A DNA stretch of 63,811 bases. Source: an uncultured Gammaproteobacteria bacterium (GTDB lineage: Bacteria > Patescibacteriota > Microgenomatia > Levybacterales > UBA12049). Below are positions 1 through 63,811 of this stretch, in pieces. The notes beneath the pieces were generated by a model. That model was not told where the DNA came from. It was given only the letters and a program-made list of their open reading frames with translations, and did not search any database. Position numbers and translations under genes: made by a program. Within the stretch, counting starts at the first letter, position 1. The number at the start of each line of letters is the position of its first letter. The DNA is taken from positions 1 to 63,811 of the forward strand of contig CAYQEE010000001.1 of assembly GCA_964416445.1 (NCBI GenBank), given 5' to 3'.

Positions 1-3000
1 TTATCCTAAGTCCTCTCAATGGTAATGGATATGTTGGCATTGGAACAACAACGCCGACACGTTCACTAGATGTCGTTGGAAATGTTACTGAAAATACGAA
101 TGGAACTGCATCACAGCTCAGTCTCAGGGGTACAGGTAGTTCAGCACAAAAACTGAATATTGGCTATGATACAACAAGCAACTTAGGGTTTCTTGAAGCA
201 GTCAATGAAAATGTTGCCTGGCAAAGTATTGTTCTTCAACCGCGAGGAGGAAATGTGGGAATCGGAACAAACATGGTAGCCCCGGTAGCCCTTTTGGACA
301 TTCAACAAAAAAATAATACCAATAATGGTGGTATTCGTATCGTTGATACTGGACAAAATGTTGGTTTAAGACTCTATTCAGATGGTACAAACGGAAGAAT
401 TGCTGCGTGTGGAGGCGAAACCTGTCCAATTGACCTCAATGGGGCAAGCACAGGTGGTGGAGGTGTAGGAGTACAAACAACAAGTATTGGAAATGGAGCA
501 TTTGTTGTCAATCAACCTTGGACTTCTGGGGATATTTTCTCTGCTTCTTCATCAGGAAATCCAAAATTTGTGATAAGTAACAATGGTAATGTAGGAATAG
601 GTACGACAAACCTAACAAACACATTGACCACAAATGGAACATTTCTTGCGCTTGGTCATGGCTCATTTGGATCGGGATCATCAGTAAATCAAACTGATAT
701 TTTTGGTAATACTTTAAATTCAACACTGAATTTACAAGAAACGCTTACTTCGTTAAACAATAGTACAATTCACTCAAACTTAGAACAAGTATTACAATTA
801 AACCCGGCAGCAAATAGTAGTGATTTAATTTATGGGAGAAGTAATTCAGTTTCTCTTATTACTGGAGCAACAAAAACACTCAATACCGTTTGGAGTGGAT
901 ATGATCAATTTTATAATCAGAGTGCAAAGAATGTGAACACCTCTTATGGAGAACAAGCACGAAGTGAGAATAGAAGTACCGGATCGATTACTAATGCTTA
1001 TGGAGTTTACGGTGAAGTTGAAAACTCTGGCAATGGTGCAGGAAATATTGGGACAGCCTATGGAGGATATTTCAGAACTGAACAAACAGGAACCGGAACA
1101 ATTGGAACAGGGTATGGTGTGTATATTGATAGTGCGAATAATAGCGGGCATTTCAACAACAATTATGGTTTGTATATTAATGATCAAACAGGTGTCGGTT
1201 CGATCAGTAGCTATATGATGTACTTAGCTCCCGGTACTGGTACCTTAACAACAGGAACAAACAAATCCTATATCGGAGGTCTATTAAGTGTAGGATCAAA
1301 TCTTACGCCAACTTCAAAATTCACTGTTGCGAACAACGGACAATCGCCACTTGGTAAAGCGTTAGTAACGCTTGATCAATACGAAAACCAAGATCTGTTA
1401 ACTGCATCATTTTCAGGAACGACGAAGTTTACTATTGGAAACACTGGCGCGCTTACCGATGCAAATTACACTACCTCAGGAGGTATTTTGTATGGAACAA
1501 CCACAGGACTCTTGCAACAAACAGCAGCAGGAACAGGAACACAATGCTTAACAGGAGGAGCAACACCTTCTTGGACAACCTGTTCAACTGCTGCATCAAA
1601 CTATTGGCAATTAAATAGTGGTGTTTTGTCTCCTGCCTATACACCAAATGATTTAGCAATTGGTGGGACTGCAACAAGTTCTGCTTTGTTTCAAGTATCA
1701 GCCCTTTCAGGTACAGCAACAACTTCAGGCAACTTAACCTTTACCAATGCTTCAGCAACGATTGGCACAGCAGTGAAAGGACAATGGACACTAGGCAGTA
1801 ATATCTATACCTATAGAAGACAAATTACTGTCACAAACAATAGTGCCTCAACGCTTTCAATTCTGACTCAAGTGACGCTTTCTCCAACAGGAGCAGCACT
1901 ATTTGATATTTGTAACAATACGCAATCAAACAATAATGATTTACGAGTTTCTTTTGGTACTAACTCTGAAATATCTGAAAACATAACAAGAAGCTGTAAT
2001 ACTTCTTTGTCTATTAATTTTGAACTGCAAGCAGCAATTAGTGGCAATGGATCATCAAACAATTATTACCTTTATTATGGTAATACTAGCTTAGGTTCTG
2101 GTGGAACAACCTACAATTATGCCAATGTCCAAGTTGATTCTATGGATAATGAATCGGCTAATTGGACCAGTAATGATAATACTAACTTTGCTTTGTCACA
2201 ATCTACAACAACCAAAGAAGAAGGAACTGGCTCTATGCAAACAGTACTCGCAACACAGTCTGCAGGTATTGGGACATGGGCTACAACTGGACAAGCACAA
2301 GAACCTTCTGGAACAGGTAATCCTACTTCCGTAATAACATACACGCTCAATGGCACAAACTATATGTATTTGTTAGGCGGTGGAGGTGGCAATTCAAATG
2401 TCTATCGTGCACAACTTGATTCCAGTGGAAATATTGGCTCATGGTCAACATCAAACCAAAATGCCCCTGCCCAAGGCTTGGTACGAGCGGGGGTAGCTAC
2501 ATTAACTATTAGTGGGACAACCTATGTGTATTTAGCAGGAGGACTCACGGGGTGTTGTACAAATGTCTCAACAATCTATAAAGCACAGATTGATGGAAGT
2601 GGAAATATAGGTGCATGGTCTACGTCAGGGCAAGCACAACTTCCCAATACAACAAGCTATGCATCTCTCTATATACTAACTTATGGAGGAACTACCTACT
2701 TATATATTCTGCCTAATGTGGAAAGTGGTGGCGTCAGTAAAGCCGTCTATCGAGCCCAAATAGATTCTAATGGTAATATAGGTGCTATATCATCCACAGG
2801 ACAAGGACAAATGCTTTCAGGACTCAATCCACAATTTGAGACATTCCTCTATAACAGCGGTGGAACGAATTATCTCTATGCATTTGGCGGTTCAGGCGTA
2901 ACAAAGGTTGAGCGTGCCGCTATTGATACCAGTGGCAATGTCGGTAGCTGGTCAACTACTGGGCAGACAAGTCTCCCAACTGCCAATGCAGGGGGATCTG

Positions 3001-5840
3001 TCATAAATTATAACAATGCAGATGTCTTCCTTGTTGGGGGAACTACGGCAAGTGCTGTTTATCAAATCTCTCTTGATGCGAATGCAAACATAACCGGATT
3101 TTCAACGACAGGCCAAGGTCAACTTGTCTCAAATCAGTCACTACTTGCGACTGCGCAAGAAACAATTAGTAATACAACGTATGTTTATGCGTTAGGCCAA
3201 AATGGCGCATTAACAGTTGAAAAGGCAATTTTAATTGCGCCAACATTTACCGCATCCCGAAGTATTACCTCAACGAACTGGTCACAAAGAGGAGGCGTGC
3301 AATTTGATGTGTATTCTTCGAGAACTGGTAGTTACATGGAATTTGATTTAAGTAATGATGGCGGAACTACTTGGCAATCGTATCCATTCACAGTCAATTC
3401 TGCGAATACCTGGCAAACAGTCACAGCAGATATTACCGGTCTTTCTTCAGGTCAACGAAATACCGTTCAAAATGTTCGATTTAAAGTGAATGATTCTTCA
3501 ACAGGCTTTACAGCATACTTTGATGATATTGAATCTTTGGTTTCACCATTTACCGGAACTTCCCCTACGGTGACGAATGGAGCTGCTACATATGGAAGTA
3601 GCAACTTGGCCATTAACGCTCAAGGAACTGGAGCCGTAAATATTAATTATGATGCCAATCTTTCCCAAGCAGGAACAGGAGGATTGAACTTATATAACGG
3701 TGCAACGACCAGTATTTTTAGTGTTGATGGGAGTGGCAACGCATCAGCATCAGGATCATTAACTCTCAATGGAGTGAATGGAGCAAACTTTAATTTACTC
3801 AATGGGAATGGATTAACGATTCAAACTTCAACGGGTGGAAATGGTGGTCTTACTCCTCGATTTACCTTTGGAAATAGTGGTAACCTTGGTATAGGAACGC
3901 AAACACCTCTTTCTACATTTGACGCAAGAGCGCTCAGTTATACAACCCCCGTTGCGAGTATTTCAGGGAGCAGCGGGTTTGCAACCCTCATTCTCGATCA
4001 ATCCGCAGGAGCGAACGGGGGCGATATTTTTGCCGCATCTTCTTCAGGCATGAATCGGTTTGTCATTTCTCAGGCGGGAAATGTAGGGGTTGATACTACA
4101 ACTCCATCTTTTTTTGGTACTGGCAGAGGAATTGATATTGCAGGTGCATCAAATCTATCTGCTCAGTTAGTACTTGATTCGACAGCAAACGGAGGTAAGT
4201 CGTGGGCGTGGGTATCTGATGGAAACAGTGTATTATATCCACGGGATATCACTGATGGAACCAGGCCAATAACACTAGCCTCAAGCGGATTAGGAGTAAA
4301 TACAGGAAATACATTATTAGCATCGTTAGACGTACGTTCAAACTTAATTACACAACCTGCGGCTTCTATTTCCGGATCAACTGGCATTGCATCGTTAGTT
4401 TTGGATCAATCAGGAGTTGGTGATATCTTTACTGCCTCAACCAGTGGATTAACACGGGAGAGAATCGATAACAGTGGGAACTTGAGTGTGTTTGGAGCAT
4501 CGTTGTGTGTCAAAAGTAGTAATGCAGCATGTAGTGGATCGACACCTGGTACTATTTATGCTTCAAATACCACCGTGCAATCAGGAGATTTAGCAGAACA
4601 GTATGTTTCTTCCCAAAGCTTGGAACCAGGAGATGTCGTTATGCCAGAAGGGTTAGGGAACAACGTAGCAGTGGTCAAGACAACAAATAGTTATCAGTCT
4701 CAAACGATAGGAATAGTGTCAACCAATCCGGGAGTAACCCTTAATTCAGATGCAAAAACAGATGCTTCTCATCCAACTATCTATCCTATTGCTCTGCAAG
4801 GAAGAGTACCGGTCAAGGTAAGTTCAGTGAATGGAGCCATTCACACAGGAGATTTTCTCACTACCTCTTCCATTCCCGGAGTAGCTCAAAAAGCAACGAA
4901 AGAAGGAGTGGTGATTGGAAAAGCACTTGAAGACTATACCAATTCTGATAGTTCTTCTGTTGGGAAGATTATGGTCTTTACCAACATTTCGTTTGCTGAT
5001 CCAACACTTGCAATCACCGCAGATGGGAACATTACCTCCTCCCAAACCAATACTATTGGTACTGTCAATTCTGTTTCTCAAACAGGAACAAATCTCTCTG
5101 CTTTGTCAACTGTACCAAGCTCTATTACTCCTGATTACACTTCTCAAATTACTACGCTTTCATCAACTGTTGCAACGCTTCAAAGTTCTGTTGCCTCCAT
5201 CACTGCACAACTTACCAAAGTGCAAAATAGTAATGATCTTGAAACCAGAATGACAAACCTTGAGAAACAAGTGTCTCTGCTTACGGGTATCTCCTCAGTT
5301 GGTTCCCAATCAGCAAGTGTTTTAGGAACAATAACACCTGATGCAACCATTTCAGGAAATTTCACTGTTGCAGGGAAAACACTGCTTTCTGATCTCTCAG
5401 TAACGGGAAAAGTATCCAATGGTTTGGTAACCATTAATGGACTGGATAGTACAGGCAATGCCTCAATCAATACTCTCTCTGGTCCTCTCAAACTGCAGTC
5501 TGATGGGATCAATGGTATTGATTTAGAAAATGGAAAAGTAACCATTGATTCTCAGGGTAATATGACTATCCAAGGAGAAGTAACGGTGAAAAAACTCAAT
5601 ATTGATACCTCAAATTCCCAATCAGCATCAGTTGGAGAAGGAATTATTCCTGCAGGAAAAACACAAGTTACTATAAACACTGCTGCGGTGACAGCTAGCT
5701 CAAGCATCTTTGTAACTTCTGAGACCTTGATTGATTTGCCACTAAACGTCACAAAAAAGGTACCTGGGACATCGTTCATTGTCGAGATTGCACACCCACT
5801 GACAAAAGACACTGTATTTCACTGGTGGATCATTAACTGA
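1..5840 (+). CDS. Giant secreted fibre/adhesin-like surface protein, 5' end cut by window edge (>1940 aa)
   Basis: Frame 3 is open from nt 3 to the GTG at 255 used by the ORF track, so the gene continues upstream of the window. Repeated GN(V/L)GIGT..P..LDV collar motifs as in phage tail-fibre-like proteins; YG(V/G/L)Y repeats (nt ~990-1190); YRRQITV.. DUF2341-like segment (nt ~1800-2090); Kelch-like blades (2260-3245); duplicated SISGS.G.A.L.LDQS..GDIF.AS.SG module (nt ~3950-4450); GDLAEQY..GDVV motif (nt ~4585-4650); C-terminal coiled coil (nt ~5150-5290). Confidence 0.9.
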   Translation, partial: ILSPLNGNGYVGIGTTTPTRSLDVVGNVTENTNGTASQLSLRGTGSSAQKLNIGYDTTSNLGFLEAVNENVAWQSIVLQPRGGNVGIGTNMVAPVALLDIQQKNNTNNGGIRIVDTGQNVGLRLYSDGTNGRIAACGGETCPIDLNGASTGGGGVGVQTTSIGNGAFVVNQPWTSGDIFSASSSGNPKFVISNNGNVGIGTTNLTNTLTTNGTFLALGHGSFGSGSSVNQTDIFGNTLNSTLNLQETLTSLNNSTIHSNLEQVLQLNPAANSSDLIYGRSNSVSLITGATKTLNTVWSGYDQFYNQSAKNVNTSYGEQARSENRSTGSITNAYGVYGEVENSGNGAGNIGTAYGGYFRTEQTGTGTIGTGYGVYIDSANNSGHFNNNYGLYINDQTGVGSISSYMMYLAPGTGTLTTGTNKSYIGGLLSVGSNLTPTSKFTVANNGQSPLGKALVTLDQYENQDLLTASFSGTTKFTIGNTGALTDANYTTSGGILYGTTTGLLQQTAAGTGTQCLTGGATPSWTTCSTAASNYWQLNSGVLSPAYTPNDLAIGGTATSSALFQVSALSGTATTSGNLTFTNASATIGTAVKGQWTLGSNIYTYRRQITVTNNSASTLSILTQVTLSPTGAALFDICNNTQSNNNDLRVSFGTNSEISENITRSCNTSLSINFELQAAISGNGSSNNYYLYYGNTSLGSGGTTYNYANVQVDSMDNESANWTSNDNTNFALSQSTTTKEEGTGSMQTVLATQSAGIGTWATTGQAQEPSGTGNPTSVITYTLNGTNYMYLLGGGGGNSNVYRAQLDSSGNIGSWSTSNQNAPAQGLVRAGVATLTISGTTYVYLAGGLTGCCTNVSTIYKAQIDGSGNIGAWSTSGQAQLPNTTSYASLYILTYGGTTYLYILPNVESGGVSKAVYRAQIDSNGNIGAISSTGQGQMLSGLNPQFETFLYNSGGTNYLYAFGGSGVTKVERAAIDTSGNVGSWSTTGQTSLPTANAGGSVINYNNADVFLVGGTTASAVYQISLDANANITGFSTTGQGQLVSNQSLLATAQETISNTTYVYALGQNGALTVEKAILIAPTFTASRSITSTNWSQRGGVQFDVYSSRTGSYMEFDLSNDGGTTWQSYPFTVNSANTWQTVTADITGLSSGQRNTVQNVRFKVNDSSTGFTAYFDDIESLVSPFTGTSPTVTNGAATYGSSNLAINAQGTGAVNINYDANLSQAGTGGLNLYNGATTSIFSVDGSGNASASGSLTLNGVNGANFNLLNGNGLTIQTSTGGNGGLTPRFTFGNSGNLGIGTQTPLSTFDARALSYTTPVASISGSSGFATLILDQSAGANGGDIFAASSSGMNRFVISQAGNVGVDTTTPSFFGTGRGIDIAGASNLSAQLVLDSTANGGKSWAWVSDGNSVLYPRDITDGTRPITLASSGLGVNTGNTLLASLDVRSNLITQPAASISGSTGIASLVLDQSGVGDIFTASTSGLTRERIDNSGNLSVFGASLCVKSSNAACSGSTPGTIYASNTTVQSGDLAEQYVSSQSLEPGDVVMPEGLGNNVAVVKTTNSYQSQTIGIVSTNPGVTLNSDAKTDASHPTIYPIALQGRVPVKVSSVNGAIHTGDFLTTSSIPGVAQKATKEGVVIGKALEDYTNSDSSSVGKIMVFTNISFADPTLAITADGNITSSQTNTIGTVNSVSQTGTNLSALSTVPSSITPDYTSQITTLSSTVATLQSSVASITAQLTKVQNSNDLETRMTNLEKQVSLLTGISSVGSQSASVLGTITPDATISGNFTVAGKTLLSDLSVTGKVSNGLVTINGLDSTGNASINTLSGPLKLQSDGINGIDLENGKVTIDSQGNMTIQGEVTVKKLNIDTSNSQSASVGEGIIPAGKTQVTINTAAVTASSSIFVTSETLIDLPLNVTKKVPGTSFIVEIAHPLTKDTVFHWWIIN
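2260..3245 (+). repeat. Five to six Kelch-like beta-propeller blades (protein-level tandem repeat) inside the giant protein
   Basis: Recurring unit of ~50-60 aa: (T)Y(V/L/M)Y..GG....(V)Y(R/K)AQ(I/L)D.SGN(I/V)G.WS(T)(S/T)GQ.QLP, e.g. VYRAQLDSSGNIGSWSTSNQ, IYKAQIDGSGNIGAWSTSGQAQLP, VYRAQIDSNGNIGAISSTGQGQM, VERAAIDTSGNVGSWSTTGQTSLP, VYQISLDANANITGFSTTGQGQL. Confidence 0.7.
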
Positions 5841-5891
5841 GAAAAATGCTTATATAGAACGATTTAATTCACTTGGTAAACAAGGTTATCT

Positions 5892-7427
5892 ATGATTTCT
5901 GTTTTTTATACAAAACGCATTATCTTCTATGCAATTTCTTTTTTTACCTTGAGTTATATACTGTTGTCTTTTCCACAAAAAGCAGCAGCAGCAACATTAT
6001 CAGTAAAAGTGGTCGCGAATCAATTAGTGAATGGACAAGGCCAAGCAGTTCATTTAATCGGTGTTGATGTGGTTGCCAATGCACCCTGTCGGATTGTTCC
6101 TCCATCTACCAGTCAAGCAGCAGCAGCAATTGCCAGTTGGCATGCAAATGCAGTCAGAATAACACTAAATGAAGATTGTTGGCTTAATATCAATAATATC
6201 AGTACTGCTGCAGGTACCTCGTATCAACAGGCTATTAGTAATTTCGTTAATATTTTACACGGTTATGGTTTGTATGCGATTCTTGATTTACATAATGCAT
6301 CAGCAGGAACACAACAATCAACAATCAACAACATTATGGCAGATGCAGACCACGGACCTACATTTTGGCAATCAGTAGCAATGACATTTAAGAATGATCC
6401 TGCTGTGATCTTTGATCTAGTCAATGAGCCGCATATTACCTCTTCGGATACTGCTAATCCGTGGCAATGTTGGCGTGATGGTTGTCTGATTGATGGGTCA
6501 TGGCAAGCGGCTGGGATGCAAAGTTTGTTGACAGCAGTAAGATCCACAGGAGCAACAAACGTGATTATGCTCGGAGGATTACGGTTCGCCAATGACTTGT
6601 CGGGGTGGATGCAGTATAAACCAACGGATCCGCTGAATCAACTGAGCGCATCCTTTCATATGTACGGACAAAGTGATACGAAAAATGAAGGATGCGATAC
6701 AAACTGTTGGAATAGTACCATTGCACAAATTGCGCAACAATTTCCAGTCATCACTGGCGAAATTGGTGATAAGGATTGTCCTATAACAACTTCTACCCCA
6801 AACCCGTATATTACCCAATACATGACGTGGGCTGATCAGCACAACATCTCCTATCTTGCCTGGTGGTGGCAAGCACAATCGCCATATACCTGCAGAGATC
6901 CTCTTAGTTTGATTACCGATTGGAGTGGGAAAACCTCTTCCTACGGACAAATTATACAGAATCACTTCTTAAGTGTGCATCCTGTTGGATCGAGCACACA
7001 ACAGGCTTCACCACTGCCAACTGCAGGAAACAGTAGAATAACCAATATTCCCACTGAATCAACTCAAACCCTTCCCAGTCCTCCAGCAGGATGTTACTAC
7101 ACCTATCAGCAGCCTACTAAATTTTTTATACGGATATGGACATTTATTGTCCAAGTCCTCTGTAAGCTCGGGTTTCACTCATTGTGTCCACAACCTATAC
7201 TTATGTGTCCGCAACAGTCAAGTGCACCTATACCTCCTTTTATTCCTTCAATAACCAGCACACCGACGCCAAATAAACAATCATATATATTACCAGCTTG
7301 CCAGCAACTTGGTGGATATTGTTCTGCACGTATTGTAAATGGACAACTCTGCGCTACTGGAAGACATGTTACCTCTCAAGCAACATGTCCACTAAACTTC
7401 CATTGTTGTATTCTCGATAGTCAGTAG
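5892..7427 (+). CDS. Secreted glycoside hydrolase family 5 (cellulase/endoglucanase-like) with S/T/P-rich linker and Cys-rich C-terminal tail
   Basis: N-terminal signal/anchor (FYAISFFTLSYILLSFPQKAAA); GH5 acid/base motif DLVNEPH (GAG at 6426-6428) and nucleophile motif VITGEIG (GAA at 6759-6761), both in frame; C-terminal ~140 aa rich in P/S/T and containing 12 Cys. Confidence 0.85.
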   Translation: MISVFYTKRIIFYAISFFTLSYILLSFPQKAAAATLSVKVVANQLVNGQGQAVHLIGVDVVANAPCRIVPPSTSQAAAAIASWHANAVRITLNEDCWLNINNISTAAGTSYQQAISNFVNILHGYGLYAILDLHNASAGTQQSTINNIMADADHGPTFWQSVAMTFKNDPAVIFDLVNEPHITSSDTANPWQCWRDGCLIDGSWQAAGMQSLLTAVRSTGATNVIMLGGLRFANDLSGWMQYKPTDPLNQLSASFHMYGQSDTKNEGCDTNCWNSTIAQIAQQFPVITGEIGDKDCPITTSTPNPYITQYMTWADQHNISYLAWWWQAQSPYTCRDPLSLITDWSGKTSSYGQIIQNHFLSVHPVGSSTQQASPLPTAGNSRITNIPTESTQTLPSPPAGCYYTYQQPTKFFIRIWTFIVQVLCKLGFHSLCPQPILMCPQQSSAPIPPFIPSITSTPTPNKQSYILPACQQLGGYCSARIVNGQLCATGRHVTSQATCPLNFHCCILDSQ

Positions 7428-7679
7428 AAAAAAGCTAATAAATTATTTTTTATACAAAAAACTGGTAAAAAACGCTAACATATGTCTCATCATCTAATGA
7501 ATGATGTGTAGGTCCTTGAGAAGAGGAGAAATACTACTTTACTCGCTATACAGCCTTACAAATCAGTTTTTTTATTCTTGAAATATAAAGGGATAGAACA
7601 AACAAAAATTAAGCAGCTCGAACCTAATATTAGCTTGCAAAATCAAGCTAATCTTGAACTTTTTGTAAAAAGTTGCATT

Positions 7680-7756
7680 TGGTACCGCCAGCGGGAGTCG
7701 AACCCGCGATCTTCACGTTGAGAACGTGACGTCCTAGGCCACTAGACGATGGCGGC
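7680..7756 (-). tRNA. tRNA-Glu (anticodon CUC), CCA encoded
   Basis: Hand-folded cloverleaf on minus strand: acceptor GCCGCCA/TGGCGGT, U8, D-arm GTCT-AGTGGCCTA-GGAC, anticodon stem TCACG/CGTGA with loop TTCTCAA (CTC at 34-36), variable loop AGATC, T-arm GCGGG-TTCGACT-CCCGC, discriminator A, then CCA; 77 nt. The D-arm TCGTCTAGTGGCCTAGGAC is typical of tRNA-Glu. Confidence 0.9.
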
Positions 7757-7777
7757 ATAACTTCTAATTTTCATTTG

Positions 7778-7786
7778 ATTATAGCA
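7778..7786 (-). promoter_or_regulatory. Extended -10 promoter (TGCTATAAT on minus strand) for tRNA-Glu
   Basis: Reverse complement of 7778-7786 is TGCTATAAT; 21 nt separate it from the tRNA 5' end, which implies a short leader for RNase P processing. Confidence 0.45.
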
Positions 7787-7829
7787 GAATCTCAATATAA
7801 ATAGATATAAAAAGAAGGTTAAAAGATAT

Positions 7830-8837
7830 TTATTTATTCTTTACGTTTATTACTGAATAGGAAGAATTGGCTGAAATGCCAGAACCTATGGTAATTGGTG
7901 TCATGTTTTTTAAGGTATTATTTTGTACCGTTGCGTGGTATAAACTGTAAGGAGAATTTCCATTCGCTTCAAGAAAGTAGATTTGATTTTGTGTAAATGA
8001 GAACATAGGGTAGGCAAATATTCCTGTTCCGAGTGAGTGAACATTGCTGATACTGTCATTGATAAAGTCTGCTATCAGAAGTGTAACATTACTTAAATCG
8101 GATGATCTACTTAAAAACATAATTTTTTTTCCATCTGGCGAAAACGATGCTTGATATGCGTTTTGATTTTCCGTGGTTAACGAGGTTGTTTTGTGATTTT
8201 GTGTATCATATTCTACAATAGCAGAATAAGGAATGAGTGTTTGTGCATCATATTGATAATAATCGTAAAGAATGATATTTGGTTCAGATGGATGCCAAAT
8301 GGGGTGCGTAATACCTCCTGAATAGGGATCAGGGCTTGCAATAAGTGAAACGTTACCAGTAAGTAGATTTTGTTCGAATAGTGCGTTGTCAGGAATATTA
8401 GTTTTTATTCTGTCGCGGTCTGAAACAAAGGCAACAGATTTATTAAGCGTACTTACAGCTGGATCTGTATACCATGTCATAGTATCAATAGTATCTGAAT
8501 TACCGCTTTGTAGGTCTTTTACTATTGCGCCTGATTGGTTTACTTCGACAATTGATGAATAATTTTTATTGTTATTGACTGCAAGGAATAGGGTTCCATA
8601 GACTTGTGGCTCTGATAATTTTTTCTTCTGAGTAACATGAGAAATAGTGCCTGTACCGAGAGTAAAAATATCACCTTGGCTTGCTAATACGATTTCATCA
8701 CTAACTGGAATAGTATTGGTTATATACGTTACTTGCGTTGAAGAGAGGGTATTTCCTTTTTGATAGTTATATGCAAAAGCATAACCAAGAATACTTGGAA
8801 TAATGGCAAAGAGAACAATAGTTCGTTTCTTAATCAT
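7830..8837 (-). CDS. Membrane-anchored TolB-like (PD40/WD40-like) beta-propeller protein
   Basis: N-terminal TM helix (IVLFAIIPSILGYAFA); PD40-type motifs such as ASFSPDGKKIMFLSRS and HPIWHPSEPNIILYD; ATGA start/stop overlap with the upstream LCP gene. Confidence 0.7.
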   Translation of the reverse strand: MIKKRTIVLFAIIPSILGYAFAYNYQKGNTLSSTQVTYITNTIPVSDEIVLASQGDIFTLGTGTISHVTQKKKLSEPQVYGTLFLAVNNNKNYSSIVEVNQSGAIVKDLQSGNSDTIDTMTWYTDPAVSTLNKSVAFVSDRDRIKTNIPDNALFEQNLLTGNVSLIASPDPYSGGITHPIWHPSEPNIILYDYYQYDAQTLIPYSAIVEYDTQNHKTTSLTTENQNAYQASFSPDGKKIMFLSRSSDLSNVTLLIADFINDSISNVHSLGTGIFAYPMFSFTQNQIYFLEANGNSPYSLYHATVQNNTLKNMTPITIGSGISANSSYSVINVKNK

Positions 8838-9877
8838 GGCTGAATATTTTCTACAGACACTAAATTGTTATACGTTATTTGACTTACTTGAGAATTAAAA
8901 ATCTTTGTCATAAGCTGTGCTGAACTGGTAGCATTACCGATGACAATACTTTGTCCATCTGTTGAATAGCCAATCCGCGAATATACTGGTGGAGAAAGGG
9001 TATATTGATTTTCTGTTATAGCATGTTTATTTGTTACATAAAATGCACCAATTTGTATTGCGGATAGTGATGTTAGATCTGTTTTTACTTGTCCCGTAAG
9101 ACTAGAAAATATTTGCGGAATTGTTAATAATGAACTTTTCGATGAAAGAAGTGTTTGTTTCAGAGTTAATAATAATTGACGTTGACGTTGTGTACGTCCG
9201 AAATCTCCTATTAAATCTTCGTGACGAGATCTGACGTATTGTAAAGCTTCTTCACCATTCATATGTTGGAAGCCTGGCTGAATGTCTAGACGTTGGTATC
9301 CATATGGATTAGAACTATTAATATCCGTAGGATATGAGTTATCAAGGACAGGATGAACGACTTGCAAATTTACACCACCTAAGGCATCAATGCTTTTAAT
9401 AAATCCATAGAGACCAACCCATGCGTAATGATCAATTGGAATTCCGAATGTTTGTTGCACAACAGCAATAGCTGAGGGAATACCTTCATATTCCGCAGCT
9501 TGATCTATTTTCCCAAAAGTTGTTCTCCCAGGCATTCTTACCCATAAGTCACGTGGTATAGAAAACATATCAATTTCTTTTGTGTCGTAATTTATATGAA
9601 CTACCATCATCGTTTGTGTGAGCGGATTTCCGCTAAATTTTTGGTCGTTATCGCTTCCGAGTAATAAAATGTTCGATTGATTCGTGAGACTAGGTAATGG
9701 TTGTGCCTTGGCAGGAGGTGTTTTTATGACAACTTTTTGCCCGGTACTTGAAAAGATAAATGCTTGGATTTGGATAAGAATGTAGATGCCATAACCGAGT
9801 GCAAAAAAAACTCCAATACTGATAAAACAAACAAGTATTCGAAGTAAAATCAGTTTGTGTTTTGGCTTTTCTCTCAT
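8834..9877 (-). CDS. LytR-CpsA-Psr (LCP) family glycopolymer-to-peptidoglycan phosphotransferase
   Basis: N-terminal TM helix, then LCP core motifs: NILLLGSDND......TQTMMVVHINYDTKEIDMFSIPRDLWV, YVRSRHED..GDFGRTQRQRQLL. Confidence 0.88.
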   Translation of the reverse strand: MREKPKHKLILLRILVCFISIGVFFALGYGIYILIQIQAFIFSSTGQKVVIKTPPAKAQPLPSLTNQSNILLLGSDNDQKFSGNPLTQTMMVVHINYDTKEIDMFSIPRDLWVRMPGRTTFGKIDQAAEYEGIPSAIAVVQQTFGIPIDHYAWVGLYGFIKSIDALGGVNLQVVHPVLDNSYPTDINSSNPYGYQRLDIQPGFQHMNGEEALQYVRSRHEDLIGDFGRTQRQRQLLLTLKQTLLSSKSSLLTIPQIFSSLTGQVKTDLTSLSAIQIGAFYVTNKHAITENQYTLSPPVYSRIGYSTDGQSIVIGNATSSAQLMTKIFNSQVSQITYNNLVSVENIQP

Positions 9878-9889
9878 ACCGTTTCATGT

Positions 9890-9898
9890 ATTATAACA
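9890..9898 (-). promoter_or_regulatory. Extended -10 promoter (TGTTATAAT on minus strand) for the LCP/PD40 operon
   Basis: Reverse complement of 9890-9898 is TGTTATAAT; 12 nt lie between the -10 and the ATG at 9877, so the 5' UTR would be only ~5-6 nt, with no SD. Confidence 0.45.
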
Positions 9899-9929
9899 AG
9901 CAATTCTGAAAGATACCTGGTTTTTTTTC

Positions 9930-9938
9930 TGTTATAAT
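9930..9938 (+). promoter_or_regulatory. Extended -10 promoter (TGTTATAAT) for the ABC-2 operon; near-leaderless
   Basis: TGTTATAAT at 9930-9938, then 8 nt (TATTTCTC), then ATG at 9947; no SD. Same 9-mer as the divergent promoter at 9890-9898. Confidence 0.5.
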
Positions 9939-9946
9939 TATTTCTC

Positions 9947-10762
9947 ATGGAGAACGTATCAACTAAAAAATTAGCTATTGAAGTAAAACATTTAATCAAA
10001 AAATTTAAAGATTTTATTGCAGTAAATGATATTAGTTTTATTGTACCTGCAGGAGAAATATTTGCTTTTTTAGGACCTAATGGGGCCGGTAAAACGACGA
10101 CAATTAAGATGTTAACAACATTACTCAAACCGACAGCAGGGGAAATTATCATAAATGGTTTTAATGCAGTTTCTGAACAGGACGAAGCTCGAGCATCGTT
10201 TGGCATTGTTTTTCAAGATCCTAGTTTAGAGGATGAGTTGACTGCATATGAAAATATGGAATTTCATGCTGTTTTATATAATCTTCCAAAAAAGACGAGG
10301 GAAAAAAGAATACGGGAATTGTTAACATTTGTTGAATTATGGGAGAGACGTAATAGCTTGGCAAAAACATTTTCAGGTGGTATGAAGCGCCGGTTAGAAA
10401 TAGCTCGTGGACTGCTCCATTATCCCAAAATATTTTTTCTCGATGAGCCAACGAGTGGACTTGATCCTCAAACAAGAAATCATATATGGAATTATATAAA
10501 AAATTTGAGCGCAAAAGAAGGGATAACTATTTTTTTTACTACCCATTATTTGGAAGAAGCACAAGAGTCCGCCGATCGAATTGCTATCATGGATCATGGT
10601 ACAGTAGTGACGGAAGGGACATTACAAAATTTACTTAAAAAAACGAATACAACGTCACTTGAACAGGCTTTCCTAGCACTAACGGGTAATGAAATAAGAG
10701 ATGAAGATGCGAATCCAATTGAAAATTTGAAACGAATGAGACAAATGAAAGGTTTACGCTAA
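9947..10762 (+). CDS. ABC transporter ATP-binding protein (ABC-2/DrrA-type exporter subunit)
   Basis: Walker A GPNGAGKTTT, signature FSGGMKRRLEIA, Walker B FFLDEPTSGLDP, H-loop TTHYLEEA. Confidence 0.95.
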   Translation: MENVSTKKLAIEVKHLIKKFKDFIAVNDISFIVPAGEIFAFLGPNGAGKTTTIKMLTTLLKPTAGEIIINGFNAVSEQDEARASFGIVFQDPSLEDELTAYENMEFHAVLYNLPKKTREKRIRELLTFVELWERRNSLAKTFSGGMKRRLEIARGLLHYPKIFFLDEPTSGLDPQTRNHIWNYIKNLSAKEGITIFFTTHYLEEAQESADRIAIMDHGTVVTEGTLQNLLKKTNTTSLEQAFLALTGNEIRDEDANPIENLKRMRQMKGLR

Positions 10763-10763
10763 C

Positions 10764-11507
10764 ATGAACGCAGTATATATACTTTGGCTTCGCGAATTAA
10801 AACGATACTTTCGCTCACGAACTCGTATCATTGGGTCTTTAGGCCAGCCATTGTTATTCTTGCTTGCTTTAGGATTTGGACTTGGGCCGGTTTTTCAAAA
10901 GGCTGGACAGGGGAATTATTTTCAATTTTTAGCTCCCGGAGTAATTTCTATGGGCATTCTTTTTACTGCAATTTTTGCAGGGATTCAAGTTATTTGGGAT
11001 AAACAATTCGGTTTTTTAAAAGAAACGCTAGTTGCTCCTGTTCCGCGTATTAATATTATGTTAGGGAAAACGTTGGGCGGGGCTACTATTGCTACTATTC
11101 AAGGAATTGTTGTTTTTATCTTAGCTTGTATTTTTGGGTTTCGACCGCAACTTACGTTTCTTCCGCTTACCCTGTTATTTATGATTCTTATCGCGATTTT
11201 ATTTACTGGTCTTGGCATATCAATAGCCTCAATGCTTGAAGATATTAATGGATTTCAAATTATTATGAACTTTCTGGTACAACCATTGTTCTTTTTATCT
11301 GGAGCATTGTTTCCATTAAAAAATTTACCAAGTGTGATTAGCACGATTACTATGATTGATCCCTTAACTTACGGAGTTGATGGAATTCGTACGACGTTAA
11401 CTGGTATCAGTCATTTTGGTATTCTATTTGATTTATTTATTTTAACTCTCTTAATGCTCATTATTGTTGGTATCGGTAGTTATCTTTTTTCTAAAATCCA
11501 AATTTGA
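10764..11507 (+). CDS. ABC-2 type transporter permease
   Basis: About six predicted TM helices, ~247 aa, starts 1 nt after the ATPase stop; typical ABC-2 N-terminus (LRELKRYFRSRTRIIGSLGQPLLFLLALGFG). Confidence 0.9.
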   Translation: MNAVYILWLRELKRYFRSRTRIIGSLGQPLLFLLALGFGLGPVFQKAGQGNYFQFLAPGVISMGILFTAIFAGIQVIWDKQFGFLKETLVAPVPRINIMLGKTLGGATIATIQGIVVFILACIFGFRPQLTFLPLTLLFMILIAILFTGLGISIASMLEDINGFQIIMNFLVQPLFFLSGALFPLKNLPSVISTITMIDPLTYGVDGIRTTLTGISHFGILFDLFILTLLMLIIVGIGSYLFSKIQI

Positions 11508-11513
11508 AGTTAT

Positions 11514-11542
11514 TTGTTTTACCCAGCCTTTTCTAGTATAAT
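11514..11542 (+). promoter_or_regulatory. Sigma70-like promoter TTGTTT-N17-TATAAT, 6 nt upstream of the GTG start (leaderless candidate)
   Basis: -35 TTGTTT 11514-11519, 17-nt spacer, -10 TATAAT 11537-11542, then TTTCCT, then GTG at 11549; no SD. Confidence 0.5.
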
Positions 11543-11548
11543 TTTCCT

Positions 11549-12313
11549 GTGAAAGAACCGCTTCTCTCTGTTGTAATTCCTTGTTTTGATGAGATAGCAA
11601 ATCTTCAAAAGGGTGTGCTCGATAAAGTGATCCATTATTTAGAGAGAAGAAATTATTCGTATGAAGTAATCGTAGTTGATGATGGTTCTCATGATGGGAG
11701 TATCGCATTTCTTAAAAAATTTGTTAAAGAGAATCCTCATTGTAAATTAATCGAAAATAGCCATCTCGGTAAAGCAGGAGCAGTAACTACCGGTATGTTA
11801 CAGGCCAGTGGTATCTATACCTTATTTACCGATATGGACCAAGCAACGCCAATTGAGGAAATAGAGAAATTACTTCCTTACTTTGAAAAAGGTTTTGATG
11901 TTGTTATTGGTTCTCGGAGTGATAAACGAAAGGGTGCACCTTGGACACGATTGATTATATCAAAAGGAATGATTGTGTTTCGCAAAGTTATTGTTGGGTT
12001 ACCGAATATAACTGACACGCAATGCGGATTTAAAATGTTTCGAAACGAAGCCTCTCAAAAACTTTTTAAGAAAATGTACAATCTGCATCATGGATTTGCC
12101 CATATATCAGGTTCAGCAGTCACTGCAGGATTTGATGTAGAACTTTTAATAATTGCGAAAATAATGGGTTATAAAATTAAAGAAGTTCCTGTTTCATGGC
12201 TGTTTGTAGAAACTCGGAGAGTAAATCTAATAAAGGACTCAATAGATGGACTCATTTATTTGTTGAAAATAAGACAAAATAAGTTAGCGGGGAAATATAA
12301 AAACGATATATGA
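11549..12313 (+). CDS. GT2 glycosyltransferase, DPM1/CsbB-like polyprenyl-phosphate sugar synthase
   Basis: LSVVIPCFDE, VIVVDDGSHDGS, DxD region FTDMDQATP, QCGFKMF; short (~254 aa) single-domain GT-A as in dolichyl/undecaprenyl-phosphate glycosyltransferases. Confidence 0.85.
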   Translation: MKEPLLSVVIPCFDEIANLQKGVLDKVIHYLERRNYSYEVIVVDDGSHDGSIAFLKKFVKENPHCKLIENSHLGKAGAVTTGMLQASGIYTLFTDMDQATPIEEIEKLLPYFEKGFDVVIGSRSDKRKGAPWTRLIISKGMIVFRKVIVGLPNITDTQCGFKMFRNEASQKLFKKMYNLHHGFAHISGSAVTAGFDVELLIIAKIMGYKIKEVPVSWLFVETRRVNLIKDSIDGLIYLLKIRQNKLAGKYKNDI

Positions 12314-13494
12314 AAAAGATAACAATCATTTCGTTTTTATATATCGTAATTATTCTTTTCCTTTTCTTTTATTCATACTCCCAAGTAGATTTAAGTTTGA
12401 CTCTTTCTCGTGCTTCAGTATTCCAATATGTTGAAAAATTATTCCAATACGTTGGCTATTTTAATCGTCCATTATCATCAGTATTTTATATTCTCTTGTT
12501 ACTCTTCCTCTATGGATTTTATATAGTTTTTCTCATTCTTGCGGATAAAAAAGTCATATCGTTGAAATTCTTATGGACTATTATTATTCTTACCGCCGGT
12601 ATTCTAACATTTTCTTATAATGCATTCTCCTATGATCTTTTTAACTATATTTTTGACGCAAAAATAGTTACTCATTATCATGTAAATCCTTATTTTTATA
12701 GAGCCTTAGATTTTCCCCATGATCCAATGCTTTCATTTATGCATTGGACACAGCGGACCTATCCGTATGGTCCACTGTGGCTATTTTTGACAGTGCCGCT
12801 TTCATTTATTGGATTCCAATACTTTTTAGTAACATTCTTTTTATTTAAAACATTTATCGCACTATGTTATGTCGGATGTGTCTATTTTTTATTGAAAATA
12901 TTACAAAGAATTAAACCATCAGAAGCGATGTTTGGAACTATGCTCTTTGCACTCAATCCGTTGGTTCTTATAGAAGCCTTAGTTTCCGCGCATAATGATA
13001 TTACTATGATGTTCTTTAGTATTCTTGCGCTATGGTATCTTCTTGAGAAGAAATCCTTCGTAAGCTATATGGCACTTCTTATTTCTGTTGGTACGAAATT
13101 TGCAACAGTTTTTCTTTTGCCAGTTTTTGTTTTTATTAGTTTTCTTTTTAGAAAAAATAAAAAAATCGATTGGCAATTTGTTTTTCTACTTTGCTCAATT
13201 TTTATGATTATTCCCATTATTCTTGCTTCCATGCGTACAAATTTCCAACCATGGTATTTGCTCTATGTTTTACCTTTCACTGCTCTTGTTGGCAAAAAAT
13301 ATTATGGAATTATTCCCTCTATAATAATGTCTTTCTTCTCGTTACTGCAATATGTTCCATTTCTCTATACAGGAAATTGGAACTCTCCCATTCCGTCAAT
13401 TTTATTTTGGTTGAATTTCTTGGGAATAATGCTTTCGGGACTCATTATGGCTTTCTATTTCCTTATAACAAAATTAGCCAAAAGAAACAAATAA
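12310..13494 (+). CDS. Polytopic membrane protein, DUF2029/MptB-like GT-C glycosyltransferase candidate
   Basis: About ten or more hydrophobic helices; loop motif AFSYDLFNYIFDAKIVTHYHVNPY and YPYGPLW resemble polyprenol-phosphate-mannose-dependent mannosyltransferase-like families; ATGA overlap with the GT2 gene. Confidence 0.6.
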   Translation: MKKITIISFLYIVIILFLFFYSYSQVDLSLTLSRASVFQYVEKLFQYVGYFNRPLSSVFYILLLLFLYGFYIVFLILADKKVISLKFLWTIIILTAGILTFSYNAFSYDLFNYIFDAKIVTHYHVNPYFYRALDFPHDPMLSFMHWTQRTYPYGPLWLFLTVPLSFIGFQYFLVTFFLFKTFIALCYVGCVYFLLKILQRIKPSEAMFGTMLFALNPLVLIEALVSAHNDITMMFFSILALWYLLEKKSFVSYMALLISVGTKFATVFLLPVFVFISFLFRKNKKIDWQFVFLLCSIFMIIPIILASMRTNFQPWYLLYVLPFTALVGKKYYGIIPSIIMSFFSLLQYVPFLYTGNWNSPIPSILFWLNFLGIMLSGLIMAFYFLITKLAKRNK

Positions 13495-13527
13495 AGGATA
13501 TCATGTTTGAGTTCCTTTCATTGGTAA

Positions 13528-13536
13528 TGCTACAAT
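13528..13536 (+). promoter_or_regulatory. Extended -10 (TGCTACAAT) 7 nt upstream of the ATG at 13544
   Basis: TGCTACAAT at 13528-13536, then AGAAGCA, then ATG; no SD. Confidence 0.4.
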
Positions 13537-13543
13537 AGAAGCA

Positions 13544-15064
13544 ATGAATCTTATGTTATTTATTAAGAAATATAGATTTGAAATATTTTTCAGTTTTATA
13601 TTCTTGATACTTTATTTTTTTCTCCGTTTTTATCATATCCTAAGTTTACCAATTTTTACTGACGAAGCGATCTATGTTCGATGGTCTGAAATTGCAAAGC
13701 AAGACGCGAATTGGCGATTTATATCGCTTACTGATGGAAAGCAACCAATGTTTGTATGGATCGCAATTTTATTTTTGCATGTGATACATGATCCGCTGCT
13801 TGCTGTTCGTCTCGTATCAGTATTTGCTGGTTTAGGAACAACTATTGGTTTGTTTTTTTTAGGAAGAGAATTATTTCAAAAAAGATGGATTGGACTTCTC
13901 TCATCAGCGTTGTATGTATTATTTCCCTTTGGACTTGTTTATGATCGGATGGCTATCTATGATAGTCTCGTTGCTATGTTTGCAGTATGGGGATGGTATG
14001 TAAGTATTCTTCTCGTACGGAAAGTGCGTTCTGATATTCCTTTTATATTAGGGCTTGTTCTTGGTGGTGGATTTTTAACGAAATCATCTAACTTTTTCAT
14101 TGGAGCCTTGCTTCCGGTTTCTTTGTTGCTCTTTGACTTTAAAAGGAAAGATGCTCGTTCTCGGTTTATTCAATGGATAGCGTATGCAATGCTTGCGATT
14201 GGTCTTGGAGTTCTCTATTATTCAGTCTTGCGGCTCTCTCCTTTCTATGCAATTATCTCTGAAAAAAATGCTATTTTTGTTTATCCGTTAAAAGAGTGGT
14301 TGCAACATCCTTTTGCTTTTTTTGAAGGGAATATTAAGGGACTTTTTGATTGGTTTATTACCTATGTGAAAATACCAATATTACTACTTATTCTTGGTTC
14401 ATTTTTCTTTATAAAAGAGCGATTACGAGAAAAGTTACTTGTACTCATTTGGTTTCTTGTACCTTTCTTATACCTTGCATTCTTTGGAAAAACGCTTTAC
14501 CCACGGTTTATTTTATTTATGACAGTGGGATTATTACCTTTAGCAGCATATACAATTTATAAAATACAGCTACTGGTTAAAAACATTTTTATTACAGGAT
14601 TTATTTTTTTGCTTCTTATGATTCCAAGTGTTCAGGCTGATTATTTTATTATTACAAATTTTGCGTATGCTCCGATACCAAAATCCGATTTAACACAATA
14701 TATCAATGATTGGCCTGCAGGGGGCGGTGTAAAAGAAGCTGTTGATTTTTTTCAACAGAAAGCACAACAGGGACATATTTATATTGGTACTGAAGGAACA
14801 TTTGGACTTATGCCTTATGGGCTGGAAATTTATTTAGTACAAAATCCAAATATAAAAATTCAAGGCATCTGGCCTATTCCTGATACTTTGCCAAAGTCAT
14901 TACTGGATGCAAGTAAAAAGATGCCGACCTATCTTCTTTTCTATCAACCATGTCCCTCATGTAGTGCGCCGGGAGAGGCGCCTAGCCAATGGCCATTAAC
15001 ATTAATTGCTCGGTATAAAAGGGGAATAGGGACTGCATACTTATCTATTTACCAAGTAAAATAA
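13544..15064 (+). CDS. ArnT/PMT-like (GT39/GT83-type) GT-C membrane glycosyltransferase
   Basis: Polytopic; first extracytoplasmic loop has LPIFTDEAIYVRW (acidic DE motif after TM1); large C-terminal soluble domain. Confidence 0.7.
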   Translation: MNLMLFIKKYRFEIFFSFIFLILYFFLRFYHILSLPIFTDEAIYVRWSEIAKQDANWRFISLTDGKQPMFVWIAILFLHVIHDPLLAVRLVSVFAGLGTTIGLFFLGRELFQKRWIGLLSSALYVLFPFGLVYDRMAIYDSLVAMFAVWGWYVSILLVRKVRSDIPFILGLVLGGGFLTKSSNFFIGALLPVSLLLFDFKRKDARSRFIQWIAYAMLAIGLGVLYYSVLRLSPFYAIISEKNAIFVYPLKEWLQHPFAFFEGNIKGLFDWFITYVKIPILLLILGSFFFIKERLREKLLVLIWFLVPFLYLAFFGKTLYPRFILFMTVGLLPLAAYTIYKIQLLVKNIFITGFIFLLLMIPSVQADYFIITNFAYAPIPKSDLTQYINDWPAGGGVKEAVDFFQQKAQQGHIYIGTEGTFGLMPYGLEIYLVQNPNIKIQGIWPIPDTLPKSLLDASKKMPTYLLFYQPCPSCSAPGEAPSQWPLTLIARYKRGIGTAYLSIYQVK

Positions 15065-16713
15065 TGAAGCATTTGTTCACTTATTATCTTCTTCTTATTA
15101 TTATCTCTTGTTTACCACTTGTTGGTATTTTTTCAACAAGTGAATTGTTGCATACGCACGATGGTTCAGCTCACCTAGCTCGAATCCCTGCATATTATAA
15201 AGCGATTCGTGATGGGGAATTTCCGGTACGTTGGGCAGGTGATCTTAATTTTGGTTATGGTATGCCTTTGTTTGATTTTATGTATCAAGTTCCGTATGCC
15301 ATTGCTACTTTTTTGATAACTATTGGATTCCATTTAGTAACAGCATATAAAATAACGCTTGCAGCAAGTTATCTCTTGGCTGGTATTACAATGTTTGCTT
15401 TCGCTTATGAATTCTTCGAAGATAAGAGAAAAGCTTTATGGGTAACGATATTTTATCAATTTGCTCCGTTTCGACTGATTGAATTATTAGTCCGAGGTGC
15501 TCTTGGGGAAGTGTATACGTATGCTTTTTTCCCCTTAGTTTTGTTTGGAATGATAAAACTTTGGAAAAGACCTACGTACGGAAATTTCTTTCTTACCGTT
15601 TTTGCATCTGCTCTGCTTATTCTATCTCATAATGCATTAAGTCTCGTATTTTTTGGAATTTGTGTAGGATTTCTTCTCTTATTTGGATTTACTAAAAAAA
15701 ACGTATTGCTTTCAGGATGTGCATTAGGTATGGGACTCATGATGACTTCATTTTATTGGTTACCTGCAATTTTTGAGCATAAATATACGTACGGCGATTT
15801 ATTTATGCAAAATTTGTATTTGCAACATTTCCCACCAATGCAAAATTTTTTTATTCCTAATTTTTTTAATCTACCTGCATTACAAACGAAGGGAATATCT
15901 GTGCAACTTGGATTATTTCATAGTATTACGATTCTACTGGCAATTATTATGCTATTTATGAAAAAAACAAAAAGAATAATTTCAACAAAACTTGTGGTTG
16001 CATCACTTTGTTTTTTGGTTATTCTTTTTTATTTTATGCAGCCAATATCGATAGGTTTTTGGGCACATAGTGCTTTATTACGTCAATTCCAATTTTCGTG
16101 GAGACTTCTTGGAATAGTCGCTTTTTTTACTTCCATGCTTTCAATTTGTTATTTTATATTTCCTTTTATGAAGAAACAATGGATGTATATTACCGTATTA
16201 TGCTTAGTTATAGGATCGACAGCATTTTATTGGATTCCACCGTTAGGGTATAACAAAGTCGATGAATCGTATTACTGGAATTTTCCTTTAACATCGACCT
16301 ATTTTGGAGAAACTGATGTAATTTGGTCAGCAGGTCCAGCGAAATCATATCCAAAACAGCGAGTAGAATTTATTAGTGGGGGAGGTGCAATATCACATTT
16401 TTCTAAAAAAACACAAACACAACGTTTTATTGTCAGTGCAAATGAACAATCACAGCTTGTTGATCATATTGAGTATTTCCCTGGATGGAGAGCATATGTG
16501 AATAACCATAATGTCCCAATACAATTTCAAGATCCAAATTGGCGCGGGCAATTAATATTTTCTGTACCGAAAGGAATAAGTTCAGTTGTCGTTTCATTTG
16601 GAGAAACGCCTCTTCGATTTATTACCGATATACTTTCAGTAATCGCGGTTATTATACTTTTGCTCCTCTGGTTATTTCGTAATCATTTTTTCTATGAAAA
16701 TAAAAAAAACTAG
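15064..16713 (+). CDS. 'PTPS-related' family polytopic membrane protein (GT-C-like, uncharacterised)
   Basis: N-terminal motif LHTHDGSAHLARIPAYYKAIRDGEFPVRWAGDLNFGYGMPLFDFMY, shared with 20732, 22248 and 63673; many TM helices; C-terminal YFPGW.AYV...VPKG module plus a terminal TM. Start overlaps the previous stop by 1 nt (TAATG). Confidence 0.65.
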   Translation: MKHLFTYYLLLIIISCLPLVGIFSTSELLHTHDGSAHLARIPAYYKAIRDGEFPVRWAGDLNFGYGMPLFDFMYQVPYAIATFLITIGFHLVTAYKITLAASYLLAGITMFAFAYEFFEDKRKALWVTIFYQFAPFRLIELLVRGALGEVYTYAFFPLVLFGMIKLWKRPTYGNFFLTVFASALLILSHNALSLVFFGICVGFLLLFGFTKKNVLLSGCALGMGLMMTSFYWLPAIFEHKYTYGDLFMQNLYLQHFPPMQNFFIPNFFNLPALQTKGISVQLGLFHSITILLAIIMLFMKKTKRIISTKLVVASLCFLVILFYFMQPISIGFWAHSALLRQFQFSWRLLGIVAFFTSMLSICYFIFPFMKKQWMYITVLCLVIGSTAFYWIPPLGYNKVDESYYWNFPLTSTYFGETDVIWSAGPAKSYPKQRVEFISGGGAISHFSKKTQTQRFIVSANEQSQLVDHIEYFPGWRAYVNNHNVPIQFQDPNWRGQLIFSVPKGISSVVVSFGETPLRFITDILSVIAVIILLLLWLFRNHFFYENKKN

Positions 16714-19105
16714 TTATCCGGTTATTGTTTTCTTACTCATAACGATTTTATTTTTCTATAAAACATTCATTCATGGTTATATACCATTTCCCGGTGATCT
16801 TCTTACTGCCGAATATAATCCTTGGAAATATTTTTCTTTCCTTGGTTATAGTCCAGGAAGTTACCCGAATAAAGGTCAATATTTTGACGTAATTCGTCAA
16901 ATTTATCCTTGGAAAACATTCACTATTGCATCTTTCCAAAAAGGACAAATTCCTTTCTGGAATCCTTATAATTTTTCAGGTACTCCATTATTAGCAAACT
17001 TTCAATCTGCTGTTTTTTATCCATTAAATGTCTTCTATTTTCTTATGCCACAAGTATTAGCATGGTCTCTTCTCATTTTTTTACAACCATTTCTCAGTGG
17101 AATTTTTACCTATTTTTTTGCTCGAGAAAAACGAATAACTCGAATAGGCAGTTATCTCTCAGGAGTGTCTTTTGCGTTTTGCTCATTTATGACTGTATGG
17201 TTGCAATATAATACGATCGATCAAGTTATTCTTTGGTTGCCATTACAATTGTTAAGCATAGAAAAGTTATTGATAAAACGATCAATCCCATGGATGATAC
17301 TCTTTATATTCTCACTGGTTGCTGAACAATTTGGGGGACACCCACAAATATTTATTTACTCATTTATCTTTTCTATTTTTTATATGTTTCATAGAATTAT
17401 TGCAACGAAAAAGAATCTGAAGAAACAAAAAATAGTTATATTTTTTATTTTACTTTCTGTTGTTGGGCTTGGAATTGGGTCGATACAAAATCTACCGGGA
17501 TTGGCTCTGATGCAACTTTCCGCCAGAAGTGCCCATACATATGCAGATATTATGTCTAAAATTCTTATTCAACCATGGCAACTCTTGATGTTAGTCGTTC
17601 CTGATATTTTTGGAAATCCCGCAACTCGTAACTACTGGTTATCGGATACCTATATAGGAAAAGTTACTTCAGTAGGATTAATCCCCTTTATTTTTTCTTT
17701 AGTAAGCATTACACAGATGCGTAAATCGATCATACGTTTTTTTTGGGGAGCATTATTCATAACCTTACTTTTGGCTACCAATAATCCTTTAACGGAATTT
17801 TTGTATTCCTTCCAAATACCATTTCTCTCTTCAAGTGCACCAACACTTGCTATTTTTATTTTTTGTTTTTGTTTGAGTATATTAGCGGGATATGGGGTGG
17901 ACGTTTTTAGAAGCAAACGCTTTACAACATTCCAAATTATTCTCTGGCTTTCGCCTATTCTCATAATATTTCTTGTTATTTTTATTTCGATAGCTTTAGA
18001 ATCGAGATTGGGTTTTTATGCGGGAAGTGATCATGCACGTATTGCTATGCATAATACGGTGTATGTTTTTTTTGTTTATATTATCTCCATAATATTACTC
18101 ATATTTGGAATGAAAAAGAAAAAAATATTAGTTCCAATACTGATATTATTAATAGTTATTCATCTTGGAGATGCATTTAAATCTTTTGAAAAATTTAATC
18201 CATTTGTTCCTCAGCAACTCGTATTTCCTCAGAATGATCTTTTTACCTACTTACAGCAGCATGCAGGTATAAATAGAATATGGAGTTTCGGTTCTGCACA
18301 GATAGAAGCAAATGTACAAACTCACTATCAGATCTTTTCTCCGGAAGGGTATGATCCTTTATATCCCAAATATTATGGCTCGTTTATACAATCATCTCAA
18401 AATGGGCAAATTATCACCCACTTTACTGATAGAACCCGATCAGATGCGAATATTGCTCCTGCTCAGTCTGAAAATTTCATGAGAAATACTGCTCGATTAA
18501 AAGTATTAAATCTTTTAGGTGTTAAATATTTCGCGGATACTATTGCGAATGGAAGTACTCAAAATACTTTTCCTCCTAGCGAATTCAAGAATATTTACCA
18601 TATAAATCAATGGAATGTTTATCAAAACGTTCAAGCTGTACCAAGAACATTTCTTGCCACCGATTATGTAACCTATGCTTCAGCGAACGATTTCTCAAAA
18701 AAGTTTTTTGCTTCAACATTTCATCCGCAAAATACCATTTTGCTTGAAAAAAAGCTTTCAACAAAGTTGAACGCTTCGAAGAAAGAACTTTTCATAATTG
18801 ATTATTCTGCAAATAAGGTACGCCTTATGAGTAAGACGAATGGTTCTGCGTTGCTTTTTCTTTCAGATACCTATTACCCTGATTGGCAGGCAACGATTGA
18901 TGGGAAACCTGTGCAAATATTACGGGCTGATTATGCGTTTCGCGCAATTCTTGTTCCAAAAGGAAACCACCAAGTAAGCTTTACATTTTCGAGTTCATCT
19001 TTTAAGATAGGTAGTATCATCTCGTTCATGAGTATGCTCACATTGATTGCTTGGTTATTTTCTCTCTACATAGGCAATCTGGGGAAAGCATATGCTAAAA
19101 AATAA
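16694..19105 (+). CDS. YfhO family membrane glycosyltransferase (GT-C)
   Basis: YfhO hallmarks: IRQIYPWK, GQIPFWNPYNFSGTPLLANFQSAVFYPLN, about 800 aa, many TM helices, C-terminal YYPDWQATIDGKPV..RADYAFRAILVPKGNH plus a terminal TM. Confidence 0.88.
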   Translation: MKIKKTSYPVIVFLLITILFFYKTFIHGYIPFPGDLLTAEYNPWKYFSFLGYSPGSYPNKGQYFDVIRQIYPWKTFTIASFQKGQIPFWNPYNFSGTPLLANFQSAVFYPLNVFYFLMPQVLAWSLLIFLQPFLSGIFTYFFAREKRITRIGSYLSGVSFAFCSFMTVWLQYNTIDQVILWLPLQLLSIEKLLIKRSIPWMILFIFSLVAEQFGGHPQIFIYSFIFSIFYMFHRIIATKKNLKKQKIVIFFILLSVVGLGIGSIQNLPGLALMQLSARSAHTYADIMSKILIQPWQLLMLVVPDIFGNPATRNYWLSDTYIGKVTSVGLIPFIFSLVSITQMRKSIIRFFWGALFITLLLATNNPLTEFLYSFQIPFLSSSAPTLAIFIFCFCLSILAGYGVDVFRSKRFTTFQIILWLSPILIIFLVIFISIALESRLGFYAGSDHARIAMHNTVYVFFVYIISIILLIFGMKKKKILVPILILLIVIHLGDAFKSFEKFNPFVPQQLVFPQNDLFTYLQQHAGINRIWSFGSAQIEANVQTHYQIFSPEGYDPLYPKYYGSFIQSSQNGQIITHFTDRTRSDANIAPAQSENFMRNTARLKVLNLLGVKYFADTIANGSTQNTFPPSEFKNIYHINQWNVYQNVQAVPRTFLATDYVTYASANDFSKKFFASTFHPQNTILLEKKLSTKLNASKKELFIIDYSANKVRLMSKTNGSALLFLSDTYYPDWQATIDGKPVQILRADYAFRAILVPKGNHQVSFTFSSSSFKIGSIISFMSMLTLIAWLFSLYIGNLGKAYAKK

Positions 19106-20735
19106 ATACGCAGTTATTTCCATTTATTTCATTATTATTGTTCTTGCAATTTTTCTACGAGTATATCGCTTGTCTGATATTCCACCCGGTGTGAACCGAG
19201 ATGAAGCAGATATAGGTTTTACCGCAAGTTCATTGCTGCATACAGGTAAAGATGAATATGGACGCGCGTTTCCACTTTCATTTCAATCATTCGGCGATTG
19301 GAAACTTCCTATCTATATTTATGAAACAGTGATTTCAGTTTCTGTTTTTGGGTTAAACACGTTTGCGGTAAGAATTCCATCGGCGATTGCTGGAATTATT
19401 ACTGTCGCACTTGCATTCTTTCTTTTTCAAGAATTATTTCATAAAAAGAAACTATCTTTGCTTGCTATGCTGCTTTTTGCAATTGCTCCTTGGAGTTTGC
19501 ATTTATCTCGTGTTGAATCTGAATCAAATACCGCTGTATTATTTGTAGTTTTAGGCACCTTATTATTTATGAAAGCTCGAAAAGGAAAGTCATGGATGTT
19601 TATTCCTGCGGCTATTTTGTTTTCCTTAACATATTTTACTTATGCGGGGAATTATATCTTTACAACGCTCTATGTGATAGGACTTGCTCTTTTTTATTAT
19701 AAAGATATTCCTAAAACAAAATATTTATTAAGCGCGGTGGGAATTTTTATTATTATGAGTATTTTTATTGGAGTTGTGACTTTAGGTGCTAATCATACAA
19801 AACTTGCAGGGATAGGTATTCTGAGTGATCCTTCAATTGTTCATGCAAAAATAGAGATACCTCGAAACGAACATACAAATCCAAATTCGTTTCTCGCGAG
19901 ACTGGTAAATAATCGAGTAGTATTTGTTGGCGAACGGTTTCTTCAGAATTATATAAATTCATATTCTGCGAATTTTTTGTTTATTAATGGAGGAACAAAT
20001 CATGCACATAACATTGAAAATTTCGGCAATATGTATCTTATTGAATCAATCTTTCTTTTTTTAGGATTAGTTTTTTTAATAACGCTGCAGAGAGGTACAG
20101 GGAGAAAATTAGTATTGTGGTGGTTTTTTATAGCACCTTTAGCAGCAAGTATCACAAAAGATGCTCCTCATACAAATAGAACCGCCGCTATTATTCCCAT
20201 GCTTCCTCTCATAGTGGCATTTGGAATTTTTTGGTTTGTCTCGTTCACGAAGAAAAGATATCTGCAGTACCTTTTCAGTGGAATTATTGTATTGTTGTTT
20301 TTTGTCAATTTTTGTATATATCTAGATCAATATTATGTTCTTTTTCCAAGAAATGAAGCGCAATATTGGGGAAAGCCATATCAAGACCTCAGTGTAATAC
20401 TCTCGAAATCTAAGTACAGTAAAAAGCATATCATCATGAGTCAACCTGAAACGTCTCCCTATATTTATTTGATGTTTTATGAAAATTATGATCCAAAATC
20501 TTTTCAGCATTCTGTCGTTCGCTACCCAATAACTTCTGATGGTTTTATTAACGTTAAATCATTTGGCAGATACGAATTTCGAACCATAGACTGGACAAAA
20601 GATCTTCATACTTCGAATAATTTACTGATCGATGTTACAGAAAATGTTTCGCAGTCAATACGGAATGATTATAAAACAACAGATATTATACTTCCTTCTC
20701 AACAACAAATATTTACTATCGTGGAAACAAAATGA
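19092..20735 (+). CDS. PMT/ArnT-like (PMT_2-type, GT39-like) GT-C membrane glycosyltransferase
   Basis: PPGVNRDEADIGFTASSLLHTGKDEYGRAFPL..FGDWKLPIYIY after TM1; APHTNRTAAIIPMLP motif; paralog of 58503, 60191 and 61987. Confidence 0.8.
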   Translation: MLKNKYAVISIYFIIIVLAIFLRVYRLSDIPPGVNRDEADIGFTASSLLHTGKDEYGRAFPLSFQSFGDWKLPIYIYETVISVSVFGLNTFAVRIPSAIAGIITVALAFFLFQELFHKKKLSLLAMLLFAIAPWSLHLSRVESESNTAVLFVVLGTLLFMKARKGKSWMFIPAAILFSLTYFTYAGNYIFTTLYVIGLALFYYKDIPKTKYLLSAVGIFIIMSIFIGVVTLGANHTKLAGIGILSDPSIVHAKIEIPRNEHTNPNSFLARLVNNRVVFVGERFLQNYINSYSANFLFINGGTNHAHNIENFGNMYLIESIFLFLGLVFLITLQRGTGRKLVLWWFFIAPLAASITKDAPHTNRTAAIIPMLPLIVAFGIFWFVSFTKKRYLQYLFSGIIVLLFFVNFCIYLDQYYVLFPRNEAQYWGKPYQDLSVILSKSKYSKKHIIMSQPETSPYIYLMFYENYDPKSFQHSVVRYPITSDGFINVKSFGRYEFRTIDWTKDLHTSNNLLIDVTENVSQSIRNDYKTTDIILPSQQQIFTIVETK

Positions 20736-22261
20736 AAAAAGCACTCATACCGATATTCCTTTTTCTTCTCATTGTTCCGGGAATAGGAGCTCTCATACAC
20801 CCAGGTTTTTTCCCAACGGATGATGGTAATTGGATGATTATACGCTTCTCAGCATTTTATGAGGCATTTCGACATGGGCAATTTCCGGTACGGTTTCTTC
20901 CTCGTCTCAATTCTGAATATGGATATCCTGTTGCTGATTTCTTATATCCTTTATTTATGTATATTGGAATTCCTATTCATATACTTGGAGTTAATTTTGT
21001 TAACACCATTAAAATTATATTTGCCATTAGTTTATTATTATCAGGGTTATTTAGTTATTTTTGGCTCAAAAAAATATTTTCGCAAGCTTCAGCTTTTGCT
21101 GGCGCCCTTGCTTATGCATTATTTCCATATCATCTTTGGGATATCTATACTAGAGGTTCTGTTGGAGAAATACTTGCATTAGCAATTGTCCCGTTTATTT
21201 TGTGGCAAATTGAAAGAAGAAGCATTGCATTAATTAGTTTTGGTATTGCATTACTCATTCTTGCTCATAACGTCATTGCGCTCCTTTGTCTTCCCATAAT
21301 TTTTCTCTATATGTTCTTTTCGAAATATTATTCTGCAAAACAAATAGTAATAGTGTTTTTTATGGGACTTGGTGCATCAGTATTTTTCTGGTTTCCTGCG
21401 TTATTTGATAAACAATATACAGTATTTGATAAAACGATTGTATCTCATTTTGCAGATTATTTTATTTATCCGGTTCATTATCCTTTATATGGATATGTTT
21501 CTGTGGTTGCTATACCAGTAAGTATCTACGGTTTGTGGAAACAAAAAAAAATGTCATACTGGTTTATTTGGATTGGAACAATTCTCTCTATTTTTGTTAC
21601 TTTACCAATTTCTTATTTGTTATGGAAAGTTATCCCAGGAACTAATTTAATTCAATTTCCTTTTAGAATTTTATCCTTAACAATGCTTGGAATAGCTTTT
21701 TTGGTTGCTCTCTGTGTTAATATTTTTCGTTATCATTATAAATGGGTATTTTCATTTCTCTTTATTATTATTACCTATGTTTCAGCTATCCCTTTATTTA
21801 ATGCAGTAACTCATGAGGTATATCCCGATAGTTACTATTCGACAAATGTAGATACAACAACGGTGCAAAATGAATATATGCCGATTTGGGTTCATAAAGT
21901 TCCTTTGAATCTGCCAAATGAAAAGGTTTTTATAGCAAATGGCCATGGCAGTCTCAGTAATATCTTCTCCAATGGAAATGATATTCAATTTACAGCCAAT
22001 TTAGAAACACAGAGTATAATCCAGATAAATACGCTTTATTTCCCTGGGTGGATTGCCTCTATTGATCGGAAACGTACAAGAATAAATGCAACTAATGCAT
22101 TAGGTGTCATACAATTATTAGTTCCACAAGGAATACATACCATCGTAGTGAAGTTCACGGAAACGACTATACGATTAATCGCTGATTGTATTTCCCTTTT
22201 TTCAGGCATTTTGCTAGTATTTTTCTTATTCAAGGGAAGGAAAAAACATGAAATTTCTTAG
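20732..22261 (+). CDS. 'PTPS-related' family polytopic membrane protein (GT-C-like)
   Basis: HPGFFPTDDGNWMIIRFSAFYEAFRHGQFPVRFLPRLNSEYGYPVADFLYP; C-terminal LYFPGWIASIDRK...VPQGIH plus a terminal TM; ATGA overlap upstream. Confidence 0.65.
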   Translation: MKKALIPIFLFLLIVPGIGALIHPGFFPTDDGNWMIIRFSAFYEAFRHGQFPVRFLPRLNSEYGYPVADFLYPLFMYIGIPIHILGVNFVNTIKIIFAISLLLSGLFSYFWLKKIFSQASAFAGALAYALFPYHLWDIYTRGSVGEILALAIVPFILWQIERRSIALISFGIALLILAHNVIALLCLPIIFLYMFFSKYYSAKQIVIVFFMGLGASVFFWFPALFDKQYTVFDKTIVSHFADYFIYPVHYPLYGYVSVVAIPVSIYGLWKQKKMSYWFIWIGTILSIFVTLPISYLLWKVIPGTNLIQFPFRILSLTMLGIAFLVALCVNIFRYHYKWVFSFLFIIITYVSAIPLFNAVTHEVYPDSYYSTNVDTTTVQNEYMPIWVHKVPLNLPNEKVFIANGHGSLSNIFSNGNDIQFTANLETQSIIQINTLYFPGWIASIDRKRTRINATNALGVIQLLVPQGIHTIVVKFTETTIRLIADCISLFSGILLVFFLFKGRKKHEIS

Positions 22262-23975
22262 AAAATATGTACCGTATTACGGATTAATTATCGTAATTAT
22301 TTTCTCTATCTGGGCTATTAAACCGTTGTTTAATCCTGGATTTTTCCCAACGCATGACGATACGCAACCAACGAGAATTTTCGAAATGGCAAAAGCGCTC
22401 CGTGATGGGTTATTTCCTGTTCGATGGGTAAATGATTTAGGGTATGGATATGGATATCCTATTTTTAATTTTTATGCTCCGCTTGCATATTATGCCGGTG
22501 CCCTTTTTATGTCACTTGGCATGCACGCATTACTTGCAACAAAATTCACTTTTGGAGTAGGCATTATTCTTGCAGGAATAACTATGTACTTTTTAGGAAA
22601 ATCTCTCTGGGGTGAAATTGGTGGAATTGTGAGTGGCATTTTTTATCAATATGCGCTTTATCATGCAGTAGATATCTATGTCCGCGGTGACCTTGCGGAA
22701 TTTTGGGCATATGCTTTGACTCCATTAGCATTTTATGGATTATATAAAGTTTTTATTCATATCAAAGAGAGAAAGAAACGATGGTATGCATTGAGTCTTG
22801 GAGCATTAGGATTAGCTGGAGTTTTCCTTTCTCATAATTTATCAGCAGTAATAGTGATGTTGTATGTGATTCCATTTTGTATTGTGCTCATTATATGTTC
22901 AGGTCTTCATGATAAAACAAAAACAGCATGGTACCTTTTTCTCACGATTCTCTTTGCGATACTCCTTTCTTCTTTTTATATATTTCCTGTTCCATTTGAG
23001 ATGAAATTTACCAATGTACTTTCCCAAGTAGGAGGTACGTCAGATTACCATAATCATTTTGTTTGTCTTTCTCAATTTTGGTATAGCCCATGGGGTTATG
23101 GTGGCTCAGTACCTGGTTGTATTGATGGATTATCATTTATGCTTGGAAAATTGTCGCTGTTTTTTTCTCTTCTCGGAATTCTTTGTAGTGTGATGCTTTG
23201 GAAAAAGCGAAAATATGAGGCAATTATTCTCCTAGGAGCCGGCTTTGGATGGGTTACATCACTTTGGCTTACTACCGCTTCCTCAGAATTCATTTGGCAT
23301 ATTATTCCTTTTTTGTCATTTCTCCAATATCCCTGGAGATTTCTTATGATGACATCATTTTTTTGTGCAATTCTGAGTGGAGGAGTTTTGCATACTGTTT
23401 CTCTTTATTTAAAAAAATCTATAATTTTATTTTCTCTGGTACTTGTTATTTGTGTTTTACTTATACTTTTGCAAGGGAAATATTTTACTCCTCAGTATTA
23501 TAAAAAAATAACATCAGCTGACTATACGAATACTGATGTTATCAGATGGAAAATTTCAAAGATTTCAGACGAATATCTGCCGAAAAATTTTCTTAAACCA
23601 AAATCAAATGCTCTCGTAATTCCGTATCCCTTTTTAATTTTTCCACCTGCAGGTGTTACGCTGTCTGAAAAAGATACAACAGGTGAGAAGCAAGCACGAA
23701 TCAAAGGATTTGAAGATGCATATCTCGTGTTAGGACTAGCATATTTTCCTGCCTGGCATTATTATATTGATGAGAAACCTGCAATAATACAAAATCATTC
23801 TGGAAAAGTGCTTATTCAAGTGCCAAAAGGTACCCACATCTTAACCCTAAAGTTTCAGCAAACTCCGATTGAAATTATTGGTAACGTGCTTTCTCTTACT
23901 GGTTTGTTGGGTATACTTCTTGGTATAATGCTTTTCAGAGAGAAGAAAAAGCTTCATGAAAAAGCATACCGTTGA
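22248..23975 (+). CDS. 'PTPS-related' family polytopic membrane protein (GT-C-like)
   Basis: NPGFFPTHDDTQPTRIFEMAKALRDGLFPVRWVNDLGYGYGYPIFNFYAP; C-terminal AYFPAWHYYIDEKP...VPKGTH plus a terminal TM; 14-nt overlap upstream. Confidence 0.65.
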   Translation: MKFLRKYVPYYGLIIVIIFSIWAIKPLFNPGFFPTHDDTQPTRIFEMAKALRDGLFPVRWVNDLGYGYGYPIFNFYAPLAYYAGALFMSLGMHALLATKFTFGVGIILAGITMYFLGKSLWGEIGGIVSGIFYQYALYHAVDIYVRGDLAEFWAYALTPLAFYGLYKVFIHIKERKKRWYALSLGALGLAGVFLSHNLSAVIVMLYVIPFCIVLIICSGLHDKTKTAWYLFLTILFAILLSSFYIFPVPFEMKFTNVLSQVGGTSDYHNHFVCLSQFWYSPWGYGGSVPGCIDGLSFMLGKLSLFFSLLGILCSVMLWKKRKYEAIILLGAGFGWVTSLWLTTASSEFIWHIIPFLSFLQYPWRFLMMTSFFCAILSGGVLHTVSLYLKKSIILFSLVLVICVLLILLQGKYFTPQYYKKITSADYTNTDVIRWKISKISDEYLPKNFLKPKSNALVIPYPFLIFPPAGVTLSEKDTTGEKQARIKGFEDAYLVLGLAYFPAWHYYIDEKPAIIQNHSGKVLIQVPKGTHILTLKFQQTPIEIIGNVLSLTGLLGILLGIMLFREKKKLHEKAYR

Positions 23976-24696
23976 AATTACTGTTCCTGTTTATAACGAA
24001 GAGTTGGAGTTAGAGAAGCATATTACAATGCTTTATCACTATTGTATGGCCAATTTGAATCACTATGATTGGCATATTACTATAGCCGATAACGCTTCTG
24101 TCGATAATACCCCTGTAATTGGTGCTAATCTCCAAAAAAGATATCCGCAAATAAGCTTATTTCGTCTCGAGCAAAAAGGAAGAGGAAGAGCGGTAAAGCG
24201 CGTATGGAGTACGAGACATGCTGATTTCAGCGTATATATGGATTTAGATCTTTCAACTGATTTGGTGCATTTACAAAACTTACTTCGTGCGTTAGAAGAT
24301 AAGTATGATATTGCGATAGGTTCACGACTTGCGAGAGGAGCAAAAGTAGAAGGAAGATCGCTGATTCGTGAAGTTACTTCTCGAGCATTAAATTTCTTTT
24401 TTATCCAATTTTTTTTTCATACTCATTTTACCGATGCACAATGTGGGTTTAAAGCGGTAACAAGTTCAGTTGTTGATAATCTTATTCCAAAAATTCGCGA
24501 TAATGAGTGGTTTTTTGATGGAGAGTTATTGATCGTTGGAGAGAAAATGGGATATAAAATATATGAAGAACCTGTACATTGGATAGATAATCCTGGATCG
24601 ACAGTGCGGCTTATCTCGACAATAACGGGAGATTTAAAAGTTATTTGGAGATTGTTTAAAGAGAAACCATGGAAACAAATCCGAAAAAATGCGTAA
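23956..24696 (+). CDS. GT2 glycosyltransferase, DPM1/CsbB-like polyprenyl-phosphate sugar synthase
   Basis: EITVPVYNEE, TIADNASVDNT, YMDLDLSTD (DxD), AQCGFKAV; ~246 aa. Confidence 0.85.
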   Translation: MKKHTVEITVPVYNEELELEKHITMLYHYCMANLNHYDWHITIADNASVDNTPVIGANLQKRYPQISLFRLEQKGRGRAVKRVWSTRHADFSVYMDLDLSTDLVHLQNLLRALEDKYDIAIGSRLARGAKVEGRSLIREVTSRALNFFFIQFFFHTHFTDAQCGFKAVTSSVVDNLIPKIRDNEWFFDGELLIVGEKMGYKIYEEPVHWIDNPGSTVRLISTITGDLKVIWRLFKEKPWKQIRKNA

Positions 24697-24702
24697 ATTG
24701 TT

Positions 24703-26166
24703 ATGGAAGACTTAGATATTTCAGCAATTACTCAACGTTCAGTTAAAGGTATTTTTGCATTAGTTTCCCGGACATTTTTTATTAAAGTTGTTAGCGTTGT
24801 TGTTGGATTTATTCTTTATATATTTTTGACTCCATCGCAAACAGGTGTATTTCTCGTCGTTTCCGCTGTCATTGCATTTCTTCAATATTTTTCGGATATT
24901 GGTTTAGCAGGAGCGCTTATTCAAAAGAAAGAAGCAATTACCCAAGAGGATTTGGAAACAACGTTTACTATTCAACAAGGGTTAGTTATTTCGGGATGTT
25001 TCATTGTCTTATTTCTTTCTTCGGTAATAGGCAAATTTTATAAACTTGATCAAGTTGGAATGTACCTTTTCTATTCCTTAGTAATATCTTTTTTTCTTTC
25101 TTCATTAAAAACAATCCCTTCGATACTATTAGAAAGAGATTTGCGATTTGATAAATTAGTTATTCCTGAAATTGTTGAAACTTTAGTGTTTAATCTTGTT
25201 ATTCTTGTGTGTGCTATTAAAGGAATGGGAGTAATGAGTTTTGCATTTGGTGTCTTGGCAAGGGGGGTATTAGGGCTAATTACTATATATTTGATAAAAC
25301 CTTGGCGGATCAAATTGGGGTTCTCTCGATCAGTTGCAAAAAAACTTCTTTCTTTTGGAATTCCGTTTCAAGCGAACAGTATGCTTGCATTAATTAAAGA
25401 TGATGCAATGATTGCCTATATTGGAAAAATGCTTCCGCTAACGCAGGTGGGATATATTGGTTTTGCGCAGAAATGGGCAATGGCTCCTCTACAACTTATT
25501 ATGAACAATGTCATTCGTATTACCTTTCCTTCATTTTCTCGTCTGCAACACGATGAAGAATATTTAGGGGTAGCTCTCGAAAAATCACTTTTTGTCCTAT
25601 CATTTCTTATTTTTCCATCATTAGTTGGGTTAGCAATACTCTTTCCCTATTTTATTCAGTTTGTACCACGTTACCAAAAGTGGCAACCAGCATTACTATC
25701 ACTGACTTTTTTTACAGTTAATGCAGGATTTTCTTCTATTTCGACACCTTTAACAAATGCACTGAATGCAATTGGAAAAATCAAAATATCACTATATTTT
25801 ATGATTTTCTGGACTATTGCTACGTGGGTAATAACACCATTATTTCTTCTATGGTTTGGTTTTAACGGTTTTGCCGCAGCCTCGGCTGTTATTGCAACCT
25901 CAGTAGTTATTGTTGTTTACATCACGAAGAAATATATACGATTTTCAATTGTAAAAACAACATTTGCCCCACTGATTGCCTCAGCTCTTATGGGAATTCT
26001 TGTTTATTGTCTCTCACTCGTTTTAGTAAGGAATATTATCACGCTTTGTTTTGTTATTTGTATCGGGGCGGTAGTTTACGGTATCCTCATGTTCCTCTTA
26101 GCAAAAAAACAATTGCTTGCTGATTTCGCTATGATACGAAAACAGTTTGAAAATAAGGAAAGGTAA
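24703..26166 (+). CDS. Wzx-like oligosaccharide flippase (MOP superfamily polysaccharide biosynthesis protein)
   Basis: ~487 aa with ~12-14 TM helices; N-terminal SVKGIFALVSRTF..KVVSVVVGFIL and FSDIGLAGALIQKKE, typical of Wzx/RfbX-type proteins. Confidence 0.8.
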   Translation: MEDLDISAITQRSVKGIFALVSRTFFIKVVSVVVGFILYIFLTPSQTGVFLVVSAVIAFLQYFSDIGLAGALIQKKEAITQEDLETTFTIQQGLVISGCFIVLFLSSVIGKFYKLDQVGMYLFYSLVISFFLSSLKTIPSILLERDLRFDKLVIPEIVETLVFNLVILVCAIKGMGVMSFAFGVLARGVLGLITIYLIKPWRIKLGFSRSVAKKLLSFGIPFQANSMLALIKDDAMIAYIGKMLPLTQVGYIGFAQKWAMAPLQLIMNNVIRITFPSFSRLQHDEEYLGVALEKSLFVLSFLIFPSLVGLAILFPYFIQFVPRYQKWQPALLSLTFFTVNAGFSSISTPLTNALNAIGKIKISLYFMIFWTIATWVITPLFLLWFGFNGFAAASAVIATSVVIVVYITKKYIRFSIVKTTFAPLIASALMGILVYCLSLVLVRNIITLCFVICIGAVVYGILMFLLAKKQLLADFAMIRKQFENKER

Positions 26167-26234
26167 TTTTGATTACATAAAATTACCTAAAAGTCCTCTG
26201 AAACATATCTCTTTGCGCTTTCTTTTTGTACTTT

Positions 26235-26243
26235 TGCTATAAT
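26235..26243 (+). promoter_or_regulatory. Extended -10 (TGCTATAAT) upstream of the GT2 cluster
   Basis: TGCTATAAT at 26235-26243; ATG at 26264 is 20 nt downstream; short SD-less 5' UTR. Confidence 0.4.
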
Positions 26244-26263
26244 TTTACTGTACGGTAAACACT

Positions 26264-27187
26264 ATGTCCAAACTTTCAGTTGTGATCTCAGCGTATAATG
26301 AAGCAAGTAAAATTGCCGCATGCTTAGAAACTGTGCGTTTTGCGGATGAAATTATCGTTGTGAATAACAGCTCTACAGATAATACGCTTGAGATAGCCAA
26401 ACAATATACTCCGCATGTTTTTACTCGGAAAAATAATCTCATGTTAAACATTAATAAAAATTTTGGATTTTCTCAAGCCTCTGGGGATTGGATTTTATCA
26501 CTCGACGCTGATGAGCGGGTTACTCCTGAATTACGAACGGAGATGCAAAAAATACTGAAGAAAGAATCAGAGACTCAGGGATATTGGATTCCCAGGAAAA
26601 ATATTATTTTTGGGAAGTGGATTCAAAATTCGATATGGTGGCCAGACTACCAATTACGACTTTTTAAAAAAAATGCAGGAACTTTTCCTGAGAAACATGT
26701 GCACGAAATGATAACGGTGATAGGGAAGACTGAAAAATTACAAAATCCCATGACCCATGAAAATTATGCAACAATATCACAATATCTCTATAAGCTTGAT
26801 AAAATTTATACGGAAAATGAAGTGGAAAATTTTATAAACTCGGGGAAGACAATTTCATATCTTGATGCCATTCGATTTCCTCTCAATGATTTTTTAAAAA
26901 CTTTTTTTGCTCAAAAAGGATATAAGGATGGATTACATGGACTTGTACTTAGTTTGTTACAGGCATTTTATGCTGAGGTGGTATTTGCAAAGATATGGGA
27001 AAGGCAGGGATTTCATGAATATAATTCGCCACAGTTTTTGTTAGATATAGGCAGAGAATCAACGAAACTTCTCTATGAAACAAGATATTGGTATCTAACG
27101 CAATCTATTGAAGAAACAAGAAATCCAATTAAAAAAATAATGCTTAAAATAAAACGAAAAAGAATTATAAGGAAAATTTCCTCCTAA
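26264..27187 (+). CDS. GT2 glycosyltransferase
   Basis: LSVVISAYNEASKI, IIVVNNSSTDNT, LSLDADE (DxD). Confidence 0.85.
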   Translation: MSKLSVVISAYNEASKIAACLETVRFADEIIVVNNSSTDNTLEIAKQYTPHVFTRKNNLMLNINKNFGFSQASGDWILSLDADERVTPELRTEMQKILKKESETQGYWIPRKNIIFGKWIQNSIWWPDYQLRLFKKNAGTFPEKHVHEMITVIGKTEKLQNPMTHENYATISQYLYKLDKIYTENEVENFINSGKTISYLDAIRFPLNDFLKTFFAQKGYKDGLHGLVLSLLQAFYAEVVFAKIWERQGFHEYNSPQFLLDIGRESTKLLYETRYWYLTQSIEETRNPIKKIMLKIKRKRIIRKISS

Positions 27188-27190
27188 AGT

Positions 27191-28105
27191 ATGAAACGCA
27201 CTGCAATTGTTACGGTAGATTTTAATAGTGAGAATGAGACTCATGCTTGTATAGACTCTTTAAAACTTCTTGAAACCCCACAAATGATTACGCAAATTAT
27301 TGTTGTCGATAATGCTTCGAAAAAACCTTTTACTCTCACAACAAAAGAAAAAGACCAAAAGGTTATGCTCATAAGAAACGAGAAAAATCTCGGTTTTAGT
27401 GGTGGTTATAATACTGGAATTTTGGCTGCCTTAAAGGAAAAATTTGATTACATCATGATTATAAATAATGACACAATTGCGGATAAACAGTTACTGACAG
27501 AACTAATAAAAGTAGCAGAAAATAATCCATTAGCAGGAATTATTGGTCCAAAAATTTATTTTGCAAAGGGCCATGAATTTCACAGAAATCGTTATCAAGT
27601 AGGTGACTTGGGAAAAGTACTTTGGTACGCGGGCGGAGGTATTGATTGGAAAAACGTTATGTCTTACCATCGAGGTGTTGATGAAGTTGATCATGGTCAA
27701 TATGATGTAACGCAAGAAACAGGTTTTGTTACTGGATGTTGTATGTTATTTCCTCGCGAAGTGTTAGAAAAAGTTGGTATGTTAAATGATGACTACTTTC
27801 TTTATTTTGAAGATGCTGAGTTTAATATGCGAGTTTTGAAAGCAGGATATAAAATAATGTTTGCGCCGAAAGCAATACTATGGCATGTAAACGCTGTCTC
27901 TTCAGGAGGATCAGGGTCTATGTTGCACGATTATTTTATTACAAGAAATCGTCTTTATTTCGGATTATCCTATGCACCCTTTCGCGCAAAAATCGCTTTG
28001 TTCAGGGAGAGCCTAAAGTTATTAGTATATGGAAGAACTTGGCAAAAAATTGGAGTAAGAGATTTTTATTTCAATAGAAACGGTAAAGGAAGTTTTGGAA
28101 TTTGA
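27191..28105 (+). CDS. GT2 glycosyltransferase (rhamnosyltransferase/WbbL-like subtype)
   Basis: TAIVTVDFN, IIVVDNASKK, NLGFSGGYNTGI, IINNDT, GCCMLFPREV, EDAEFNMR. Confidence 0.85.
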   Translation: MKRTAIVTVDFNSENETHACIDSLKLLETPQMITQIIVVDNASKKPFTLTTKEKDQKVMLIRNEKNLGFSGGYNTGILAALKEKFDYIMIINNDTIADKQLLTELIKVAENNPLAGIIGPKIYFAKGHEFHRNRYQVGDLGKVLWYAGGGIDWKNVMSYHRGVDEVDHGQYDVTQETGFVTGCCMLFPREVLEKVGMLNDDYFLYFEDAEFNMRVLKAGYKIMFAPKAILWHVNAVSSGGSGSMLHDYFITRNRLYFGLSYAPFRAKIALFRESLKLLVYGRTWQKIGVRDFYFNRNGKGSFGI

Positions 28106-28854
28106 TCATGATAACAATTTCCGCAATTATTATTGCTAAAAATAATGAAGATATGCTTCCTGGTTGTTTGGATTCTCTTTCATTTTGCGATGAAATTATT
28201 GTAGTTGATGGAGGATCAAGTGATAGAACTGTTTCTATTGCTCAAAAACGAGGTGCCTCACTGGTAATAAGTAAAACAGATAACTTTGCTGAACAACGAA
28301 ATATAGGATTGCAAAAAGCACAGGGAATGTGGGTTTTGTATGTTGATACTGATGAAAGAGTTTCAGAAAAACTCCGTACTGAGATAGAAAAAATAATGAA
28401 ACAAACTACTGGACCGAGTGCCTATCTAATTACTCGGAAAAATTATTATTTTGGAAATAATCCTTGGCCAAAAACTGAACAGCTTGAACGTTTATTTCGG
28501 AAAGGTAGTCTAGAAAAATGGGTGGGTGAGCTTCACGAAAGTCCGATAATACACGGTAAAACAGGTAAAATAGAAGGATTTTTAATCCATTATAGTCACC
28601 GAGATTTAACCTCTATGGTTACGAAAACGAATCAATGGTCTACTATTGAAGCAAAACTCCGATATGAAAATAACCATCCGCGTATGGTATGGTGGCGTTT
28701 TCTTCGCGTTATGGTTACTAGTTTCTCAAATTCCTATTTTTCACAAGATGGTTGGAAAGCTGGAACTGTTGGGATCCTGGAAAGTACCTATCAGGCTTTT
28801 AGCATATTTATAACCTATGCGAAATTGTGGGAATTACAACATAGAAAGAAATAA
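28102..28854 (+). CDS. GT2 glycosyltransferase (paralog of 26264)
   Basis: ISAIIIAKNNEDML, IIVVDGGSSDRT, LYVDTDE; ATGA-type overlap upstream. Confidence 0.85.
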   Translation: MIMITISAIIIAKNNEDMLPGCLDSLSFCDEIIVVDGGSSDRTVSIAQKRGASLVISKTDNFAEQRNIGLQKAQGMWVLYVDTDERVSEKLRTEIEKIMKQTTGPSAYLITRKNYYFGNNPWPKTEQLERLFRKGSLEKWVGELHESPIIHGKTGKIEGFLIHYSHRDLTSMVTKTNQWSTIEAKLRYENNHPRMVWWRFLRVMVTSFSNSYFSQDGWKAGTVGILESTYQAFSIFITYAKLWELQHRKK

Positions 28855-28872
28855 GTTGTTTAACCTAACACT

Positions 28873-31281
28873 ATGCAAAGAATTATCAAAAAAATATGGC
28901 CAGCTATTATCATTTTATTTGTCTGGTTTATTTTTTCTTTCCCTTATTTTATAAAGGGTAAAATACCTTATTCAGCAACGTATCAAGTTAATAGTTTTGC
29001 ACCTTGGGATGCATATCCTCAATATAGAGGTCCCGTGAAGAATGGTGCAATACCTGATATTACAACACAAATCTATCCTTGGAAATATTTAGTCGTCACA
29101 ACATATAAAAGGGGACAGATTCCATTATGGAATCCTTATAGTTTTTCAGGCACACCATTATTAGCAAATTATCAGTCAGCAGTATTGTCTCCCCTGAACG
29201 GATTATTTTTCCTTTTTCCCTTTCGAGACGGATGGAGTTTGTTAATATTGTTTCAACCTCTCCTCTCGAGTATATTTATGTATTTGTATCTTCGTTCACT
29301 CATGATTTCAAAATGGGGTAGTCTTGTCGGTTCAGTTGCTTTTATGTTTTGTGGATTTATGACCGTATGGATGGATTATGGTACTCTCGATTATGCAATT
29401 CTCTATTTACCATTAGCACTATTTAGTATTGAAAAATTTTATAGTTATTCACAAGTACGTTATCTTTTGTTGTTTACTCTCACGATACCATTGTCATTTT
29501 TTAGTGGACATTTTCAAATTAGTTTGTATTTTATATTGAGTTTGTTCGTCTATGAGATATACAAAGGGGTAAGTAAAAAAAACAAAAAAAAGCTATTCGT
29601 GCTTCTTCTTTTTACGCTTTTTGGATTATTAGATACCTTACCGCAAGTTCTTCCTTCGCTTGAATTTTATCAACAGTCATTACGGAGTAATTTTTATATT
29701 AAATCAGAAGTTATTCCATGGGGATATCTTCCAACGTTATTTGCTCCTGATTTTTATGGGAATCCTGTAACGCGAAATGATTGGTTTGGTCATTATGCTG
29801 AGTGGAATACCTATATTGGTCTAGCGACATTATTATTTTCGTGGTATGCATTGAAATTGCGAAAACGGTTTATTTATTTTTTATTCACTATTGGTACAGG
29901 TAGCTTACTCATAGCATTACCAACACCTCTTTTTGATGGGATTGAGTTCCTCCATATTCCAGTACTTGCTACGAGTGCTGTTAGCAGAATCGTAGTAGTC
30001 TACAGTTTTTTCTTTACTGTCTTGGCTGGATTTGGATTTGATGCGTTTCTTGCTGATATTAAAAAGAAAAATAGTAAACCATTAATTATTATTCTGGGAA
30101 TATTTTCAATTGTATTTTGTTCTCTCTGGGTATCTATTTTTACCAAAAAAATACTTCCTTTTGATAAAATTGTTATTGCAAAACAAAATCTTATTTTACC
30201 AACTTTGCAGTTTATTATCATCATTGTACTATCTTGTGTGGGTGTACTCGTGAGAAAACAAAAGACAGTATTTCTCTTACTTCCACTGTTATTTTTTTGT
30301 TTAGTTTCTTTTGATATGCTACGGTTTGCAACAAAGTGGCAACCATTTGATCCTAAAGAGTTAGCATTTATAGACACTCCTGTAGAAAAATTCATTTCAA
30401 CAATCTCAGACTCAGCACGAGCAATAGGAAACTATGGGGCTGAACTTTCAAATTATTACCGAGTCCCATCACTCGAAGGCTACGATGCATTATACATAGA
30501 CCGGTATGGACAGTTTATCTCGACACTTAATACAGGTAAAATACACGAAGCAGAACACTCGGTAGTGATTTTTCCAACACATACGTTGTATACACCAAAG
30601 GTTATTAATTTATTGAATGTTGGGTATGTTATTCATAAAGTATCAGATGATTACACATCGTGGACATTTCCTTACTGGGATTATCCGAGGAGTCAGTTCC
30701 AAAAGCTTTATGATGATGGCGCATACAGAATTTATAAAAATACCATGGTTTTTCCTCGAGTATTTTTGGTAAATGATTATCTAATTAAAACAAATCCTCA
30801 ATCAATTTTTACGAATCTATTTGCTAACAATTTTGCTTTACAAAAAAGAATAATCCTAGAGAAAAATCCGGGTTTTCCTCCTAGTAACAATACTATAAAA
30901 GGTTATGCAAAGATATTAACCTATTCATCGAATAAGATAACGGTTGTTTCTTCGGAAAATCAACAGAGTCTTTTATTTTTATCTGATCCTTATTATCCAG
31001 GTTGGAGCGCGTATGTTGATGGAAAGCGAACGGAAATTTTCCGTGCAGATTATGCTTTTCGGGCATTAAACGTACCCGCAGGAAACCATGCAATTGTTTT
31101 TATCTATCAACCGTTGAGCTTTTTTATTGGAATATGGGTTGCCGTAATTTCATTATTTTCTACACTGGTTTCTTTGTTATTTCTGAGAAGAAAAAAAGAT
31201 CTTTATCTTAAGGGAACGTTCTGTCGGACGGAATTTAAAAATGTTACTTCTTTTTTTTCTGCCAAAAGGAGGCAAGGGTGA
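28873..31281 (+). CDS. YfhO family membrane glycosyltransferase (GT-C)
   Basis: ITTQIYPWK, GQIPLWNPYSFSGTPLLANYQSAVLSPLN, C-terminal YYPGWSAYVDGKRTEIFRADYAFRALNVPAGNH plus a terminal TM; 802 aa. Confidence 0.88.
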   Translation: MQRIIKKIWPAIIILFVWFIFSFPYFIKGKIPYSATYQVNSFAPWDAYPQYRGPVKNGAIPDITTQIYPWKYLVVTTYKRGQIPLWNPYSFSGTPLLANYQSAVLSPLNGLFFLFPFRDGWSLLILFQPLLSSIFMYLYLRSLMISKWGSLVGSVAFMFCGFMTVWMDYGTLDYAILYLPLALFSIEKFYSYSQVRYLLLFTLTIPLSFFSGHFQISLYFILSLFVYEIYKGVSKKNKKKLFVLLLFTLFGLLDTLPQVLPSLEFYQQSLRSNFYIKSEVIPWGYLPTLFAPDFYGNPVTRNDWFGHYAEWNTYIGLATLLFSWYALKLRKRFIYFLFTIGTGSLLIALPTPLFDGIEFLHIPVLATSAVSRIVVVYSFFFTVLAGFGFDAFLADIKKKNSKPLIIILGIFSIVFCSLWVSIFTKKILPFDKIVIAKQNLILPTLQFIIIIVLSCVGVLVRKQKTVFLLLPLLFFCLVSFDMLRFATKWQPFDPKELAFIDTPVEKFISTISDSARAIGNYGAELSNYYRVPSLEGYDALYIDRYGQFISTLNTGKIHEAEHSVVIFPTHTLYTPKVINLLNVGYVIHKVSDDYTSWTFPYWDYPRSQFQKLYDDGAYRIYKNTMVFPRVFLVNDYLIKTNPQSIFTNLFANNFALQKRIILEKNPGFPPSNNTIKGYAKILTYSSNKITVVSSENQQSLLFLSDPYYPGWSAYVDGKRTEIFRADYAFRALNVPAGNHAIVFIYQPLSFFIGIWVAVISLFSTLVSLLFLRRKKDLYLKGTFCRTEFKNVTSFFSAKRRQG

Positions 31282-31474
31282 ATCGTTGTTTTGCAAAATA
31301 GAATAAATAGATTATTTCTAAAAGTCCCAATGTGTATAGGTTAAGCACTAACATCGAAATGAACCAGTTCTTTTGATTGTGCTTTGCTGCATGCCATAAC
31401 CCAAATCCTTTCCAAAAAGTTACCCAAGAGAAAAGAAAAATAATTGCAATGGGAGAAAATGGTTGTTGAGCCAT
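31244..31474 (-). CDS. Small two-TM membrane protein, DUF5652-like
   Basis: 76 aa; WKGFGLWHAAKHNQKNWFISMLVLNLYTLGLLEIIYLFYF matches my recollection of the DUF5652 signature (WKG.ALW.AA...Q..WF....LNT.GILEI.YL); 3' end overlaps the convergent YfhO gene by 38 nt. Confidence 0.6.
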   Translation of the reverse strand: MAQQPFSPIAIIFLFSWVTFWKGFGLWHAAKHNQKNWFISMLVLNLYTLGLLEIIYLFYFAKQRFTLASFWQKKKK

Positions 31475-31521
31475 TGGATATCTTTCTATAGTAACATAAG
31501 CTTTTCATAGAAGTCAAAACT

Positions 31522-31530
31522 TGCTAGAAT
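31522..31530 (+). promoter_or_regulatory. Extended -10 (TGCTAGAAT) exactly 6 nt upstream of the GTG start (leaderless candidate)
   Basis: TGCTAGAAT at 31522-31530, TTATTC, GTG at 31537; possible -35 TTTTCA at 31502-31507 (17-nt spacer). Confidence 0.5.
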
Positions 31531-31536
31531 TTATTC

Positions 31537-32601
31537 GTGAAGATAGGAATATTCGACCCATATTTAGATTCATTGAGTGGAGGTGAAAAGTACATGTTAA
31601 CTGCAGCCTCATGCCTATCAGAAAATCATACCGTTAGTGTTTTATGGGATGATGTATCATTGAAAGAAGGAGCTCAAAAAAAATTTGGTATTGATTTGTC
31701 ACGAGTGGCTTTTTCAAATAATATATTTTCTTCATCATATTCGCTCGTGAAACGTATACGGGAATCGAGTCATTATGACGCAATATTTTATTTAAGTGAT
31801 GGCAGTCTTCCTGTGGTGGCGACAAAATTATATTTACATTTCCAATTTCCGACTGAATGGATACAAGGAAAAAGCTTCAAAAATAAATTGAAAATGCGGA
31901 GGGTATCTGCAGTTATCTGTAATTCGCTTTTTACTAAGACATATATTGATCGTACGTTTCATGTACAGAGTCTCATTTTATATCCACCGGCAAGCGAACA
32001 AGCAAAAATAAAAATTGAAAAAGCGAATTGTATCTTAACAGTTGGTAGGTTTGCAGAACTTGGAGAGGGGAGAACATTTAAAAAACAGGAGGTAATGATT
32101 GCTCTTTTTAAAGAAATGATTGATGCGGGATTAAAAAATTGGGCGTTTATATTAGTTATTAGTTTTAAACCAGAAGAGCAAGAAAAGATATCTTTTTTAA
32201 AAAAACAAATTGTTGGATATCCAATAAAAATTGTTGAGAATGCAATACATGATGAACTTATGCGCTTATATGCACAATCAAAGATTTATTGGCACGCAGC
32301 TGGATTTGGCGAAGATGTACAGAAACATCCTGAACTTGTTGAGCATTTTGGAATATCAACGGTGCAGGCAATGGAGCAAGGTGCAGTTCCAGTGGTGGTT
32401 AATTTGGGTGGACAAAAGGAAATTGTAGAAGATAATAAAAATGGATTGCTTTGGAATACAACAAAAGAGTGTCTTGAAAAAACAGAAATGTTAATACGCA
32501 ATGAAGACTTATTACAAACCTTTTCAAAAGCTGCACAAGATAGAGCCCAAGCTTTTAGTATTAAAGCTTTTTGTCATTCATTAGGTAAAATAATTGTATG
32601 A
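31537..32601 (+). CDS. GT4 (GT-B fold, 'group 1') glycosyltransferase
   Basis: C-terminal EX7E-type region EHFGISTVQAMEQGAVPVVVNLGGQKEIVEDNKNGLLW. Confidence 0.85.
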   Translation: MKIGIFDPYLDSLSGGEKYMLTAASCLSENHTVSVLWDDVSLKEGAQKKFGIDLSRVAFSNNIFSSSYSLVKRIRESSHYDAIFYLSDGSLPVVATKLYLHFQFPTEWIQGKSFKNKLKMRRVSAVICNSLFTKTYIDRTFHVQSLILYPPASEQAKIKIEKANCILTVGRFAELGEGRTFKKQEVMIALFKEMIDAGLKNWAFILVISFKPEEQEKISFLKKQIVGYPIKIVENAIHDELMRLYAQSKIYWHAAGFGEDVQKHPELVEHFGISTVQAMEQGAVPVVVNLGGQKEIVEDNKNGLLWNTTKECLEKTEMLIRNEDLLQTFSKAAQDRAQAFSIKAFCHSLGKIIV

Positions 32602-34895
32602 AGAACGTTTTACTACTGATTTTTTTACTTATTGTTATCTTCTTCTTTTTTAAACCTTTTATAAGTAATCATCTTTTACCAATTCCTGCAGATACGATCA
32701 TTGGGTTATATCATCCATATCGAGATTTATATGCATTAACAAATCCCAATGGTATTGCTTACAAAAATTTTCTCATTACCGATCCTGTTAGGCAGCAATT
32801 TCCTTGGAGAAACTTAGCAATATCACTCGAAAAATCATTACAATTGCCCTTATGGAATCCATATACTTTTTCAGGATCTCCATTGCTTGCTAATTTCCAA
32901 TCAGCAACCTTTTATCCATTAAATATTTTCTTGTTTATTTTCCCGTTTTCATTTGGGTGGAGTATGTTGGTTATTTTGCAACCTGTGTTATCTGCAGTAT
33001 TTCTTTTTTATTATTTACGTAAAATAAAACTTTCAAGTATCGGTGCGTTTATTGGTTCCTTTACTTTTGCTTTTTGTGGGTATGCAGTTGCTTGGATGCA
33101 ATGGAATACCTTAGGACATGTTTCTTTATGGTTACCGTTAATATTACTCTCAACAGAGTATTTACTTGAGAAAATATCTCCTCTTTGGGTTTGTATTATC
33201 TCATTTGCTCTTGTGAGCCAAATATTTGGAGGGCATTTACAAATACTTTTTTATTCTATACTCATAAGTTGTAGCTATACATTAGCAAGAGTTTACCAAA
33301 CAACTCGACTCACAGCTAATAAAGAGCTGGTATTTTTTGGAAGGAAATTGTTTCCTTTTCTCTGTATAGGGATAATAGTTTCCGTAATTACTGCAATTCA
33401 ATGGATACCAACTCTGCAATTTATTATGCTCTCTGCAAGATCAGCTGATCAAATGTCATGGAAACAAACTGGATGGTTTCTTCCTTGGCAAAACCTTGCT
33501 CAATTTCTAGCTCCTGATTTTTTTGGCAATCCAACAACACTCAATTATTGGGGTATTTGGAACTATGGAGAATTTATAGGGTATGTTGGTGTTTTACCTC
33601 TGATATTAGGCTTACTAGCAATCGTTTCTCGAAGAGATAAAAAAACTCTTTTCTTTGGCACTTTTTTTGTGCTCTCGTTACTTTTTGCATTACCAACGGT
33701 AATTTCTTCTTTGCCGTTCGTCTTGAATATCCCATTACTTGCGACATCACAACCTACACGTTTATTATTTATTACTGATTTTACGCTTTCTATATTAGCT
33801 GCTTTGGGATGGGATTATTTTCAGAAGAATAAAAAAACACTTTTGCTTCCGCTTCTTATAGTTGGACTCAGTTATAGTGCATTATGGATTTTTGTATTGA
33901 GTTGGAAGGCAGGATTCTTATTCGCCCATATATCCACTCATCTCACGATAAATGATATTCTCACCGCCAAAAGAAATTTAGTTATACCAACAATACTTTT
34001 TTTCATAACAGCACTTTTATTGGTGGCATATTCTTTTTCTCACAAAGTTAAAAGTGTATGGTTTTCAAGAGGTATTATTGCTTTTCTCGTAGTAGTACTC
34101 GTGATCGATCTTTTTCGGTTTGCTGATAAATTTCTTCCATTTAGTCCCAAGCAATACCTTTTCCCCCAAACAGCTACAATTTCATTTCTGGAAAATAACT
34201 TGGGCATCTATCGTTATATGACTACTGATTCTCAAATCTTACCACCAAATTTTTCTACCATGTATCATTTAGCAACTGTTGATGGGTATGATCCATTATA
34301 TCTTCTATCATATGGTCAATTAATTGCTGCATCTGAACGACATAAACCAAATATTCAGTCTCCTTTTGGATTCAATAGGATTATCACACCACATAATATT
34401 GATAGTCCTATTATGAATCTTCTTGGTGTTCGATATATTCTTTCACTTACGGAACTTTCCCCGCAAAAATATGTTAAAGTATTTCAAGAAGGAGAAACCA
34501 GAGTATATGAGAATCCCTATGTTATGGCGCGTACTTTCTTTGTTCGAGAAGCAATACAACTTCCTAAAGAACAAGAAGTAATATCGACATTATTTGACCC
34601 GACGATTAATTTAAGAAATATCGCAACTATCACAGCTCCATCCAGACTGATGAGTACCCATTTCTATTCGATTGGTTCAGTGAAAATTGTTCACTATTCT
34701 GCAAATAGCGTTGTTCTAGAAACACAAAATAAGGGAGAAGGACTACTTGTGTTAACCGATTTATTTTATCCCACATGGAGCGTTTCGATTGATGGACAAA
34801 TAAAGAAAATTTTACTGACAGATTTTGCTCTTCGAGGAGTGATTGTTCCTGCTGGAATACATACTGTCGTTTTTTCTGATAATCTTTTCAATTAA
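32598..34895 (+). CDS. YfhO family membrane glycosyltransferase (GT-C), lacks the C-terminal TM seen in its paralogs
   Basis: VRQQFPWR, LQLPLWNPYTFSGSPLLANFQSATFYPLN, C-terminal FYPTWSVSIDGQ...VPAGIHTVVFSDNLFN then stop; ATGA overlap upstream. Confidence 0.88.
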   Translation: MKNVLLLIFLLIVIFFFFKPFISNHLLPIPADTIIGLYHPYRDLYALTNPNGIAYKNFLITDPVRQQFPWRNLAISLEKSLQLPLWNPYTFSGSPLLANFQSATFYPLNIFLFIFPFSFGWSMLVILQPVLSAVFLFYYLRKIKLSSIGAFIGSFTFAFCGYAVAWMQWNTLGHVSLWLPLILLSTEYLLEKISPLWVCIISFALVSQIFGGHLQILFYSILISCSYTLARVYQTTRLTANKELVFFGRKLFPFLCIGIIVSVITAIQWIPTLQFIMLSARSADQMSWKQTGWFLPWQNLAQFLAPDFFGNPTTLNYWGIWNYGEFIGYVGVLPLILGLLAIVSRRDKKTLFFGTFFVLSLLFALPTVISSLPFVLNIPLLATSQPTRLLFITDFTLSILAALGWDYFQKNKKTLLLPLLIVGLSYSALWIFVLSWKAGFLFAHISTHLTINDILTAKRNLVIPTILFFITALLLVAYSFSHKVKSVWFSRGIIAFLVVVLVIDLFRFADKFLPFSPKQYLFPQTATISFLENNLGIYRYMTTDSQILPPNFSTMYHLATVDGYDPLYLLSYGQLIAASERHKPNIQSPFGFNRIITPHNIDSPIMNLLGVRYILSLTELSPQKYVKVFQEGETRVYENPYVMARTFFVREAIQLPKEQEVISTLFDPTINLRNIATITAPSRLMSTHFYSIGSVKIVHYSANSVVLETQNKGEGLLVLTDLFYPTWSVSIDGQIKKILLTDFALRGVIVPAGIHTVVFSDNLFN

Positions 34896-35068
34896 TGAGT
34901 ATTTTGTTTTCAAAGAAAACAATAAAATGTATGGTATACTTAAGAATAAATAAGTTTCATGGAGTAAGTACTTTTGTAAGCTTGCAAAACGAATATGTTA
35001 TAGGGAAATTCCAGCAGAGAAAACATAAATGTATTCAAATCCAAATCACAAAAAGTCATGAGTAAATT

Positions 35069-36238
35069 ATGATATCTAAAGTAAAAAAAAATAAAAAGAA
35101 ATTATATAAATTAGTTGAAAATAAATTTTATATTCCTATTATCTGTCTATTATTATTTTTTTGTATTATTGGAAGTTTTTATTTTTTTATTCAAACACAT
35201 CAGGTTTTTGCCGCTAATTTTGCGGATGATTTTTTAAGGCCACGAATAGGAAATCAAGCAACGATTGCTATTGAGGCATTCTTTTTTCAACTTCAAGATA
35301 ATGCAAATCAAGTAAAATACGCCTTTATTAAACCAGATTCACAAATTTTCGCTAATCCAAAAGTTGCACAAAATACTACAACGGTAATAAATACTGAAGA
35401 AAACTTTACGTTAACACCAATCCCGCCATTAACAGGTTTTAGTTTAATACCAGGAGAGGGAAATTGGATTTCGATTAATTCAGGAACAAGCAATACTATT
35501 ATGGCAAAAACGTTTATTCGACCGGACCCTCAACGTTCATATGCTATTGTTAGTTTAGTGAAAATGGACATGTCCAAGTTAGCTGTTGCAGCAGTGGCAG
35601 GTTATCGTGAACCTGGAGGTCCCCAAAATCGAGGTCCGGGTATTATTCCAAAAGCAATGCAAAACAGTAATATGTTACTCGCAGCTTTCAATGGAGGATT
35701 TCAGAGAAAAGATGGAGCGTACGGTATGATCGTTGGAGGGGTAACCTATTTACCGTTAAAAGAAAATTTAGCAACGTTTGTTATTTATCAAAATGATAAG
35801 CCTAAAATTGTTAATTTTACAGGTCAAAATTTAGGTAACGATATTTTTGCAATTCGACAAAATGGACCGCTGTTATTAGAAAATGGCGAAATTATTACAG
35901 CATCAGAATCTTGGAATATGCAAACCTGGGGATTAACAACAACAAATAGCATGTATACATGGCGATCGGGAATAGGAATAACAAAAAATGGAAATTTACT
36001 ATACGCTGCTGGCCCATCACTAATTCCGGAAACTCTTGCTGCGGCACTCAAAGCTGCAGGTGCAGTTAATGCGATGCAACTTGATATAAATCCTGTATGG
36101 GTTCGGTTTGTCACCTTTACACCAACAGGAAATGGGTCATACGCAACGTACCCGTTAGCACAGGGTATGGTAAATGGAGGATATGAATATTTGCATGGTT
36201 ACCAGAAAGATTTCTTCTATGTTTATAAAAAAAGTTGA
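35069..36238 (+). CDS. Secreted/anchored phosphodiester glycosidase family protein (NAGPA/DUF2233-like)
   Basis: N-terminal TM; LAAFNGGFQRKDGAYGMIVGG, GIGITKNGNLLYAAG, GAVNAMQLDINPVW, typical of the phosphodiester glycosidase fold. Confidence 0.75.
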   Translation: MISKVKKNKKKLYKLVENKFYIPIICLLLFFCIIGSFYFFIQTHQVFAANFADDFLRPRIGNQATIAIEAFFFQLQDNANQVKYAFIKPDSQIFANPKVAQNTTTVINTEENFTLTPIPPLTGFSLIPGEGNWISINSGTSNTIMAKTFIRPDPQRSYAIVSLVKMDMSKLAVAAVAGYREPGGPQNRGPGIIPKAMQNSNMLLAAFNGGFQRKDGAYGMIVGGVTYLPLKENLATFVIYQNDKPKIVNFTGQNLGNDIFAIRQNGPLLLENGEIITASESWNMQTWGLTTTNSMYTWRSGIGITKNGNLLYAAGPSLIPETLAAALKAAGAVNAMQLDINPVWVRFVTFTPTGNGSYATYPLAQGMVNGGYEYLHGYQKDFFYVYKKS

Positions 36239-36267
36239 AAATAATCGTACGTGTTAGAAGCTAAATA

Positions 36268-36296
36268 TTGACATTACTTCTCCGGTATTCCACAAT
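36268..36296 (+). promoter_or_regulatory. Sigma70-like promoter TTGACA-N17-CACAAT
   Basis: Perfect -35 TTGACA at 36268-36273, 17-nt spacer, -10 CACAAT at 36291-36296; ATG at 36328. Confidence 0.4.
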
Positions 36297-36327
36297 AAAT
36301 GAATAGATTGTATCGTTTACGTAATTT

Positions 36328-37299
36328 ATGCTATTTCGAGATATTTTGTATAAAAATGTTACAAAAAATAACAGATGGTTACAGTATCTATTATTACTTG
36401 GCTATTCGCTTGTTATTATTCTTCTCACCAGTTATTTTGTGTATGTACTAATACTTTCGAAAATGCAACAAAACCAGGAAAAGATGCAAACTTCTCATAC
36501 TGCCGAAACTGCACCTCTCCCGGGAGATACTCGTCTTGAACAAAATGTTACTACAGAAACACCTCAGTCAACATTAGATCAAGAGATTGGAACCGATTCT
36601 ACAGGTAGTGCTTCAGTAATTTTGCATGGCTCTCGTGATTCGAAGCAGATTGCCTTAACCTTTGACGCAGAGATGACTGAATTTATGCGTGATCAAGTTG
36701 AAACAAAAAAAGTGAAAGATTCTTATGATAAAAGAATAATTGATTTACTCGATAAAACAGGTACCAAAGCGACATTTTTTTTAACTGGAATTTGGATTGA
36801 ACTTTATCCAAGTATTACAAAACAATTATCCAATGATCCATTATTTGAGTTGGGAAGTCACTCCTATGGAGATTATTCATATTCAGGAAGTTGTTTTGGT
36901 CTTCTGCCATTAACGGATGAACAAAAAATTGAACAAGTAGGAGCCACCGAATTACTTTTGAAAATTTATGGTGGAATAGAAAATAAACTTTTTCGATTTC
37001 CTGGTGGATGCTATTCTCAGAGTAATTTGAATTTAATTCATCAAGTGAACGATGTTGTTGTACATTGGGACGTGAACGCAAATGATGGATTTAACAATAA
37101 TACACAACAAATTATTAATAATGTGATTAGTACGGTACAAAATGGTTCGATAATTATTATGCATCTTAATGGTTCGCCGAATGCTCCAAAAACATTTGAT
37201 GCATTGCAAGTGATTCTTCCTACACTTAAGGCTCAAGGGTATCAATTTGTGAAAGTATCCGAATTACTCAATTTGTCACCCGAACAAAGAGTTTATTAA
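36328..37299 (+). CDS. Polysaccharide deacetylase (CE4/NodB-like) with divergent metal-site motifs, membrane anchored
   Basis: N-terminal TM; NodB-like order of motifs: IALTFDAE (36658-36672), ATFFLTG, GSHSYGD (36859-36873), FRFPGG, IIIMHLNG. Confidence 0.75.
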   Translation: MLFRDILYKNVTKNNRWLQYLLLLGYSLVIILLTSYFVYVLILSKMQQNQEKMQTSHTAETAPLPGDTRLEQNVTTETPQSTLDQEIGTDSTGSASVILHGSRDSKQIALTFDAEMTEFMRDQVETKKVKDSYDKRIIDLLDKTGTKATFFLTGIWIELYPSITKQLSNDPLFELGSHSYGDYSYSGSCFGLLPLTDEQKIEQVGATELLLKIYGGIENKLFRFPGGCYSQSNLNLIHQVNDVVVHWDVNANDGFNNNTQQIINNVISTVQNGSIIIMHLNGSPNAPKTFDALQVILPTLKAQGYQFVKVSELLNLSPEQRVY

Positions 37300-37370
37300 T
37301 TAATTCTCTTGCAAATGTACATATTGTTCTTTACACTAAAATTATACTTTAAAAATGGGGGTGATGAAAT

Positions 37371-37481
37371 GTGTTGAAAAAAATTAATACAACTCGAGCA
37401 AGAATTCCTGTCGTAAAACCAAATCCTTCCGCAAATAAATCTCGAGTAACAGCAACGAAAAATACAAAAAAGAAAAAATAA
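37371..37481 (+). CDS. Candidate 36-aa lysine-rich small protein (ORF B; not in ORF track)
   Basis: GTG start preceded by GGGGGTGAT (37357-37365), 8/9 match to GGAGGTGAT, spacing ~6 nt. Translation (M)LKKINTTRARIPVVKPNPSANKSRVTATKNTKKKK, stop TAA 37479-37481. No clear terminator. Confidence 0.4.
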   Translation: MLKKINTTRARIPVVKPNPSANKSRVTATKNTKKKK

Positions 37482-37520
37482 CGGATACATAAGACTGTAG
37501 TTGTTAATCGAAACAAGGAA

Positions 37521-37548
37521 TTGACAAGTTATTAGAATATCCTATACG
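37521..37548 (+). promoter_or_regulatory. Sigma70-like promoter TTGACA-N16-TATACG upstream of the ABC exporter
   Basis: Perfect -35 TTGACA at 37521-37526; -10-like TATACG at 37543-37548; ATG at 37577. Confidence 0.35.
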
Positions 37549-37576
37549 CTAAAAAGGCATTCATAAACCTGTCCAT

Positions 37577-39340
37577 ATGAAAGTTGAAAAACAAGTACTT
37601 TTTAACCTCATGAAACCTTATTTGTTAGGGTTGCTTGGGGTTATCTTGTTAATGTTTATGAATGTTGGCCTTGAGGCCCTCGCTCCTTGGCCATTTAAAT
37701 TTCTTATAGATAACGTTTTAGGTGATGAAGTCCTTGATAAACATACTCTTATTGGTGGGTTTTTTGCTCTTTTTGCAAATCAAGAATATTTAGGATATTT
37801 TATCGTTTTTGTCTTTTTCTTCATTAATATCTTACTGAGTTTTACTGAATATTTTCGATCAGTTTCGATGAAACGTGTTATTAAAGGAATAATTTATGAG
37901 TTTTCAAAAATTGCATTTAGTAACATGGAAAAATTTGATATTGGTTTCTTTAGAAAACAAGAAGTTGGAGATTATATCTACCGATTAAGTTATGATGTTT
38001 CTGCCCTCGGAGATTTAATTGAAGAAGGTATTCTCCCCATTATTACCTCTGGTCTCTATTTAATTATCACAACCATTATCATGTTTACGATTAGCATTAA
38101 ATTAACACTCATTTCCTTAGCTGCATTGCCGTTTCTTGCTGCTGGGTTATATGTCGTCAATAAACGAATAGCTAGCGCAAGCAAACGATCAGAGGGATGG
38201 AACAGTACTGTTTTTTCATTTATTCAAGAAGCATTAACGCAATTAAAGATAATTCAGGCATTTTCTCAAGAGGAGAAAGAATCTCAAAATTTTAATCATA
38301 CAATTAGAACATCACTCAAAACTGATCTTCACTTATATCGTTTGAATTTTTTACTGAGTCTCTTGGTAGGAGTTATTATCGCGGTATCATATTCATCAAT
38401 TATTGGTATTGGAATAAATTATTATTTTAATGGCGAATTATCTACTGGATTGCTCATTGTTTTTATTTTTTATCTTGATAATTTAACGAATCCATTGCTT
38501 GATATTATTTATGCCTCAACAGCGATAAAAGAAGCTCGAGTTAAAATCGCAAGAATGAAAGATTTTTTTGCGACGCAAAAACATACCCATGATACCGGTA
38601 CGTTAACAGAGATAACAAAGCCTTCTATTGAGTTTAGAAACGTTACCTTATATGGTGAGGCAGGTGTGAAAATATTAAATAATGTTTCATTTACGATTAA
38701 ACCTGGTGAGTTAACTGTCATTGTTGGCGTGAGCGGGTCAGGTAAAACATCGCTTATCTCTTTAATACCGCGACTGATTAATGAACCAAATGAAGGGCAA
38801 ATTCTTATTGGCGGTCATGATATCCATGAATATGCATTACAAACCTTGAGAAATGCCATATCGCTTGTTCCTCAAGAAAATATACTCTTTAATGAGACTA
38901 TTCATGATATTATTGCCTACGGCAAATCTAGTGCCTCTATGGAAGAAATAAAACATGCAGCACGATTAGCAATTGCAGATGAATTCATAGAGGAACATCC
39001 TCATGGTTATAAATTTCGAGTTGGAGAAGGGGGTAATTATTTATCAGGTGGTCAAAGACAGCGGCTTATGTTGGCACGAGCATTTTTGAAGCCAGCCGAA
39101 ATTTTTATTTTTGATGAACCTTTATCAATGTTAGATATTAAAACTCGTTCAAAAATTTGGCATACGATTCTTGAAGTATCACAAGGTAAAACGACGATTA
39201 TTGTAACCAATGTGTTAGATGTTATTACCAGAGCGGATCAAGTTATTTTTATCAGTAAAGGAAAAATTATTGAGTCAGGAAAGCATAATGATTTATTAAA
39301 AAAATCAAATCTTTATCATCTTATGGTAACAACCGATTAG
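37577..39340 (+). CDS. ABC exporter, fused TMD-NBD half transporter (MsbA/PglK-like)
   Basis: Six-TM N-terminal domain; Walker A GVSGSGKTS, signature LSGGQRQRLMLARA, Walker B IFIFDEPLSMLD; no C39 peptidase domain. Confidence 0.93.
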   Translation: MKVEKQVLFNLMKPYLLGLLGVILLMFMNVGLEALAPWPFKFLIDNVLGDEVLDKHTLIGGFFALFANQEYLGYFIVFVFFFINILLSFTEYFRSVSMKRVIKGIIYEFSKIAFSNMEKFDIGFFRKQEVGDYIYRLSYDVSALGDLIEEGILPIITSGLYLIITTIIMFTISIKLTLISLAALPFLAAGLYVVNKRIASASKRSEGWNSTVFSFIQEALTQLKIIQAFSQEEKESQNFNHTIRTSLKTDLHLYRLNFLLSLLVGVIIAVSYSSIIGIGINYYFNGELSTGLLIVFIFYLDNLTNPLLDIIYASTAIKEARVKIARMKDFFATQKHTHDTGTLTEITKPSIEFRNVTLYGEAGVKILNNVSFTIKPGELTVIVGVSGSGKTSLISLIPRLINEPNEGQILIGGHDIHEYALQTLRNAISLVPQENILFNETIHDIIAYGKSSASMEEIKHAARLAIADEFIEEHPHGYKFRVGEGGNYLSGGQRQRLMLARAFLKPAEIFIFDEPLSMLDIKTRSKIWHTILEVSQGKTTIIVTNVLDVITRADQVIFISKGKIIESGKHNDLLKKSNLYHLMVTTD

Positions 39341-39360
39341 TATGAAAGGAGGTGTAGCAA

Positions 39361-39471
39361 ATGATGGGAAAAAGTAATTCTAGACCTGACTCAAAACCAA
39401 GACCCGTAACGCCAAAACCGCCACAAGGTTTTGGAAGAGTTAGAGTTTCAACACCAAAAAAAGGAAAATAA
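39361..39471 (+). CDS. 36-aa basic Pro/Lys-rich small protein (ORF A; not in ORF track)
   Basis: Perfect SD AAGGAGGTG at 39346-39354, 6 nt before the ATG; MMGKSNSRPDSKPRPVTPKPPQGFGRVRVSTPKKGK; starts 20 nt after the ABC exporter stop; followed by an intrinsic terminator. Confidence 0.65.
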   Translation: MMGKSNSRPDSKPRPVTPKPPQGFGRVRVSTPKKGK

Positions 39472-39491
39472 TTTTTTACTAACTTTTTAAT

Positions 39492-39525
39492 AAAATCCGC
39501 TTTAAAAGAGCGGATTTTATTTTTC
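39492..39525 (+). terminator. Rho-independent terminator
   Basis: 9-bp stem AAAATCCGC (39492-39500) / GCGGATTTT (39510-39518), 9-nt loop, followed by ATTTTT. Confidence 0.75.
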
Positions 39526-39627
39526 TCTATTGACAATTGTATTATATTAATTCACGATAATAATAACTTCTAACCTCTCTGCCTAAGGTTATAAATAGAG
39601 TGTGTTAGACAAAAGGAGGTGAATACA

Positions 39628-39723
39628 ATGGCTGCCAAAAAATCAACAAAGAAAGCAGTAAAAAAGGCTGCTCCAAAAGGAATCAAGTTACCAGGGAAAA
39701 AAGTTATTTCAAAAAAACGATAA
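39628..39723 (+). CDS. 31-aa highly basic (AKK-rich, histone-H1-tail-like composition) small protein (ORF C; not in ORF track)
   Basis: Perfect SD AAGGAGGTGA at 39613-39622, 5 nt before the ATG; MAAKKSTKKAVKKAAPKGIKLPGKKVISKKR (13/31 K+R, no acidic residue); followed by a strong terminator. Confidence 0.65.
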   Translation: MAAKKSTKKAVKKAAPKGIKLPGKKVISKKR

Positions 39724-39737
39724 ATTTGTAATGACTT

Positions 39738-39772
39738 TAAAAAAAGAACCCGTCTTAGACGGGTTCTTTTTC
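39738..39772. terminator. Bidirectional Rho-independent terminator between convergent genes
   Basis: A-tract 39738-39744, stem AGAACCCGT (39745-39753) / ACGGGTTCT (39759-39767), T-tract 39768-39771; the minus-strand NHL gene stop is at 39774-39776. Confidence 0.8.
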
Positions 39773-39773
39773 G

Positions 39774-42266
39774 TTAGAGGCACAGATACAAGGAGCAGTA
39801 AGTATCATATCGCTTTTTTGATAACACGGTTAATAAATTAAGGGGCTCGTTGAATTTCTTTATATTATAACTTTGTAGGTTATTTGGTGAAGTATTGGTA
39901 TTTTTGGACGATTCAGTAGATGTTGCTATCTCGAAACTGGGCAGCTCCACATAATTATCATTGAGATATGCAGATAAAAATACTGAATATGTTGCATTGT
40001 CATGGAGATCTCCATTAGGAATGCTTACTAGGTATCGGGATGTAGGTGTCCCGGTAGTCGTATAGGATACTGTACAATTGCTTGCATTAGCATCCGGACA
40101 ATTCTGATCAGTCAATTGCAGTGTTACCGTGGCATTTGCTGCAACAATTCCTGTGAAAGTTGGAGTGAGCGTCTGGAGAGTATATGATTTTTGTATATCG
40201 CTCGGATGTATCGATGAAAGGTCTACAGAACCTATGCTATCGATATGAGAAATGGTGAGTGGGAAAAAACTAGTAGACGAAAGTATATCTAATGAGTTAA
40301 CGCGAAAAGTACCAGTATTATCCTGGGTCTCTTGAATATGACCTCCATTATCAAACGCGTCAACTTTCCATTGATAACTACCGGAAGGTAATGTTTTGCC
40401 CCCTTCAAAAAATGACTTATTATTTGAATCGATAGCATTTACTTGGATCTCTGAACTTTCCTGTGAATAAACAGCATGAAAGGAAGCATTTTCATAAATT
40501 CCATTATTTGTAGTCGTGTTCTTGTAAGTTGCTGCGTTTTTGTTATCACTATTTCCTTTTACACTTGCGAAATCAACAGGGATATTATCGAGGTAAGGAA
40601 GCCAATCATTTGTTGTTCCAACACGCTTAATGTAAATAGCATATTTTGTAACATTATCTCTCATTGCAGTATGCTGTGTACTAACCGAAAAATCAAATAC
40701 AGGAAGCGAAGTAGTAAGCAATTGACCTCCAGCTGGACTATTCAATGCAAACGGTTGAAAGTAAAATGCATTTCCAAGAATATCATTATTATTATCAGTA
40801 ACACGAATGCGAACATTATAGCTTCCATCTGCTGGAGGGTTATTGAGCGTTGGATCAAAATCGAAGTAAAACGATTCAGGATTTTCATAGAATGATCCAT
40901 CAGCTGATTGTACTCCATCCCAGGTACCATAATTCACTGAATCTTCTACATTTCGAATAGTATAGTTTGTATCTACCGATGCAGTTCCCGTAAGCCGTAA
41001 CAGTGGCCCGTCAGGCTGACCTACCGTACTATTTGCAAGGGAAATATTTGGTTGAGCTGTTGCATTTGGATAAATTATGACTCTATTATTTGCTGTATCT
41101 GAAACAATCAGTTGTGAACTTGTTGCAAATACTCCTTGAGGTCCAGAAAGTGATCCAGGATTCAATCCATTCGTATTATTGATACTCGTATTAAATGCGA
41201 ATTGTCCTAATACAATATCAGCTACTGGGTTATTTGCAGCAGGGACAGAATTGAAAATAAGAACACGATTATAGGTGCGTTCGGCACCATACAGTCTTCC
41301 GTTTGTGTCAAAGGCTAGTCCATAGGGTTTAAAGGTAGATCCAGTAACCGTTGTTCCCCCGCTCAGTAGTGAATTTGATGTAAAGTTTGGCTGACCGAGA
41401 ACACTATCTGCTGATGCGCTACTCGTAGTGGGAATTGTACCAAAATTTAATGTGCGGTTGTTGTTTAAATCACCAATAATTAATCTCCCATCACTATTTA
41501 CGGCTATTGCACTTGGACTTGCTAATCCACTATTGGATAATCCAAAGGTATTTGCCGTTTTAGTGGTAAATACCGATTGGCCAATAACAGTATTCGCACT
41601 TGCGTTGGATCCTGTCGGAATAGTATTAAAAATAAGTACTCTATTATTTCCTCGGTCTGCAATGAGTAGTTTTGTTCCATTTGAAGCTACTGAAGTTGGA
41701 TTCTGTAGCGTATTTGGTCCAACAGTTCCTGTTTGGTTAATGCCACATGAAGTAAAATTTTGTTGTCCAATAACAACATCTGCTTTTGCACCATTACTTG
41801 TCGGGATAGTGTTATAAATAAGCACGCGATTATTATTTGTGTCTGCAATAAACAGTTTTCCATTTACGGAATAAATACTTCCCTCACCAATATTAACTGT
41901 TGTTTGCGTACAACCTCCGCCACCTGTTGAAAATCCACTTTGTCCGATTACTGTATTTGCTGAAGCATTTGCTGATGTTGGAATGGCATTAAATATTAAC
42001 ACACGATTATTGCCATTGTCTGCTACCAGGAGTTGATTTCCGACAATAATTGCACCACCAGGTCCATTTAGCGTATTGCTAGAAATTGAACCACCTTGAT
42101 TTGCTGCATTGGAAAACATATCAGGTTGACCGATAACAAGAGTTGCGTCCATTCCTGAGTAATATGCTGAGGCGTTAAACAGTAACGGAGCTAGGAGCAA
42201 AAAAATTACCCCCATGGATAGGAGAGATACTCCGAATAAATACGATTTGATATAATAAAATCGCAT
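39774..42266 (-). CDS. Secreted NHL-repeat six-bladed beta-propeller protein with large uncharacterised beta-rich C-terminal region
   Basis: Signal peptide/anchor (LFGVSLLSMGVIFLLLAPLLFNASA); six units ending in (N/Y)N(R)(V/T)L(I/N)(F/Y)N.IPT....A..V(I/L)GQ..F; ~420 further aa with no recognisable motifs. Confidence 0.85.
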   Translation of the reverse strand: MRFYYIKSYLFGVSLLSMGVIFLLLAPLLFNASAYYSGMDATLVIGQPDMFSNAANQGGSISSNTLNGPGGAIIVGNQLLVADNGNNRVLIFNAIPTSANASANTVIGQSGFSTGGGGCTQTTVNIGEGSIYSVNGKLFIADTNNNRVLIYNTIPTSNGAKADVVIGQQNFTSCGINQTGTVGPNTLQNPTSVASNGTKLLIADRGNNRVLIFNTIPTGSNASANTVIGQSVFTTKTANTFGLSNSGLASPSAIAVNSDGRLIIGDLNNNRTLNFGTIPTTSSASADSVLGQPNFTSNSLLSGGTTVTGSTFKPYGLAFDTNGRLYGAERTYNRVLIFNSVPAANNPVADIVLGQFAFNTSINNTNGLNPGSLSGPQGVFATSSQLIVSDTANNRVIIYPNATAQPNISLANSTVGQPDGPLLRLTGTASVDTNYTIRNVEDSVNYGTWDGVQSADGSFYENPESFYFDFDPTLNNPPADGSYNVRIRVTDNNNDILGNAFYFQPFALNSPAGGQLLTTSLPVFDFSVSTQHTAMRDNVTKYAIYIKRVGTTNDWLPYLDNIPVDFASVKGNSDNKNAATYKNTTTNNGIYENASFHAVYSQESSEIQVNAIDSNNKSFFEGGKTLPSGSYQWKVDAFDNGGHIQETQDNTGTFRVNSLDILSSTSFFPLTISHIDSIGSVDLSSIHPSDIQKSYTLQTLTPTFTGIVAANATVTLQLTDQNCPDANASNCTVSYTTTGTPTSRYLVSIPNGDLHDNATYSVFLSAYLNDNYVELPSFEIATSTESSKNTNTSPNNLQSYNIKKFNEPLNLLTVLSKKRYDTYCSLYLCL
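41052..42146 (-). repeat. Six tandem NHL-type blades (protein-level repeat, ~60 aa period)
   Basis: NNRVL at aa 86, 145, 207; NNRTL 269; YNRVL 332; NNRVI 393, each followed by IPT/VPA...A(N/D).V(I/L)GQ. Confidence 0.8.
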
Positions 42267-42421
42267 GGTAAAAATGCTTCTTACTTCTTAGCGTACAAGG
42301 TGGTAGCCTGAGAATCAAGGGGATAAATTATGTTTCTATAGTGAGAAAAAAGTATCTTGTAAATCTGTAGATAAGCTGAAAAAATTCTTAAGAATATGAT
42401 CTTTACTCATTATAGCGAGCC

Positions 42422-42430
42422 TGGTAGAAT
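42422..42430 (+). promoter_or_regulatory. Extended -10 (TGGTAGAAT) exactly 6 nt upstream of the ATG (leaderless candidate)
   Basis: TGGTAGAAT at 42422-42430, GGTTAT, ATG at 42437; possible -35 TTTACT at 42402-42407 (17-nt spacer); no SD. Confidence 0.5.
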
Positions 42431-42436
42431 GGTTAT

Positions 42437-43390
42437 ATGAATATAAGTATTGTCATCCCAAATTATAATGGTGAGACAATCCTTAAGAAAAATCTGCCTA
42501 AAGTTCTTGAGGCTGTAAAGAATTATAAAAAAGGAACCGTAGAGATAATTATTCCTGATGATCCGTCGACTGATAATTCAGAAAATATCATTCAAGATTT
42601 TATTGCTCACCTTCCTCAAAAAAATATTACGGGTAAAACTGTCACGAATAAAAATCAGTCTTTATCGGGATTTTCAAAAAATGTTAATCGTGGCATTTCT
42701 CTCGCGTCTGGAGAGATCTTAATTCTTCTCAATACTGACGTTGCTCCGCATAATGATTTTCTCGAACCTTTACTTGCTCACTTTTCTGACCCAACTGTTT
42801 TTGCCGTGGGGTGTTTAGATGAAAGTATTGAGAATGAAAAAATTGTGCTGCGTGGTAGGGGAGTAGGAAAATGGAATAGAGGTTTTTTAGTTCATCGACG
42901 AGGAGAATTAGATAGTATTGAAACACTTTGGGCAAGCGGTGGAAGTAGTGCCTTTAGGAAATCAACTTGGGATCAATTAGGAGGGCTTAACGAATTATAT
43001 AATCCTTATTATTGGGAAGATATTGATATTTCATATCGTGCAAGAAAAGCCGGATTTCGAGTTCTCTTTGAGAAAAAAAGTAAGGTTATTCATGAACATG
43101 GAAAAGGTGCAATTCAAACACTTAAAAAGCCATTTCATATAAGAAAAACTGCTTATCGTAATCAATTTTTCTTTGTTTGGTTAAATATTACCGATTTTCC
43201 TTTCATTTTGTCTCATCTTTTTTGGTTACCTTATCATGTAATAACAGCGTTATTTCGTAAAGATAATGCATTTTTTTTCGGATTTTCGGAAGCTTTGGTA
43301 TCATTACCAAAAGTAATGGTGGAAAGAAAGAAATGTAAAAAATTATTCATTAAATCAGATATGCAGGTATTGCTTGAGGTTGGGGACTAA
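42437..43390 (+). CDS. GT2 glycosyltransferase
   Basis: ISIVIPNYNGE, IIIPDDPSTDNS, LLNTDV, GGSSAFRKS, WEDIDISYRARKAG. Confidence 0.85.
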   Translation: MNISIVIPNYNGETILKKNLPKVLEAVKNYKKGTVEIIIPDDPSTDNSENIIQDFIAHLPQKNITGKTVTNKNQSLSGFSKNVNRGISLASGEILILLNTDVAPHNDFLEPLLAHFSDPTVFAVGCLDESIENEKIVLRGRGVGKWNRGFLVHRRGELDSIETLWASGGSSAFRKSTWDQLGGLNELYNPYYWEDIDISYRARKAGFRVLFEKKSKVIHEHGKGAIQTLKKPFHIRKTAYRNQFFFVWLNITDFPFILSHLFWLPYHVITALFRKDNAFFFGFSEALVSLPKVMVERKKCKKLFIKSDMQVLLEVGD

Positions 43391-43393
43391 CTT

Positions 43394-44116
43394 ATGAAAC
43401 TTTCAATTATCATTCCTGTGTTTAACGAAGAAAAAAGTATAGTATCAATATTAAAACAAGTACAAGAGGTACGTATTCCGAATGTTACTAAAGAAATTAT
43501 TATTGTGGATGATGGTTCTCGAGATAATACCGCAAATATCATAAAAGATTATGTTTACCGAAAACATCAGAATGAAATAAATTTGTTTACCCATACAGTC
43601 AATAAGGGAAAAGGGGCAGCAATCATTACAGGTATAAAAGAAGCAAAAGGAGATTATATAATTATTCAGGATGCAGATATGGAATATGATCCTTCCTATA
43701 TAAAAAAGCTTGTAGACCCAATACTGAATAAAAAGGCTCAAGTCGTCTATGGTACACGGCTCAATAGGCTTCCTCACTTCAAAAATGAGGAGAAAGAACC
43801 TCTTTTTATTTTGCATTATTTAGGAAACCGTTTTCTCAGTTTCATTACTAGTATGTTATATGGGCAGTGGATAACTGATATGGAAACTTGTTATAAACTA
43901 TTTCCTAAAGATGTTGTCGATTCGTTACATCTTTCAGCAAAGGGGTTTGATTTTGAACCAGAAATTACTGCAAAGCTGTTAAAGAAAGGTTATAAAATTA
44001 TTGAAATACCCATTGTTACAAAACCAAGAGGATATCAGGAAGGAAAAAAATTAAATGCACTCCATGAGGGTCCTCGTGCGTTATGGGTACTTTGTAAATA
44101 TCGATTTGTAGATTAA
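43394..44116 (+). CDS. GT2 glycosyltransferase, DPM1/CsbB-like polyprenyl-phosphate sugar synthase
   Basis: LSIIIPVFNEE, IIIVDDGSRDNT, IIQDADMEYDP (DxD), ~240 aa. Confidence 0.85.
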   Translation: MKLSIIIPVFNEEKSIVSILKQVQEVRIPNVTKEIIIVDDGSRDNTANIIKDYVYRKHQNEINLFTHTVNKGKGAAIITGIKEAKGDYIIIQDADMEYDPSYIKKLVDPILNKKAQVVYGTRLNRLPHFKNEEKEPLFILHYLGNRFLSFITSMLYGQWITDMETCYKLFPKDVVDSLHLSAKGFDFEPEITAKLLKKGYKIIEIPIVTKPRGYQEGKKLNALHEGPRALWVLCKYRFVD

Positions 44117-44117
44117 C

Positions 44118-45608
44118 ATGAAGAAAATCCAGTTACTTTTTCATCATCATGGTTATTTTATTGTAGTTATTCTGGTACTTTTCTTAGCAACTGTTCTTCG
44201 CTTTTATGACTATACCAATCGCTGGGGTCTTGCAACTGATCAAGCACATGATGCGCTTGTTGCACGATATGCACTGGAGCAGCATATTTTTCCTCTTGTT
44301 GGTCCTTTCTCTTCAGCAGGTCCATTTGTTATGGGACCTGAATGGTATTACTTTATTATGTTTGGAACGTTTCTGTATCCCTCATCCTATCTTACTCCTT
44401 GGATTGTGTTAACGATCTTGTATGTATTTACAGTATATCTTATGATCTTAATTGGTAACGAGCTGGGAAGTAAAAAATTAGGAATAATTTTGGGACTTAT
44501 TACTGCTGTCTCTACAGTACAGATTTCACAATCGTTCAATTTAACCAATCAAGCACCGCTTTCTATTCTTGCAGCATTAGCATTATGGTTAATACTGAAG
44601 TATATAAAAACAAAAAATTACTGGTATTTTAGTCTTGCAAGTTTAAGTATTGCTCTTGGGGTGAACACGCATTTACAAGGCGTACTGCTTATTCCTTTAC
44701 TAGTTATCACTCTCATTGTACAAAAACCAACAGTAAAAGGATTGTTTATTGGGTTAGTTCTATTTTGTATTCCTTTTATTCCCTTGTTAATATTTGATTT
44801 TGGACATAATCATTATGAATTGAAAAATATGCTGCAATATTATTTACATGATCAATATAAAATTAGTCTTGACCAGTTTGGAAGAAATTGGAAATCATAT
44901 TTGGGTATATTTTGGCCAAATGCGTTCGCAAATGTAATTGGGGGATTTCGTATATTTTCTTATCTTATTTTTTTTCTTGCCTTCTTGTTTTCAGTCATCG
45001 CTATTAAGCGGAAAGCGATATCGCTTTTCGGTATTATCTTTTCGATAACATTAGGTATTGCAGTAATTTTTCTCCGATATACCCACACACCTCTCTTTGA
45101 TAGTTATTTAATGTTTGCAAATCCATTTCTTTTTATTATAGTAGGGTGGGTAATCTATAAGATAATAACCTTCAATTCGGTCATAGGATATTGTTTCTTA
45201 ATGCTTATTTTATTTGGTAGTTTGACAAAAGATATACAACAAATGCAACATTCAATGAACTTCTCCGCATATCAGGCTGATATCTGGCAACATATTCTCT
45301 ATGAAAAGTATCCCCATCAGAATTTTACGTTGTATGATTACCACTATATAAATAGTGCAAAAAGTTTGTCGCTCAGTCTTTTTCTCGCAGCTGATAATCG
45401 GTCGCATGAAAATAGTCATAAGGTTGGGTTAATCGTTTATGGCGCAAAAATAAAATCGTTATGGAATACCTTTCCCCATATTTTACCTGGAATGGGATAT
45501 CAATTATTGGATTTACAAAGTTCAACCAGCGCACAACTGCAAAAAACAGGTTGGGCCGATATTAGTCCGAAAGGTATTTATATTGCTGCAGAAGACTGGT
45601 ATAAATAA
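44118..45608 (+). CDS. ArnT/PMT-like GT-C membrane glycosyltransferase candidate
   Basis: Polytopic; loop-1 motif WGLATDQAHDALVARYALEQHIFPLVGPFSSAGPFVMGPEWYY; starts 1 nt after the GT2 stop. Confidence 0.6.
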   Translation: MKKIQLLFHHHGYFIVVILVLFLATVLRFYDYTNRWGLATDQAHDALVARYALEQHIFPLVGPFSSAGPFVMGPEWYYFIMFGTFLYPSSYLTPWIVLTILYVFTVYLMILIGNELGSKKLGIILGLITAVSTVQISQSFNLTNQAPLSILAALALWLILKYIKTKNYWYFSLASLSIALGVNTHLQGVLLIPLLVITLIVQKPTVKGLFIGLVLFCIPFIPLLIFDFGHNHYELKNMLQYYLHDQYKISLDQFGRNWKSYLGIFWPNAFANVIGGFRIFSYLIFFLAFLFSVIAIKRKAISLFGIIFSITLGIAVIFLRYTHTPLFDSYLMFANPFLFIIVGWVIYKIITFNSVIGYCFLMLILFGSLTKDIQQMQHSMNFSAYQADIWQHILYEKYPHQNFTLYDYHYINSAKSLSLSLFLAADNRSHENSHKVGLIVYGAKIKSLWNTFPHILPGMGYQLLDLQSSTSAQLQKTGWADISPKGIYIAAEDWYK

Positions 45609-45611
45609 GGT

Positions 45612-46850
45612 ATGAAACAATTAAAATTAGATACGATATTAATTTTTGCTTTAGTAATACCATTCATCATGACTTACCGTATTAGTTGGGGTGATACCCC
45701 ATATTGGTTATTTGGACTAATCTTTTTTTGTCTTTTTTTATATGTATTTCTTGATCTTCCAGTACTTACGTTAAAACAGTCTGTATGTAATATCGTCAAA
45801 ACAGTACTTCTGTGGTGTATCATTTTTATGACCATCGGCGCGGCAGTTTTATCAGCAATTATTGTCCGACATCAAACTGCACCAATTTTTGGAGTACATG
45901 ATATTGTTCTGCAACAGGAAGCAGCTATTCGCTTCTTTTTGCATGGAAAAAATCCTTACGCCGCAACTTATTTTGGTACGCCTCTTGAACAGTGGCATTA
46001 TTCAGATACAGAAATAAACCCTGCACTTTATCACTTTGTAATGCAACCAGTATACCTTATCTTTCCGGTACCATTTTACCTTTTTATGGGACATATTATT
46101 GGTTTTTTTGATGCACGAGTACCGTTATTTATTCTTTTGATCGCACTTCTTCTTCTTGCATCCTTGCTCCAAAAAAATCCTGAACGTTCTCGAGAATTTC
46201 TTATCCTTTTAGCATTTAATCCATCGACACTTCCTTATTTTATTGAAGGAAGAGATGATATTTTTATGTTTGCATTTCTCTTTGCTGCATGGTTTTTCTT
46301 GTATAAGAAAAATGAACTTTGGGGAGGTGTATGTATGGCATTAGCTTTTGCAACAAAGCAATCAGTATGGCCACTTTTTCCCTTCTATGTTGCCTATTTG
46401 TATTACGAAAAAAAATCAGTTAAAGAGACACTAATCAGTCTTATCCCATTTGCATTAATATGTACGCTTTTTATTATTCCATTTTTCATATGGAATCCCC
46501 AAGCGTATCTTGCAAGTACAATCTTTTATTTATCAGGCAATACTGCCCATAGTTATCCTGTTGCAGGATATGGATTGGGTGCATTACTCCATCAGTTCGG
46601 CATCATAAAGGACGTTCACGCGTATTACCCATTTTGGATATGGGAACTTATTATTGCAGTTCCCTTACTTTTCCTCTTATTACGTTGGCAGCAAAAGGAA
46701 AATTCTATTCAGCGTATGATTATTCTCTATGGGCTGTTTCTATTCGTCTTTTGGTATTTATCACGGTATTTTAATAATAGTCATCTGGGTTATCTTTCAA
46801 TGGTTTTTATTACGGCGTATTTTTGGCCTTCAAAAACATTGGAGGGTTAG
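45612..46850 (+). CDS. DUF2029/GT87-like GT-C membrane glycosyltransferase candidate
   Basis: Polytopic; HDIVLQQEAAIRFFLHGKNPYAATY ... YHFVMQPVY loop resembles DUF2029-type mannosyltransferase-like proteins. Confidence 0.55.
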   Translation: MKQLKLDTILIFALVIPFIMTYRISWGDTPYWLFGLIFFCLFLYVFLDLPVLTLKQSVCNIVKTVLLWCIIFMTIGAAVLSAIIVRHQTAPIFGVHDIVLQQEAAIRFFLHGKNPYAATYFGTPLEQWHYSDTEINPALYHFVMQPVYLIFPVPFYLFMGHIIGFFDARVPLFILLIALLLLASLLQKNPERSREFLILLAFNPSTLPYFIEGRDDIFMFAFLFAAWFFLYKKNELWGGVCMALAFATKQSVWPLFPFYVAYLYYEKKSVKETLISLIPFALICTLFIIPFFIWNPQAYLASTIFYLSGNTAHSYPVAGYGLGALLHQFGIIKDVHAYYPFWIWELIIAVPLLFLLLRWQQKENSIQRMIILYGLFLFVFWYLSRYFNNSHLGYLSMVFITAYFWPSKTLEG

Positions 46851-46884
46851 TGGATAACATTGAGATGGATAAGTAATCAGAGTA

Positions 46885-49476
46885 TCATAAGCCATTTACA
46901 CTCAGATTTCTCAGTAGAATATTATAATCAATACCATTTACCTCACCGTCATCATTGATATCTGCAAATAATCCCTTTATTTGGTCAGAAAGATTATGGG
47001 CGGTACATGTTGATGTTGTGGCTTTCGTTCCGTAGCAATCAACAAGAATATTATAATCAGTTAAATCTACACTATTATCATTATTCAAATCTCCAAGTGG
47101 TAATGTCATAGGATTTTGTGTTATTGCTGACAAGGAATTTACTTGGCCTGAGCTAATCGTTATGGGTTGAGGAGAGAGCAGTTCACGAAGGGAACCTTCC
47201 GGAGATTTGGCTAAGACATAATATGATCCTTGGGGAATTGATGAGAGATCAATTTGGTTATTGATAAACGAACCATTCGGATCAGAAGGTGAGAAAGAAA
47301 CGGTGGTATTGACTGTGGCATCTGCATTCTGAGAAAAGTTCTGCGTTTTATAAAAGGAAAGTATCAATTTTCTTTGGGGATGATGAGGATGAGGATTATT
47401 TTGTGAATCAATGCCTTCAAAATGAATTGATAGGGAACCCGTCGTTATCCCCAATGAAGGAGACGGTGTTACTGATATTACTGCAGAAGGTGAAGGAGAT
47501 ACTGTAGTAGTTGGGGAAATTCCTTCGACGCAGATGTTTTGATTCGGATCGCATATGCCACAAGCTATTGTCTTTTGTCCACAATCGGCGTTGGTTTGAC
47601 ATGCTTGTCCACAAAAATTCGATTGCGTAGGTGATGGTGTTGATGTGGTGGATGGAAGAGGAGTAGTGGTTGTTCCAAGAGTTGGAGAAGGAGTCGGTTC
47701 TGGAATTGATCCGTTTATAATCATTGCAACGATATCTTCAGTAACTGCTTTTGGTAAAGGTAATGTTAATCCATTCGCTGAACTTGTAGTAGAAACGGTT
47801 GTAAGAAGAGCACCCGTAACAGGATCCATCCAGAGAATGGTAAACGATTGTCCATTTTGCATATGTGCTAAAGTAATTGACCCAGATGTTGGTACTGGTG
47901 TTTGATGATCGCGAAGAATAGCAGCCCATGTCCCTGTTGTATTATAGACGCGTATCATAGCAAATGTAGGACTTTTCCTTCCAATTACTTGGATTTTTTG
48001 ATCTGAAGTTGTTACTTCATTGGGAGTATCATAACTTGAAAAAGGAACCGTTTGATCGATTGCTTGGGCATTCGGTATTTGTTGTATAAACACGGATAAC
48101 CCTTTAAAGGCGGTTAAATTTGCTATATTCATTTGATTCCAGACTGAAATGCCACCTGCTGAACTAAGAAATTCACCCCAAATTTGTCCCCGTAATATTC
48201 TTGCTTGCGTATCAAGAGGAACATATTGACTGATCGTTAAGGGTATATCGCTTTTACCATCTGGACCACATTGATGCATCCCAGATTCACCAAAAAAGCT
48301 CGGTTTCGTTAACTGACGAATAGAAACAGACAAAATGACATGAAGGGCATACAGACCTGTATCATTGTCATAAGGTTGATTACAATCATTTGAGTAGTCA
48401 TGATTTTGTACAAGAGAAATTTGAGGCAAACTCATAACTCCATAAAACGTTCCATGATTATTTGCGCTTGCATGGTCACCCTCACTCGCTGAAATTAAGT
48501 GATTATATGGATCAAGGTTATGGAGTGTGGTAACGTACTGAGTGACAGTGGGTAGTTTATAGGCACCTTCTTTAAACGTATCCCATGCTAAGAGATGTGT
48601 TGAGTATCCCCAACGAGCAATTGCATAACGAATATACAATGCATCACCTGGATCAAAATTAGGTTGATCTTTATGTTTCAAAATAGGGATAACATAGATA
48701 TTTTTTAACTCTGCTTGGGAAATAATATAATCCATGTCCCAACTATATGGTTGGCTCATTTGGGTAGCAGTGACTGCATTGGTATCGCATGCTATATCGG
48801 GGCCAGCAAAGGGTGTAGCATTTCCATCATTCCAACCACATGTCCACAAATGAAAGGTATTTGCGCCGTTTGTGTTATAAGCAGCGTACATAGCATCAAC
48901 TCCGTACGTTCCATCACCCCATTTATTTGAAGCGGTATTATTCTGAAACCAAGGCGCATTCAGACCAAGAGGAATGAATAATTGACCGTTGCCAAATTCA
49001 AGATGATAGTTAACAGCTTTTACAAAACCAGGAGCCCCTGAAGACACAACGGTAAATGTTCCACTATCAAGATTTTTTGTACCCGAATTATCTTTTAACG
49101 TGACTGTATACGTATAATTTCCCAGTTCTGAAGGGGCAAATCTGACTTTCCATTGAGGACTACCTGTTGGGGATAATATCTCTTTATGGATGTTGCCACT
49201 TCGTGTGTAATCTTGGAAAAAGAATCCAGGGATGGTGAGTGTTTTTCCACTCGGAGTATGGAAATTAGCTTCAATGTCAACAACGCTTGGATCGTAAGGG
49301 TTACTATAGTTACCAGAATAAGGATACGTTAATTCAAGTTTTTGATATTGTCCAAGAGCAGTAGCAGCATGCTGTTTAACTTTTTGTATCTGTGAAATCT
49401 GGAATAAAATTAATGGTAAAGAGATAATTAGCAAAACGATAAGTAATATTTTAATTTGATGTTCATTCTTTATCAT
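46885..49476 (-). CDS. Secreted glycoside-hydrolase-like protein (DUF5060-type N-terminal Ig domain + TIM-barrel-like core), PT linkers, Cys-rich knot, C-terminal dockerin-like pair
   Basis: Signal anchor; N-terminal segment IEANFHTPSGKTLTIPGFFFQDY...WKVRFAPSELGNYTYTV (DUF5060-like); linkers EPTPSPTLGTTTTPLPSTTSTPSPT and SPTTTVSPSPSAVISVTPSPS; CGQACQTNADCGQKTIACGICDPNQNIC; C-terminal GDLNNDNSVDLTDYNILV and ADINDDGEVNGIDYNILL (dockerin type-I-like Ca-binding repeats). The catalytic family is not certain. Confidence 0.7.
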   Translation of the reverse strand: MIKNEHQIKILLIVLLIISLPLILFQISQIQKVKQHAATALGQYQKLELTYPYSGNYSNPYDPSVVDIEANFHTPSGKTLTIPGFFFQDYTRSGNIHKEILSPTGSPQWKVRFAPSELGNYTYTVTLKDNSGTKNLDSGTFTVVSSGAPGFVKAVNYHLEFGNGQLFIPLGLNAPWFQNNTASNKWGDGTYGVDAMYAAYNTNGANTFHLWTCGWNDGNATPFAGPDIACDTNAVTATQMSQPYSWDMDYIISQAELKNIYVIPILKHKDQPNFDPGDALYIRYAIARWGYSTHLLAWDTFKEGAYKLPTVTQYVTTLHNLDPYNHLISASEGDHASANNHGTFYGVMSLPQISLVQNHDYSNDCNQPYDNDTGLYALHVILSVSIRQLTKPSFFGESGMHQCGPDGKSDIPLTISQYVPLDTQARILRGQIWGEFLSSAGGISVWNQMNIANLTAFKGLSVFIQQIPNAQAIDQTVPFSSYDTPNEVTTSDQKIQVIGRKSPTFAMIRVYNTTGTWAAILRDHQTPVPTSGSITLAHMQNGQSFTILWMDPVTGALLTTVSTTSSANGLTLPLPKAVTEDIVAMIINGSIPEPTPSPTLGTTTTPLPSTTSTPSPTQSNFCGQACQTNADCGQKTIACGICDPNQNICVEGISPTTTVSPSPSAVISVTPSPSLGITTGSLSIHFEGIDSQNNPHPHHPQRKLILSFYKTQNFSQNADATVNTTVSFSPSDPNGSFINNQIDLSSIPQGSYYVLAKSPEGSLRELLSPQPITISSGQVNSLSAITQNPMTLPLGDLNNDNSVDLTDYNILVDCYGTKATTSTCTAHNLSDQIKGLFADINDDGEVNGIDYNILLRNLSVNGL

Positions 49477-49506
49477 ACATAGCTATTCTATAAGCATAAA
49501 TAAGTA

Positions 49507-51945
49507 TCATAATTTTTGCAAATTTGATGAGCCAATTATGTCATTATTAAAATGATAATTTATTTGTTTCCATACGAATAAGACAATAAGTAAGAAGAGA
49601 AAAATACCGGAGAATATTAAACCAAGAAAAAATGAAAATGGCTGATAGGAGAACAGAATGCTGTGGCTTCCTTTTGGAACAAATACTCCTCTAAAAGTAT
49701 AATTTGCTCGGTAGATCTGTGTTCTTTTGCCGTCAATCGTAGCTTGCCATCCTGGATAATCGTTGTCTGAAAATACGAGGAAAGCTGCTTGATTCGATTT
49801 TGCCGTGAGCGAAATCAGATTTTCTGTATAATGCGTGACAACTACTGAGTTATGAAAATTATCAATATTTGATGACAATTTTTGAGATGGATGTTGTTCA
49901 ATAATTGCAGTATGAGTTGGATCAAACGATGAGGAAAAAAGATTTTTGAGGATATGTTCGTCTGATGTCACCACTTTTACCGAGTTGACAAGATAAGCAC
50001 GAGGTAATGATGAATTATTTTGTCCGATAATCCATTGGGTATTTTCCCATATTGGTTGAGAAACTATACTATTTTCAGACTTCTTATAAATGAAATATTT
50101 TACGCCAAGTAAATCGAATAGTCGTTGTCTTCTCTGATTCATTGATGCACTGATTGTTGCATTGTTTATAATATTCACATCACTTCTTTGCAGGGGTGGA
50201 GGGTAGATTCCTGTATTACTGTAACTTACAAGTTCTCCATATCGTTTAATGTAAAGTGGATGGTAATATTCAGGATCATAAAACCGAAAGAGTGTTGCAA
50301 AGTCTGTTTGAATAGTTGCGCTATTAAAACCAAAAATTCTGTTAATACCTGTTCGTAATTGTATTTCTTGAACAAGTGGATTAAAGGGAAGAAAACTTTC
50401 TGAAAGTGAGAATGGTTGATATTTTTGGCTATTATAGAGACCAAGAGTAACAATTATAAGAATAGTAAGAGTTTGGAGAAAAAAACGGTATTTATCAGTG
50501 TTTTGCCTGAGAATATAGTAGACGAGTAATAAAGTAATTCCCACAAAAGGGATAATTTCAACAAGTGTATTTCGAAGAGCTATTGATCGACAGTTTGGAA
50601 ATTGCGTGGATGGACAAGGATAATGGCTAATTTTAAGGTAGATTGTGTAAATAAATATCCCCAATATGATGAGGATTATCGGTAATATTTTTATACCAAA
50701 TGCATGTATAGTGGATTTTTTTGAATAAAACGCGTCAAAACCAAATCCTGCAAGAAGTGATATTGCGAAAGTACTGAGTAAAAATATCCGAGTTGGAATT
50801 CCTGTCGATATAATGGGTAATGGAATTCGGAAAAAAAAAGTTGCAAAAGGACTTTGTAAACATGTAACAAAACAAATAGCAATAACAAAAACTAAATAAC
50901 CCCGTAATGATTTTTTATTTTCACTATAAGAAAGAGCATACCAAGCAAATAGTAGCGGAATAGTTCCAATATACATTGTTGTTTCAATATAATCAGTAAT
51001 TGGTTCCCAGTAGTTATATGTTCCAATGTTCCCAAAATAATTAGGAATCACCAAGGTGATGAAATGAGAGAGCGGGACTAAAAAGCGCGAAAAAATAAAT
51101 TGTGAAGAAGATTGATTTACATTTGCAAAATGCAGTAGTTCAAATGTTGGGAATAGTTGTAATGAAGCTAAGCCAATTCCCAAAAACGAAAGTAAATAAA
51201 GAAAAAGAAGTTCTCTCTTCGTGATGATACGTTGTATTTTACGAAAAAATATATATCCAGCTATAAAAAATAAAATATAACAGGCAATTTGTGGTTGTGT
51301 TGAAATAACTGAAAAATAAATAGTAAATGGTAATAGCCAAATTATCTTCTTTTTTTTAGATTCTATGAAACTTTCAATACAATAGAGACTTAAGGGAAGC
51401 ATTGCAAAAGATAGGCCAAACATCCCATAAATAAGTCGAGTAATAACCACACCAGAAAAGAGAAAAATCATTGTTGAAAAAAGCGCTGAGGCTTTTCGTA
51501 ACAACACCTTTTTGCAATAGATGAACATGCAGAATGCTATGAGAATAGGTTGCAGTATAATTGCATAGGTCCATGCAAGCTTATCTGAAAGAAAGAAATA
51601 AAAAATGTTAAATGGATCTAAGAATCCTATATTCATAGTAGCGAACAGAGGCATTCCAGCTCCGTTATATGGATTCCACAGAGGTATCTCATGACGCTTT
51701 ATCATATCCATTGCGAGAGTACGAAATGGATATATTTGGCGAAAAATGTCATCAGCAACAGGTTTATGTGCGAGTGTTATTACTCCGTTGGACAAATATG
51801 TAGTTTTCCAAGGTTCAAACCATGCGAGCATAAAATTACCTGGGTAGGGATAGAGATGTTTAATAAAAAACTGTAAGAAAATTGCTCCGGAGAGTATAAA
51901 AAAAAATACAATAGTTCCTAAAAAATACAAATAATTATTTTTCAT
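49507..51945 (-). CDS. YfhO family membrane glycosyltransferase (GT-C), subfamily 2
   Basis: FRQIYPFR, EIPLWNPYNGAGMPLFATMNIGFLDPFN, YDPEYYHPLYIKRYGEL, C-terminal DYPGWQATIDGKRTQIYRANYTFRGVFVPKGSH plus a terminal TM. Confidence 0.88.
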   Translation of the reverse strand: MKNNYLYFLGTIVFFFILSGAIFLQFFIKHLYPYPGNFMLAWFEPWKTTYLSNGVITLAHKPVADDIFRQIYPFRTLAMDMIKRHEIPLWNPYNGAGMPLFATMNIGFLDPFNIFYFFLSDKLAWTYAIILQPILIAFCMFIYCKKVLLRKASALFSTMIFLFSGVVITRLIYGMFGLSFAMLPLSLYCIESFIESKKKKIIWLLPFTIYFSVISTQPQIACYILFFIAGYIFFRKIQRIITKRELLFLYLLSFLGIGLASLQLFPTFELLHFANVNQSSSQFIFSRFLVPLSHFITLVIPNYFGNIGTYNYWEPITDYIETTMYIGTIPLLFAWYALSYSENKKSLRGYLVFVIAICFVTCLQSPFATFFFRIPLPIISTGIPTRIFLLSTFAISLLAGFGFDAFYSKKSTIHAFGIKILPIILIILGIFIYTIYLKISHYPCPSTQFPNCRSIALRNTLVEIIPFVGITLLLVYYILRQNTDKYRFFLQTLTILIIVTLGLYNSQKYQPFSLSESFLPFNPLVQEIQLRTGINRIFGFNSATIQTDFATLFRFYDPEYYHPLYIKRYGELVSYSNTGIYPPPLQRSDVNIINNATISASMNQRRQRLFDLLGVKYFIYKKSENSIVSQPIWENTQWIIGQNNSSLPRAYLVNSVKVVTSDEHILKNLFSSSFDPTHTAIIEQHPSQKLSSNIDNFHNSVVVTHYTENLISLTAKSNQAAFLVFSDNDYPGWQATIDGKRTQIYRANYTFRGVFVPKGSHSILFSYQPFSFFLGLIFSGIFLFLLIVLFVWKQINYHFNNDIIGSSNLQKL

Positions 51946-53275
51946 GTTTCCGATACAGTTGTAACGTTGTTACATAAAAATAAAAACTTATAAAAACAAC
52001 ACCTGCGCTAATAATCCATTGAAATATTCGATTACCTATGATCTGAGCAGGCAGGAACCAAAGATACATTGGATGCCAAACAATATATAAATTGATCATA
52101 TTAAAAATACTCAGAAGCAAGAAAACTAGAATACTTTTTCGTTCTAAACCAACATAAACTGCTAAAAGAGGAAAAACAGGATACAGATATCGTTCATGCA
52201 TGAAGGGCAAAACAAGAAAACCAATGACTATACTTAAGCTTAATCCGCGAAGTCCATTTTGGACAGATATTTTTTTCTGTACTGTGCAAATAAACAGGGG
52301 AATATAAAGACAGGTAAAAAGAAATGTTGCCCATGTATAAAGGGGAAAGAATCCTAGCTTAAAATTATCAGGAGTGACGTTATGCATTTCAACCTGACTA
52401 TAGTTGAAAAGTGTTGTGAATTTTCCGATTGTTAATGTTGGTTTAATTAACATCCACCAGAGATTAAACGCAAAATTTGTAATATGTTGCATTTCTCCTA
52501 ATCCATTATTTTTATAGAAATTAAAAAGCCATAAGAGATTGAGACCTGAAATTGGAAGAGATAACAAAATCATACAAATAACACAAACAAAAATCATGAG
52601 AAAAAATTGGCTTCTCTTTTTCCCAAGCTCAAAGTAGATTAAAGTAAAAAATAAAGGAAGAGCAGGAAGCAACGAAATTTTTGTAAAAAAAGAACAAGCA
52701 CAAAAAATCATTGACCGCCAATATTTTCGTTCGTACAGAAAATATATCGACATAAAAAAGAAAAGATTATTGAGCGAATCCATTTGTCCCCAAAAAGCGC
52801 TGTTATACCAAACGGGTGGAGTAAATAAGTAAAGACACATTGCTAAGATTGCACTACTTTCATCTCTCTTCTTTTTAACAAAAAGATAAATGAATGCGCC
52901 GAGAAGGATATCCGCAAATAGCGAAGGTAAACGTAAAAAAGTATCAGGAAGGTAACCGTTCATGATTAGGGGATTTGCTACAATGGTCGTTTTTGTTATT
53001 CGCAAAATTATTTTTGCAGTCAAGAGTTCAAAACGATATGCAGCATTAACGATATATACCGACCCAGGTGGTTGATTGTTCGGAAGTGTACCAAATGTTA
53101 AATGATCAAGTTTATAGGTGTCCGCGAATCCATAGAGGTAACTAATTCTTGCCCAATCTCGATATCTAAGAACATCAGTATTTTCTCTATAATTGAATGC
53201 CCAAAGCATAATACTAATTCTAAAAATAAATGCAATAAAGAGAATAAAAATACTTAACCGAGAAAAATTGCGCAT
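51935..53275 (-). CDS. GT-C-like polytopic membrane glycosyltransferase candidate (DUF2029/ALG-like)
   Basis: About 11 or more TM helices; loop-1 RENTDVLRYRDWARISYLYGF..LPNNQPPGSVY, reminiscent of lipid-linked-sugar-dependent transferases; 11-nt overlap with the downstream YfhO gene. Confidence 0.55.
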   Translation of the reverse strand: MRNFSRLSIFILFIAFIFRISIMLWAFNYRENTDVLRYRDWARISYLYGFADTYKLDHLTFGTLPNNQPPGSVYIVNAAYRFELLTAKIILRITKTTIVANPLIMNGYLPDTFLRLPSLFADILLGAFIYLFVKKKRDESSAILAMCLYLFTPPVWYNSAFWGQMDSLNNLFFFMSIYFLYERKYWRSMIFCACSFFTKISLLPALPLFFTLIYFELGKKRSQFFLMIFVCVICMILLSLPISGLNLLWLFNFYKNNGLGEMQHITNFAFNLWWMLIKPTLTIGKFTTLFNYSQVEMHNVTPDNFKLGFFPLYTWATFLFTCLYIPLFICTVQKKISVQNGLRGLSLSIVIGFLVLPFMHERYLYPVFPLLAVYVGLERKSILVFLLLSIFNMINLYIVWHPMYLWFLPAQIIGNRIFQWIISAGVVFISFYFYVTTLQLYRKHEK

Positions 53276-53281
53276 ATAGCT

Positions 53282-53290
53282 ACTATATCA
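53282..53290 (-). promoter_or_regulatory. Extended -10 (TGATATAGT on minus strand) exactly 6 nt upstream of the ATG at 53275 (leaderless candidate)
   Basis: Reverse complement of 53276-53290 reads TGATATAGT-AGCTAT, followed by the ATG; no SD. Confidence 0.45.
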
Positions 53291-53337
53291 GTCTAACGAA
53301 GAAAGGAAAAGTTGTTTCTCTAATTGTGGCTATGTTT

Positions 53338-54381
53338 TCACTTTATATAAGAATCGAAGTAGGATAGTGTTCTTTGGAATACGGTACCGCTTACTTGACT
53401 CAAATTATGATCAGCACCCGGATATGAGTAGAATGAGGTTGTTTTATGATTATTTTCCAGTAACATTTCGAGTGATTCAGAGAACTTTGGTGGAACGTCA
53501 GTATCTCCTGTTCCGACTTGGATTTGTACTGGGGTAGATATATTGCGAACGAACGCTGTGGGATCTATGGTATTCCAGAAAGTTGGGTTCGTTTGTGGTG
53601 TACCGTGATTACGGACAAATGCAGTAACTAATTGTGCAGTCTGAGCATCATTTCCTGAGAGAATTCCTGCAGAAATTCTATAATCCCACCAATCTAAAAT
53701 GGCTGAATACGATCCTACGACTCCACTTAACAACTCTGCTGCTTTAAAATCATTTGAAATAACCAGTTCATGGAGAGTTATATTTCCTCCCATAGAATGG
53801 CCAATAACTCCGATATTTTGTGAATCTGCGTCTTTATATTGTCGTATTGAAGCAAGAGCATTGAGACTATCAGTAACATAATCAGAAGAAACATAGACTT
53901 GTGTTGGTATTCCTTGTGAATTGCCATTTCCTCGATAATCGGGTTTAAAAACGATATATCCGTGAGATGCCAGTGGGTCCACCATTACTGCATAACTCTC
54001 TATTGTTGAATATTGAGAAGGAGGAATATATCCATGATTGAAGAGTATCACTGGCCATCCATGTTCTGGTTTTTTTCCAATTGGAATTGTCATAAGCGCA
54101 TATATTTTGAGTCCATCAGAGAGGTAAGACGTTACATATCTCTGGTACGTTTGTGTAGAAGGGAGTGTTTGTTCTATTGTTAATAAACTACCTGGATAGG
54201 TTTTCTTTTTCATGAAGGAAATGGACAGAGAGAACGTATTTTCTGTGGACTGAGTTATTGGTAATTTTGGAGAAGTAACGCTTGGTGATAATGATACGTA
54301 AGAAGGTCTTTTTCCACTAAAAATGATTATAATAAGAGATATGAGGAGTGTAATAAAAATTAAAAATATACGTTTTTTCAT
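53338..54381 (-). CDS. Membrane-anchored alpha/beta hydrolase (S9 peptidase / esterase-like)
   Basis: N-terminal TM; nucleophile elbow IGHSMGG; DYRGNGNSQG; GTGDTDVPP (acid) and PGADHNL (His) complete a Ser-Asp-His arrangement. Confidence 0.8.
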   Translation of the reverse strand: MKKRIFLIFITLLISLIIIIFSGKRPSYVSLSPSVTSPKLPITQSTENTFSLSISFMKKKTYPGSLLTIEQTLPSTQTYQRYVTSYLSDGLKIYALMTIPIGKKPEHGWPVILFNHGYIPPSQYSTIESYAVMVDPLASHGYIVFKPDYRGNGNSQGIPTQVYVSSDYVTDSLNALASIRQYKDADSQNIGVIGHSMGGNITLHELVISNDFKAAELLSGVVGSYSAILDWWDYRISAGILSGNDAQTAQLVTAFVRNHGTPQTNPTFWNTIDPTAFVRNISTPVQIQVGTGDTDVPPKFSESLEMLLENNHKTTSFYSYPGADHNLSQVSGTVFQRTLSYFDSYIK

Positions 54382-54499
54382 TGCAGAGTACTATATAGTA
54401 ATATTATTAAAAAAAAGTAAGATTGTTCCCTAAGGATCCTCAACATTCTCATTAAACTATGATAAGATTGAAAGTACAAAGTTTAAAAATCTCATACGG

Positions 54500-56911
54500 A
54501 TGTTAAATAAAAAAAGAAATGTATTTTCTTTGCTACTGTTATTCATTATTTGTCTGTTGTTATTTTGGCGTTTTTTCTTCAAGAATGAATTCCTTTTTCC
54601 TGGAAATTATTTAATAGCATTTTTTAGTCCTTATCAGTCATATAATAGCGTTCCAATTAGTAATAAACCTGTTGCTGATGATGTTTTTCGGCATATATAT
54701 ACCTTCAAAGTTTTAGCAGTTGATATGATGAAAAACCTTCATCTGCCACTGTGGAATCCTTATAATGGTGCTGGTATGCCTTTACTGGCTACGTTAAATA
54801 GTGGATTTTTGGATCCTTTTAATATACTTTTTTTTATTTTCCCGTATGCAAATGCGTGGAATATTTATTTATTTTTGCAATTTCTTCTTATTGGTCTGTT
54901 TACTTATTTATATTCCCGTAGTATTGGACTTTCCCAACAAGCTGCTTTATTTGCCTCTATTTCCTTTCTTTTTTCAGGTTTTGTTATTGCGCGGGTAAGT
55001 TTAGGTGCATATGGATTAGGAATAGCACTTTTACCATTATTCCTTTTTCTTATTGAACGGTATAGATCTCAGAAAAACTGGAAGATTTTCGGAATTATCA
55101 GTATCGTCGTTTTTTCGGTTATTGTTTCAACCCATCCGCAGATATCATTTTATATTTTGACGACGAGTTGTATTTATTTTGTATGCAGACTACTAACGCA
55201 AAAAGAAAACAGAATTACAAAATTTCTATCATTGAGCTTGTTTATCTTTTTTGTTCTTATGGGTATCGGATTAGCGGGTGTGCAACTTGTTCCTACATTA
55301 GAGTTGATACAATATGCAAATTTGAATGCAGATAAAAGTTTTATAGGAAATTATATTGTGCCGCTGTATCATCTTGTTTCAGTTGTTGTCCCAAATTATT
55401 TTGGTAATGTAAGTACTTATAATTATTGGGGAAAAACAGATTACTTAGAAACAGTCGTTTCCATTGGATCGATCCCAGTTTTATTTGCTTTTTTTGGATT
55501 TCTTGCTGTCTTAACAAGTGGATATAAAAAAATGATTGCGAGTTTCTACCTCATTTTACTTACTCTTTCATTAGCGCTTGCAATTAACTCTCCAATAACA
55601 GACTTGTTTAGCCGTTTTCCGATCCCATTACTTACTACTGATCCGCCTTCTCGCATTTTTTTACTTTCGACATTCTCAATAAGTATTCTTGCTGGATTAG
55701 GATACGAGTATATAACTCATCCTCTCACTTCTTTTAAAAAAATGTCTCTGTTTATTGCCCCGTATTTGTTGCTGATAGTTACTATTGATCTAATTACCTT
55801 TCATAACAAAATAGTCCATTTGCCTTGTCGAATATCGTCATTTGCTTGCTATGATATAGCATTTCGAAATACGGTATTCGAGAGTATTTTTTTCGTTATA
55901 ATGCTTATGATTCTTTTTGGTGCAGTAATTGTGAAAAGTAAAAAAATTGTAATCGTTAGTATTGTACTTGTTATTACAACTGGATTATATAATGCTGATA
56001 AATTTCTTCCATTTTCATCTCAAAATACCATATTACCTAAAAATTCTTTATTTCTAGAATTATCACAACTGAGTAATAAAGGGAGAGTTTTTGGGTTTGG
56101 AAAAGCAATGATAACAACAAATCTTGCTACATATTTTCGCTTTTATGATCCAGAATATTATCACCCACTCTACATTAAACGATATGGTGAATTAACAGGA
56201 TATACAAATACCGGGATGCCTGGACATGGCGTAGTCCGTGCTGATGCGATTATAAATAACCCAGTGATAATTCCGACTATAGATGCAATGCGAAGAGATC
56301 GATTTTTTACCTTATTGAGCGTACGATATCTCATTTATAATAAGCTTGATGTAATTAAAAATACTCAAAAAACCAATATCATTTGGCAAGATAACAAAAA
56401 TTATATAACTGAAAATAAATTCGCACTTCCTCATGCATATCTTGTTTCTCAATATCAAAAAGTAAGTTCACCAAAGGGTGAGTTACAAAAGCTTTTCCTG
56501 CCAGAATTTAATCCCTTTGTGAATGTATTATTAGAAAAAGAGCCATTGCATTTTGAAAATAACAGTAAGCCAATTGGTCATATTTTAATTACGAGTTACA
56601 AAGAAAATAATATCACCATAACTGCGAATACACAGAATCAAAGTTTGTTAGTACTAACAGATAATTATTATCCAGGTTGGAAAGCATTTATAGATAAAAA
56701 AAATACTGAAATTTATCGAGCAAATTATACATTTCGGGCTATCGTCCTTCCTTCGGGGAATCATGTAGTGAATTTTGTTTATGATCCATTATCTGTAAAA
56801 AGCGGCGAACTTATAAGTAGCATATCACTGATAATTTTGTTTCTATTAATGACTTTTTCTTTGTTGCGTAAATTCTTGTTTTATCAAAAAAATATATTTA
56901 AAATACGGTAA
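54500..56911 (+). CDS. YfhO family membrane glycosyltransferase (GT-C), subfamily 2
   Basis: FRHIYTFK, HLPLWNPYNGAGMPLLATLNSGFLDPFN, YDPEYYHPLYIKRYGEL, C-terminal YYPGWKAFIDKKNTEIYRANYTFRAIVLPSGNH plus a terminal TM. Confidence 0.88.
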   Translation: MLNKKRNVFSLLLLFIICLLLFWRFFFKNEFLFPGNYLIAFFSPYQSYNSVPISNKPVADDVFRHIYTFKVLAVDMMKNLHLPLWNPYNGAGMPLLATLNSGFLDPFNILFFIFPYANAWNIYLFLQFLLIGLFTYLYSRSIGLSQQAALFASISFLFSGFVIARVSLGAYGLGIALLPLFLFLIERYRSQKNWKIFGIISIVVFSVIVSTHPQISFYILTTSCIYFVCRLLTQKENRITKFLSLSLFIFFVLMGIGLAGVQLVPTLELIQYANLNADKSFIGNYIVPLYHLVSVVVPNYFGNVSTYNYWGKTDYLETVVSIGSIPVLFAFFGFLAVLTSGYKKMIASFYLILLTLSLALAINSPITDLFSRFPIPLLTTDPPSRIFLLSTFSISILAGLGYEYITHPLTSFKKMSLFIAPYLLLIVTIDLITFHNKIVHLPCRISSFACYDIAFRNTVFESIFFVIMLMILFGAVIVKSKKIVIVSIVLVITTGLYNADKFLPFSSQNTILPKNSLFLELSQLSNKGRVFGFGKAMITTNLATYFRFYDPEYYHPLYIKRYGELTGYTNTGMPGHGVVRADAIINNPVIIPTIDAMRRDRFFTLLSVRYLIYNKLDVIKNTQKTNIIWQDNKNYITENKFALPHAYLVSQYQKVSSPKGELQKLFLPEFNPFVNVLLEKEPLHFENNSKPIGHILITSYKENNITITANTQNQSLLVLTDNYYPGWKAFIDKKNTEIYRANYTFRAIVLPSGNHVVNFVYDPLSVKSGELISSISLIILFLLMTFSLLRKFLFYQKNIFKIR

Positions 56912-56941
56912 AATATTTCCACGTTAAACCTTTCTCAGTCA

Positions 56942-58420
56942 CTATTTTTTGGAATAGATTTTATAAGGGGGCTCCTGATAAACTAATCTGTAGTTTTTGG
57001 ATATTTCGTCTTTTATTTTTTGTGGTAACCAAGCTTCCGCAAATGGTTCAAGAAGAATGGTTTGACTTTTATAAATGATTGATTGGTATTCTTGAACAGG
57101 TAAGTTAGTGCCTGTTACTCGAATAATTCTCATATTTGCACAGTCATAAAAGAACGGTATATTTTTTTGAGCATATAATGCATAAATTGGTTCAAAAGTA
57201 AACAGTGGCTCCGGGAGTCGTTTTAACTTTCGTACAATAGTAAAAAATTGAGGTGTTTTGTTGGCAATAAGATAGAAATAAAGAGATGGAGCGGCAGTAA
57301 GAGTAACTAAGTAGAGAAGAAGTAACATGACAGTAGTATTTTTGATAGTAAATTTATTCCAAAAATGATTAAAGAAAAAACCACTACTTATTGCAAATGG
57401 TACGCCTATTATTGAAAGATAATGTGGGTAAAATGATTTCCCAGCAAATATACATATCAAGAATGTTATAAAACTAAAAACTGCAAATTGCCAATGAGTC
57501 TTTCTTAGCAAGAATATTCCCCAAAAGCCGAACAGAAATATCGGCCAATTCATAGGGAGAATTTGCAGTAGTATATAAAAACGATTTAGGTATGAAACAA
57601 AGTATGTTTGGGAGATTATGAAATTATGAAAACTATTTGGAATGAGGAGAATTATAAAATACGATGTGAAACTTAATACAAAATAAATTGTATAGTTGTT
57701 CCAAATCGTTTTACAGAACATGCGTATCTGTAATCGTGATTTAATAAGATTGATGGTTAGGATAGAAAGTAGAGCAATGAGCAAATTACTTACTAAACAG
57801 AATGAAAACAACCAGAGAAAAACTTGCGCTAATAGTTTTCTTTTTTTAACGCAGGTAAAGTAAATAAAGAAAGCTAAAAAAGGTAATGAGGTTTCACGAA
57901 TCGCAAAGAAATGGGCGTCCCACTGTGTAAATTCAACAAATGTCGAAAAGATAAAAATACTGAAAATTCCTGCATTTCTATTTTTTGTTAAGTAAATAGT
58001 TATAGAATAGAGAGGAAATAATGAAATAAAAACCCACATAATGTACATATAATCAAAGAGGGGAATGTTGAAATGGTATAATCGTAAAAAAATACTGAGA
58101 AGATACTGAAGAAATGGAGTATGTCCTGCGAGATTGAAATCTTTATAGGGAATATATCCCTGAGCTAATAGCTTTGCTTCGTAAAGATATATTCCTTCAT
58201 CAGTTTGCGGATATACTATTTTATTAATGCCATAACTTTGAAGAAATATATTTGCGAGATAGAAACAAATAAAAATACTATTATTTTTGAGCAATTGATA
58301 GAATTTAGGTACCTTAAATTTGTAATGTAAATTAAACATCACGTTAATAAAGTATACAATGTTATCTTTCGTTGAATAAAGTATAAATGAGAATTTCTTA
58401 TAAAAAGCAAGTAATTTCAC
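56942..58420 (-). CDS. ArnT-like GT-C polytopic membrane glycosyltransferase candidate
   Basis: GTG start with SD AGGAGA 10 nt upstream; loop-1 YPQTDEGIYLYEAKLLAQGYIPYKDF; many TM helices. Confidence 0.6.
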   Translation of the reverse strand: MKLLAFYKKFSFILYSTKDNIVYFINVMFNLHYKFKVPKFYQLLKNNSIFICFYLANIFLQSYGINKIVYPQTDEGIYLYEAKLLAQGYIPYKDFNLAGHTPFLQYLLSIFLRLYHFNIPLFDYMYIMWVFISLFPLYSITIYLTKNRNAGIFSIFIFSTFVEFTQWDAHFFAIRETSLPFLAFFIYFTCVKKRKLLAQVFLWLFSFCLVSNLLIALLSILTINLIKSRLQIRMFCKTIWNNYTIYFVLSFTSYFIILLIPNSFHNFIISQTYFVSYLNRFYILLQILPMNWPIFLFGFWGIFLLRKTHWQFAVFSFITFLICIFAGKSFYPHYLSIIGVPFAISSGFFFNHFWNKFTIKNTTVMLLLLYLVTLTAAPSLYFYLIANKTPQFFTIVRKLKRLPEPLFTFEPIYALYAQKNIPFFYDCANMRIIRVTGTNLPVQEYQSIIYKSQTILLEPFAEAWLPQKIKDEISKNYRLVYQEPPYKIYSKK

Positions 58421-58502
58421 TTAAAACTATTCTCCTGCTATACTATGCAAAGGTATCAAAACTAAGCTTGTATTTTGATAAACAATTATACTTTTTTAGT
58501 AC

Positions 58503-60185
58503 ATGGGTATGGAATTCATTATGAAGAGAACTAAAGCTTTATATTCTCAAATGAAAATTAAATATATTATCTTTTTATTACTTATTGTTTTTTGTGCTTT
58601 TTTCCTGAGATTTTATCAATTAGGTAAAAACCCTCCCTCACTCACGTGGGATGAGGTTGCATGGGGATACAATGCCTATGCCCTCGGTACTGATGGGAGA
58701 GATGAGTTTGGAAGATTTTTACCGCTTAATTATTTGGAATCTTTTGGAGATTTTAAACCGCCAATGTACGCGTATCTTGCTATTGTGCCCGTTAAGCTCT
58801 TTGGTTTGAATGAATTTGCAACTCGGTTTCCTTCAGCATTTTTTGGAACGTTAACTGTGTTATTTACGTACTTTCTTACTATAGAAATTTTTAAGACTTC
58901 CGAGAACAAAAAATGGTATGCATTAGTTGCTGCGAGTATATTGGCAATTTCACCATGGCATATTATGCTTTCAAGGGCAGCGTTTGAAGCAAATGTCGCA
59001 ACATTTTTTCTAACCATTGGCGTTTGGTTATATCTAAAAGCCGTTCATGATAATTTGTGGTATCTCTGTTGTTCTGTTGCCTCGTTTGTTTTCGCTTTTT
59101 ACACGTTTAATAGTGCACGAATAGTCGGTCCTCTGCTTATCATTTTCTTAAGTTGCTTGTTCTGGAAAACATTATGGAATCATAAGAAACAATTTGGTAT
59201 TGCCGTGTGCGTTGGAATTATTATGTTGCTTCCTACCTTAAAGTTTTTAACTACTCCACAAGCAAAATTACGATTTCAAGAGGTAAACATTTTCTCGGAT
59301 CCACAAATTGTTAAAACTTCAAATCAAGAAATTGCAAATGATAATAATGCTCTCTGGTCAAAAGTTATTCATAATAGAAGGTGGTTGTACGCACTTTCAT
59401 TTACGCGACATTATTTTGATAACCTCAATCCGAACTTTTTATTTATTCGTGGTGATGGTAATCCAAAATTTTCAACACAAGATGTCGGAGAAATGTATAT
59501 TTGGGATATTATTTTTTTTGTCTGTGGTATTCTTTTCCTATTCAAAAAAAAAGAAGGAAATTGGATCATTATTCCTTTGTGGTTATTGATTGGAATAATT
59601 CCCGCAGCGACGGCAAGAGAGACACCGCACGCATTACGAATTGAGGCAACTTTACCAACTTTTCAAATATGTATCGCATATGGATTTGTTGTATTGACAG
59701 CCTATTTCGCAAAGAGATGGTCACCACTCTTCACGAAAATTATTGGGCTTTGTGTTGGAATTTTTTTACTGGGAAATGTTTTCTATTTTCTTCATGGTTA
59801 TTACACGTTCTATCCATCAGAGTTCTCCGGTGAATGGCAGTATGGCTACAAAGATTCGATTACTTATATCCGTTCGGTGTATTCCTCGTATGATCATTTT
59901 GTCATCACCGAGACACTAGGCCGTCCCTATATCTATTACTTATTTTATTTAAAATACAATCCACAACAATTTCGTAATACTGCCCAAGTTCACCGTGATG
60001 TTTTTGGGTTTGTTGATGTACAGAGTTTTGATAAATATCAGTTTTCATCTGAAGTTAAGCCAAATGAAAAAAAAGGCAAAACATTATTTATTGATACACC
60101 AAATGCAATTCCAGGCAATGCTCATATTATTAAAGAATTCAATTTGCTCAATGGTGAACCTGCGTTAGTTGCATATACAATATAG
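58503..60185 (+). CDS. PMT/ArnT-like (PMT_2-type) GT-C membrane glycosyltransferase, tandem paralog 1
   Basis: PPSLTWDEVAWGYNAYALGTDGRDEFGRFLPL..FGDFKPPMYAY; RETPHALRIEATLP. The start could instead be the ATG at 58509 or 58521. Confidence 0.8.
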   Translation: MGMEFIMKRTKALYSQMKIKYIIFLLLIVFCAFFLRFYQLGKNPPSLTWDEVAWGYNAYALGTDGRDEFGRFLPLNYLESFGDFKPPMYAYLAIVPVKLFGLNEFATRFPSAFFGTLTVLFTYFLTIEIFKTSENKKWYALVAASILAISPWHIMLSRAAFEANVATFFLTIGVWLYLKAVHDNLWYLCCSVASFVFAFYTFNSARIVGPLLIIFLSCLFWKTLWNHKKQFGIAVCVGIIMLLPTLKFLTTPQAKLRFQEVNIFSDPQIVKTSNQEIANDNNALWSKVIHNRRWLYALSFTRHYFDNLNPNFLFIRGDGNPKFSTQDVGEMYIWDIIFFVCGILFLFKKKEGNWIIIPLWLLIGIIPAATARETPHALRIEATLPTFQICIAYGFVVLTAYFAKRWSPLFTKIIGLCVGIFLLGNVFYFLHGYYTFYPSEFSGEWQYGYKDSITYIRSVYSSYDHFVITETLGRPYIYYLFYLKYNPQQFRNTAQVHRDVFGFVDVQSFDKYQFSSEVKPNEKKGKTLFIDTPNAIPGNAHIIKEFNLLNGEPALVAYTI

Positions 60186-60190
60186 TTTCT

Positions 60191-61831
60191 ATGAGAAAAT
60201 ATATATTAGTTGGTATTTTGATAATTGGACTTGCGCTTCGATTATGGCAAATAGGGAGTGTCCCGCCTTCGCCTGATTGGGACGAAGCCGCGTTAGGATA
60301 TAACGCGTATTCCATACTGCATACTGGAAAAGACGAGTATGGGCAATTCTTCCCTATAGTCTTGCGTTCATTTGATGATTATAAACCTGCGTTGTATACC
60401 TATCTTGCTATTCCATCAATAGCGTTACTTGGACTAAATGTTATAGCAGTTCGCCTGCCTTCAGTAATTATTGGAGTCTTAGCAATTTTAGGAGCTTATA
60501 TCCTCGTTGTTGAATTATTCAATAATAGAAAGTTAGGGCTTATTGCTTCAATGCTTTTAGCAATATCTCCCTGGCATATTCAATTTAGTCGTATAGCGTT
60601 TGAATCAAGCGTCGGGATGGCATTTAATTTATTTTCGATGATTTTTTTCTTAAAAGGATTAAAAAAACCGTGGTATATGTTTCTTTCAATTCTCTTTATT
60701 TGTTCAAGCATGTACGTGTATCAAAGCGAGAAAGTTTTTGCTCCATTGCTATTCGTAACCTTAACCGTTGTCTACTGGAAAAAGATACTTACCTTACCTA
60801 AATCATTTCTGTTTGGAAGTGTAATTTTAGGACTCATTTTAATTCTTCCTTTAGGAGTTTATACGATGACAAATAAAAATGCTTTAGCAAGAGCTCAAGG
60901 AGTTAGTTTCCTTGCAGATCAAACATCCTTTCTCAAAAATGACGCGACACGCTTAGCAATTGATCATCAACATAGGGATTATTTGGGAATATTCTTTGAT
61001 AATCGACGAATATTGATTGCTAAAACGGTAATCGCTAATTATATTTCTCATTTTGATCTAAATTGGTTATTTATTACAGGTGATATCTCACGACATCATG
61101 CACCTGGTATGGGGTTATTGTATTTATGGGAATTACCATTTATTTATATTGGAATTTATCAACTCTTATTTGGTGATTTTGATAAAAAAGCGAAAATAGT
61201 ACTTTTTATCTGGCTTTTATTAGTTCCTATACCTGCCTCCATTACTTCAGGAGTTCCTCATGCGGTAAGAACATTAAATTTTTTACCTTTGTTTGAAATC
61301 GCAGCAAGCATTGGACTATGGTCTACTTTTATGTTTTTATCATCAAGGAAAGAAAAAGTATATGCAGTATTCGGGAAAAATATTTTGATAGTCTGTTTAA
61401 TTGGATTTGCAATATTTAATTTTTCTTATTATCTTGACCAATATTTTATTCAACAAAATTATTACAATGCGATCGATTGGCAATATGGTTATAGTAAAGC
61501 CATACCCTTTGTTAATAGTATCCAACATAAATACAAAAAAATTGTAGTTGATAATCAACCATATATGGATCAATCGTATATTTTCTTTTTATTTTATCTC
61601 CACTATCCTCCTGAGCTCTATCAACAAGCTAGTCTCAATAGTTCAGGTGGTTTTCGAGAGGATCATAGTTTTGGGAAATTTGAATTTAGACCGATCGATT
61701 GGAGCAAAGAAATAAAAGATCCTACGATATTATATATTGGTAGAGCTAGTGATTTCCCAACTGGTAGTGATAAACTCGATGAAATAAATTTTCCTGATAG
61801 TACACCTGCTATGGATATTGTTAAAGGATAA
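60191..61831 (+). CDS. PMT/ArnT-like (PMT_2-type) GT-C membrane glycosyltransferase, tandem paralog 2
   Basis: PPSPDWDEAALGYNAYSILHTGKDEYGQFFPIVLRSFDDYKPALYTY; GVPHAVRTLNFLP. Confidence 0.8.
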   Translation: MRKYILVGILIIGLALRLWQIGSVPPSPDWDEAALGYNAYSILHTGKDEYGQFFPIVLRSFDDYKPALYTYLAIPSIALLGLNVIAVRLPSVIIGVLAILGAYILVVELFNNRKLGLIASMLLAISPWHIQFSRIAFESSVGMAFNLFSMIFFLKGLKKPWYMFLSILFICSSMYVYQSEKVFAPLLFVTLTVVYWKKILTLPKSFLFGSVILGLILILPLGVYTMTNKNALARAQGVSFLADQTSFLKNDATRLAIDHQHRDYLGIFFDNRRILIAKTVIANYISHFDLNWLFITGDISRHHAPGMGLLYLWELPFIYIGIYQLLFGDFDKKAKIVLFIWLLLVPIPASITSGVPHAVRTLNFLPLFEIAASIGLWSTFMFLSSRKEKVYAVFGKNILIVCLIGFAIFNFSYYLDQYFIQQNYYNAIDWQYGYSKAIPFVNSIQHKYKKIVVDNQPYMDQSYIFFLFYLHYPPELYQQASLNSSGGFREDHSFGKFEFRPIDWSKEIKDPTILYIGRASDFPTGSDKLDEINFPDSTPAMDIVKG

Positions 61832-61957
61832 AGATGTGAGGATAAAAACAATATGTGTTTCGTATAAATACATAAAGTTTTTCTTTATATCATGGTAGAA
61901 TAAGAGATAATCTCGTTGAAGGAATGTGATCCCTCGGGAAGTAGGCTAAAAATATTT

Positions 61958-61966
61958 TGATAGAAT
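61958..61966 (+). promoter_or_regulatory. Extended -10 (TGATAGAAT) upstream of paralog 3
   Basis: TGATAGAAT at 61958-61966, 20 nt upstream of the ATG at 61987. It overlaps the TTG (61957) used by the ORF track, which argues against that start. A second TGGTAGAAT lies at 61893-61901. Confidence 0.4.
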
Positions 61967-61986
61967 CTTATAAAATTACAAAAAAC

Positions 61987-63660
61987 ATGAAAATTACGAT
62001 TTACTCAGTGTTATTTTTTTTAATATTTTTACTTGCTGTTTTTTTCCGTTTGTACAATATTTCATCTGTCCCACCAAGCCCTTCTCTTGATGAAGTAACC
62101 ATAGGATATAATGCTTATTCAATATTACAAACTGGAAGAGACGAGTATGGTTACTATCTTCCTATTCTTCTACGCGCCTATGATGATTACCGGCCGGCAT
62201 TATATGTTTATTTAGTTATACCCTTCATTAAATTATTTGGATTACAAGTCGTTGCGGTTCGTTTACCTTCTGTCATCTTATCATTGATAACCGTGGTATC
62301 AACGTATTTTTTAGTAAAAGAACTTACCAAAAAATACCAATACGGTAAAGTAGTTGCGTTATTAAGTATGTTTCTCTTAGCAGTTTCACCTTGGCATATT
62401 TACATTTCACGACTTGGTCATGAGGCAAATGCAGGTGCAACATTTATTGTCTTAGGCGCTCTTTTCTTTCTCTATAGTGTTAATAATTTTGGGAAGCGAT
62501 GGTTCATCATGCTCTCTGCACTCTTTTATAGTTTATCTTTTTATACATATCAAAGTGAGAAAGTTTTTACTCCGTTAATCGTTATTTGTCTCATATTGTT
62601 ATATTGGAGAAAGATATTTGTTATTCGGAAAGAAGCGGGAGTCGCATTAGTACTAGCTTTTCTTATTACAGTACCAATCTTTCGAGCATCGTTAACTCCC
62701 GATGCAATGTTACGATTAAAAGGAACTTCAGCATTCACAAATATGGATCAACTCTCTCTACAAAATGCACACCAATTACTTGTTGATAAAAAGCAATCAA
62801 ATTACTTTGCAATAATAATTGATAATCGGAGACTTATTCCAGTAAAGATATTTTTCACTAATTATTTTGCTCATTTTAATCCATATTGGTTAATAGCAAA
62901 TATTGGGAATAATGGTAAAGAAGAATTTAAAATTCCATCAATCGGACTTTTTTATTTTTGGGAATTACCATTTTTTATCCTTGGCTTATTATTTTTATGG
63001 CTGAGTAATTTACAGAAAAAAGAAAAATTTCTCCTACTGATATGGTTCTTATTTGCTTTTATCCCTCCCAGTATTGCTACAGGAGCACCACATGCTATGC
63101 GATCTTATAATATTCTTCCCGTACCACAAATTATTGAGGGTTTTGGTATTTTGGGGGTATTTCTGTTATTGTCAAAGCAAAAGCATATTGTTCTGAGAAT
63201 AGAAAAAATTTTACTTGGATTTCTTTTCGTGTTACTTGTTGGATATTCATTAGTTTCTTTAACGCTTAATTACTTTTATGTCTTTCCCAAAATAGAGTCA
63301 GAACCTTATCAGTACGCTCTTTTTCAAGCGTTTACTTATTTAGTAAAAAATAATAACTCATCGAAACCTGTTATTGTTGGAATAAGAAATAATCTGTTTG
63401 AATCCTATATGTTTTATTTGTTTGTGAGTCATTATAATCCCTCCTTATATTTAAAGCATGGTGGAACTGTTTCAGGTGGATTCGCGGAGGAACATAGAAT
63501 AGGGAACATATCATTTCATCCAATCAACTGGGATAATAGCAAAAAAATACCTAACGCAATCTATATTGGTAATCCCGCATCATTTCCAGAAAGTATAGAG
63601 TCATACAAGAATTTTTATTATTTAGACGGAACACTTGGTGTAAAAATCGTAAAGACGTGA
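61987..63660 (+). CDS. PMT/ArnT-like (PMT_2-type) GT-C membrane glycosyltransferase, tandem paralog 3
   Basis: PPSPSLDEVTIGYNAYSILQTGRDEYGYYLPILLRAYDDYRPALYVY; GAPHAMRSYNILP. The ATG at 61987 (MKITIYSVLFF..) is preferred over the TTG at 61957. Confidence 0.8.
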   Translation: MKITIYSVLFFLIFLLAVFFRLYNISSVPPSPSLDEVTIGYNAYSILQTGRDEYGYYLPILLRAYDDYRPALYVYLVIPFIKLFGLQVVAVRLPSVILSLITVVSTYFLVKELTKKYQYGKVVALLSMFLLAVSPWHIYISRLGHEANAGATFIVLGALFFLYSVNNFGKRWFIMLSALFYSLSFYTYQSEKVFTPLIVICLILLYWRKIFVIRKEAGVALVLAFLITVPIFRASLTPDAMLRLKGTSAFTNMDQLSLQNAHQLLVDKKQSNYFAIIIDNRRLIPVKIFFTNYFAHFNPYWLIANIGNNGKEEFKIPSIGLFYFWELPFFILGLLFLWLSNLQKKEKFLLLIWFLFAFIPPSIATGAPHAMRSYNILPVPQIIEGFGILGVFLLLSKQKHIVLRIEKILLGFLFVLLVGYSLVSLTLNYFYVFPKIESEPYQYALFQAFTYLVKNNNSSKPVIVGIRNNLFESYMFYLFVSHYNPSLYLKHGGTVSGGFAEEHRIGNISFHPINWDNSKKIPNAIYIGNPASFPESIESYKNFYYLDGTLGVKIVKT

Positions 63661-63672
63661 TTAATTACAGAA

Positions 63673-63811
63673 ATGAAATATATTTTATTTTTCATGTTTC
63701 TTCTCCTTTCTCTCATGAGTGTTCTCAATCTTTTTCAAAATGGTTACCCACTTACACATGATGGAGATGTTCATTTATTACGATTAACAAATTTTTCCCA
63801 GAATATCAATG
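63673..63811 (+). CDS. 'PTPS-related' family membrane protein, N-terminal fragment (3' end cut by window edge)
   Basis: MKYILFFMFLLLSLMSVLNLFQNGYPLTHDGDVHLLRLTNFSQNIN: TM1 followed by the THDG..H..R motif shared with 15064, 20732 and 22248. Confidence 0.6.
   Translation, partial: MKYILFFMFLLLSLMSVLNLFQNGYPLTHDGDVHLLRLTNFSQNIN

Follow-up and report, generated by a model that had tools for sequence, protein, structure and literature searches.

A conserved GT-C-rich gene cluster in Microgenomates bacteria that probably builds a complex surface glycan

What does a bacterium build with a stretch of DNA in which every second nucleotide belongs to a gene for a membrane-embedded glycosyltransferase? 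The stretch analysed here, referred to throughout as the window, is 63,811 nt long, and a first-pass annotation had described 19 large polytopic genes of the GT-C type filling about 31.9 kb of it. That count holds: an ORF was found at every coordinate given for the 19 genes, which sum to 31,947 nt (50.07% of the window), or about 49.9% with two corrected starts (58339 for 56942(-) and 61987 for ORF 61957). Genes are named by coordinate, with (-) marking the reverse strand (Table 1). All 18 full-length products are polytopic, with 6-12 hydrophobic segments. The full product of the nineteenth gene, 541 aa and 30% identical to 15064 (E 6e-77), is encoded on an overlapping contig (L083) that extends the window; there, the GT-C run stops directly after gene 19 and non-GT-C genes follow.

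Table 1. Coordinates of the genes and segments discussed, with the principal evidence for each.
Coordinates	Strand	Feature	Evidence
8834-9877	-	LCP (LytR-CpsA-Psr) glycopolymer-to-peptidoglycan ligase	Pfam LytR_cpsA_psr 135 bits
11549-12313	+	TM-less GT2, candidate polyprenyl-phosphate sugar synthase A	Pfam GT2; heads module 1
12310-13494	+	GT-C, GT87/MptA-like, 10 TM	GT87 19 bits, below GA
13544-15064	+	GT-C, ArnT/PMT_2-like	PMT_2 49.8 bits, PMT 23.4 bits; loop-1 'TDEAIY'
15064-16713	+	GT-C, PTPS-related group, HDG motif	PTPS_related 20.7 bits, below GA
16694-19105	+	GT-C, YfhO family	YfhO 113 bits; D65
19092-20735	+	GT-C, PMT/PMT_2, DE motif	PMT 33, PMT_2 31 bits; 'NRDEADIG'
20732-22261	+	GT-C, PTPS-related, DDG motif	PTPS_related 31 bits
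22248-23975	+	GT-C, PTPS-related, HDD motif	PTPS_related 41 bits
23956-24696	+	TM-less GT2, candidate polyprenyl-phosphate sugar synthase B	DPMS match
24703-26166	+	Wzx/MOP-family flippase, lipid-linked oligosaccharide, 11 TM	Polysacc_synt_3 168.7 bits
26264-27187, 27191-28105, 28102-28854	+	Three cytoplasmic GT2, no TM	Pfam GT2
28873-31281	+	GT-C, YfhO family, core orthogroup	YfhO 75.8 bits
31537-32601	+	Cytoplasmic GT4 (GT-B)	Glycos_transf_1 48.6 bits; kept in 44 loci
32598-34895	+	GT-C, YfhO family, core orthogroup	YfhO 64 bits
35069-42266		Insertion 1: NAGPA-like phosphodiester glycosidase (secreted), polysaccharide deacetylase, MsbA-type ABC exporter, NHL-repeat surface protein	Pfam
42437-43390	+	Cytoplasmic GT2	Pfam GT2 83.9 bits; kept in 48 loci
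43394-44116	+	TM-less GT2, candidate polyprenyl-phosphate sugar synthase C	DPMS match
44118-45608	+	GT-C, PMT_2/ArnT-like	PMT_2 29.9 bits; hhalign 96.8% vs 13544 family
45612-46850	+	GT-C, GT87 family	GT87 26.3 bits, above GA 25
46885-49476	-	Secreted DUF5060 + dockerin protein, first gene of insertion 2	Pfam
49507-51945	-	GT-C, YfhO family, accessory	YfhO 107 bits; 41% identity with 54500
51935-53275	-	GT-C, ALG6/ALG3/PIG-M-like, GT-C_B type	Homologues, AF2 model + Foldseek
54500-56911	+	GT-C, YfhO family, accessory	YfhO 69.9 bits
56942-58339	-	GT-C, ArnT/STT3-like fold	AF2 model + Foldseek; loop-1 'TDEGIYLY'
58503-60185, 60191-61831, 61987-63660	+	Three tandem GT-C, PMT/PMT_2 DE-motif group	Pfam above GA
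63673-63811	+	19th GT-C, PTPS-related, HDG motif, cut by window end	46-aa stub

The assignment of all 19 genes to GT-C families, and not to transporters, bears out the first reading and rests on Pfam matches, paralogy, profile links, two structure models and conserved acidic residues in loop 1. Fourteen genes exceed a Pfam gathering threshold (GA): five for YfhO (16694, 28873, 32598, 49507(-), 54500), six for PMT or PMT_2 (13544, 19092, 44118, 58503, 60191, 61957), two for PTPS_related (20732, 22248) and one for GT87 (45612). For the remaining five (15064, 12310, 51935, 56942, 63673), the GT-C assignment is secure through paralogy, profile links or high-confidence models whose matches are GT-C fold proteins only. 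Thus 15064 is a full-length paralogue of 20732 (E 7e-41) and 22248 (E 1e-37), with a profile link to the YfhO group (hhalign 98.5%), and 12310 has a precomputed MptA_B_family match, an NCBIfam MptA match of 38 bits (E 7e-10) and profile links to the 51935 (97.8%) and 45612 (95.8%) families. For 51935(-), a Pfam search gave no match; its homologues are named 'Gpi18-like mannosyltransferase', some with PIG-U, GT87 or PMT_2 matches, and its AF2 model (pLDDT 93.8) has ALG6 as top Foldseek match (TMq 0.65), other leading matches being ALG3, GPI-MT-I, ArnT and PIG-U. The family of 56942(-), whose true length is 465 aa (P0001), matched no Pfam or NCBIfam model; the best 37 Foldseek matches of its AF2 model (pLDDT 87.8) are all GT-C fold proteins, including ArnT (TMq 0.63), STT3, PglB, DPY19, ALG12, AftA, PimE and the GPI-transamidase subunit PIG-U, and its profile links to the 13544 family (hhalign 96.9%).

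The defining feature of GT-C enzymes is a catalytic Asp in their first long loop outside the membrane, and all use a lipid-phosphate-activated sugar donor (PMC10265970). Invariant acidic residues were found as D65 in the five YfhO paralogues and D34 in the 51935 family, and D47, E48 and G49 show little or no variation in the 56942 family. The loop-1 motifs are as the first-pass annotation had them: DE in 19092, 58503, 60191 and 61957, and the series HDG, DDG, HDD, HDG across the PTPS group; DE also occurs in 13544 and 56942. The families named within its 'at least four' are likewise present, but paralogue searches and hhalign are better described by three deep groups: YfhO plus PTPS-related (9), ArnT/PMT_2-like (7) and GT87/ALG-like (3). 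Divergence within the window is considerable, most paralogues sharing just 24-37% identity (30-37% among the tandem genes 58503, 60191 and 61987).

Candidate suppliers of lipid-phosphate donors lie in the same gene run. The TM-less GT2 proteins 11549, 23956 and 43394 most resemble dolichol- or undecaprenol-phosphate sugar synthases (DPMS, GtrB, ArnC), and the closest solved relative of each is the Pyrococcus dolichol-phosphate mannose synthase, DPMS. In the PDB, its structure 5MLZ leads for 11549 (E 4.5e-14) and for 43394 (E 3.5e-17 over residues 1-232), followed in both cases by GtrB and ArnC, and is the sole match for 23956 (E 4.4e-13). The top NCBIfam matches are PgfS and ArnC for 11549, and Dol-P hexose transferase, AglJ and ArnC for 23956, with AglJ (118 bits) and PpgS (72 bits) for 43394; all score far below every equivalog cut-off. 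Unlike GtrB and DPMS, the window's proteins have no C-terminal TM helices; the GT-A component of C55-P-sugar systems, in which a GT-A synthase, a flippase (GtrA or Wzx) and a GT-C decorate wall polymers, may be without a membrane anchor of its own (PMC8035078). Each of the three genes adjoins GT-C genes, with gaps of -20 to +6 nt (the stop of 11549 overlaps the start of 12310), and in the homologue P0034 a GT-C of the 56942 family is naturally fused to a DPMS-like GT2 (E 2e-29 to 5MLZ).

The cluster genes are tightly packed and co-directional, with intergenic gaps of at most 97 nt and many overlaps between 9947 and 31281. Among them is the flippase 24703, for which NCBIfam gives MOP flippase (139 bits) and O-glycosylation flippase (103 bits). 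Beyond the DPMS-like enzymes there are five soluble glycosyltransferases without TM segments, four GT2 and one GT4; 27191 is rhamnosyltransferase/GlfT1-like by NCBIfam, and the three GT2s of 26264-28854 are kept in 41-45 related loci. Upstream and divergent in this window stands the LCP gene 8834 (NCBIfam LCP domain 113 bits against a cut-off of 62.3, TagU-like 116 bits; one N-terminal TM), a candidate for the final attachment step; the related loci end short of its position. An ABC-2 pair beside the cluster resembles DrrAB and not TagGH/Wzm-Wzt, and it has no counterpart among the related loci compared. No priming phosphoglycosyl transferase (WecA/TagO or Bac_transf type), Wzy polymerase or GtrA-type flippase was found in the window.

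Judging from its nearest relatives, which are Levybacteria, Gottesmanbacteria, Chisholmbacteria, Woesebacteria and similar, the source organism belongs to the Microgenomates within the CPR and is Levy-/Gottesmanbacteria-like, in agreement with the CPR origin first proposed. Across 79 related loci (1.26 Mb) around YfhO homologues, GT-C homologues make up 52.8% of the DNA; the loci were chosen by presence of a YfhO homologue, and this 53% is therefore a property of the cluster and not of whole genomes. The median is 6 GT-C genes in loci of at least 15 kb, and one Gottesmanbacteria contig carries 14 in 30 kb. The gene order 11549...32598 - 42437...45612 - 58503...61957 recurs in L005, L008, L009, L012, L038, L050, L069 and L070. 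Genomes of the Levy-/Gottesmanbacteria type share this collinearity and hold the one-to-one orthologues. Since relatives have the same GT-C density and gene order, the cluster is a conserved lineage trait, and the earlier notion of an island special to this genome falls. Of the 22 locus ORFs with 20732 as best match, 17 are clear orthologues; the corresponding figures are 33 of 34 for 22248, 33 of 34 for 28873 and 44 of 50 for 32598, and for these four genes the one-to-one orthologues outscore any paralogue in the window. This suggests fixed, specialised GT-C steps and does not favour the 'combinatorial' system that had been envisaged, so that the first interpretation is, overall, partly supported.

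Only two segments, 35069-42266 and 46885-58420, are specific to the window relative to collinear relatives, and only these look like variable accessory content. In L008, L009 and L050, the orthologues of 32598 and 42437 have none of the first segment's genes between them. The second holds four extra GT-Cs and begins with a protein, 46885, that has no homologue among the related loci; its Ser/Thr/Pro-rich linker ('SIPEPTPSPTLGTTTTPLPSTTSTPSPTQS' from about aa 590) makes it a possible O-glycosylation substrate.

We consider it somewhat likely, at roughly 60%, that the window contains most of an envelope-glycan super-operon working as an assembly line, for which we infer the donors, acceptors and order of steps. 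At the inner face of the membrane, soluble GT2 and GT4 enzymes would assemble a polyprenyl-linked oligosaccharide, and Wzx would flip the product. The three DPMS-like enzymes would charge polyprenyl phosphate with up to three different sugars, which some flippase would carry to the outer face; there, each GT-C, specialised for a single residue or linkage, would extend the glycan, and the LCP enzyme may link the finished glycan to peptidoglycan. The acceptor may be other than a polysaccharide, because YfhO-family enzymes can also glycosylate proteins (PMC12041528).

The cluster might instead serve mainly protein O-glycosylation, with PMT- and YfhO-like GT-Cs transferring sugars from polyprenyl-phosphate donors to Ser/Thr-rich secreted or surface proteins, as in actinobacterial Pmt and streptococcal PgfS/PgfM1/PgtC2; we regard this as rather unlikely. 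The PMT N-terminal domain does exceed GA in 13544, 19092, 58503 and 60191, the YfhO paralogues match the C-terminal region of PgfM1/PgfM2, and PgfS is the best match of 11549, but the PgfM and PgfS matches fall far below equivalog cut-offs and span just ~80 C-terminal residues, and no sequence match to solved Pmt structures was found. Streptococcal YfhO-family enzymes glycosylate disordered Ser/Thr-rich regions (PMC12041528); the DUF5060-dockerin protein adjoins YfhO 49507(-) and GT-C 51935(-), and a 1861-aa ORF is 26% Ser+Thr. Surface proteins are, however, confined to the window-specific insertions, leaving the conserved core without a candidate substrate, while the Wzx flippase and five soluble glycosyltransferases of that core point to a lipid-linked oligosaccharide, and known protein O-glycosylation systems use far fewer than 19 specialised enzymes. 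Some paralogues, especially those of the accessory insertion beside the Ser/Thr-rich secreted protein, may nevertheless O-glycosylate proteins.

Less probable still is a variable, combinatorial surface-decoration island, whose interchangeable GT-C paralogues would be quickly gained and lost to diversify glycans, for instance for phage escape or host matching. The two insertions would fit this, the cluster is rearranged in Gottesmanbacteria (L004, L041, L072), and the closest GT-C pair, 49507(-)/54500, scores 552 bits, close to the 667 and 541 bits of its orthologues, as a more recent duplication would explain. Yet most paralogues are as divergent as noted above and have better-scoring orthologues, in the same order, in other Microgenomates candidate phyla; GC is uniform across the cluster (32-36%), every cluster gene is intact, and neither mobile-element genes nor tRNAs were found flanking the cluster or its insertions, the sole tRNA lying at 7680-7756. 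We think it very improbable that the GT-Cs extend a lipomannan/LAM-type glycolipid anchored in the cytoplasmic membrane, with no wall-linked polymer. The mycobacterial MptA and MptA_B_family matches of 12310, the PimE/MptA-type family of the GT87 protein 45612, the structural similarity of 51935(-) to GPI mannosyltransferase I and ALG3, and the DPMS-like donor synthases would suit it, but all matches to mycobacterial enzymes lie far below family cut-offs, no PimA/PimB-like genes for the starting anchor were identified, and the adjoining LCP ligase and core Wzx fit polyprenyl-PP-linked precursors ligated to peptidoglycan.

The envelope-glycan assembly line would follow the same logic as mycobacterial arabinogalactan and lipomannan assembly and as the steps that lengthen the N-glycan precursor in the ER lumen, and would amount to the 'multi-component transmembrane glycosylation systems' of Firmicutes on a larger scale. 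The literature searched yielded no account of the cluster, consistent with the first suggestion of an undescribed system. On comparison of the related sequences, the collinear cluster is conserved across Microgenomates (CPR), bacteria with tiny genomes, in which it probably builds a complex sugar coat on the membrane's outer face.

All 19 GT-C-type membrane glycosyltransferase genes listed by the first-pass annotation were recovered, each in its place, by ORF calling over the whole window, which is tiled by 39 ORFs of at least 150 aa. The genes sum to 31,947 nt, or 50.07% of the window, in agreement with the earlier estimate of one half, and the Pfam search that had been proposed as a check placed 14 of the 19 above gathering thresholds (GA) in GT-C families (Table; genes are named by coordinate, with (-) for the reverse strand). 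The N-terminal PMT domain PF02366 was matched by 13544, 19092, 58503 and 60191 at 23-45 bits (GA 22.7), with DE motifs present. Characterised Pmt enzymes carry a C-terminal 4TM module and, in eukaryotes, MIR domains; full-length likeness to them was not found, the match being confined to the N-terminal domain of ~200 residues with no further Pfam domain. Gene 15064 scores 20.7 bits against PTPS_related and is a full-length paralogue of 20732 (E 7e-41) and 22248 (E 1e-37). Gene 12310 reaches 19 bits against GT87, below GA, and has a precomputed MptA_B_family match; it scores 38 bits against the NCBIfam model of MptA (TIGR03459, cut-off 439), and its profile aligns in hhalign to the 51935 family at 97.8% and to the 45612 family at 95.8%. 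Neither 51935(-) nor 56942(-) has a match in Pfam or NCBIfam. The 46-residue stub of 63673, cut by the window end, continues on an overlapping contig, where the complete product has 541 aa and is 30% identical to 15064 (E 6e-77); the genes downstream of it are unrelated, so the GT-C run ends there. For the neighbouring gene 61957, an exact protein match on a contig was obtained with the ATG start at 61987. No GT-C or GT2 protein of the window reaches the curated cut-off of any NCBIfam family, and the PgfM1/2 equivalog models match the YfhO proteins at the C-terminus only, at 21-56 bits against cut-offs of 1400-1500.

Features of the glycosyltransferase cluster and its flanks (positions in the window unless another locus is named)
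Feature	Position or genes	Strand	Description
YfhO above GA (five genes)	16694, 28873, 32598, 49507(-), 54500		Pfam PF09586, 64-113 bits against a GA of 28.5
PMT/PMT_2 above GA (six genes)	13544, 19092, 44118, 58503, 60191, 61957		Pfam
PTPS_related above GA (two genes)	20732, 22248		Pfam
GT87 above GA (one gene)	45612		Pfam, 26.3 bits against a GA of 25
PTPS_related genes, extents	15064-16713, 20732-22261, 22248-23975
Deep group 1 (nine genes)			YfhO and PTPS-related
Deep group 2 (seven genes)	19092/58503/60191/61957; 13544, 44118, 56942(-)		ArnT/PMT_2-like; the first four form a tight DE group
Deep group 3 (three genes)	12310, 45612, 51935(-)		GT87/ALG-like
Gene order, block 1	11549-12310-13544-15064-16694-19092-20732-22248-23956-Wzx
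Gene order, block 2	26264-27191-28102-28873-31537-32598
Gene order, block 3	42437-43394-44118-45612
Gene order, block 4	58503-60191-61957
1861-aa ORF	255-5840	(+)	26% Ser+Thr; no Pfam match, no predicted TM
GH5 cellulase	5892-7427	(+)	secreted
tRNA-Glu(CTC)	7680-7756	(-)
LCP ligase	8834-9877	(-)	divergent, upstream of the cluster
ABC-2 pair (9947/10764)	9947-11507	(+)	heads the co-directional array
First window-specific segment	35069-42266		NAGPA-like, deacetylase, ABC exporter and NHL-repeat protein genes
NAGPA-like phosphodiester glycosidase and polysaccharide deacetylase	35069-37299	(+)	membrane-anchored NAGPA-like enzyme; both in the first window-specific insertion
Second window-specific segment	46885-58420		DUF5060-dockerin protein, two YfhO genes, 51935(-), hydrolase, 56942(-)
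DUF5060 + dockerin protein	46885-49476	(-)	secreted; Ser/Thr/Pro-rich linker SIPEPTPSPTLGTTTTPLPSTTSTPSPTQS from ~aa 590
Small GT-C group of another genome	L087, 7283-13107		56942-family gene, DIE2_ALG10-family GT-C, two unannotated proteins (499 and 569 aa)

GT-C superfamily members are polytopic membrane proteins, typically with 8-13 TM helices. All 18 full-length products are polytopic, with 6-12 hydrophobic segments in a crude Kyte-Doolittle scan. GT-C enzymes carry, as their hallmark, a catalytic Asp/Glu in the first long external loop; they use lipid-phosphate-activated sugars as donors and act on the extracytoplasmic face (PMC10265970). The loop-1 motifs described earlier were confirmed, with DE in the four PMT2-group proteins and HDG, DDG, HDD and HDG in the PTPS group, in both cases placed after TM1. 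Each family alignment made has an invariant acidic residue: D65 across the five YfhO paralogues, D34 in the 51935 family and D47 in the 56942 family, in which E48 is nearly so; in 12310 and 45612 the motif stands out less clearly.

Homologues of 51935(-) and 56942(-) were collected and aligned and their structures predicted, the other 17 GT-Cs being assessed by HMM or profile similarity. Both models are helical bundles of at least 11 long helices. For 56942(-) (pLDDT 87.8), the top 37 Foldseek PDB matches are all GT-C fold proteins, including STT3, PglB, ArnT (TMq 0.63), DPY19, ALG12, AftA, Pmt4, PimE and the GPI-transamidase subunit PIG-U. For 51935(-) (pLDDT 93.8), 25 of the 26 top matches, enzymes and PIG-U, were recognised as GT-C fold proteins (all but the second-ranked); ALG6 is best (TMq 0.65), followed by ALG3, GPI mannosyltransferase I, ArnT and PIG-U. 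At the sequence level, the YfhO profile, 58503 and 13544 retrieved nothing from the PDB (at E<=0.01 for the latter two), so that statements on closest structures draw on the two predicted models only. The possibility that these are transporters or other non-glycosyltransferase membrane proteins is excluded, as all HMM, profile and fold evidence points to GT-C. An oligosaccharyltransferase identity for 56942(-), which the STT3 and PglB matches might suggest, was rejected: these matches cover the TM core only, and the WWDYG-type motif is absent from the family consensus.

Regarding the relationships among the 19 genes, the plurality of families proposed earlier stands, and its number, at least four, becomes three deep groups by BLAST and hhalign. 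The PTPS group has its N-terminal TM core in common with YfhO (hhalign 98.5%), as well as the C-terminal ~100 residues with the last TM helix; the three PTPS_related genes with extents in the table resemble short YfhO-type enzymes lacking most of the large extracytoplasmic domain. Paralogues are 24-41% identical, which argues against recent copies, with 49507(-)/54500 (41%) as a possible exception.

The distribution of the cluster was traced with the YfhO alignment in a scan of a single genome for each GTDB species, which gave at least 564 relatives. The best 80 of these are almost all Microgenomates MAGs, at no more than 46% identity, from the Levy-, Gottesman-, Chisholm-, Woese-, Davies- and Curtissbacteria; taxon names of related loci are the labels carried on their records. 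The first-pass annotation had read the density of GT-C genes as an island. When the ORFs of 79 related loci were searched with the window GT-Cs, homologues made up 52.8% of 1.26 Mb, a value for loci chosen via their YfhO homologues, hence centred on the cluster, and not a per-genome density. Loci of at least 15 kb (n=43) have a median of 6 GT-C genes and a median coverage of 48%, and 14 GT-C genes lie within 30.4 kb on the Gottesmanbacteria contig MFJV01000001.1. The series formed by blocks 1 to 4 is collinear in overlapping loci of different genomes (L005, L008, L009, L012, L038, L050, L069 and L070); Gottesmanbacteria versions are rearranged. For most window genes, the orthologue scores higher than any paralogue in the window, and assignment is unambiguous for 28873 (clear best match in 33/34 ORFs), 32598 (44/50), 22248 (33/34) and 20732 (17/22). 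With equal density routine in related loci and gene order conserved, the island reading gives way to that of a conserved, lineage-defining locus.

Homologues of 51935(-) and 56942(-) in other genomes lie elsewhere, solitary or in small GT-C groups, and ~20 kb around them held no further window GT-C homologue in four control loci from two genomic regions, which argues that the super-cluster is truly clustered and does not reflect an even density across the genome. A separate small group on L087, a locus of another genome, indicates that relatives carry additional GT-C families outside the super-cluster. An assembly artefact was likewise rejected, since independent assemblies of SRR12266071, SRR12266072 and SRR12266074 yielded the same sequence and other genomes are collinear with it. 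None of these three accessions turned up in the open-access papers searched. Dozens of GTDB representative MAGs titled uncultured Gammaproteobacteria or Pseudomonadales (binchicken/SRP*_co*) carry the Microgenomates-type cluster, collinear with Levybacteria; examples are L005, L009, L050 and L066, and one is a 615-kb complete chromosome (OZ246397.1). Their names look like placeholders or wrong labels. Microgenomates-type YfhO homologues also occur on a Pacearchaeota MAG (L019), an Armatimonadota MAG (L082) and a Saccharibacteria locus (L077); those on contigs binned to an archaeon or a non-CPR phylum could reflect mis-binning or horizontal transfer.

The cluster also holds seven GT2 genes and one GT4 gene, all lacking TM segments. 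Three GT2 proteins, 11549, 23956 and 43394 (~240-254 aa), have Pyrococcus dolichol-phosphate mannose synthase (DPMS) as best solved relative, with GtrB and ArnC next. In NCBIfam they come closest to PgfS, ArnC, AglJ, PpgS and Dol-P hexose transferase and stay well short of every equivalog cut-off. Their genes abut GT-C genes with gaps of -20 to +6 nt, and the products have no TM anchor. They are candidate polyprenyl-phosphate-sugar synthases. In P0034, a 690-aa homologue of 56942(-), a DPMS-like GT2 (E 2e-29 to PDB 5MLZ) is naturally fused to a 56942-family GT-C, a ‘Rosetta-stone’ case that ties donor synthase and GT-C together functionally. The remaining GT2s, among which 27191 is rhamnosyl-/GlfT1-like, and the GT4 resemble ordinary cytoplasmic transferases. 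Gene 24703 encodes a Wzx/MOP flippase. A GtrA-type flippase was not found among window ORFs of at least 60 aa, where every small ORF overlaps a large gene; neither a priming phosphoglycosyl transferase nor Wzy was detected in the window by Pfam and ORF scan, and no teichoic-acid synthesis genes were seen in it. Genes 9947 to 31281 are co-directional, with gaps of no more than 97 nt and many overlaps, a packing that fits one long transcription unit. The ABC-2 pair heading this array is DrrAB-like, just below NCBIfam subfamily cut-offs; its identification as a TagGH/Wzm-Wzt polymer exporter was rejected on this ground and because it was not found beside the cluster in related loci.

Two segments of the window are missing from its collinear relatives (Table). 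The glycosidase and deacetylase of the first hint at sugar-phosphate-linked or N-acetylated residues trimmed extracellularly. In the second, the DUF5060-dockerin gene adjoins YfhO 49507(-) and GT-C 51935(-). YfhO-family GT-Cs with a GT2 lipid-sugar synthase O-glycosylate Ser/Thr-rich regions in streptococci (PMC12041528). The streptococcal Pgf and GtrB-PgtC2 systems resemble the window in pairing a YfhO-family GT-C with a GT2, and a Ser/Thr-rich secreted protein adjoins two GT-Cs in the window; however, the PgfM1, PgfM2 and PgfS matches are partial and far below cut-offs, and the conserved cluster core holds no gene for a substrate protein in the related loci compared. With two YfhO and two other GT-Cs beside the Ser/Thr/Pro-rich protein, the streptococcal precedent suggests that some accessory paralogues may act on proteins. 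At the start of the window, the 1861-aa ORF lies in the sole part with ~40% GC (32-36% elsewhere) and may encode a giant surface protein, possibly a glycosylation substrate. The cellulase and tRNA-Glu genes sit where GC falls from ~40% to ~35%, a short way upstream of the LCP gene and of the glycan cluster.

The three adjacent DPMS/GtrB/ArnC-like GT2 genes and the fusion P0034 hint that the window GT-Cs may use polyprenyl-phosphate-linked donors. In the proposed mechanism, soluble GT2 and GT4 enzymes would assemble a polyprenyl-linked oligosaccharide, which Wzx would flip; the three DPMS-like enzymes would provide up to three lipid-linked monosaccharides, each GT-C would add one defined residue outside the membrane, and LCP may link the product to peptidoglycan. 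The first-pass annotation had envisaged a combinatorial glycosylation system. Interchangeable decoration is not favoured: the fixed gene order and the one-to-one orthologues speak rather for an assembly line of successive steps, by analogy with mycobacterial arabinogalactan/lipomannan (AG/LM) or ER-lumenal ALG3/9/12/6/8/10.

Parts of this scheme have counterparts in known systems. In Gram-positive multi-component transmembrane glycosylation, a GT-A polyprenyl-phosphate-sugar synthase, a flippase (GtrA or Wzx) and a GT-C decorate wall polymers, and both a GT-A without its own membrane anchor and a Wzx-type flippase are known variants (PMC8035078). The window can be likened to CsbB/GtcA/YfhO, GtlA/GtlB, CsdAB/CD/EF and GacI/GacL, in which the GT-A makes a polyprenyl-phosphate sugar that is flipped and then transferred by a YfhO/PMT_2-type GT-C; GT-A and GT-C genes are adjacent in both. 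These systems are pairs (three GT-A/GT-C pairs each in B. subtilis and L. lactis; PMC8035078), whereas the window has 3 candidate donor synthases for 19 GT-Cs in one conserved cluster. It differs also in the absence of a GtrA flippase gene and teichoic-acid genes, the flippase present being Wzx/MOP.

Mycobacterial AG and LM/LAM are built by AftA-D, EmbA-C, MptA/B and PimE, with DPA/PPM donors and Lcp1. The window shares with AG/LM its MptA-like and GT87 matches, a GlfT1-like GT2 and an LCP ligase. In mycobacteria and corynebacteria, a glycan begun in the cytoplasm is acted on in turn, outside the membrane, by many specialised GT-Cs (PMC10265970). In contrast, the MptA similarity of the window is remote (38 bits against 439), YfhO and PTPS-related enzymes dominate, no window protein matches the Emb/Aft (Arabinose_trans) family, and its host, rather than an actinobacterium, is a monoderm CPR bacterium whose genome, judged from relatives, measures ~1 Mb. 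Extension of lipid-linked oligosaccharides in the ER and archaea uses DPM1/ALG5, an RFT1-type flippase and ALG3/9/12/6/8/10. The window has the same parts, DPMS-like GT2s, cytoplasmic GTs, a MOP-family flippase and a GT-C relay; the 51935(-) model is closest to ALG6, ALG3 and GPI-MT-I, and 43394 resembles archaeal AglJ and DPMS. An oligosaccharyltransferase was not found in the window, and the likeness is structural and organisational, not one of orthology.

A more far-reaching reading, to which we give roughly one chance in three, is that ~3% of a ~1-Mb Microgenomates genome (size from relatives) may be devoted to an ancient collinear super-operon of 45-55 kb, in which 14-19 specialised GT-Cs and three DPM1-like lipid-sugar synthases would build a complex envelope glycan almost wholly at the outer face. 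It would be an independent bacterial counterpart of AG or ER-lumenal N-glycan assembly, and the glycan would be a hallmark of this CPR class, in its structure or in its attachment to hosts.

Every protein falls in a known superfamily, and the chemistry is known lipid-carrier-dependent extracytoplasmic glycosylation. What is unusual is the gathering of 19 GT-Cs and 3 donor synthases in one conserved ~53-kb cluster of organisms whose near-complete contigs measure ~0.6-1.2 Mb, the dominance of YfhO/PTPS-related enzymes, and the divergence, with no GT-C at any NCBIfam cut-off and three sequence-queried groups without a solved relative. No publication on GT-C clusters (YfhO, ArnT, PMT or GT87 types) in CPR/Patescibacteria/Microgenomates was found in the open-access literature. 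The cluster is robust, lineage-wide and apparently undescribed, and can be interpreted mechanistically by analogy. It offers a rich source of highly divergent GT-Cs, one family of which has no Pfam or NCBIfam match, and its gene order, with three donor synthases each beside a set of GT-Cs, amounts to a testable donor-enzyme map.

Episymbiotic uncultured bacteria recognise their hosts at the cell surface, and the cluster gives lectin- or antibody-based enrichment, cryo-ET and envelope chemistry something concrete to aim at. In the usual account, CPR/Patescibacteria have shed polysaccharide metabolism and most biosynthesis (for example PMC7137472). A conserved block of more than 50 kb, half of it lipid-carrier-dependent glycosyltransferases, sits poorly with this picture and points to an elaborate surface glycan maintained by selection.

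Follow-up and report, generated by a model that had tools for sequence, protein, structure and literature searches.

The ABC exporter gene considered here, from the genome of a soil member of the Patescibacteria, is flanked by two, perhaps three, tiny genes for polycationic peptides. The locus raises the question of whether such short open reading frames are genes at all and, if they are, what the pump has to do with their products. Small proteins under 50 amino acids are routinely missed by genome annotation, and to our knowledge almost nothing is known of small proteins in Patescibacteria. An earlier note on the window, the whole stretch of 63,811 nucleotides that was analysed, had placed three lysine-rich ORFs (A, B and C) around the exporter, and all three were found with the translations given there (Table 1).

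Table 1. Positions of the features of the exporter locus in the window
Feature	Position	Strand	Remarks
SD-like site of ORF B (GGGGGTGAT)	37357..37365	+	5 nt 5' of GTG
ORF B, 36 codons, GTG start (TTG one codon further)	37371..37481	+	Doubtful gene
Exporter-type ABC half-transporter, 587 aa, TMD + NBD	37577..39340	+	Pfam ABC_membrane + ABC_tran
Shine-Dalgarno of ORF A (GAAAGGAGGTG)	39344..39354	+	6 nt 5' of ATG; begins 4 nt past exporter stop
ORF A, 36 aa, Pro/Lys/Arg-rich, net +9, A-type family, GRV(R/S)V motif	39361..39471	+	
Intrinsic terminator 3' of ORF A	39489..39527	+	15-bp stem, then T-tract; z = -5.8
TTGACA hexamer, possible -35 for a separate ORF C promoter	39530..39535	+	Without convincing -10
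Shine-Dalgarno of ORF C (AAAGGAGGTGA)	39612..39622	+	11-nt match to 16S 3' end
ORF C, 31 aa, Lys/Ala-rich, net +13, C/D-type family	39628..39723	+	
Bidirectional terminator, common to ORF C and the convergent NHL-repeat gene	39739..39771	.	z = -5.7
NHL-repeat gene, convergent to ORF C	39774..42266	-	

The 9-mer AAGGAGGTG is present at only two sites in the window (39346 and 39613), both on the forward strand and each 6 nt 5' of an ATG, and 49 times in the whole 1.92-Mb genome. As the 3' end of the genome's own 16S rRNA, which was located at a contig end, reads GGATCACCTCCTTTCT, the uninterrupted Shine-Dalgarno (SD) complementarity amounts to 11 nt for ORF A and 11 nt for ORF C. The view that A and C carry the only perfect SDs of the window therefore stands, and these SDs fit the genome's own rRNA. 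An ATG follows the 9-mer within 3-12 nt at 44 of the 49 sites (median ORF, 88 aa), by which measure it is almost always functional in this genome. Pfam families were assigned to 19 of 36 perfect-SD ORFs, including L7/L12, HU, YbaB, two Hsp20, KGG, YflT and an RRM protein. Large genes do mostly lack an SD, as had been remarked: among the 1566 crude ORFs of the genome that reach 120 aa or more, a match of at least 4 nt was missing at the first start in 1215 and at every start within the first 40 codons in 900.

The hairpins with T-tracts that had been described 3' of A and C were both recovered, at -16.7 kcal/mol (z = -5.8) and -23.4 kcal/mol (z = -5.7) respectively, and in each case none of 200 shuffles was as stable. 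A simple terminator scan listed the hairpin of ORF A and not that of ORF C. The latter, with an A-run on its 5' side and a T-run on its 3' side, lies directly 3' of the convergent NHL-repeat gene and would thus serve as a shared bidirectional terminator. Since the gap between the exporter and ORF A is only 20 nt, with no terminator in it and one past A, ORF A is predicted to be co-transcribed with the exporter. ORF C appears to have start signals and a terminator of its own; the TTGACA hexamer in front of it was not among the sites listed by a consensus promoter scan. ORFs A and C are each annotated as a gene on four public contigs.

The pump itself is predicted to be an ABC half-transporter of the type IV fold, similar to Sav1866, MsbA and ABCB. 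Pfam matches to PF00664 (3.5e-31) and PF00005 (1.9e-29) place an N-terminal ABC_membrane and a C-terminal ABC_tran domain in one chain, and the closest solved half-transporter is Sav1866 (full-length match, 268.9 bits). The equivalog of MsbA, the lipid A flippase, gave the best NCBIfam match, yet was rejected at 337.4 bits against a cut-off of 602. A C39-type bacteriocin exporter was also rejected, as the membrane domain starts at residue 22 and no peptidase domain was found by Pfam or NCBIfam; matches to peptidase-containing exporter families covered residues 70-584 only, and all were below their cut-offs.

Similar pairs of pump and peptide gene are found in related genomes. A-type peptide genes lie 20-24 nt past the stop of an orthologous exporter in three genomes (G000, G215 and G147; 20 nt for ORF A itself). 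Exporters 61-64% identical occur in G215 and G147, and the A-type genes begin 21-23 nt past their stops. The peptides there, of 35 aa in G215 and 29 aa in G147, have the motif P.P...GRV(R/S)V in common; the SD match is 6 nt long in G215 (within AAAGGGGGTGAT) and 12 nt long in G147. Genes of the C/D type, whose products start with MA.xK and end with KK(R/H), were found just downstream of the exporter at four loci in three genomes (G000 twice, G064 and G215). In G215 the C-type gene is next in line after the A-type gene. In G064 (exporter 57% identical) and in a second copy in the present genome (contig C25) the gene after the exporter is of the C/D type, codes for 34 aa and has a promoter-like site, an SD and a terminator of its own. 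The promoter-like sequence of the relatives' C-type genes is TTGTAA-N17-TATACT. Synteny with an MsbA-like exporter, raised in the earlier note, is thus seen for both types. Beyond the family, L162 has a 47%-identical exporter with a 37-aa Lys-rich ORF 7 nt past its stop. Flanking genes vary among the loci and the exporter-peptide pair stays, NHL-repeat and polysaccharide-deacetylase genes being recurrent neighbours.

When one set of criteria was applied within the same family, a small basic ORF with an SD was found downstream of the exporter at six of the 11 loci of the exporter subfamily that had enough downstream sequence, and at none of 24 other ABC exporter loci. The five remaining subfamily exporters have no downstream peptide ORF, so the peptides are not needed by the pump. 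Profile searches of 194 family genomes found A-type genes in G000, G215 and G147 only and C/D-type genes in G000 (twice), G064 and G215 only; the exporter subfamily is present in every one of them. Carriers of the cassette (6 of the 194 genomes) are scattered on the SecA tree, where, among 29 genomes, five carriers require five gains or losses, a distribution that fits the expectation for an accessory module. The adjacency kept among related genera is partly a matter of inheritance.

Stops and frameshifts in relatives, which had been named as a sign of an RNA element, were looked for; the reading frames are kept and the changes are mostly synonymous, which favours coding. All four substitutions in ORF A of a related strain are synonymous. 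Between the two D genes there are 13 nucleotide differences, nine of them at third codon positions (seven codons synonymous, three non-synonymous), with a compensatory change in the terminator stem; no conservation is seen in the spacer past the exporter stop. Read in an open antisense frame, the synonymous changes of A and D again are synonymous or fall at third positions; they establish coding constraint but not the strand, for which the SD, ATG and terminator are the evidence. Our confidence that A and C are genuine genes for proteins is high. They appear to be strongly translated, as the earlier note had it. The Pro-rich A type and the C/D type appear to be two small, lineage-restricted peptide families, which on this evidence travel with one Sav1866/MsbA-like subfamily as a rare, patchy cassette in a soil and groundwater family of Patescibacteria.

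The peptides of A, C and their relatives are 29-37 aa long, with a Met positioned by the SD and a net charge of +9 to +13; A and C are hydrophilic, with a pI of about 12, and are probably disordered. Each has 3-6 hydrophobic residues and 1-7 prolines (GRAVY -0.8 to -1.8). No signal peptide, hydrophobic N-terminus or leader was found in the peptides, composition alone gave no hydrophobic or amphipathic face, and no hydrophobic stretch of the kind expected of a transmembrane helix occurs in A, B or C. Searches of A, B and C against Pfam and NCBIfam matched no family at E up to 1, in line with the earlier opinion that they are not ribosomal proteins, and PADLOC and PHROGs gave no match to these or to the relatives' peptides. 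ORF A had no relative among 1.84 billion representatives, and no Rfam family was at or near threshold for the region of ORFs A and C. Small basic ribosomal proteins (bL34, bL36, bL33, bTHX, bS22 and bL37) were rejected as candidates, with no Pfam or NCBIfam profile match at E up to 1 and a distribution that is too narrow (A-type and C/D-type genes in 3 of 194 family genomes each). Histone H1-like proteins and HC2 were rejected with no match to PF07382 or a related Pfam family at E up to 1; in the nearest named Atlas cluster to ORF C (score 0.80), HC2 is the name on 20% of the members, which is a weak lead.

Another small element was noticed in the same family. Of 28 family genomes, 26 have a poly-lysine mini-gene of 9-30 codons upstream of secA, which is a distinct element with wide conservation. 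Such Lys-rich mini-ORFs, with no exporter nearby, would fit a housekeeping intracellular role.

The arrangement of pump and peptide, kept in related genomes, indicates that the genes are real and that the peptides may be handled by the pump. We tentatively favour the reading that they are cargo of the exporter. The peptides of A and C would be made leaderless and handled by the adjacent exporter, which would pump them out as secreted or envelope-bound polycations and would also hold their cytoplasmic level harmless. The logic would be that of LsbB of Lactococcus lactis, a leaderless 30-aa bacteriocin which, in the account given in PMC6131525, is secreted by the ABC-type multidrug transporter LmrB, a protein that also gives immunity. 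As in that account, peptides of about 30 aa that are cationic, hydrophilic and leaderless are found here beside a multidrug-type exporter without a peptidase domain, and there are several peptide genes per transporter locus (PMC6131525). With a net charge of +6 and a GRAVY of -0.68, LsbB is far less charged than the peptides here (+9 to +13), whose composition gives no sign of a helix-forming amphipathic N-terminus. Its host is a lactic acid bacterium, whereas the present locus belongs to a Patescibacteria lineage.

Two marks of leaderless bacteriocins are thus present, namely a small cationic peptide without a leader and a gene adjoining an ABC exporter (6/11 against 0/24 loci). An amphipathic or saposin-like hydrophobic face (judged by composition only) is missing, as is a relation to a described family: no sequence relation to any bacteriocin family was detectable in Pfam, NCBIfam, PADLOC or PHROGs. 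The A-type peptides also resemble, in composition only, the proline-rich antimicrobial peptides of insects and mammals, being short, non-amphipathic and rich in Pro, Arg and Lys with P-x-P spacing; those peptides come from eukaryotes, mature from precursors and act once target bacteria have taken them up. Several points count against export. Unlike the leaderless bacteriocins that PMC6131525 treats, the peptides lack a hydrophobic or amphipathic face, and prolines are numerous in several of them; neither a separate immunity gene nor a leader or peptidase domain was found at the locus by Pfam or NCBIfam; five subfamily exporters out of 11 do without such an ORF downstream; the identical perfect SD also stands in front of genes for abundant cytoplasmic and stress proteins (those with Pfam families above); and Lys-rich mini-ORFs stand upstream of secA across most of the family with no exporter nearby.

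Nearly equal to the cargo reading is the somewhat unlikely alternative that the peptides are abundant intracellular polycations that bind nucleic acids, ribosomes or other polyanions, the exporter being a mere transcriptional neighbour. Histone-H1-like tails or tiny basic ribosomal proteins would be the models, expressed with the set of abundant and stress-related small proteins. The charge and pI of the peptides, with no signal peptide or hydrophobic segment, are consistent with this, and small abundant or stress proteins dominate the perfect-SD class (median 88 aa; 19/36 with Pfam families). Lys-rich mini-ORFs with the same SD are near-universal at the secA locus (26/28), and the A-type gene of G147 occupies the position of a sister genome's poly-Lys ORF; homology between ORF C and the secA poly-Lys ORF could not, however, be demonstrated, the latter being absent from the best 12 matches of the C/D profile (E up to 19). 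The likeness to bL34, bL36, bTHX, bS22, bL37 and HC2 lies in size (20-45 aa), extreme basicity and strong translation signals, and the Atlas cluster near ORF C points the same way as a weak lead. Unlike those proteins, the peptides match no family, ribosomal or histone-like, in Pfam or NCBIfam, and they are linked to an exporter instead of a ribosomal operon. Their narrow accessory distribution, with each type in 3/194 genomes and always beside the exporter subfamily, is unlike that of a core nucleoid or ribosome component, and the 24 control exporter loci have none.

An improbable reading is that the ORFs act in cis as sensors. Translation of such a leader or upstream ORF, for example by stalling at Lys or Pro runs, would control a neighbour, and the peptide made would be irrelevant. 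In SecM-secA and BmrB-bmrCD, translation of a leader ORF controls the neighbouring gene, and here too small ORFs adjoin export-ATPase genes: ORF B lies 95 nt 5' of the exporter, and the A-type ORF of G147 is followed by a hairpin with T8 and then by secA. PKPP in A, Lys runs in B and C, and the family's poly-Lys mini-ORFs 5' of secA, which come with mutually exclusive 7-mer pairings (TTGGTAA / TTACCAA / TTGGTAA), are further points in favour. Unlike in SecM and BmrB, no regulated gene lies 3' of A or C. ORF A is followed by a terminator and ORF C, and ORF C by a terminator and a convergent gene, so that neither has a same-strand gene to regulate downstream in the window. The spacer between B and the exporter contains no attenuator and no significant RNA structure (z = -0.08; 94 of 200 shuffles fold as well), and between secA and its mini-ORF lie a terminator and, 6-7 nt 5' of the ATG of secA, a site like an extended -10. 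The kept GRV(R/S)V, with mostly synonymous change, argues for selection on the peptide sequence. Unlike arrest peptides, A, B and C have no signal or transmembrane segment and no known C-terminal arrest motif; motifs of the RAPP type, as far as these are treated in PMC12992588, were not found in any of the three.

We give little credit to the proposal that the peptides are small accessory or regulatory partners on the cytoplasmic face of the exporter, tuning its activity. The operon position of the A-type ORF in all three genomes, together with the kept GRV(R/S)V, would suit such a role, but five of the 11 subfamily exporters lack such an ORF, and A and C have no hydrophobic segment, unlike the small-protein regulators of transporters known to us so far, which are membrane helices.

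A very improbable explanation, which mainly concerns ORF B, is that the ORFs are no genes, being frames open by chance in AT-rich sequence between genes or pieces of RNA elements. In A and C the frame, motif, SD and terminator are kept across genera, and no Rfam family was at or near threshold. ORF B has a GTG or TTG start, an exact SD match of 6 nt and no terminator, is missing from the protein collection, and was left uncalled by gene callers in public assemblies. It was seen in this genome only, with no positional counterpart in any related exporter locus examined, and a 36-codon frame arises by chance at roughly 7% of starts at 35% G+C (base-composition arithmetic). On the other side, position 37359 is an A in contigs of two other runs (X4 and X5), giving ORF B the perfect 9-mer SD GGAGGTGAT; the 277-nt spacer that holds it is otherwise empty; and one of its two changes in the X5 strain is synonymous, the other being Ala to Thr. 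The tail likeness and kinship of A and B proposed earlier did not hold up: a local alignment of the two gave a score of 27 (shuffle mean 23.7, p = 0.24), and B was not among the best 12 of 40,723 small ORFs when these were searched with a profile built from the three A-type peptides. Among the roles put forward in that note, the exporter link is supported by the conserved gene order. We lean slightly against ORF B being a real gene.

Patescibacteria probably live attached to other cells, and very few of the genes known in them can be recognised as effectors. At the present locus there are two peptide families whose expression signals are clear, which show evidence of selection and which have a conserved partner gene. 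Together these points make the export of leaderless polycations by a multidrug-type pump a concrete and testable hypothesis. If the peptides act inside the cell, they would represent a new group of abundant proteins that bind polyanions, in a lineage whose proteome is reduced. A broader and quite unlikely possibility is that genetically encoded oligocations form a distinct functional class in this lineage, consisting of the core poly-lysine mini-gene at secA and of accessory A-type and C/D-type peptides that would be exported by a dedicated Sav1866-like pump and act on the envelope, on the host or on competitor cells. If true, this class would be a non-amphipathic, leaderless, ABC-exported peptide system without a described bacterial counterpart.

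The three small lysine-rich ORFs around the ABC exporter gene (A, B and C) were re-read in the window, and the positions and translations proposed for them in the earlier note held in every case. The sequence AAGGAGGTG, described there as a perfect Shine-Dalgarno (SD) sequence before A and C, has just two occurrences in the 63.8-kb window, each time with a spacing of 6 nt to the ATG. Since the 3' end of the 16S rRNA, found as a fragment at a contig end, reads GGATCACCTCCTTTCT, the uninterrupted SD complementarity reaches 11 nt at A and likewise at C. The terminators claimed for the two genes were also borne out, with predicted folds of -16.7 and -23.4 kcal/mol for A and C, respectively (z = -5.8 and -5.7; 0/200 shuffles as good). 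The hairpin behind C lies between an A-run and a T-run and adjoins the end of a convergent gene for an 830-aa NHL-repeat protein, suggesting that it works as a terminator on both strands. Most large genes indeed lack an SD: among 1566 crude ORFs that are 120 aa or longer, 1215 showed no match reaching 4 nt at the first start.

Coordinates of the exporter genes, small ORFs and associated elements (positions without a contig name are those of the window, the C-numbers being contigs of this genome, G000)
Feature	Position	Strand	Length
ABC half-transporter gene	37577-39340	+	587 aa
ORF A	39361-39471	+	36 aa
ORF C	39628-39723	+	31 aa
ORF B	37371-37481	+	36 codons, GTG start
AAGGAGGTG before A	39346		
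AAGGAGGTG before C	39613		
Hairpin behind C	39739-39771		
Second exporter gene	C25:3154-4971	-	
C/D-type peptide gene at second exporter	C25:2933-3034	-	34 aa
Poly-lysine ORF upstream of secA	C15:9885-9947	-	20 aa
Basic ORF with strong SD	C10:72142-72282	-	46 aa
Basic ORF with strong SD	C11:7274-7414	+	46 aa
Two-helix membrane protein gene, genome G215	L117:3679-3852		56-57 aa
Homologue of the two-helix membrane protein gene	C16:23801-23971	-	

The decisive evidence for the status of A and C as genes is gene order, not searches with the single peptides. Each of the two is called as a protein on four public contigs and forms a singleton cluster at 90% identity. No match to A, B or C was obtained in Pfam, NCBIfam, PADLOC or PHROGs, and membership of a known family is not claimable for the peptides. 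Among 1.84 billion representative proteins, A retrieved only itself and a 1751-aa protein without an aligned stretch, and the best E-values in 60 related genomes were 0.43 (A) and 0.099 (C). An Atlas search gave no usable match for A and, for C, unnamed clusters of 30-33 aa at 0.87-0.89, under the 0.9 line. Rfam returned nothing above threshold on the window, and a permissive scan of 37200-39900 gave sub-threshold, terminator-driven matches only.

The closest solved relative with the same architecture as the exporter is Sav1866, and the exporter scores under the MsbA equivalog cut-off. Close homologues are present in only six of the 194 genomes of the family, namely G000 itself, G147 (64% identical to the window exporter), G215 (60%), G064 (56%), G106 (55%) and G062 (49%); these identities were taken from one alignment, except that of G106, whose copy is cut by a contig end and whose value comes from the genome search. 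A second exporter in the G000 bin, on contig C25 (57% identical), lies in a locus whose DNA is about 80% identical to the G064 locus and which may represent either a true paralogue or contamination of the bin (contamination is stated as 2.9%). Scanning of metagenome contigs with the exporter revealed no close relative, the best full-length matches being 27-29% identical and partial NBD matches reaching 51%. A wider scan, using two motifs conserved in the exporter subfamily and one genome per species (185,579 species), yielded nine loci with an exporter at least 45% identical, three of which are records of G215, G147 and G062.

Small genes with strong signals were found downstream of several of these exporters. 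In G147, a 29-aa ORF (MPKPKIGRVSVKTKPSKPPQIQPKKGKGK) with an SD of 12 nt lies 23 nt past the exporter stop and is followed by a strong hairpin and T8. G215 carries MAKRERQKSQPSRPQSRPSSSRPVPRTGRVRVKGR (35 aa) 21 nt past the exporter stop and, next after it, MAIKRTVKTAPKKKPSVAKKSVIHTPARRKKR (32 aa), whose SD measures 12 nt and which also has a hairpin. Alignment of A with the first ORFs of G147 and G215 gave the common motif P.P...GRV(R/S)V (A-type). In G064, a conserved block located 113 nt past the exporter comprises a promoter-like TTGTAA-N17-TATACT, the SD GAAAGGGGGTGA, a 34-aa ORF MATLKKPSRPAARPAAKPKAVAKKVVKKLTKKKH (a D gene) and a terminator, and the block recurs, with the ORF MATLKKPSRPAARPAAKPKAVAKKIVKKATTKKH, behind the exporter on C25. 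ORF C, aligned with the C/D-type ORFs, shares with them MA.xK...A...P...K.V...KK(R/H). At L162, a locus from the species-wide scan (exporter 47% identical), a 37-aa Lys-rich ORF with the SD GGAGGTGAT lies 7 nt past the exporter stop. By the criteria used, four of the six new loci of that scan have no small basic ORF; L163, among these four, shows just one 44-aa ORF, located 470 nt downstream and preceded by a 5-nt SD. L160 offers just 135 nt of downstream sequence. Overall, at loci with enough downstream sequence, 6/11 subfamily exporters have behind them a small basic ORF whose SD is 6 nt or longer; as a control, the same script was applied to 24 other ABC exporter genes (23-36% identical) from genomes of the same family and detected none.

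Profile searches of the 194 family genomes retrieved the C/D-type only in G000 (twice), G064 and G215 (next best E = 0.06, in a 211-aa frame) and the A-type only in G000, G215 and G147 (next best E = 0.004, in a 241-aa frame). Neither peptide family was seen anywhere but beside the exporter subfamily, and their distribution is accessory and patchy. The C-type gene of G215 is followed by the gene for a conserved two-helix membrane protein, which has a strong SD and a homologue in G000, and several small strong-SD genes stand in a row in G215.

The earlier note had named loss of the reading frames in relatives, by stops or frameshifts, as the finding that would count against peptides; the frames were found to stay open, with mostly synonymous changes. 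The two 34-aa D genes differ at 13 nt, nine of them third codon positions, which gives seven synonymous and three non-synonymous codons, the latter all within the last 10 codons. The exporter genes of these loci share about 80% DNA identity, and indels abound in the spacer right behind the exporter stop; in the D terminator stem, a paired change preserves the helix. Near-identical DNA was present in soil metagenome runs, and no RNA run was among those listed. A 665-nt contig from sequencing run X5, representing a related strain, has four differences inside A, all synonymous; a 33-nt match inside C on an X5 contig was left out because its flanks are unlike. In the exporter, 18/24 differences over all runs compared are synonymous, and runs X6 and X8 have no coverage of A or C. 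As the antisense frame in A and D stays open and shares the same third positions, the substitution counts show coding constraint and not strand; it is the SD, the ATG and the terminator that identify the coding strand. A and C are shown to be real genes that are predicted to be strongly translated, and A lies in the transcription unit predicted for the exporter.

The start codon of B is GTG or TTG, and a terminator is absent. Its SD is an exact match over 6 nt (GGTGAT), or a 9-mer if one mismatch is allowed, and on contigs from runs X4 and X5 it is the perfect GGAGGTGAT. The G-for-A variant GGGGGTGA, as at B, is also the SD of the conserved D genes and of the G215 A-type gene, and is thus a working SD form in this lineage. 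B is missing from public gene calls, no counterpart was found upstream of any exporter at the related loci compared, and the A-type profile search does not retrieve it. Run X8 covers the 3' part of B with zero differences inside it. The resemblance between the tails of A and B, to which attention had been drawn, proved to be at chance level (p = 0.24 against shuffles), and neither the A-C nor the B-C likeness exceeded shuffles (p = 0.85 and 0.65). A role of B as an attenuation leader of the BmrB type was ruled out, since the 95-nt spacer between B and the exporter has no structure beyond chance. We put the chance that B is a real gene at slightly under even.

The gene order in the window is deacetylase, B, exporter, A and C, with the NHL-repeat gene convergent. 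In G215, a divergent NHL-repeat gene stands before the exporter, which is followed by the A- and C-type genes and the gene of the 57-aa membrane protein, and in G147 the order is a gene of no assigned function, exporter, A-type gene and secA. In G064 and on C25, a divergent gene of no assigned function precedes the exporter and D, with a gene of no assigned function and a deacetylase gene convergent. Because NHL-repeat and deacetylase genes recur, the conserved neighbourhood is partly a matter of inheritance. In a SecA tree built for 29 genomes of the family, the five carriers of the exporter cassette are scattered and no more clustered than shuffled labels; their distribution requires five changes, and well-supported branches force at least four of these. 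On this single-gene tree, which covers 29 of the 194 genomes, the cassette thus behaves like an accessory module.

A poly-lysine mini-gene was observed at secA. In G000 it is the ORF MAAKKTKKKKTAKRKTKSRK, with an 11-nt SD, about 105 nt upstream of secA, and a mini-ORF 9-30 codons long with a near-perfect SD (MAKKKKKKK, MAKKRKKRK and MAAKKKAKKKATKKRK are examples) precedes secA at 26/28 family loci with enough upstream sequence, its stop mostly 90-135 nt ahead of the secA start. At most loci, a TTGACA-type promoter comes first, and behind it stand the SD, either GGAGGTGA(T) or the variant GGGGGTGA, then the mini-ORF, a hairpin with TTGGTAA/TTACCAA as its closing stem and a tip that is variable but still paired, a near-invariant 18-bp palindrome ACCAATTGATCA(A/G)TTGGT, a GC-rich terminator and an extended -10-like TGnTAAAAT only 6-7 nt ahead of the secA ATG. 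The position of this last site suggests a leaderless secA mRNA, in agreement with the scarcity of SDs on large genes in general. The left arm of the palindrome can alternatively pair with TTGGTAA just past the mini-ORF stop, forming mutually exclusive hairpins (L181-L206); being invariant, the palindrome offers no covariation and may just as well be an operator bound by a protein. No copy within one mismatch was found in G000, the best, on contig C4, having two mismatches, and Rfam gave no match for the secA-side element. Lysine codons of the mini-ORFs are 64% AAG (112/174), compared with 18% genome-wide in G000. Outside the family, the mini-ORF was present at 4/26 sampled secA loci of the class, in two families (2/2 genomes each). 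A pattern search for such ORFs in G064, G147 and G212 gave, at the nine loci viewed, only N-termini of ordinary proteins.

In G147, the exporter and its A-type gene adjoin a terminator and secA promoter homologous to those after the poly-Lys ORF of its sister G188, which places the cassette in the position of the mini-gene; a search with one pattern revealed no poly-Lys mini-ORF elsewhere in G147. ORF C resembles the secA-side ORFs in its start (MAAKK), SD and composition. Since the C/D profile does not retrieve the ORF on C15, kinship of C with the poly-Lys ORFs is not shown.

The genome (1.92 Mb, 47 contigs, 35.7% G+C) contains 49 sites of the 9-mer SD, with an ATG 3-12 nt downstream at 44. 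The ORFs behind them are short (median 88 aa; 29/44 of at most 107 aa), and 19 of the 36 with at least 45 aa have a Pfam family. Ribosome and nucleoid proteins (L7/L12, HU, YbaB) and stress-related families (two Hsp20, KGG, YflT, Transgly_assoc, AHSA1) are represented, together with XseB, LemA, an RRM protein, DUF308, DUF1269, DUF5670, DUF6496, a glyoxalase-like protein, a T4SS pilin and a transposase. Several small membrane proteins without assigned function also belong to the set, which looks like a high-expression or stress set, and A and C thus bear a signal mainly reserved for small, abundant or stress-related proteins. Two further basic ORFs of 46 aa with strong SDs and no family match were noted, one directly downstream of a LexA-like gene and the other between a gene for 837 aa of no assigned function and a LytR_C-domain gene.

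The nine peptides have a net charge of +9 to +13, a pI of 11.5-12.0 and a GRAVY of -0.8 to -1.8, with just 3-6 Ile/Leu/Val/Phe/Trp/Cys residues each and, in the A-types, 5-7 prolines; no signal peptide or membrane segment was found in them. Because their genes are real and predicted to be strongly translated, A is co-transcribed by prediction and the families occur only beside the exporter subfamily, we tentatively, and at well under even odds, regard the peptides as putative cargo of the exporter. The closest working analogy is a multidrug-type ABC exporter that handles a leaderless peptide, LmrB being the described precedent (PMC6131525); compared with LsbB, the present peptides are far more charged and are without a hydrophobic face. 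The main rival, which we hold to be nearly as likely, is that they bind polyanions inside the cell as part of the class of abundant or stress-related small proteins, and it draws on the perfect SD shared with such proteins and on the poly-Lys mini-genes at secA in the same family. Readings of the peptides as leader ORFs or as accessory subunits are less likely. That oligo-lysine replaces an absent polyamine synthesis was rejected, its premise being unsupported, as spermine-synthase-like and Orn/Arg/DAP decarboxylase domains are both present. The literature collection searched listed no paper that describes peptides of this kind from Patescibacteria or a poly-lysine ORF ahead of secA. The peptide genes and their linkage to the exporter are solid, and with export as the slightly preferred reading, the exporter would handle the A- and C-type peptides by pumping them out.
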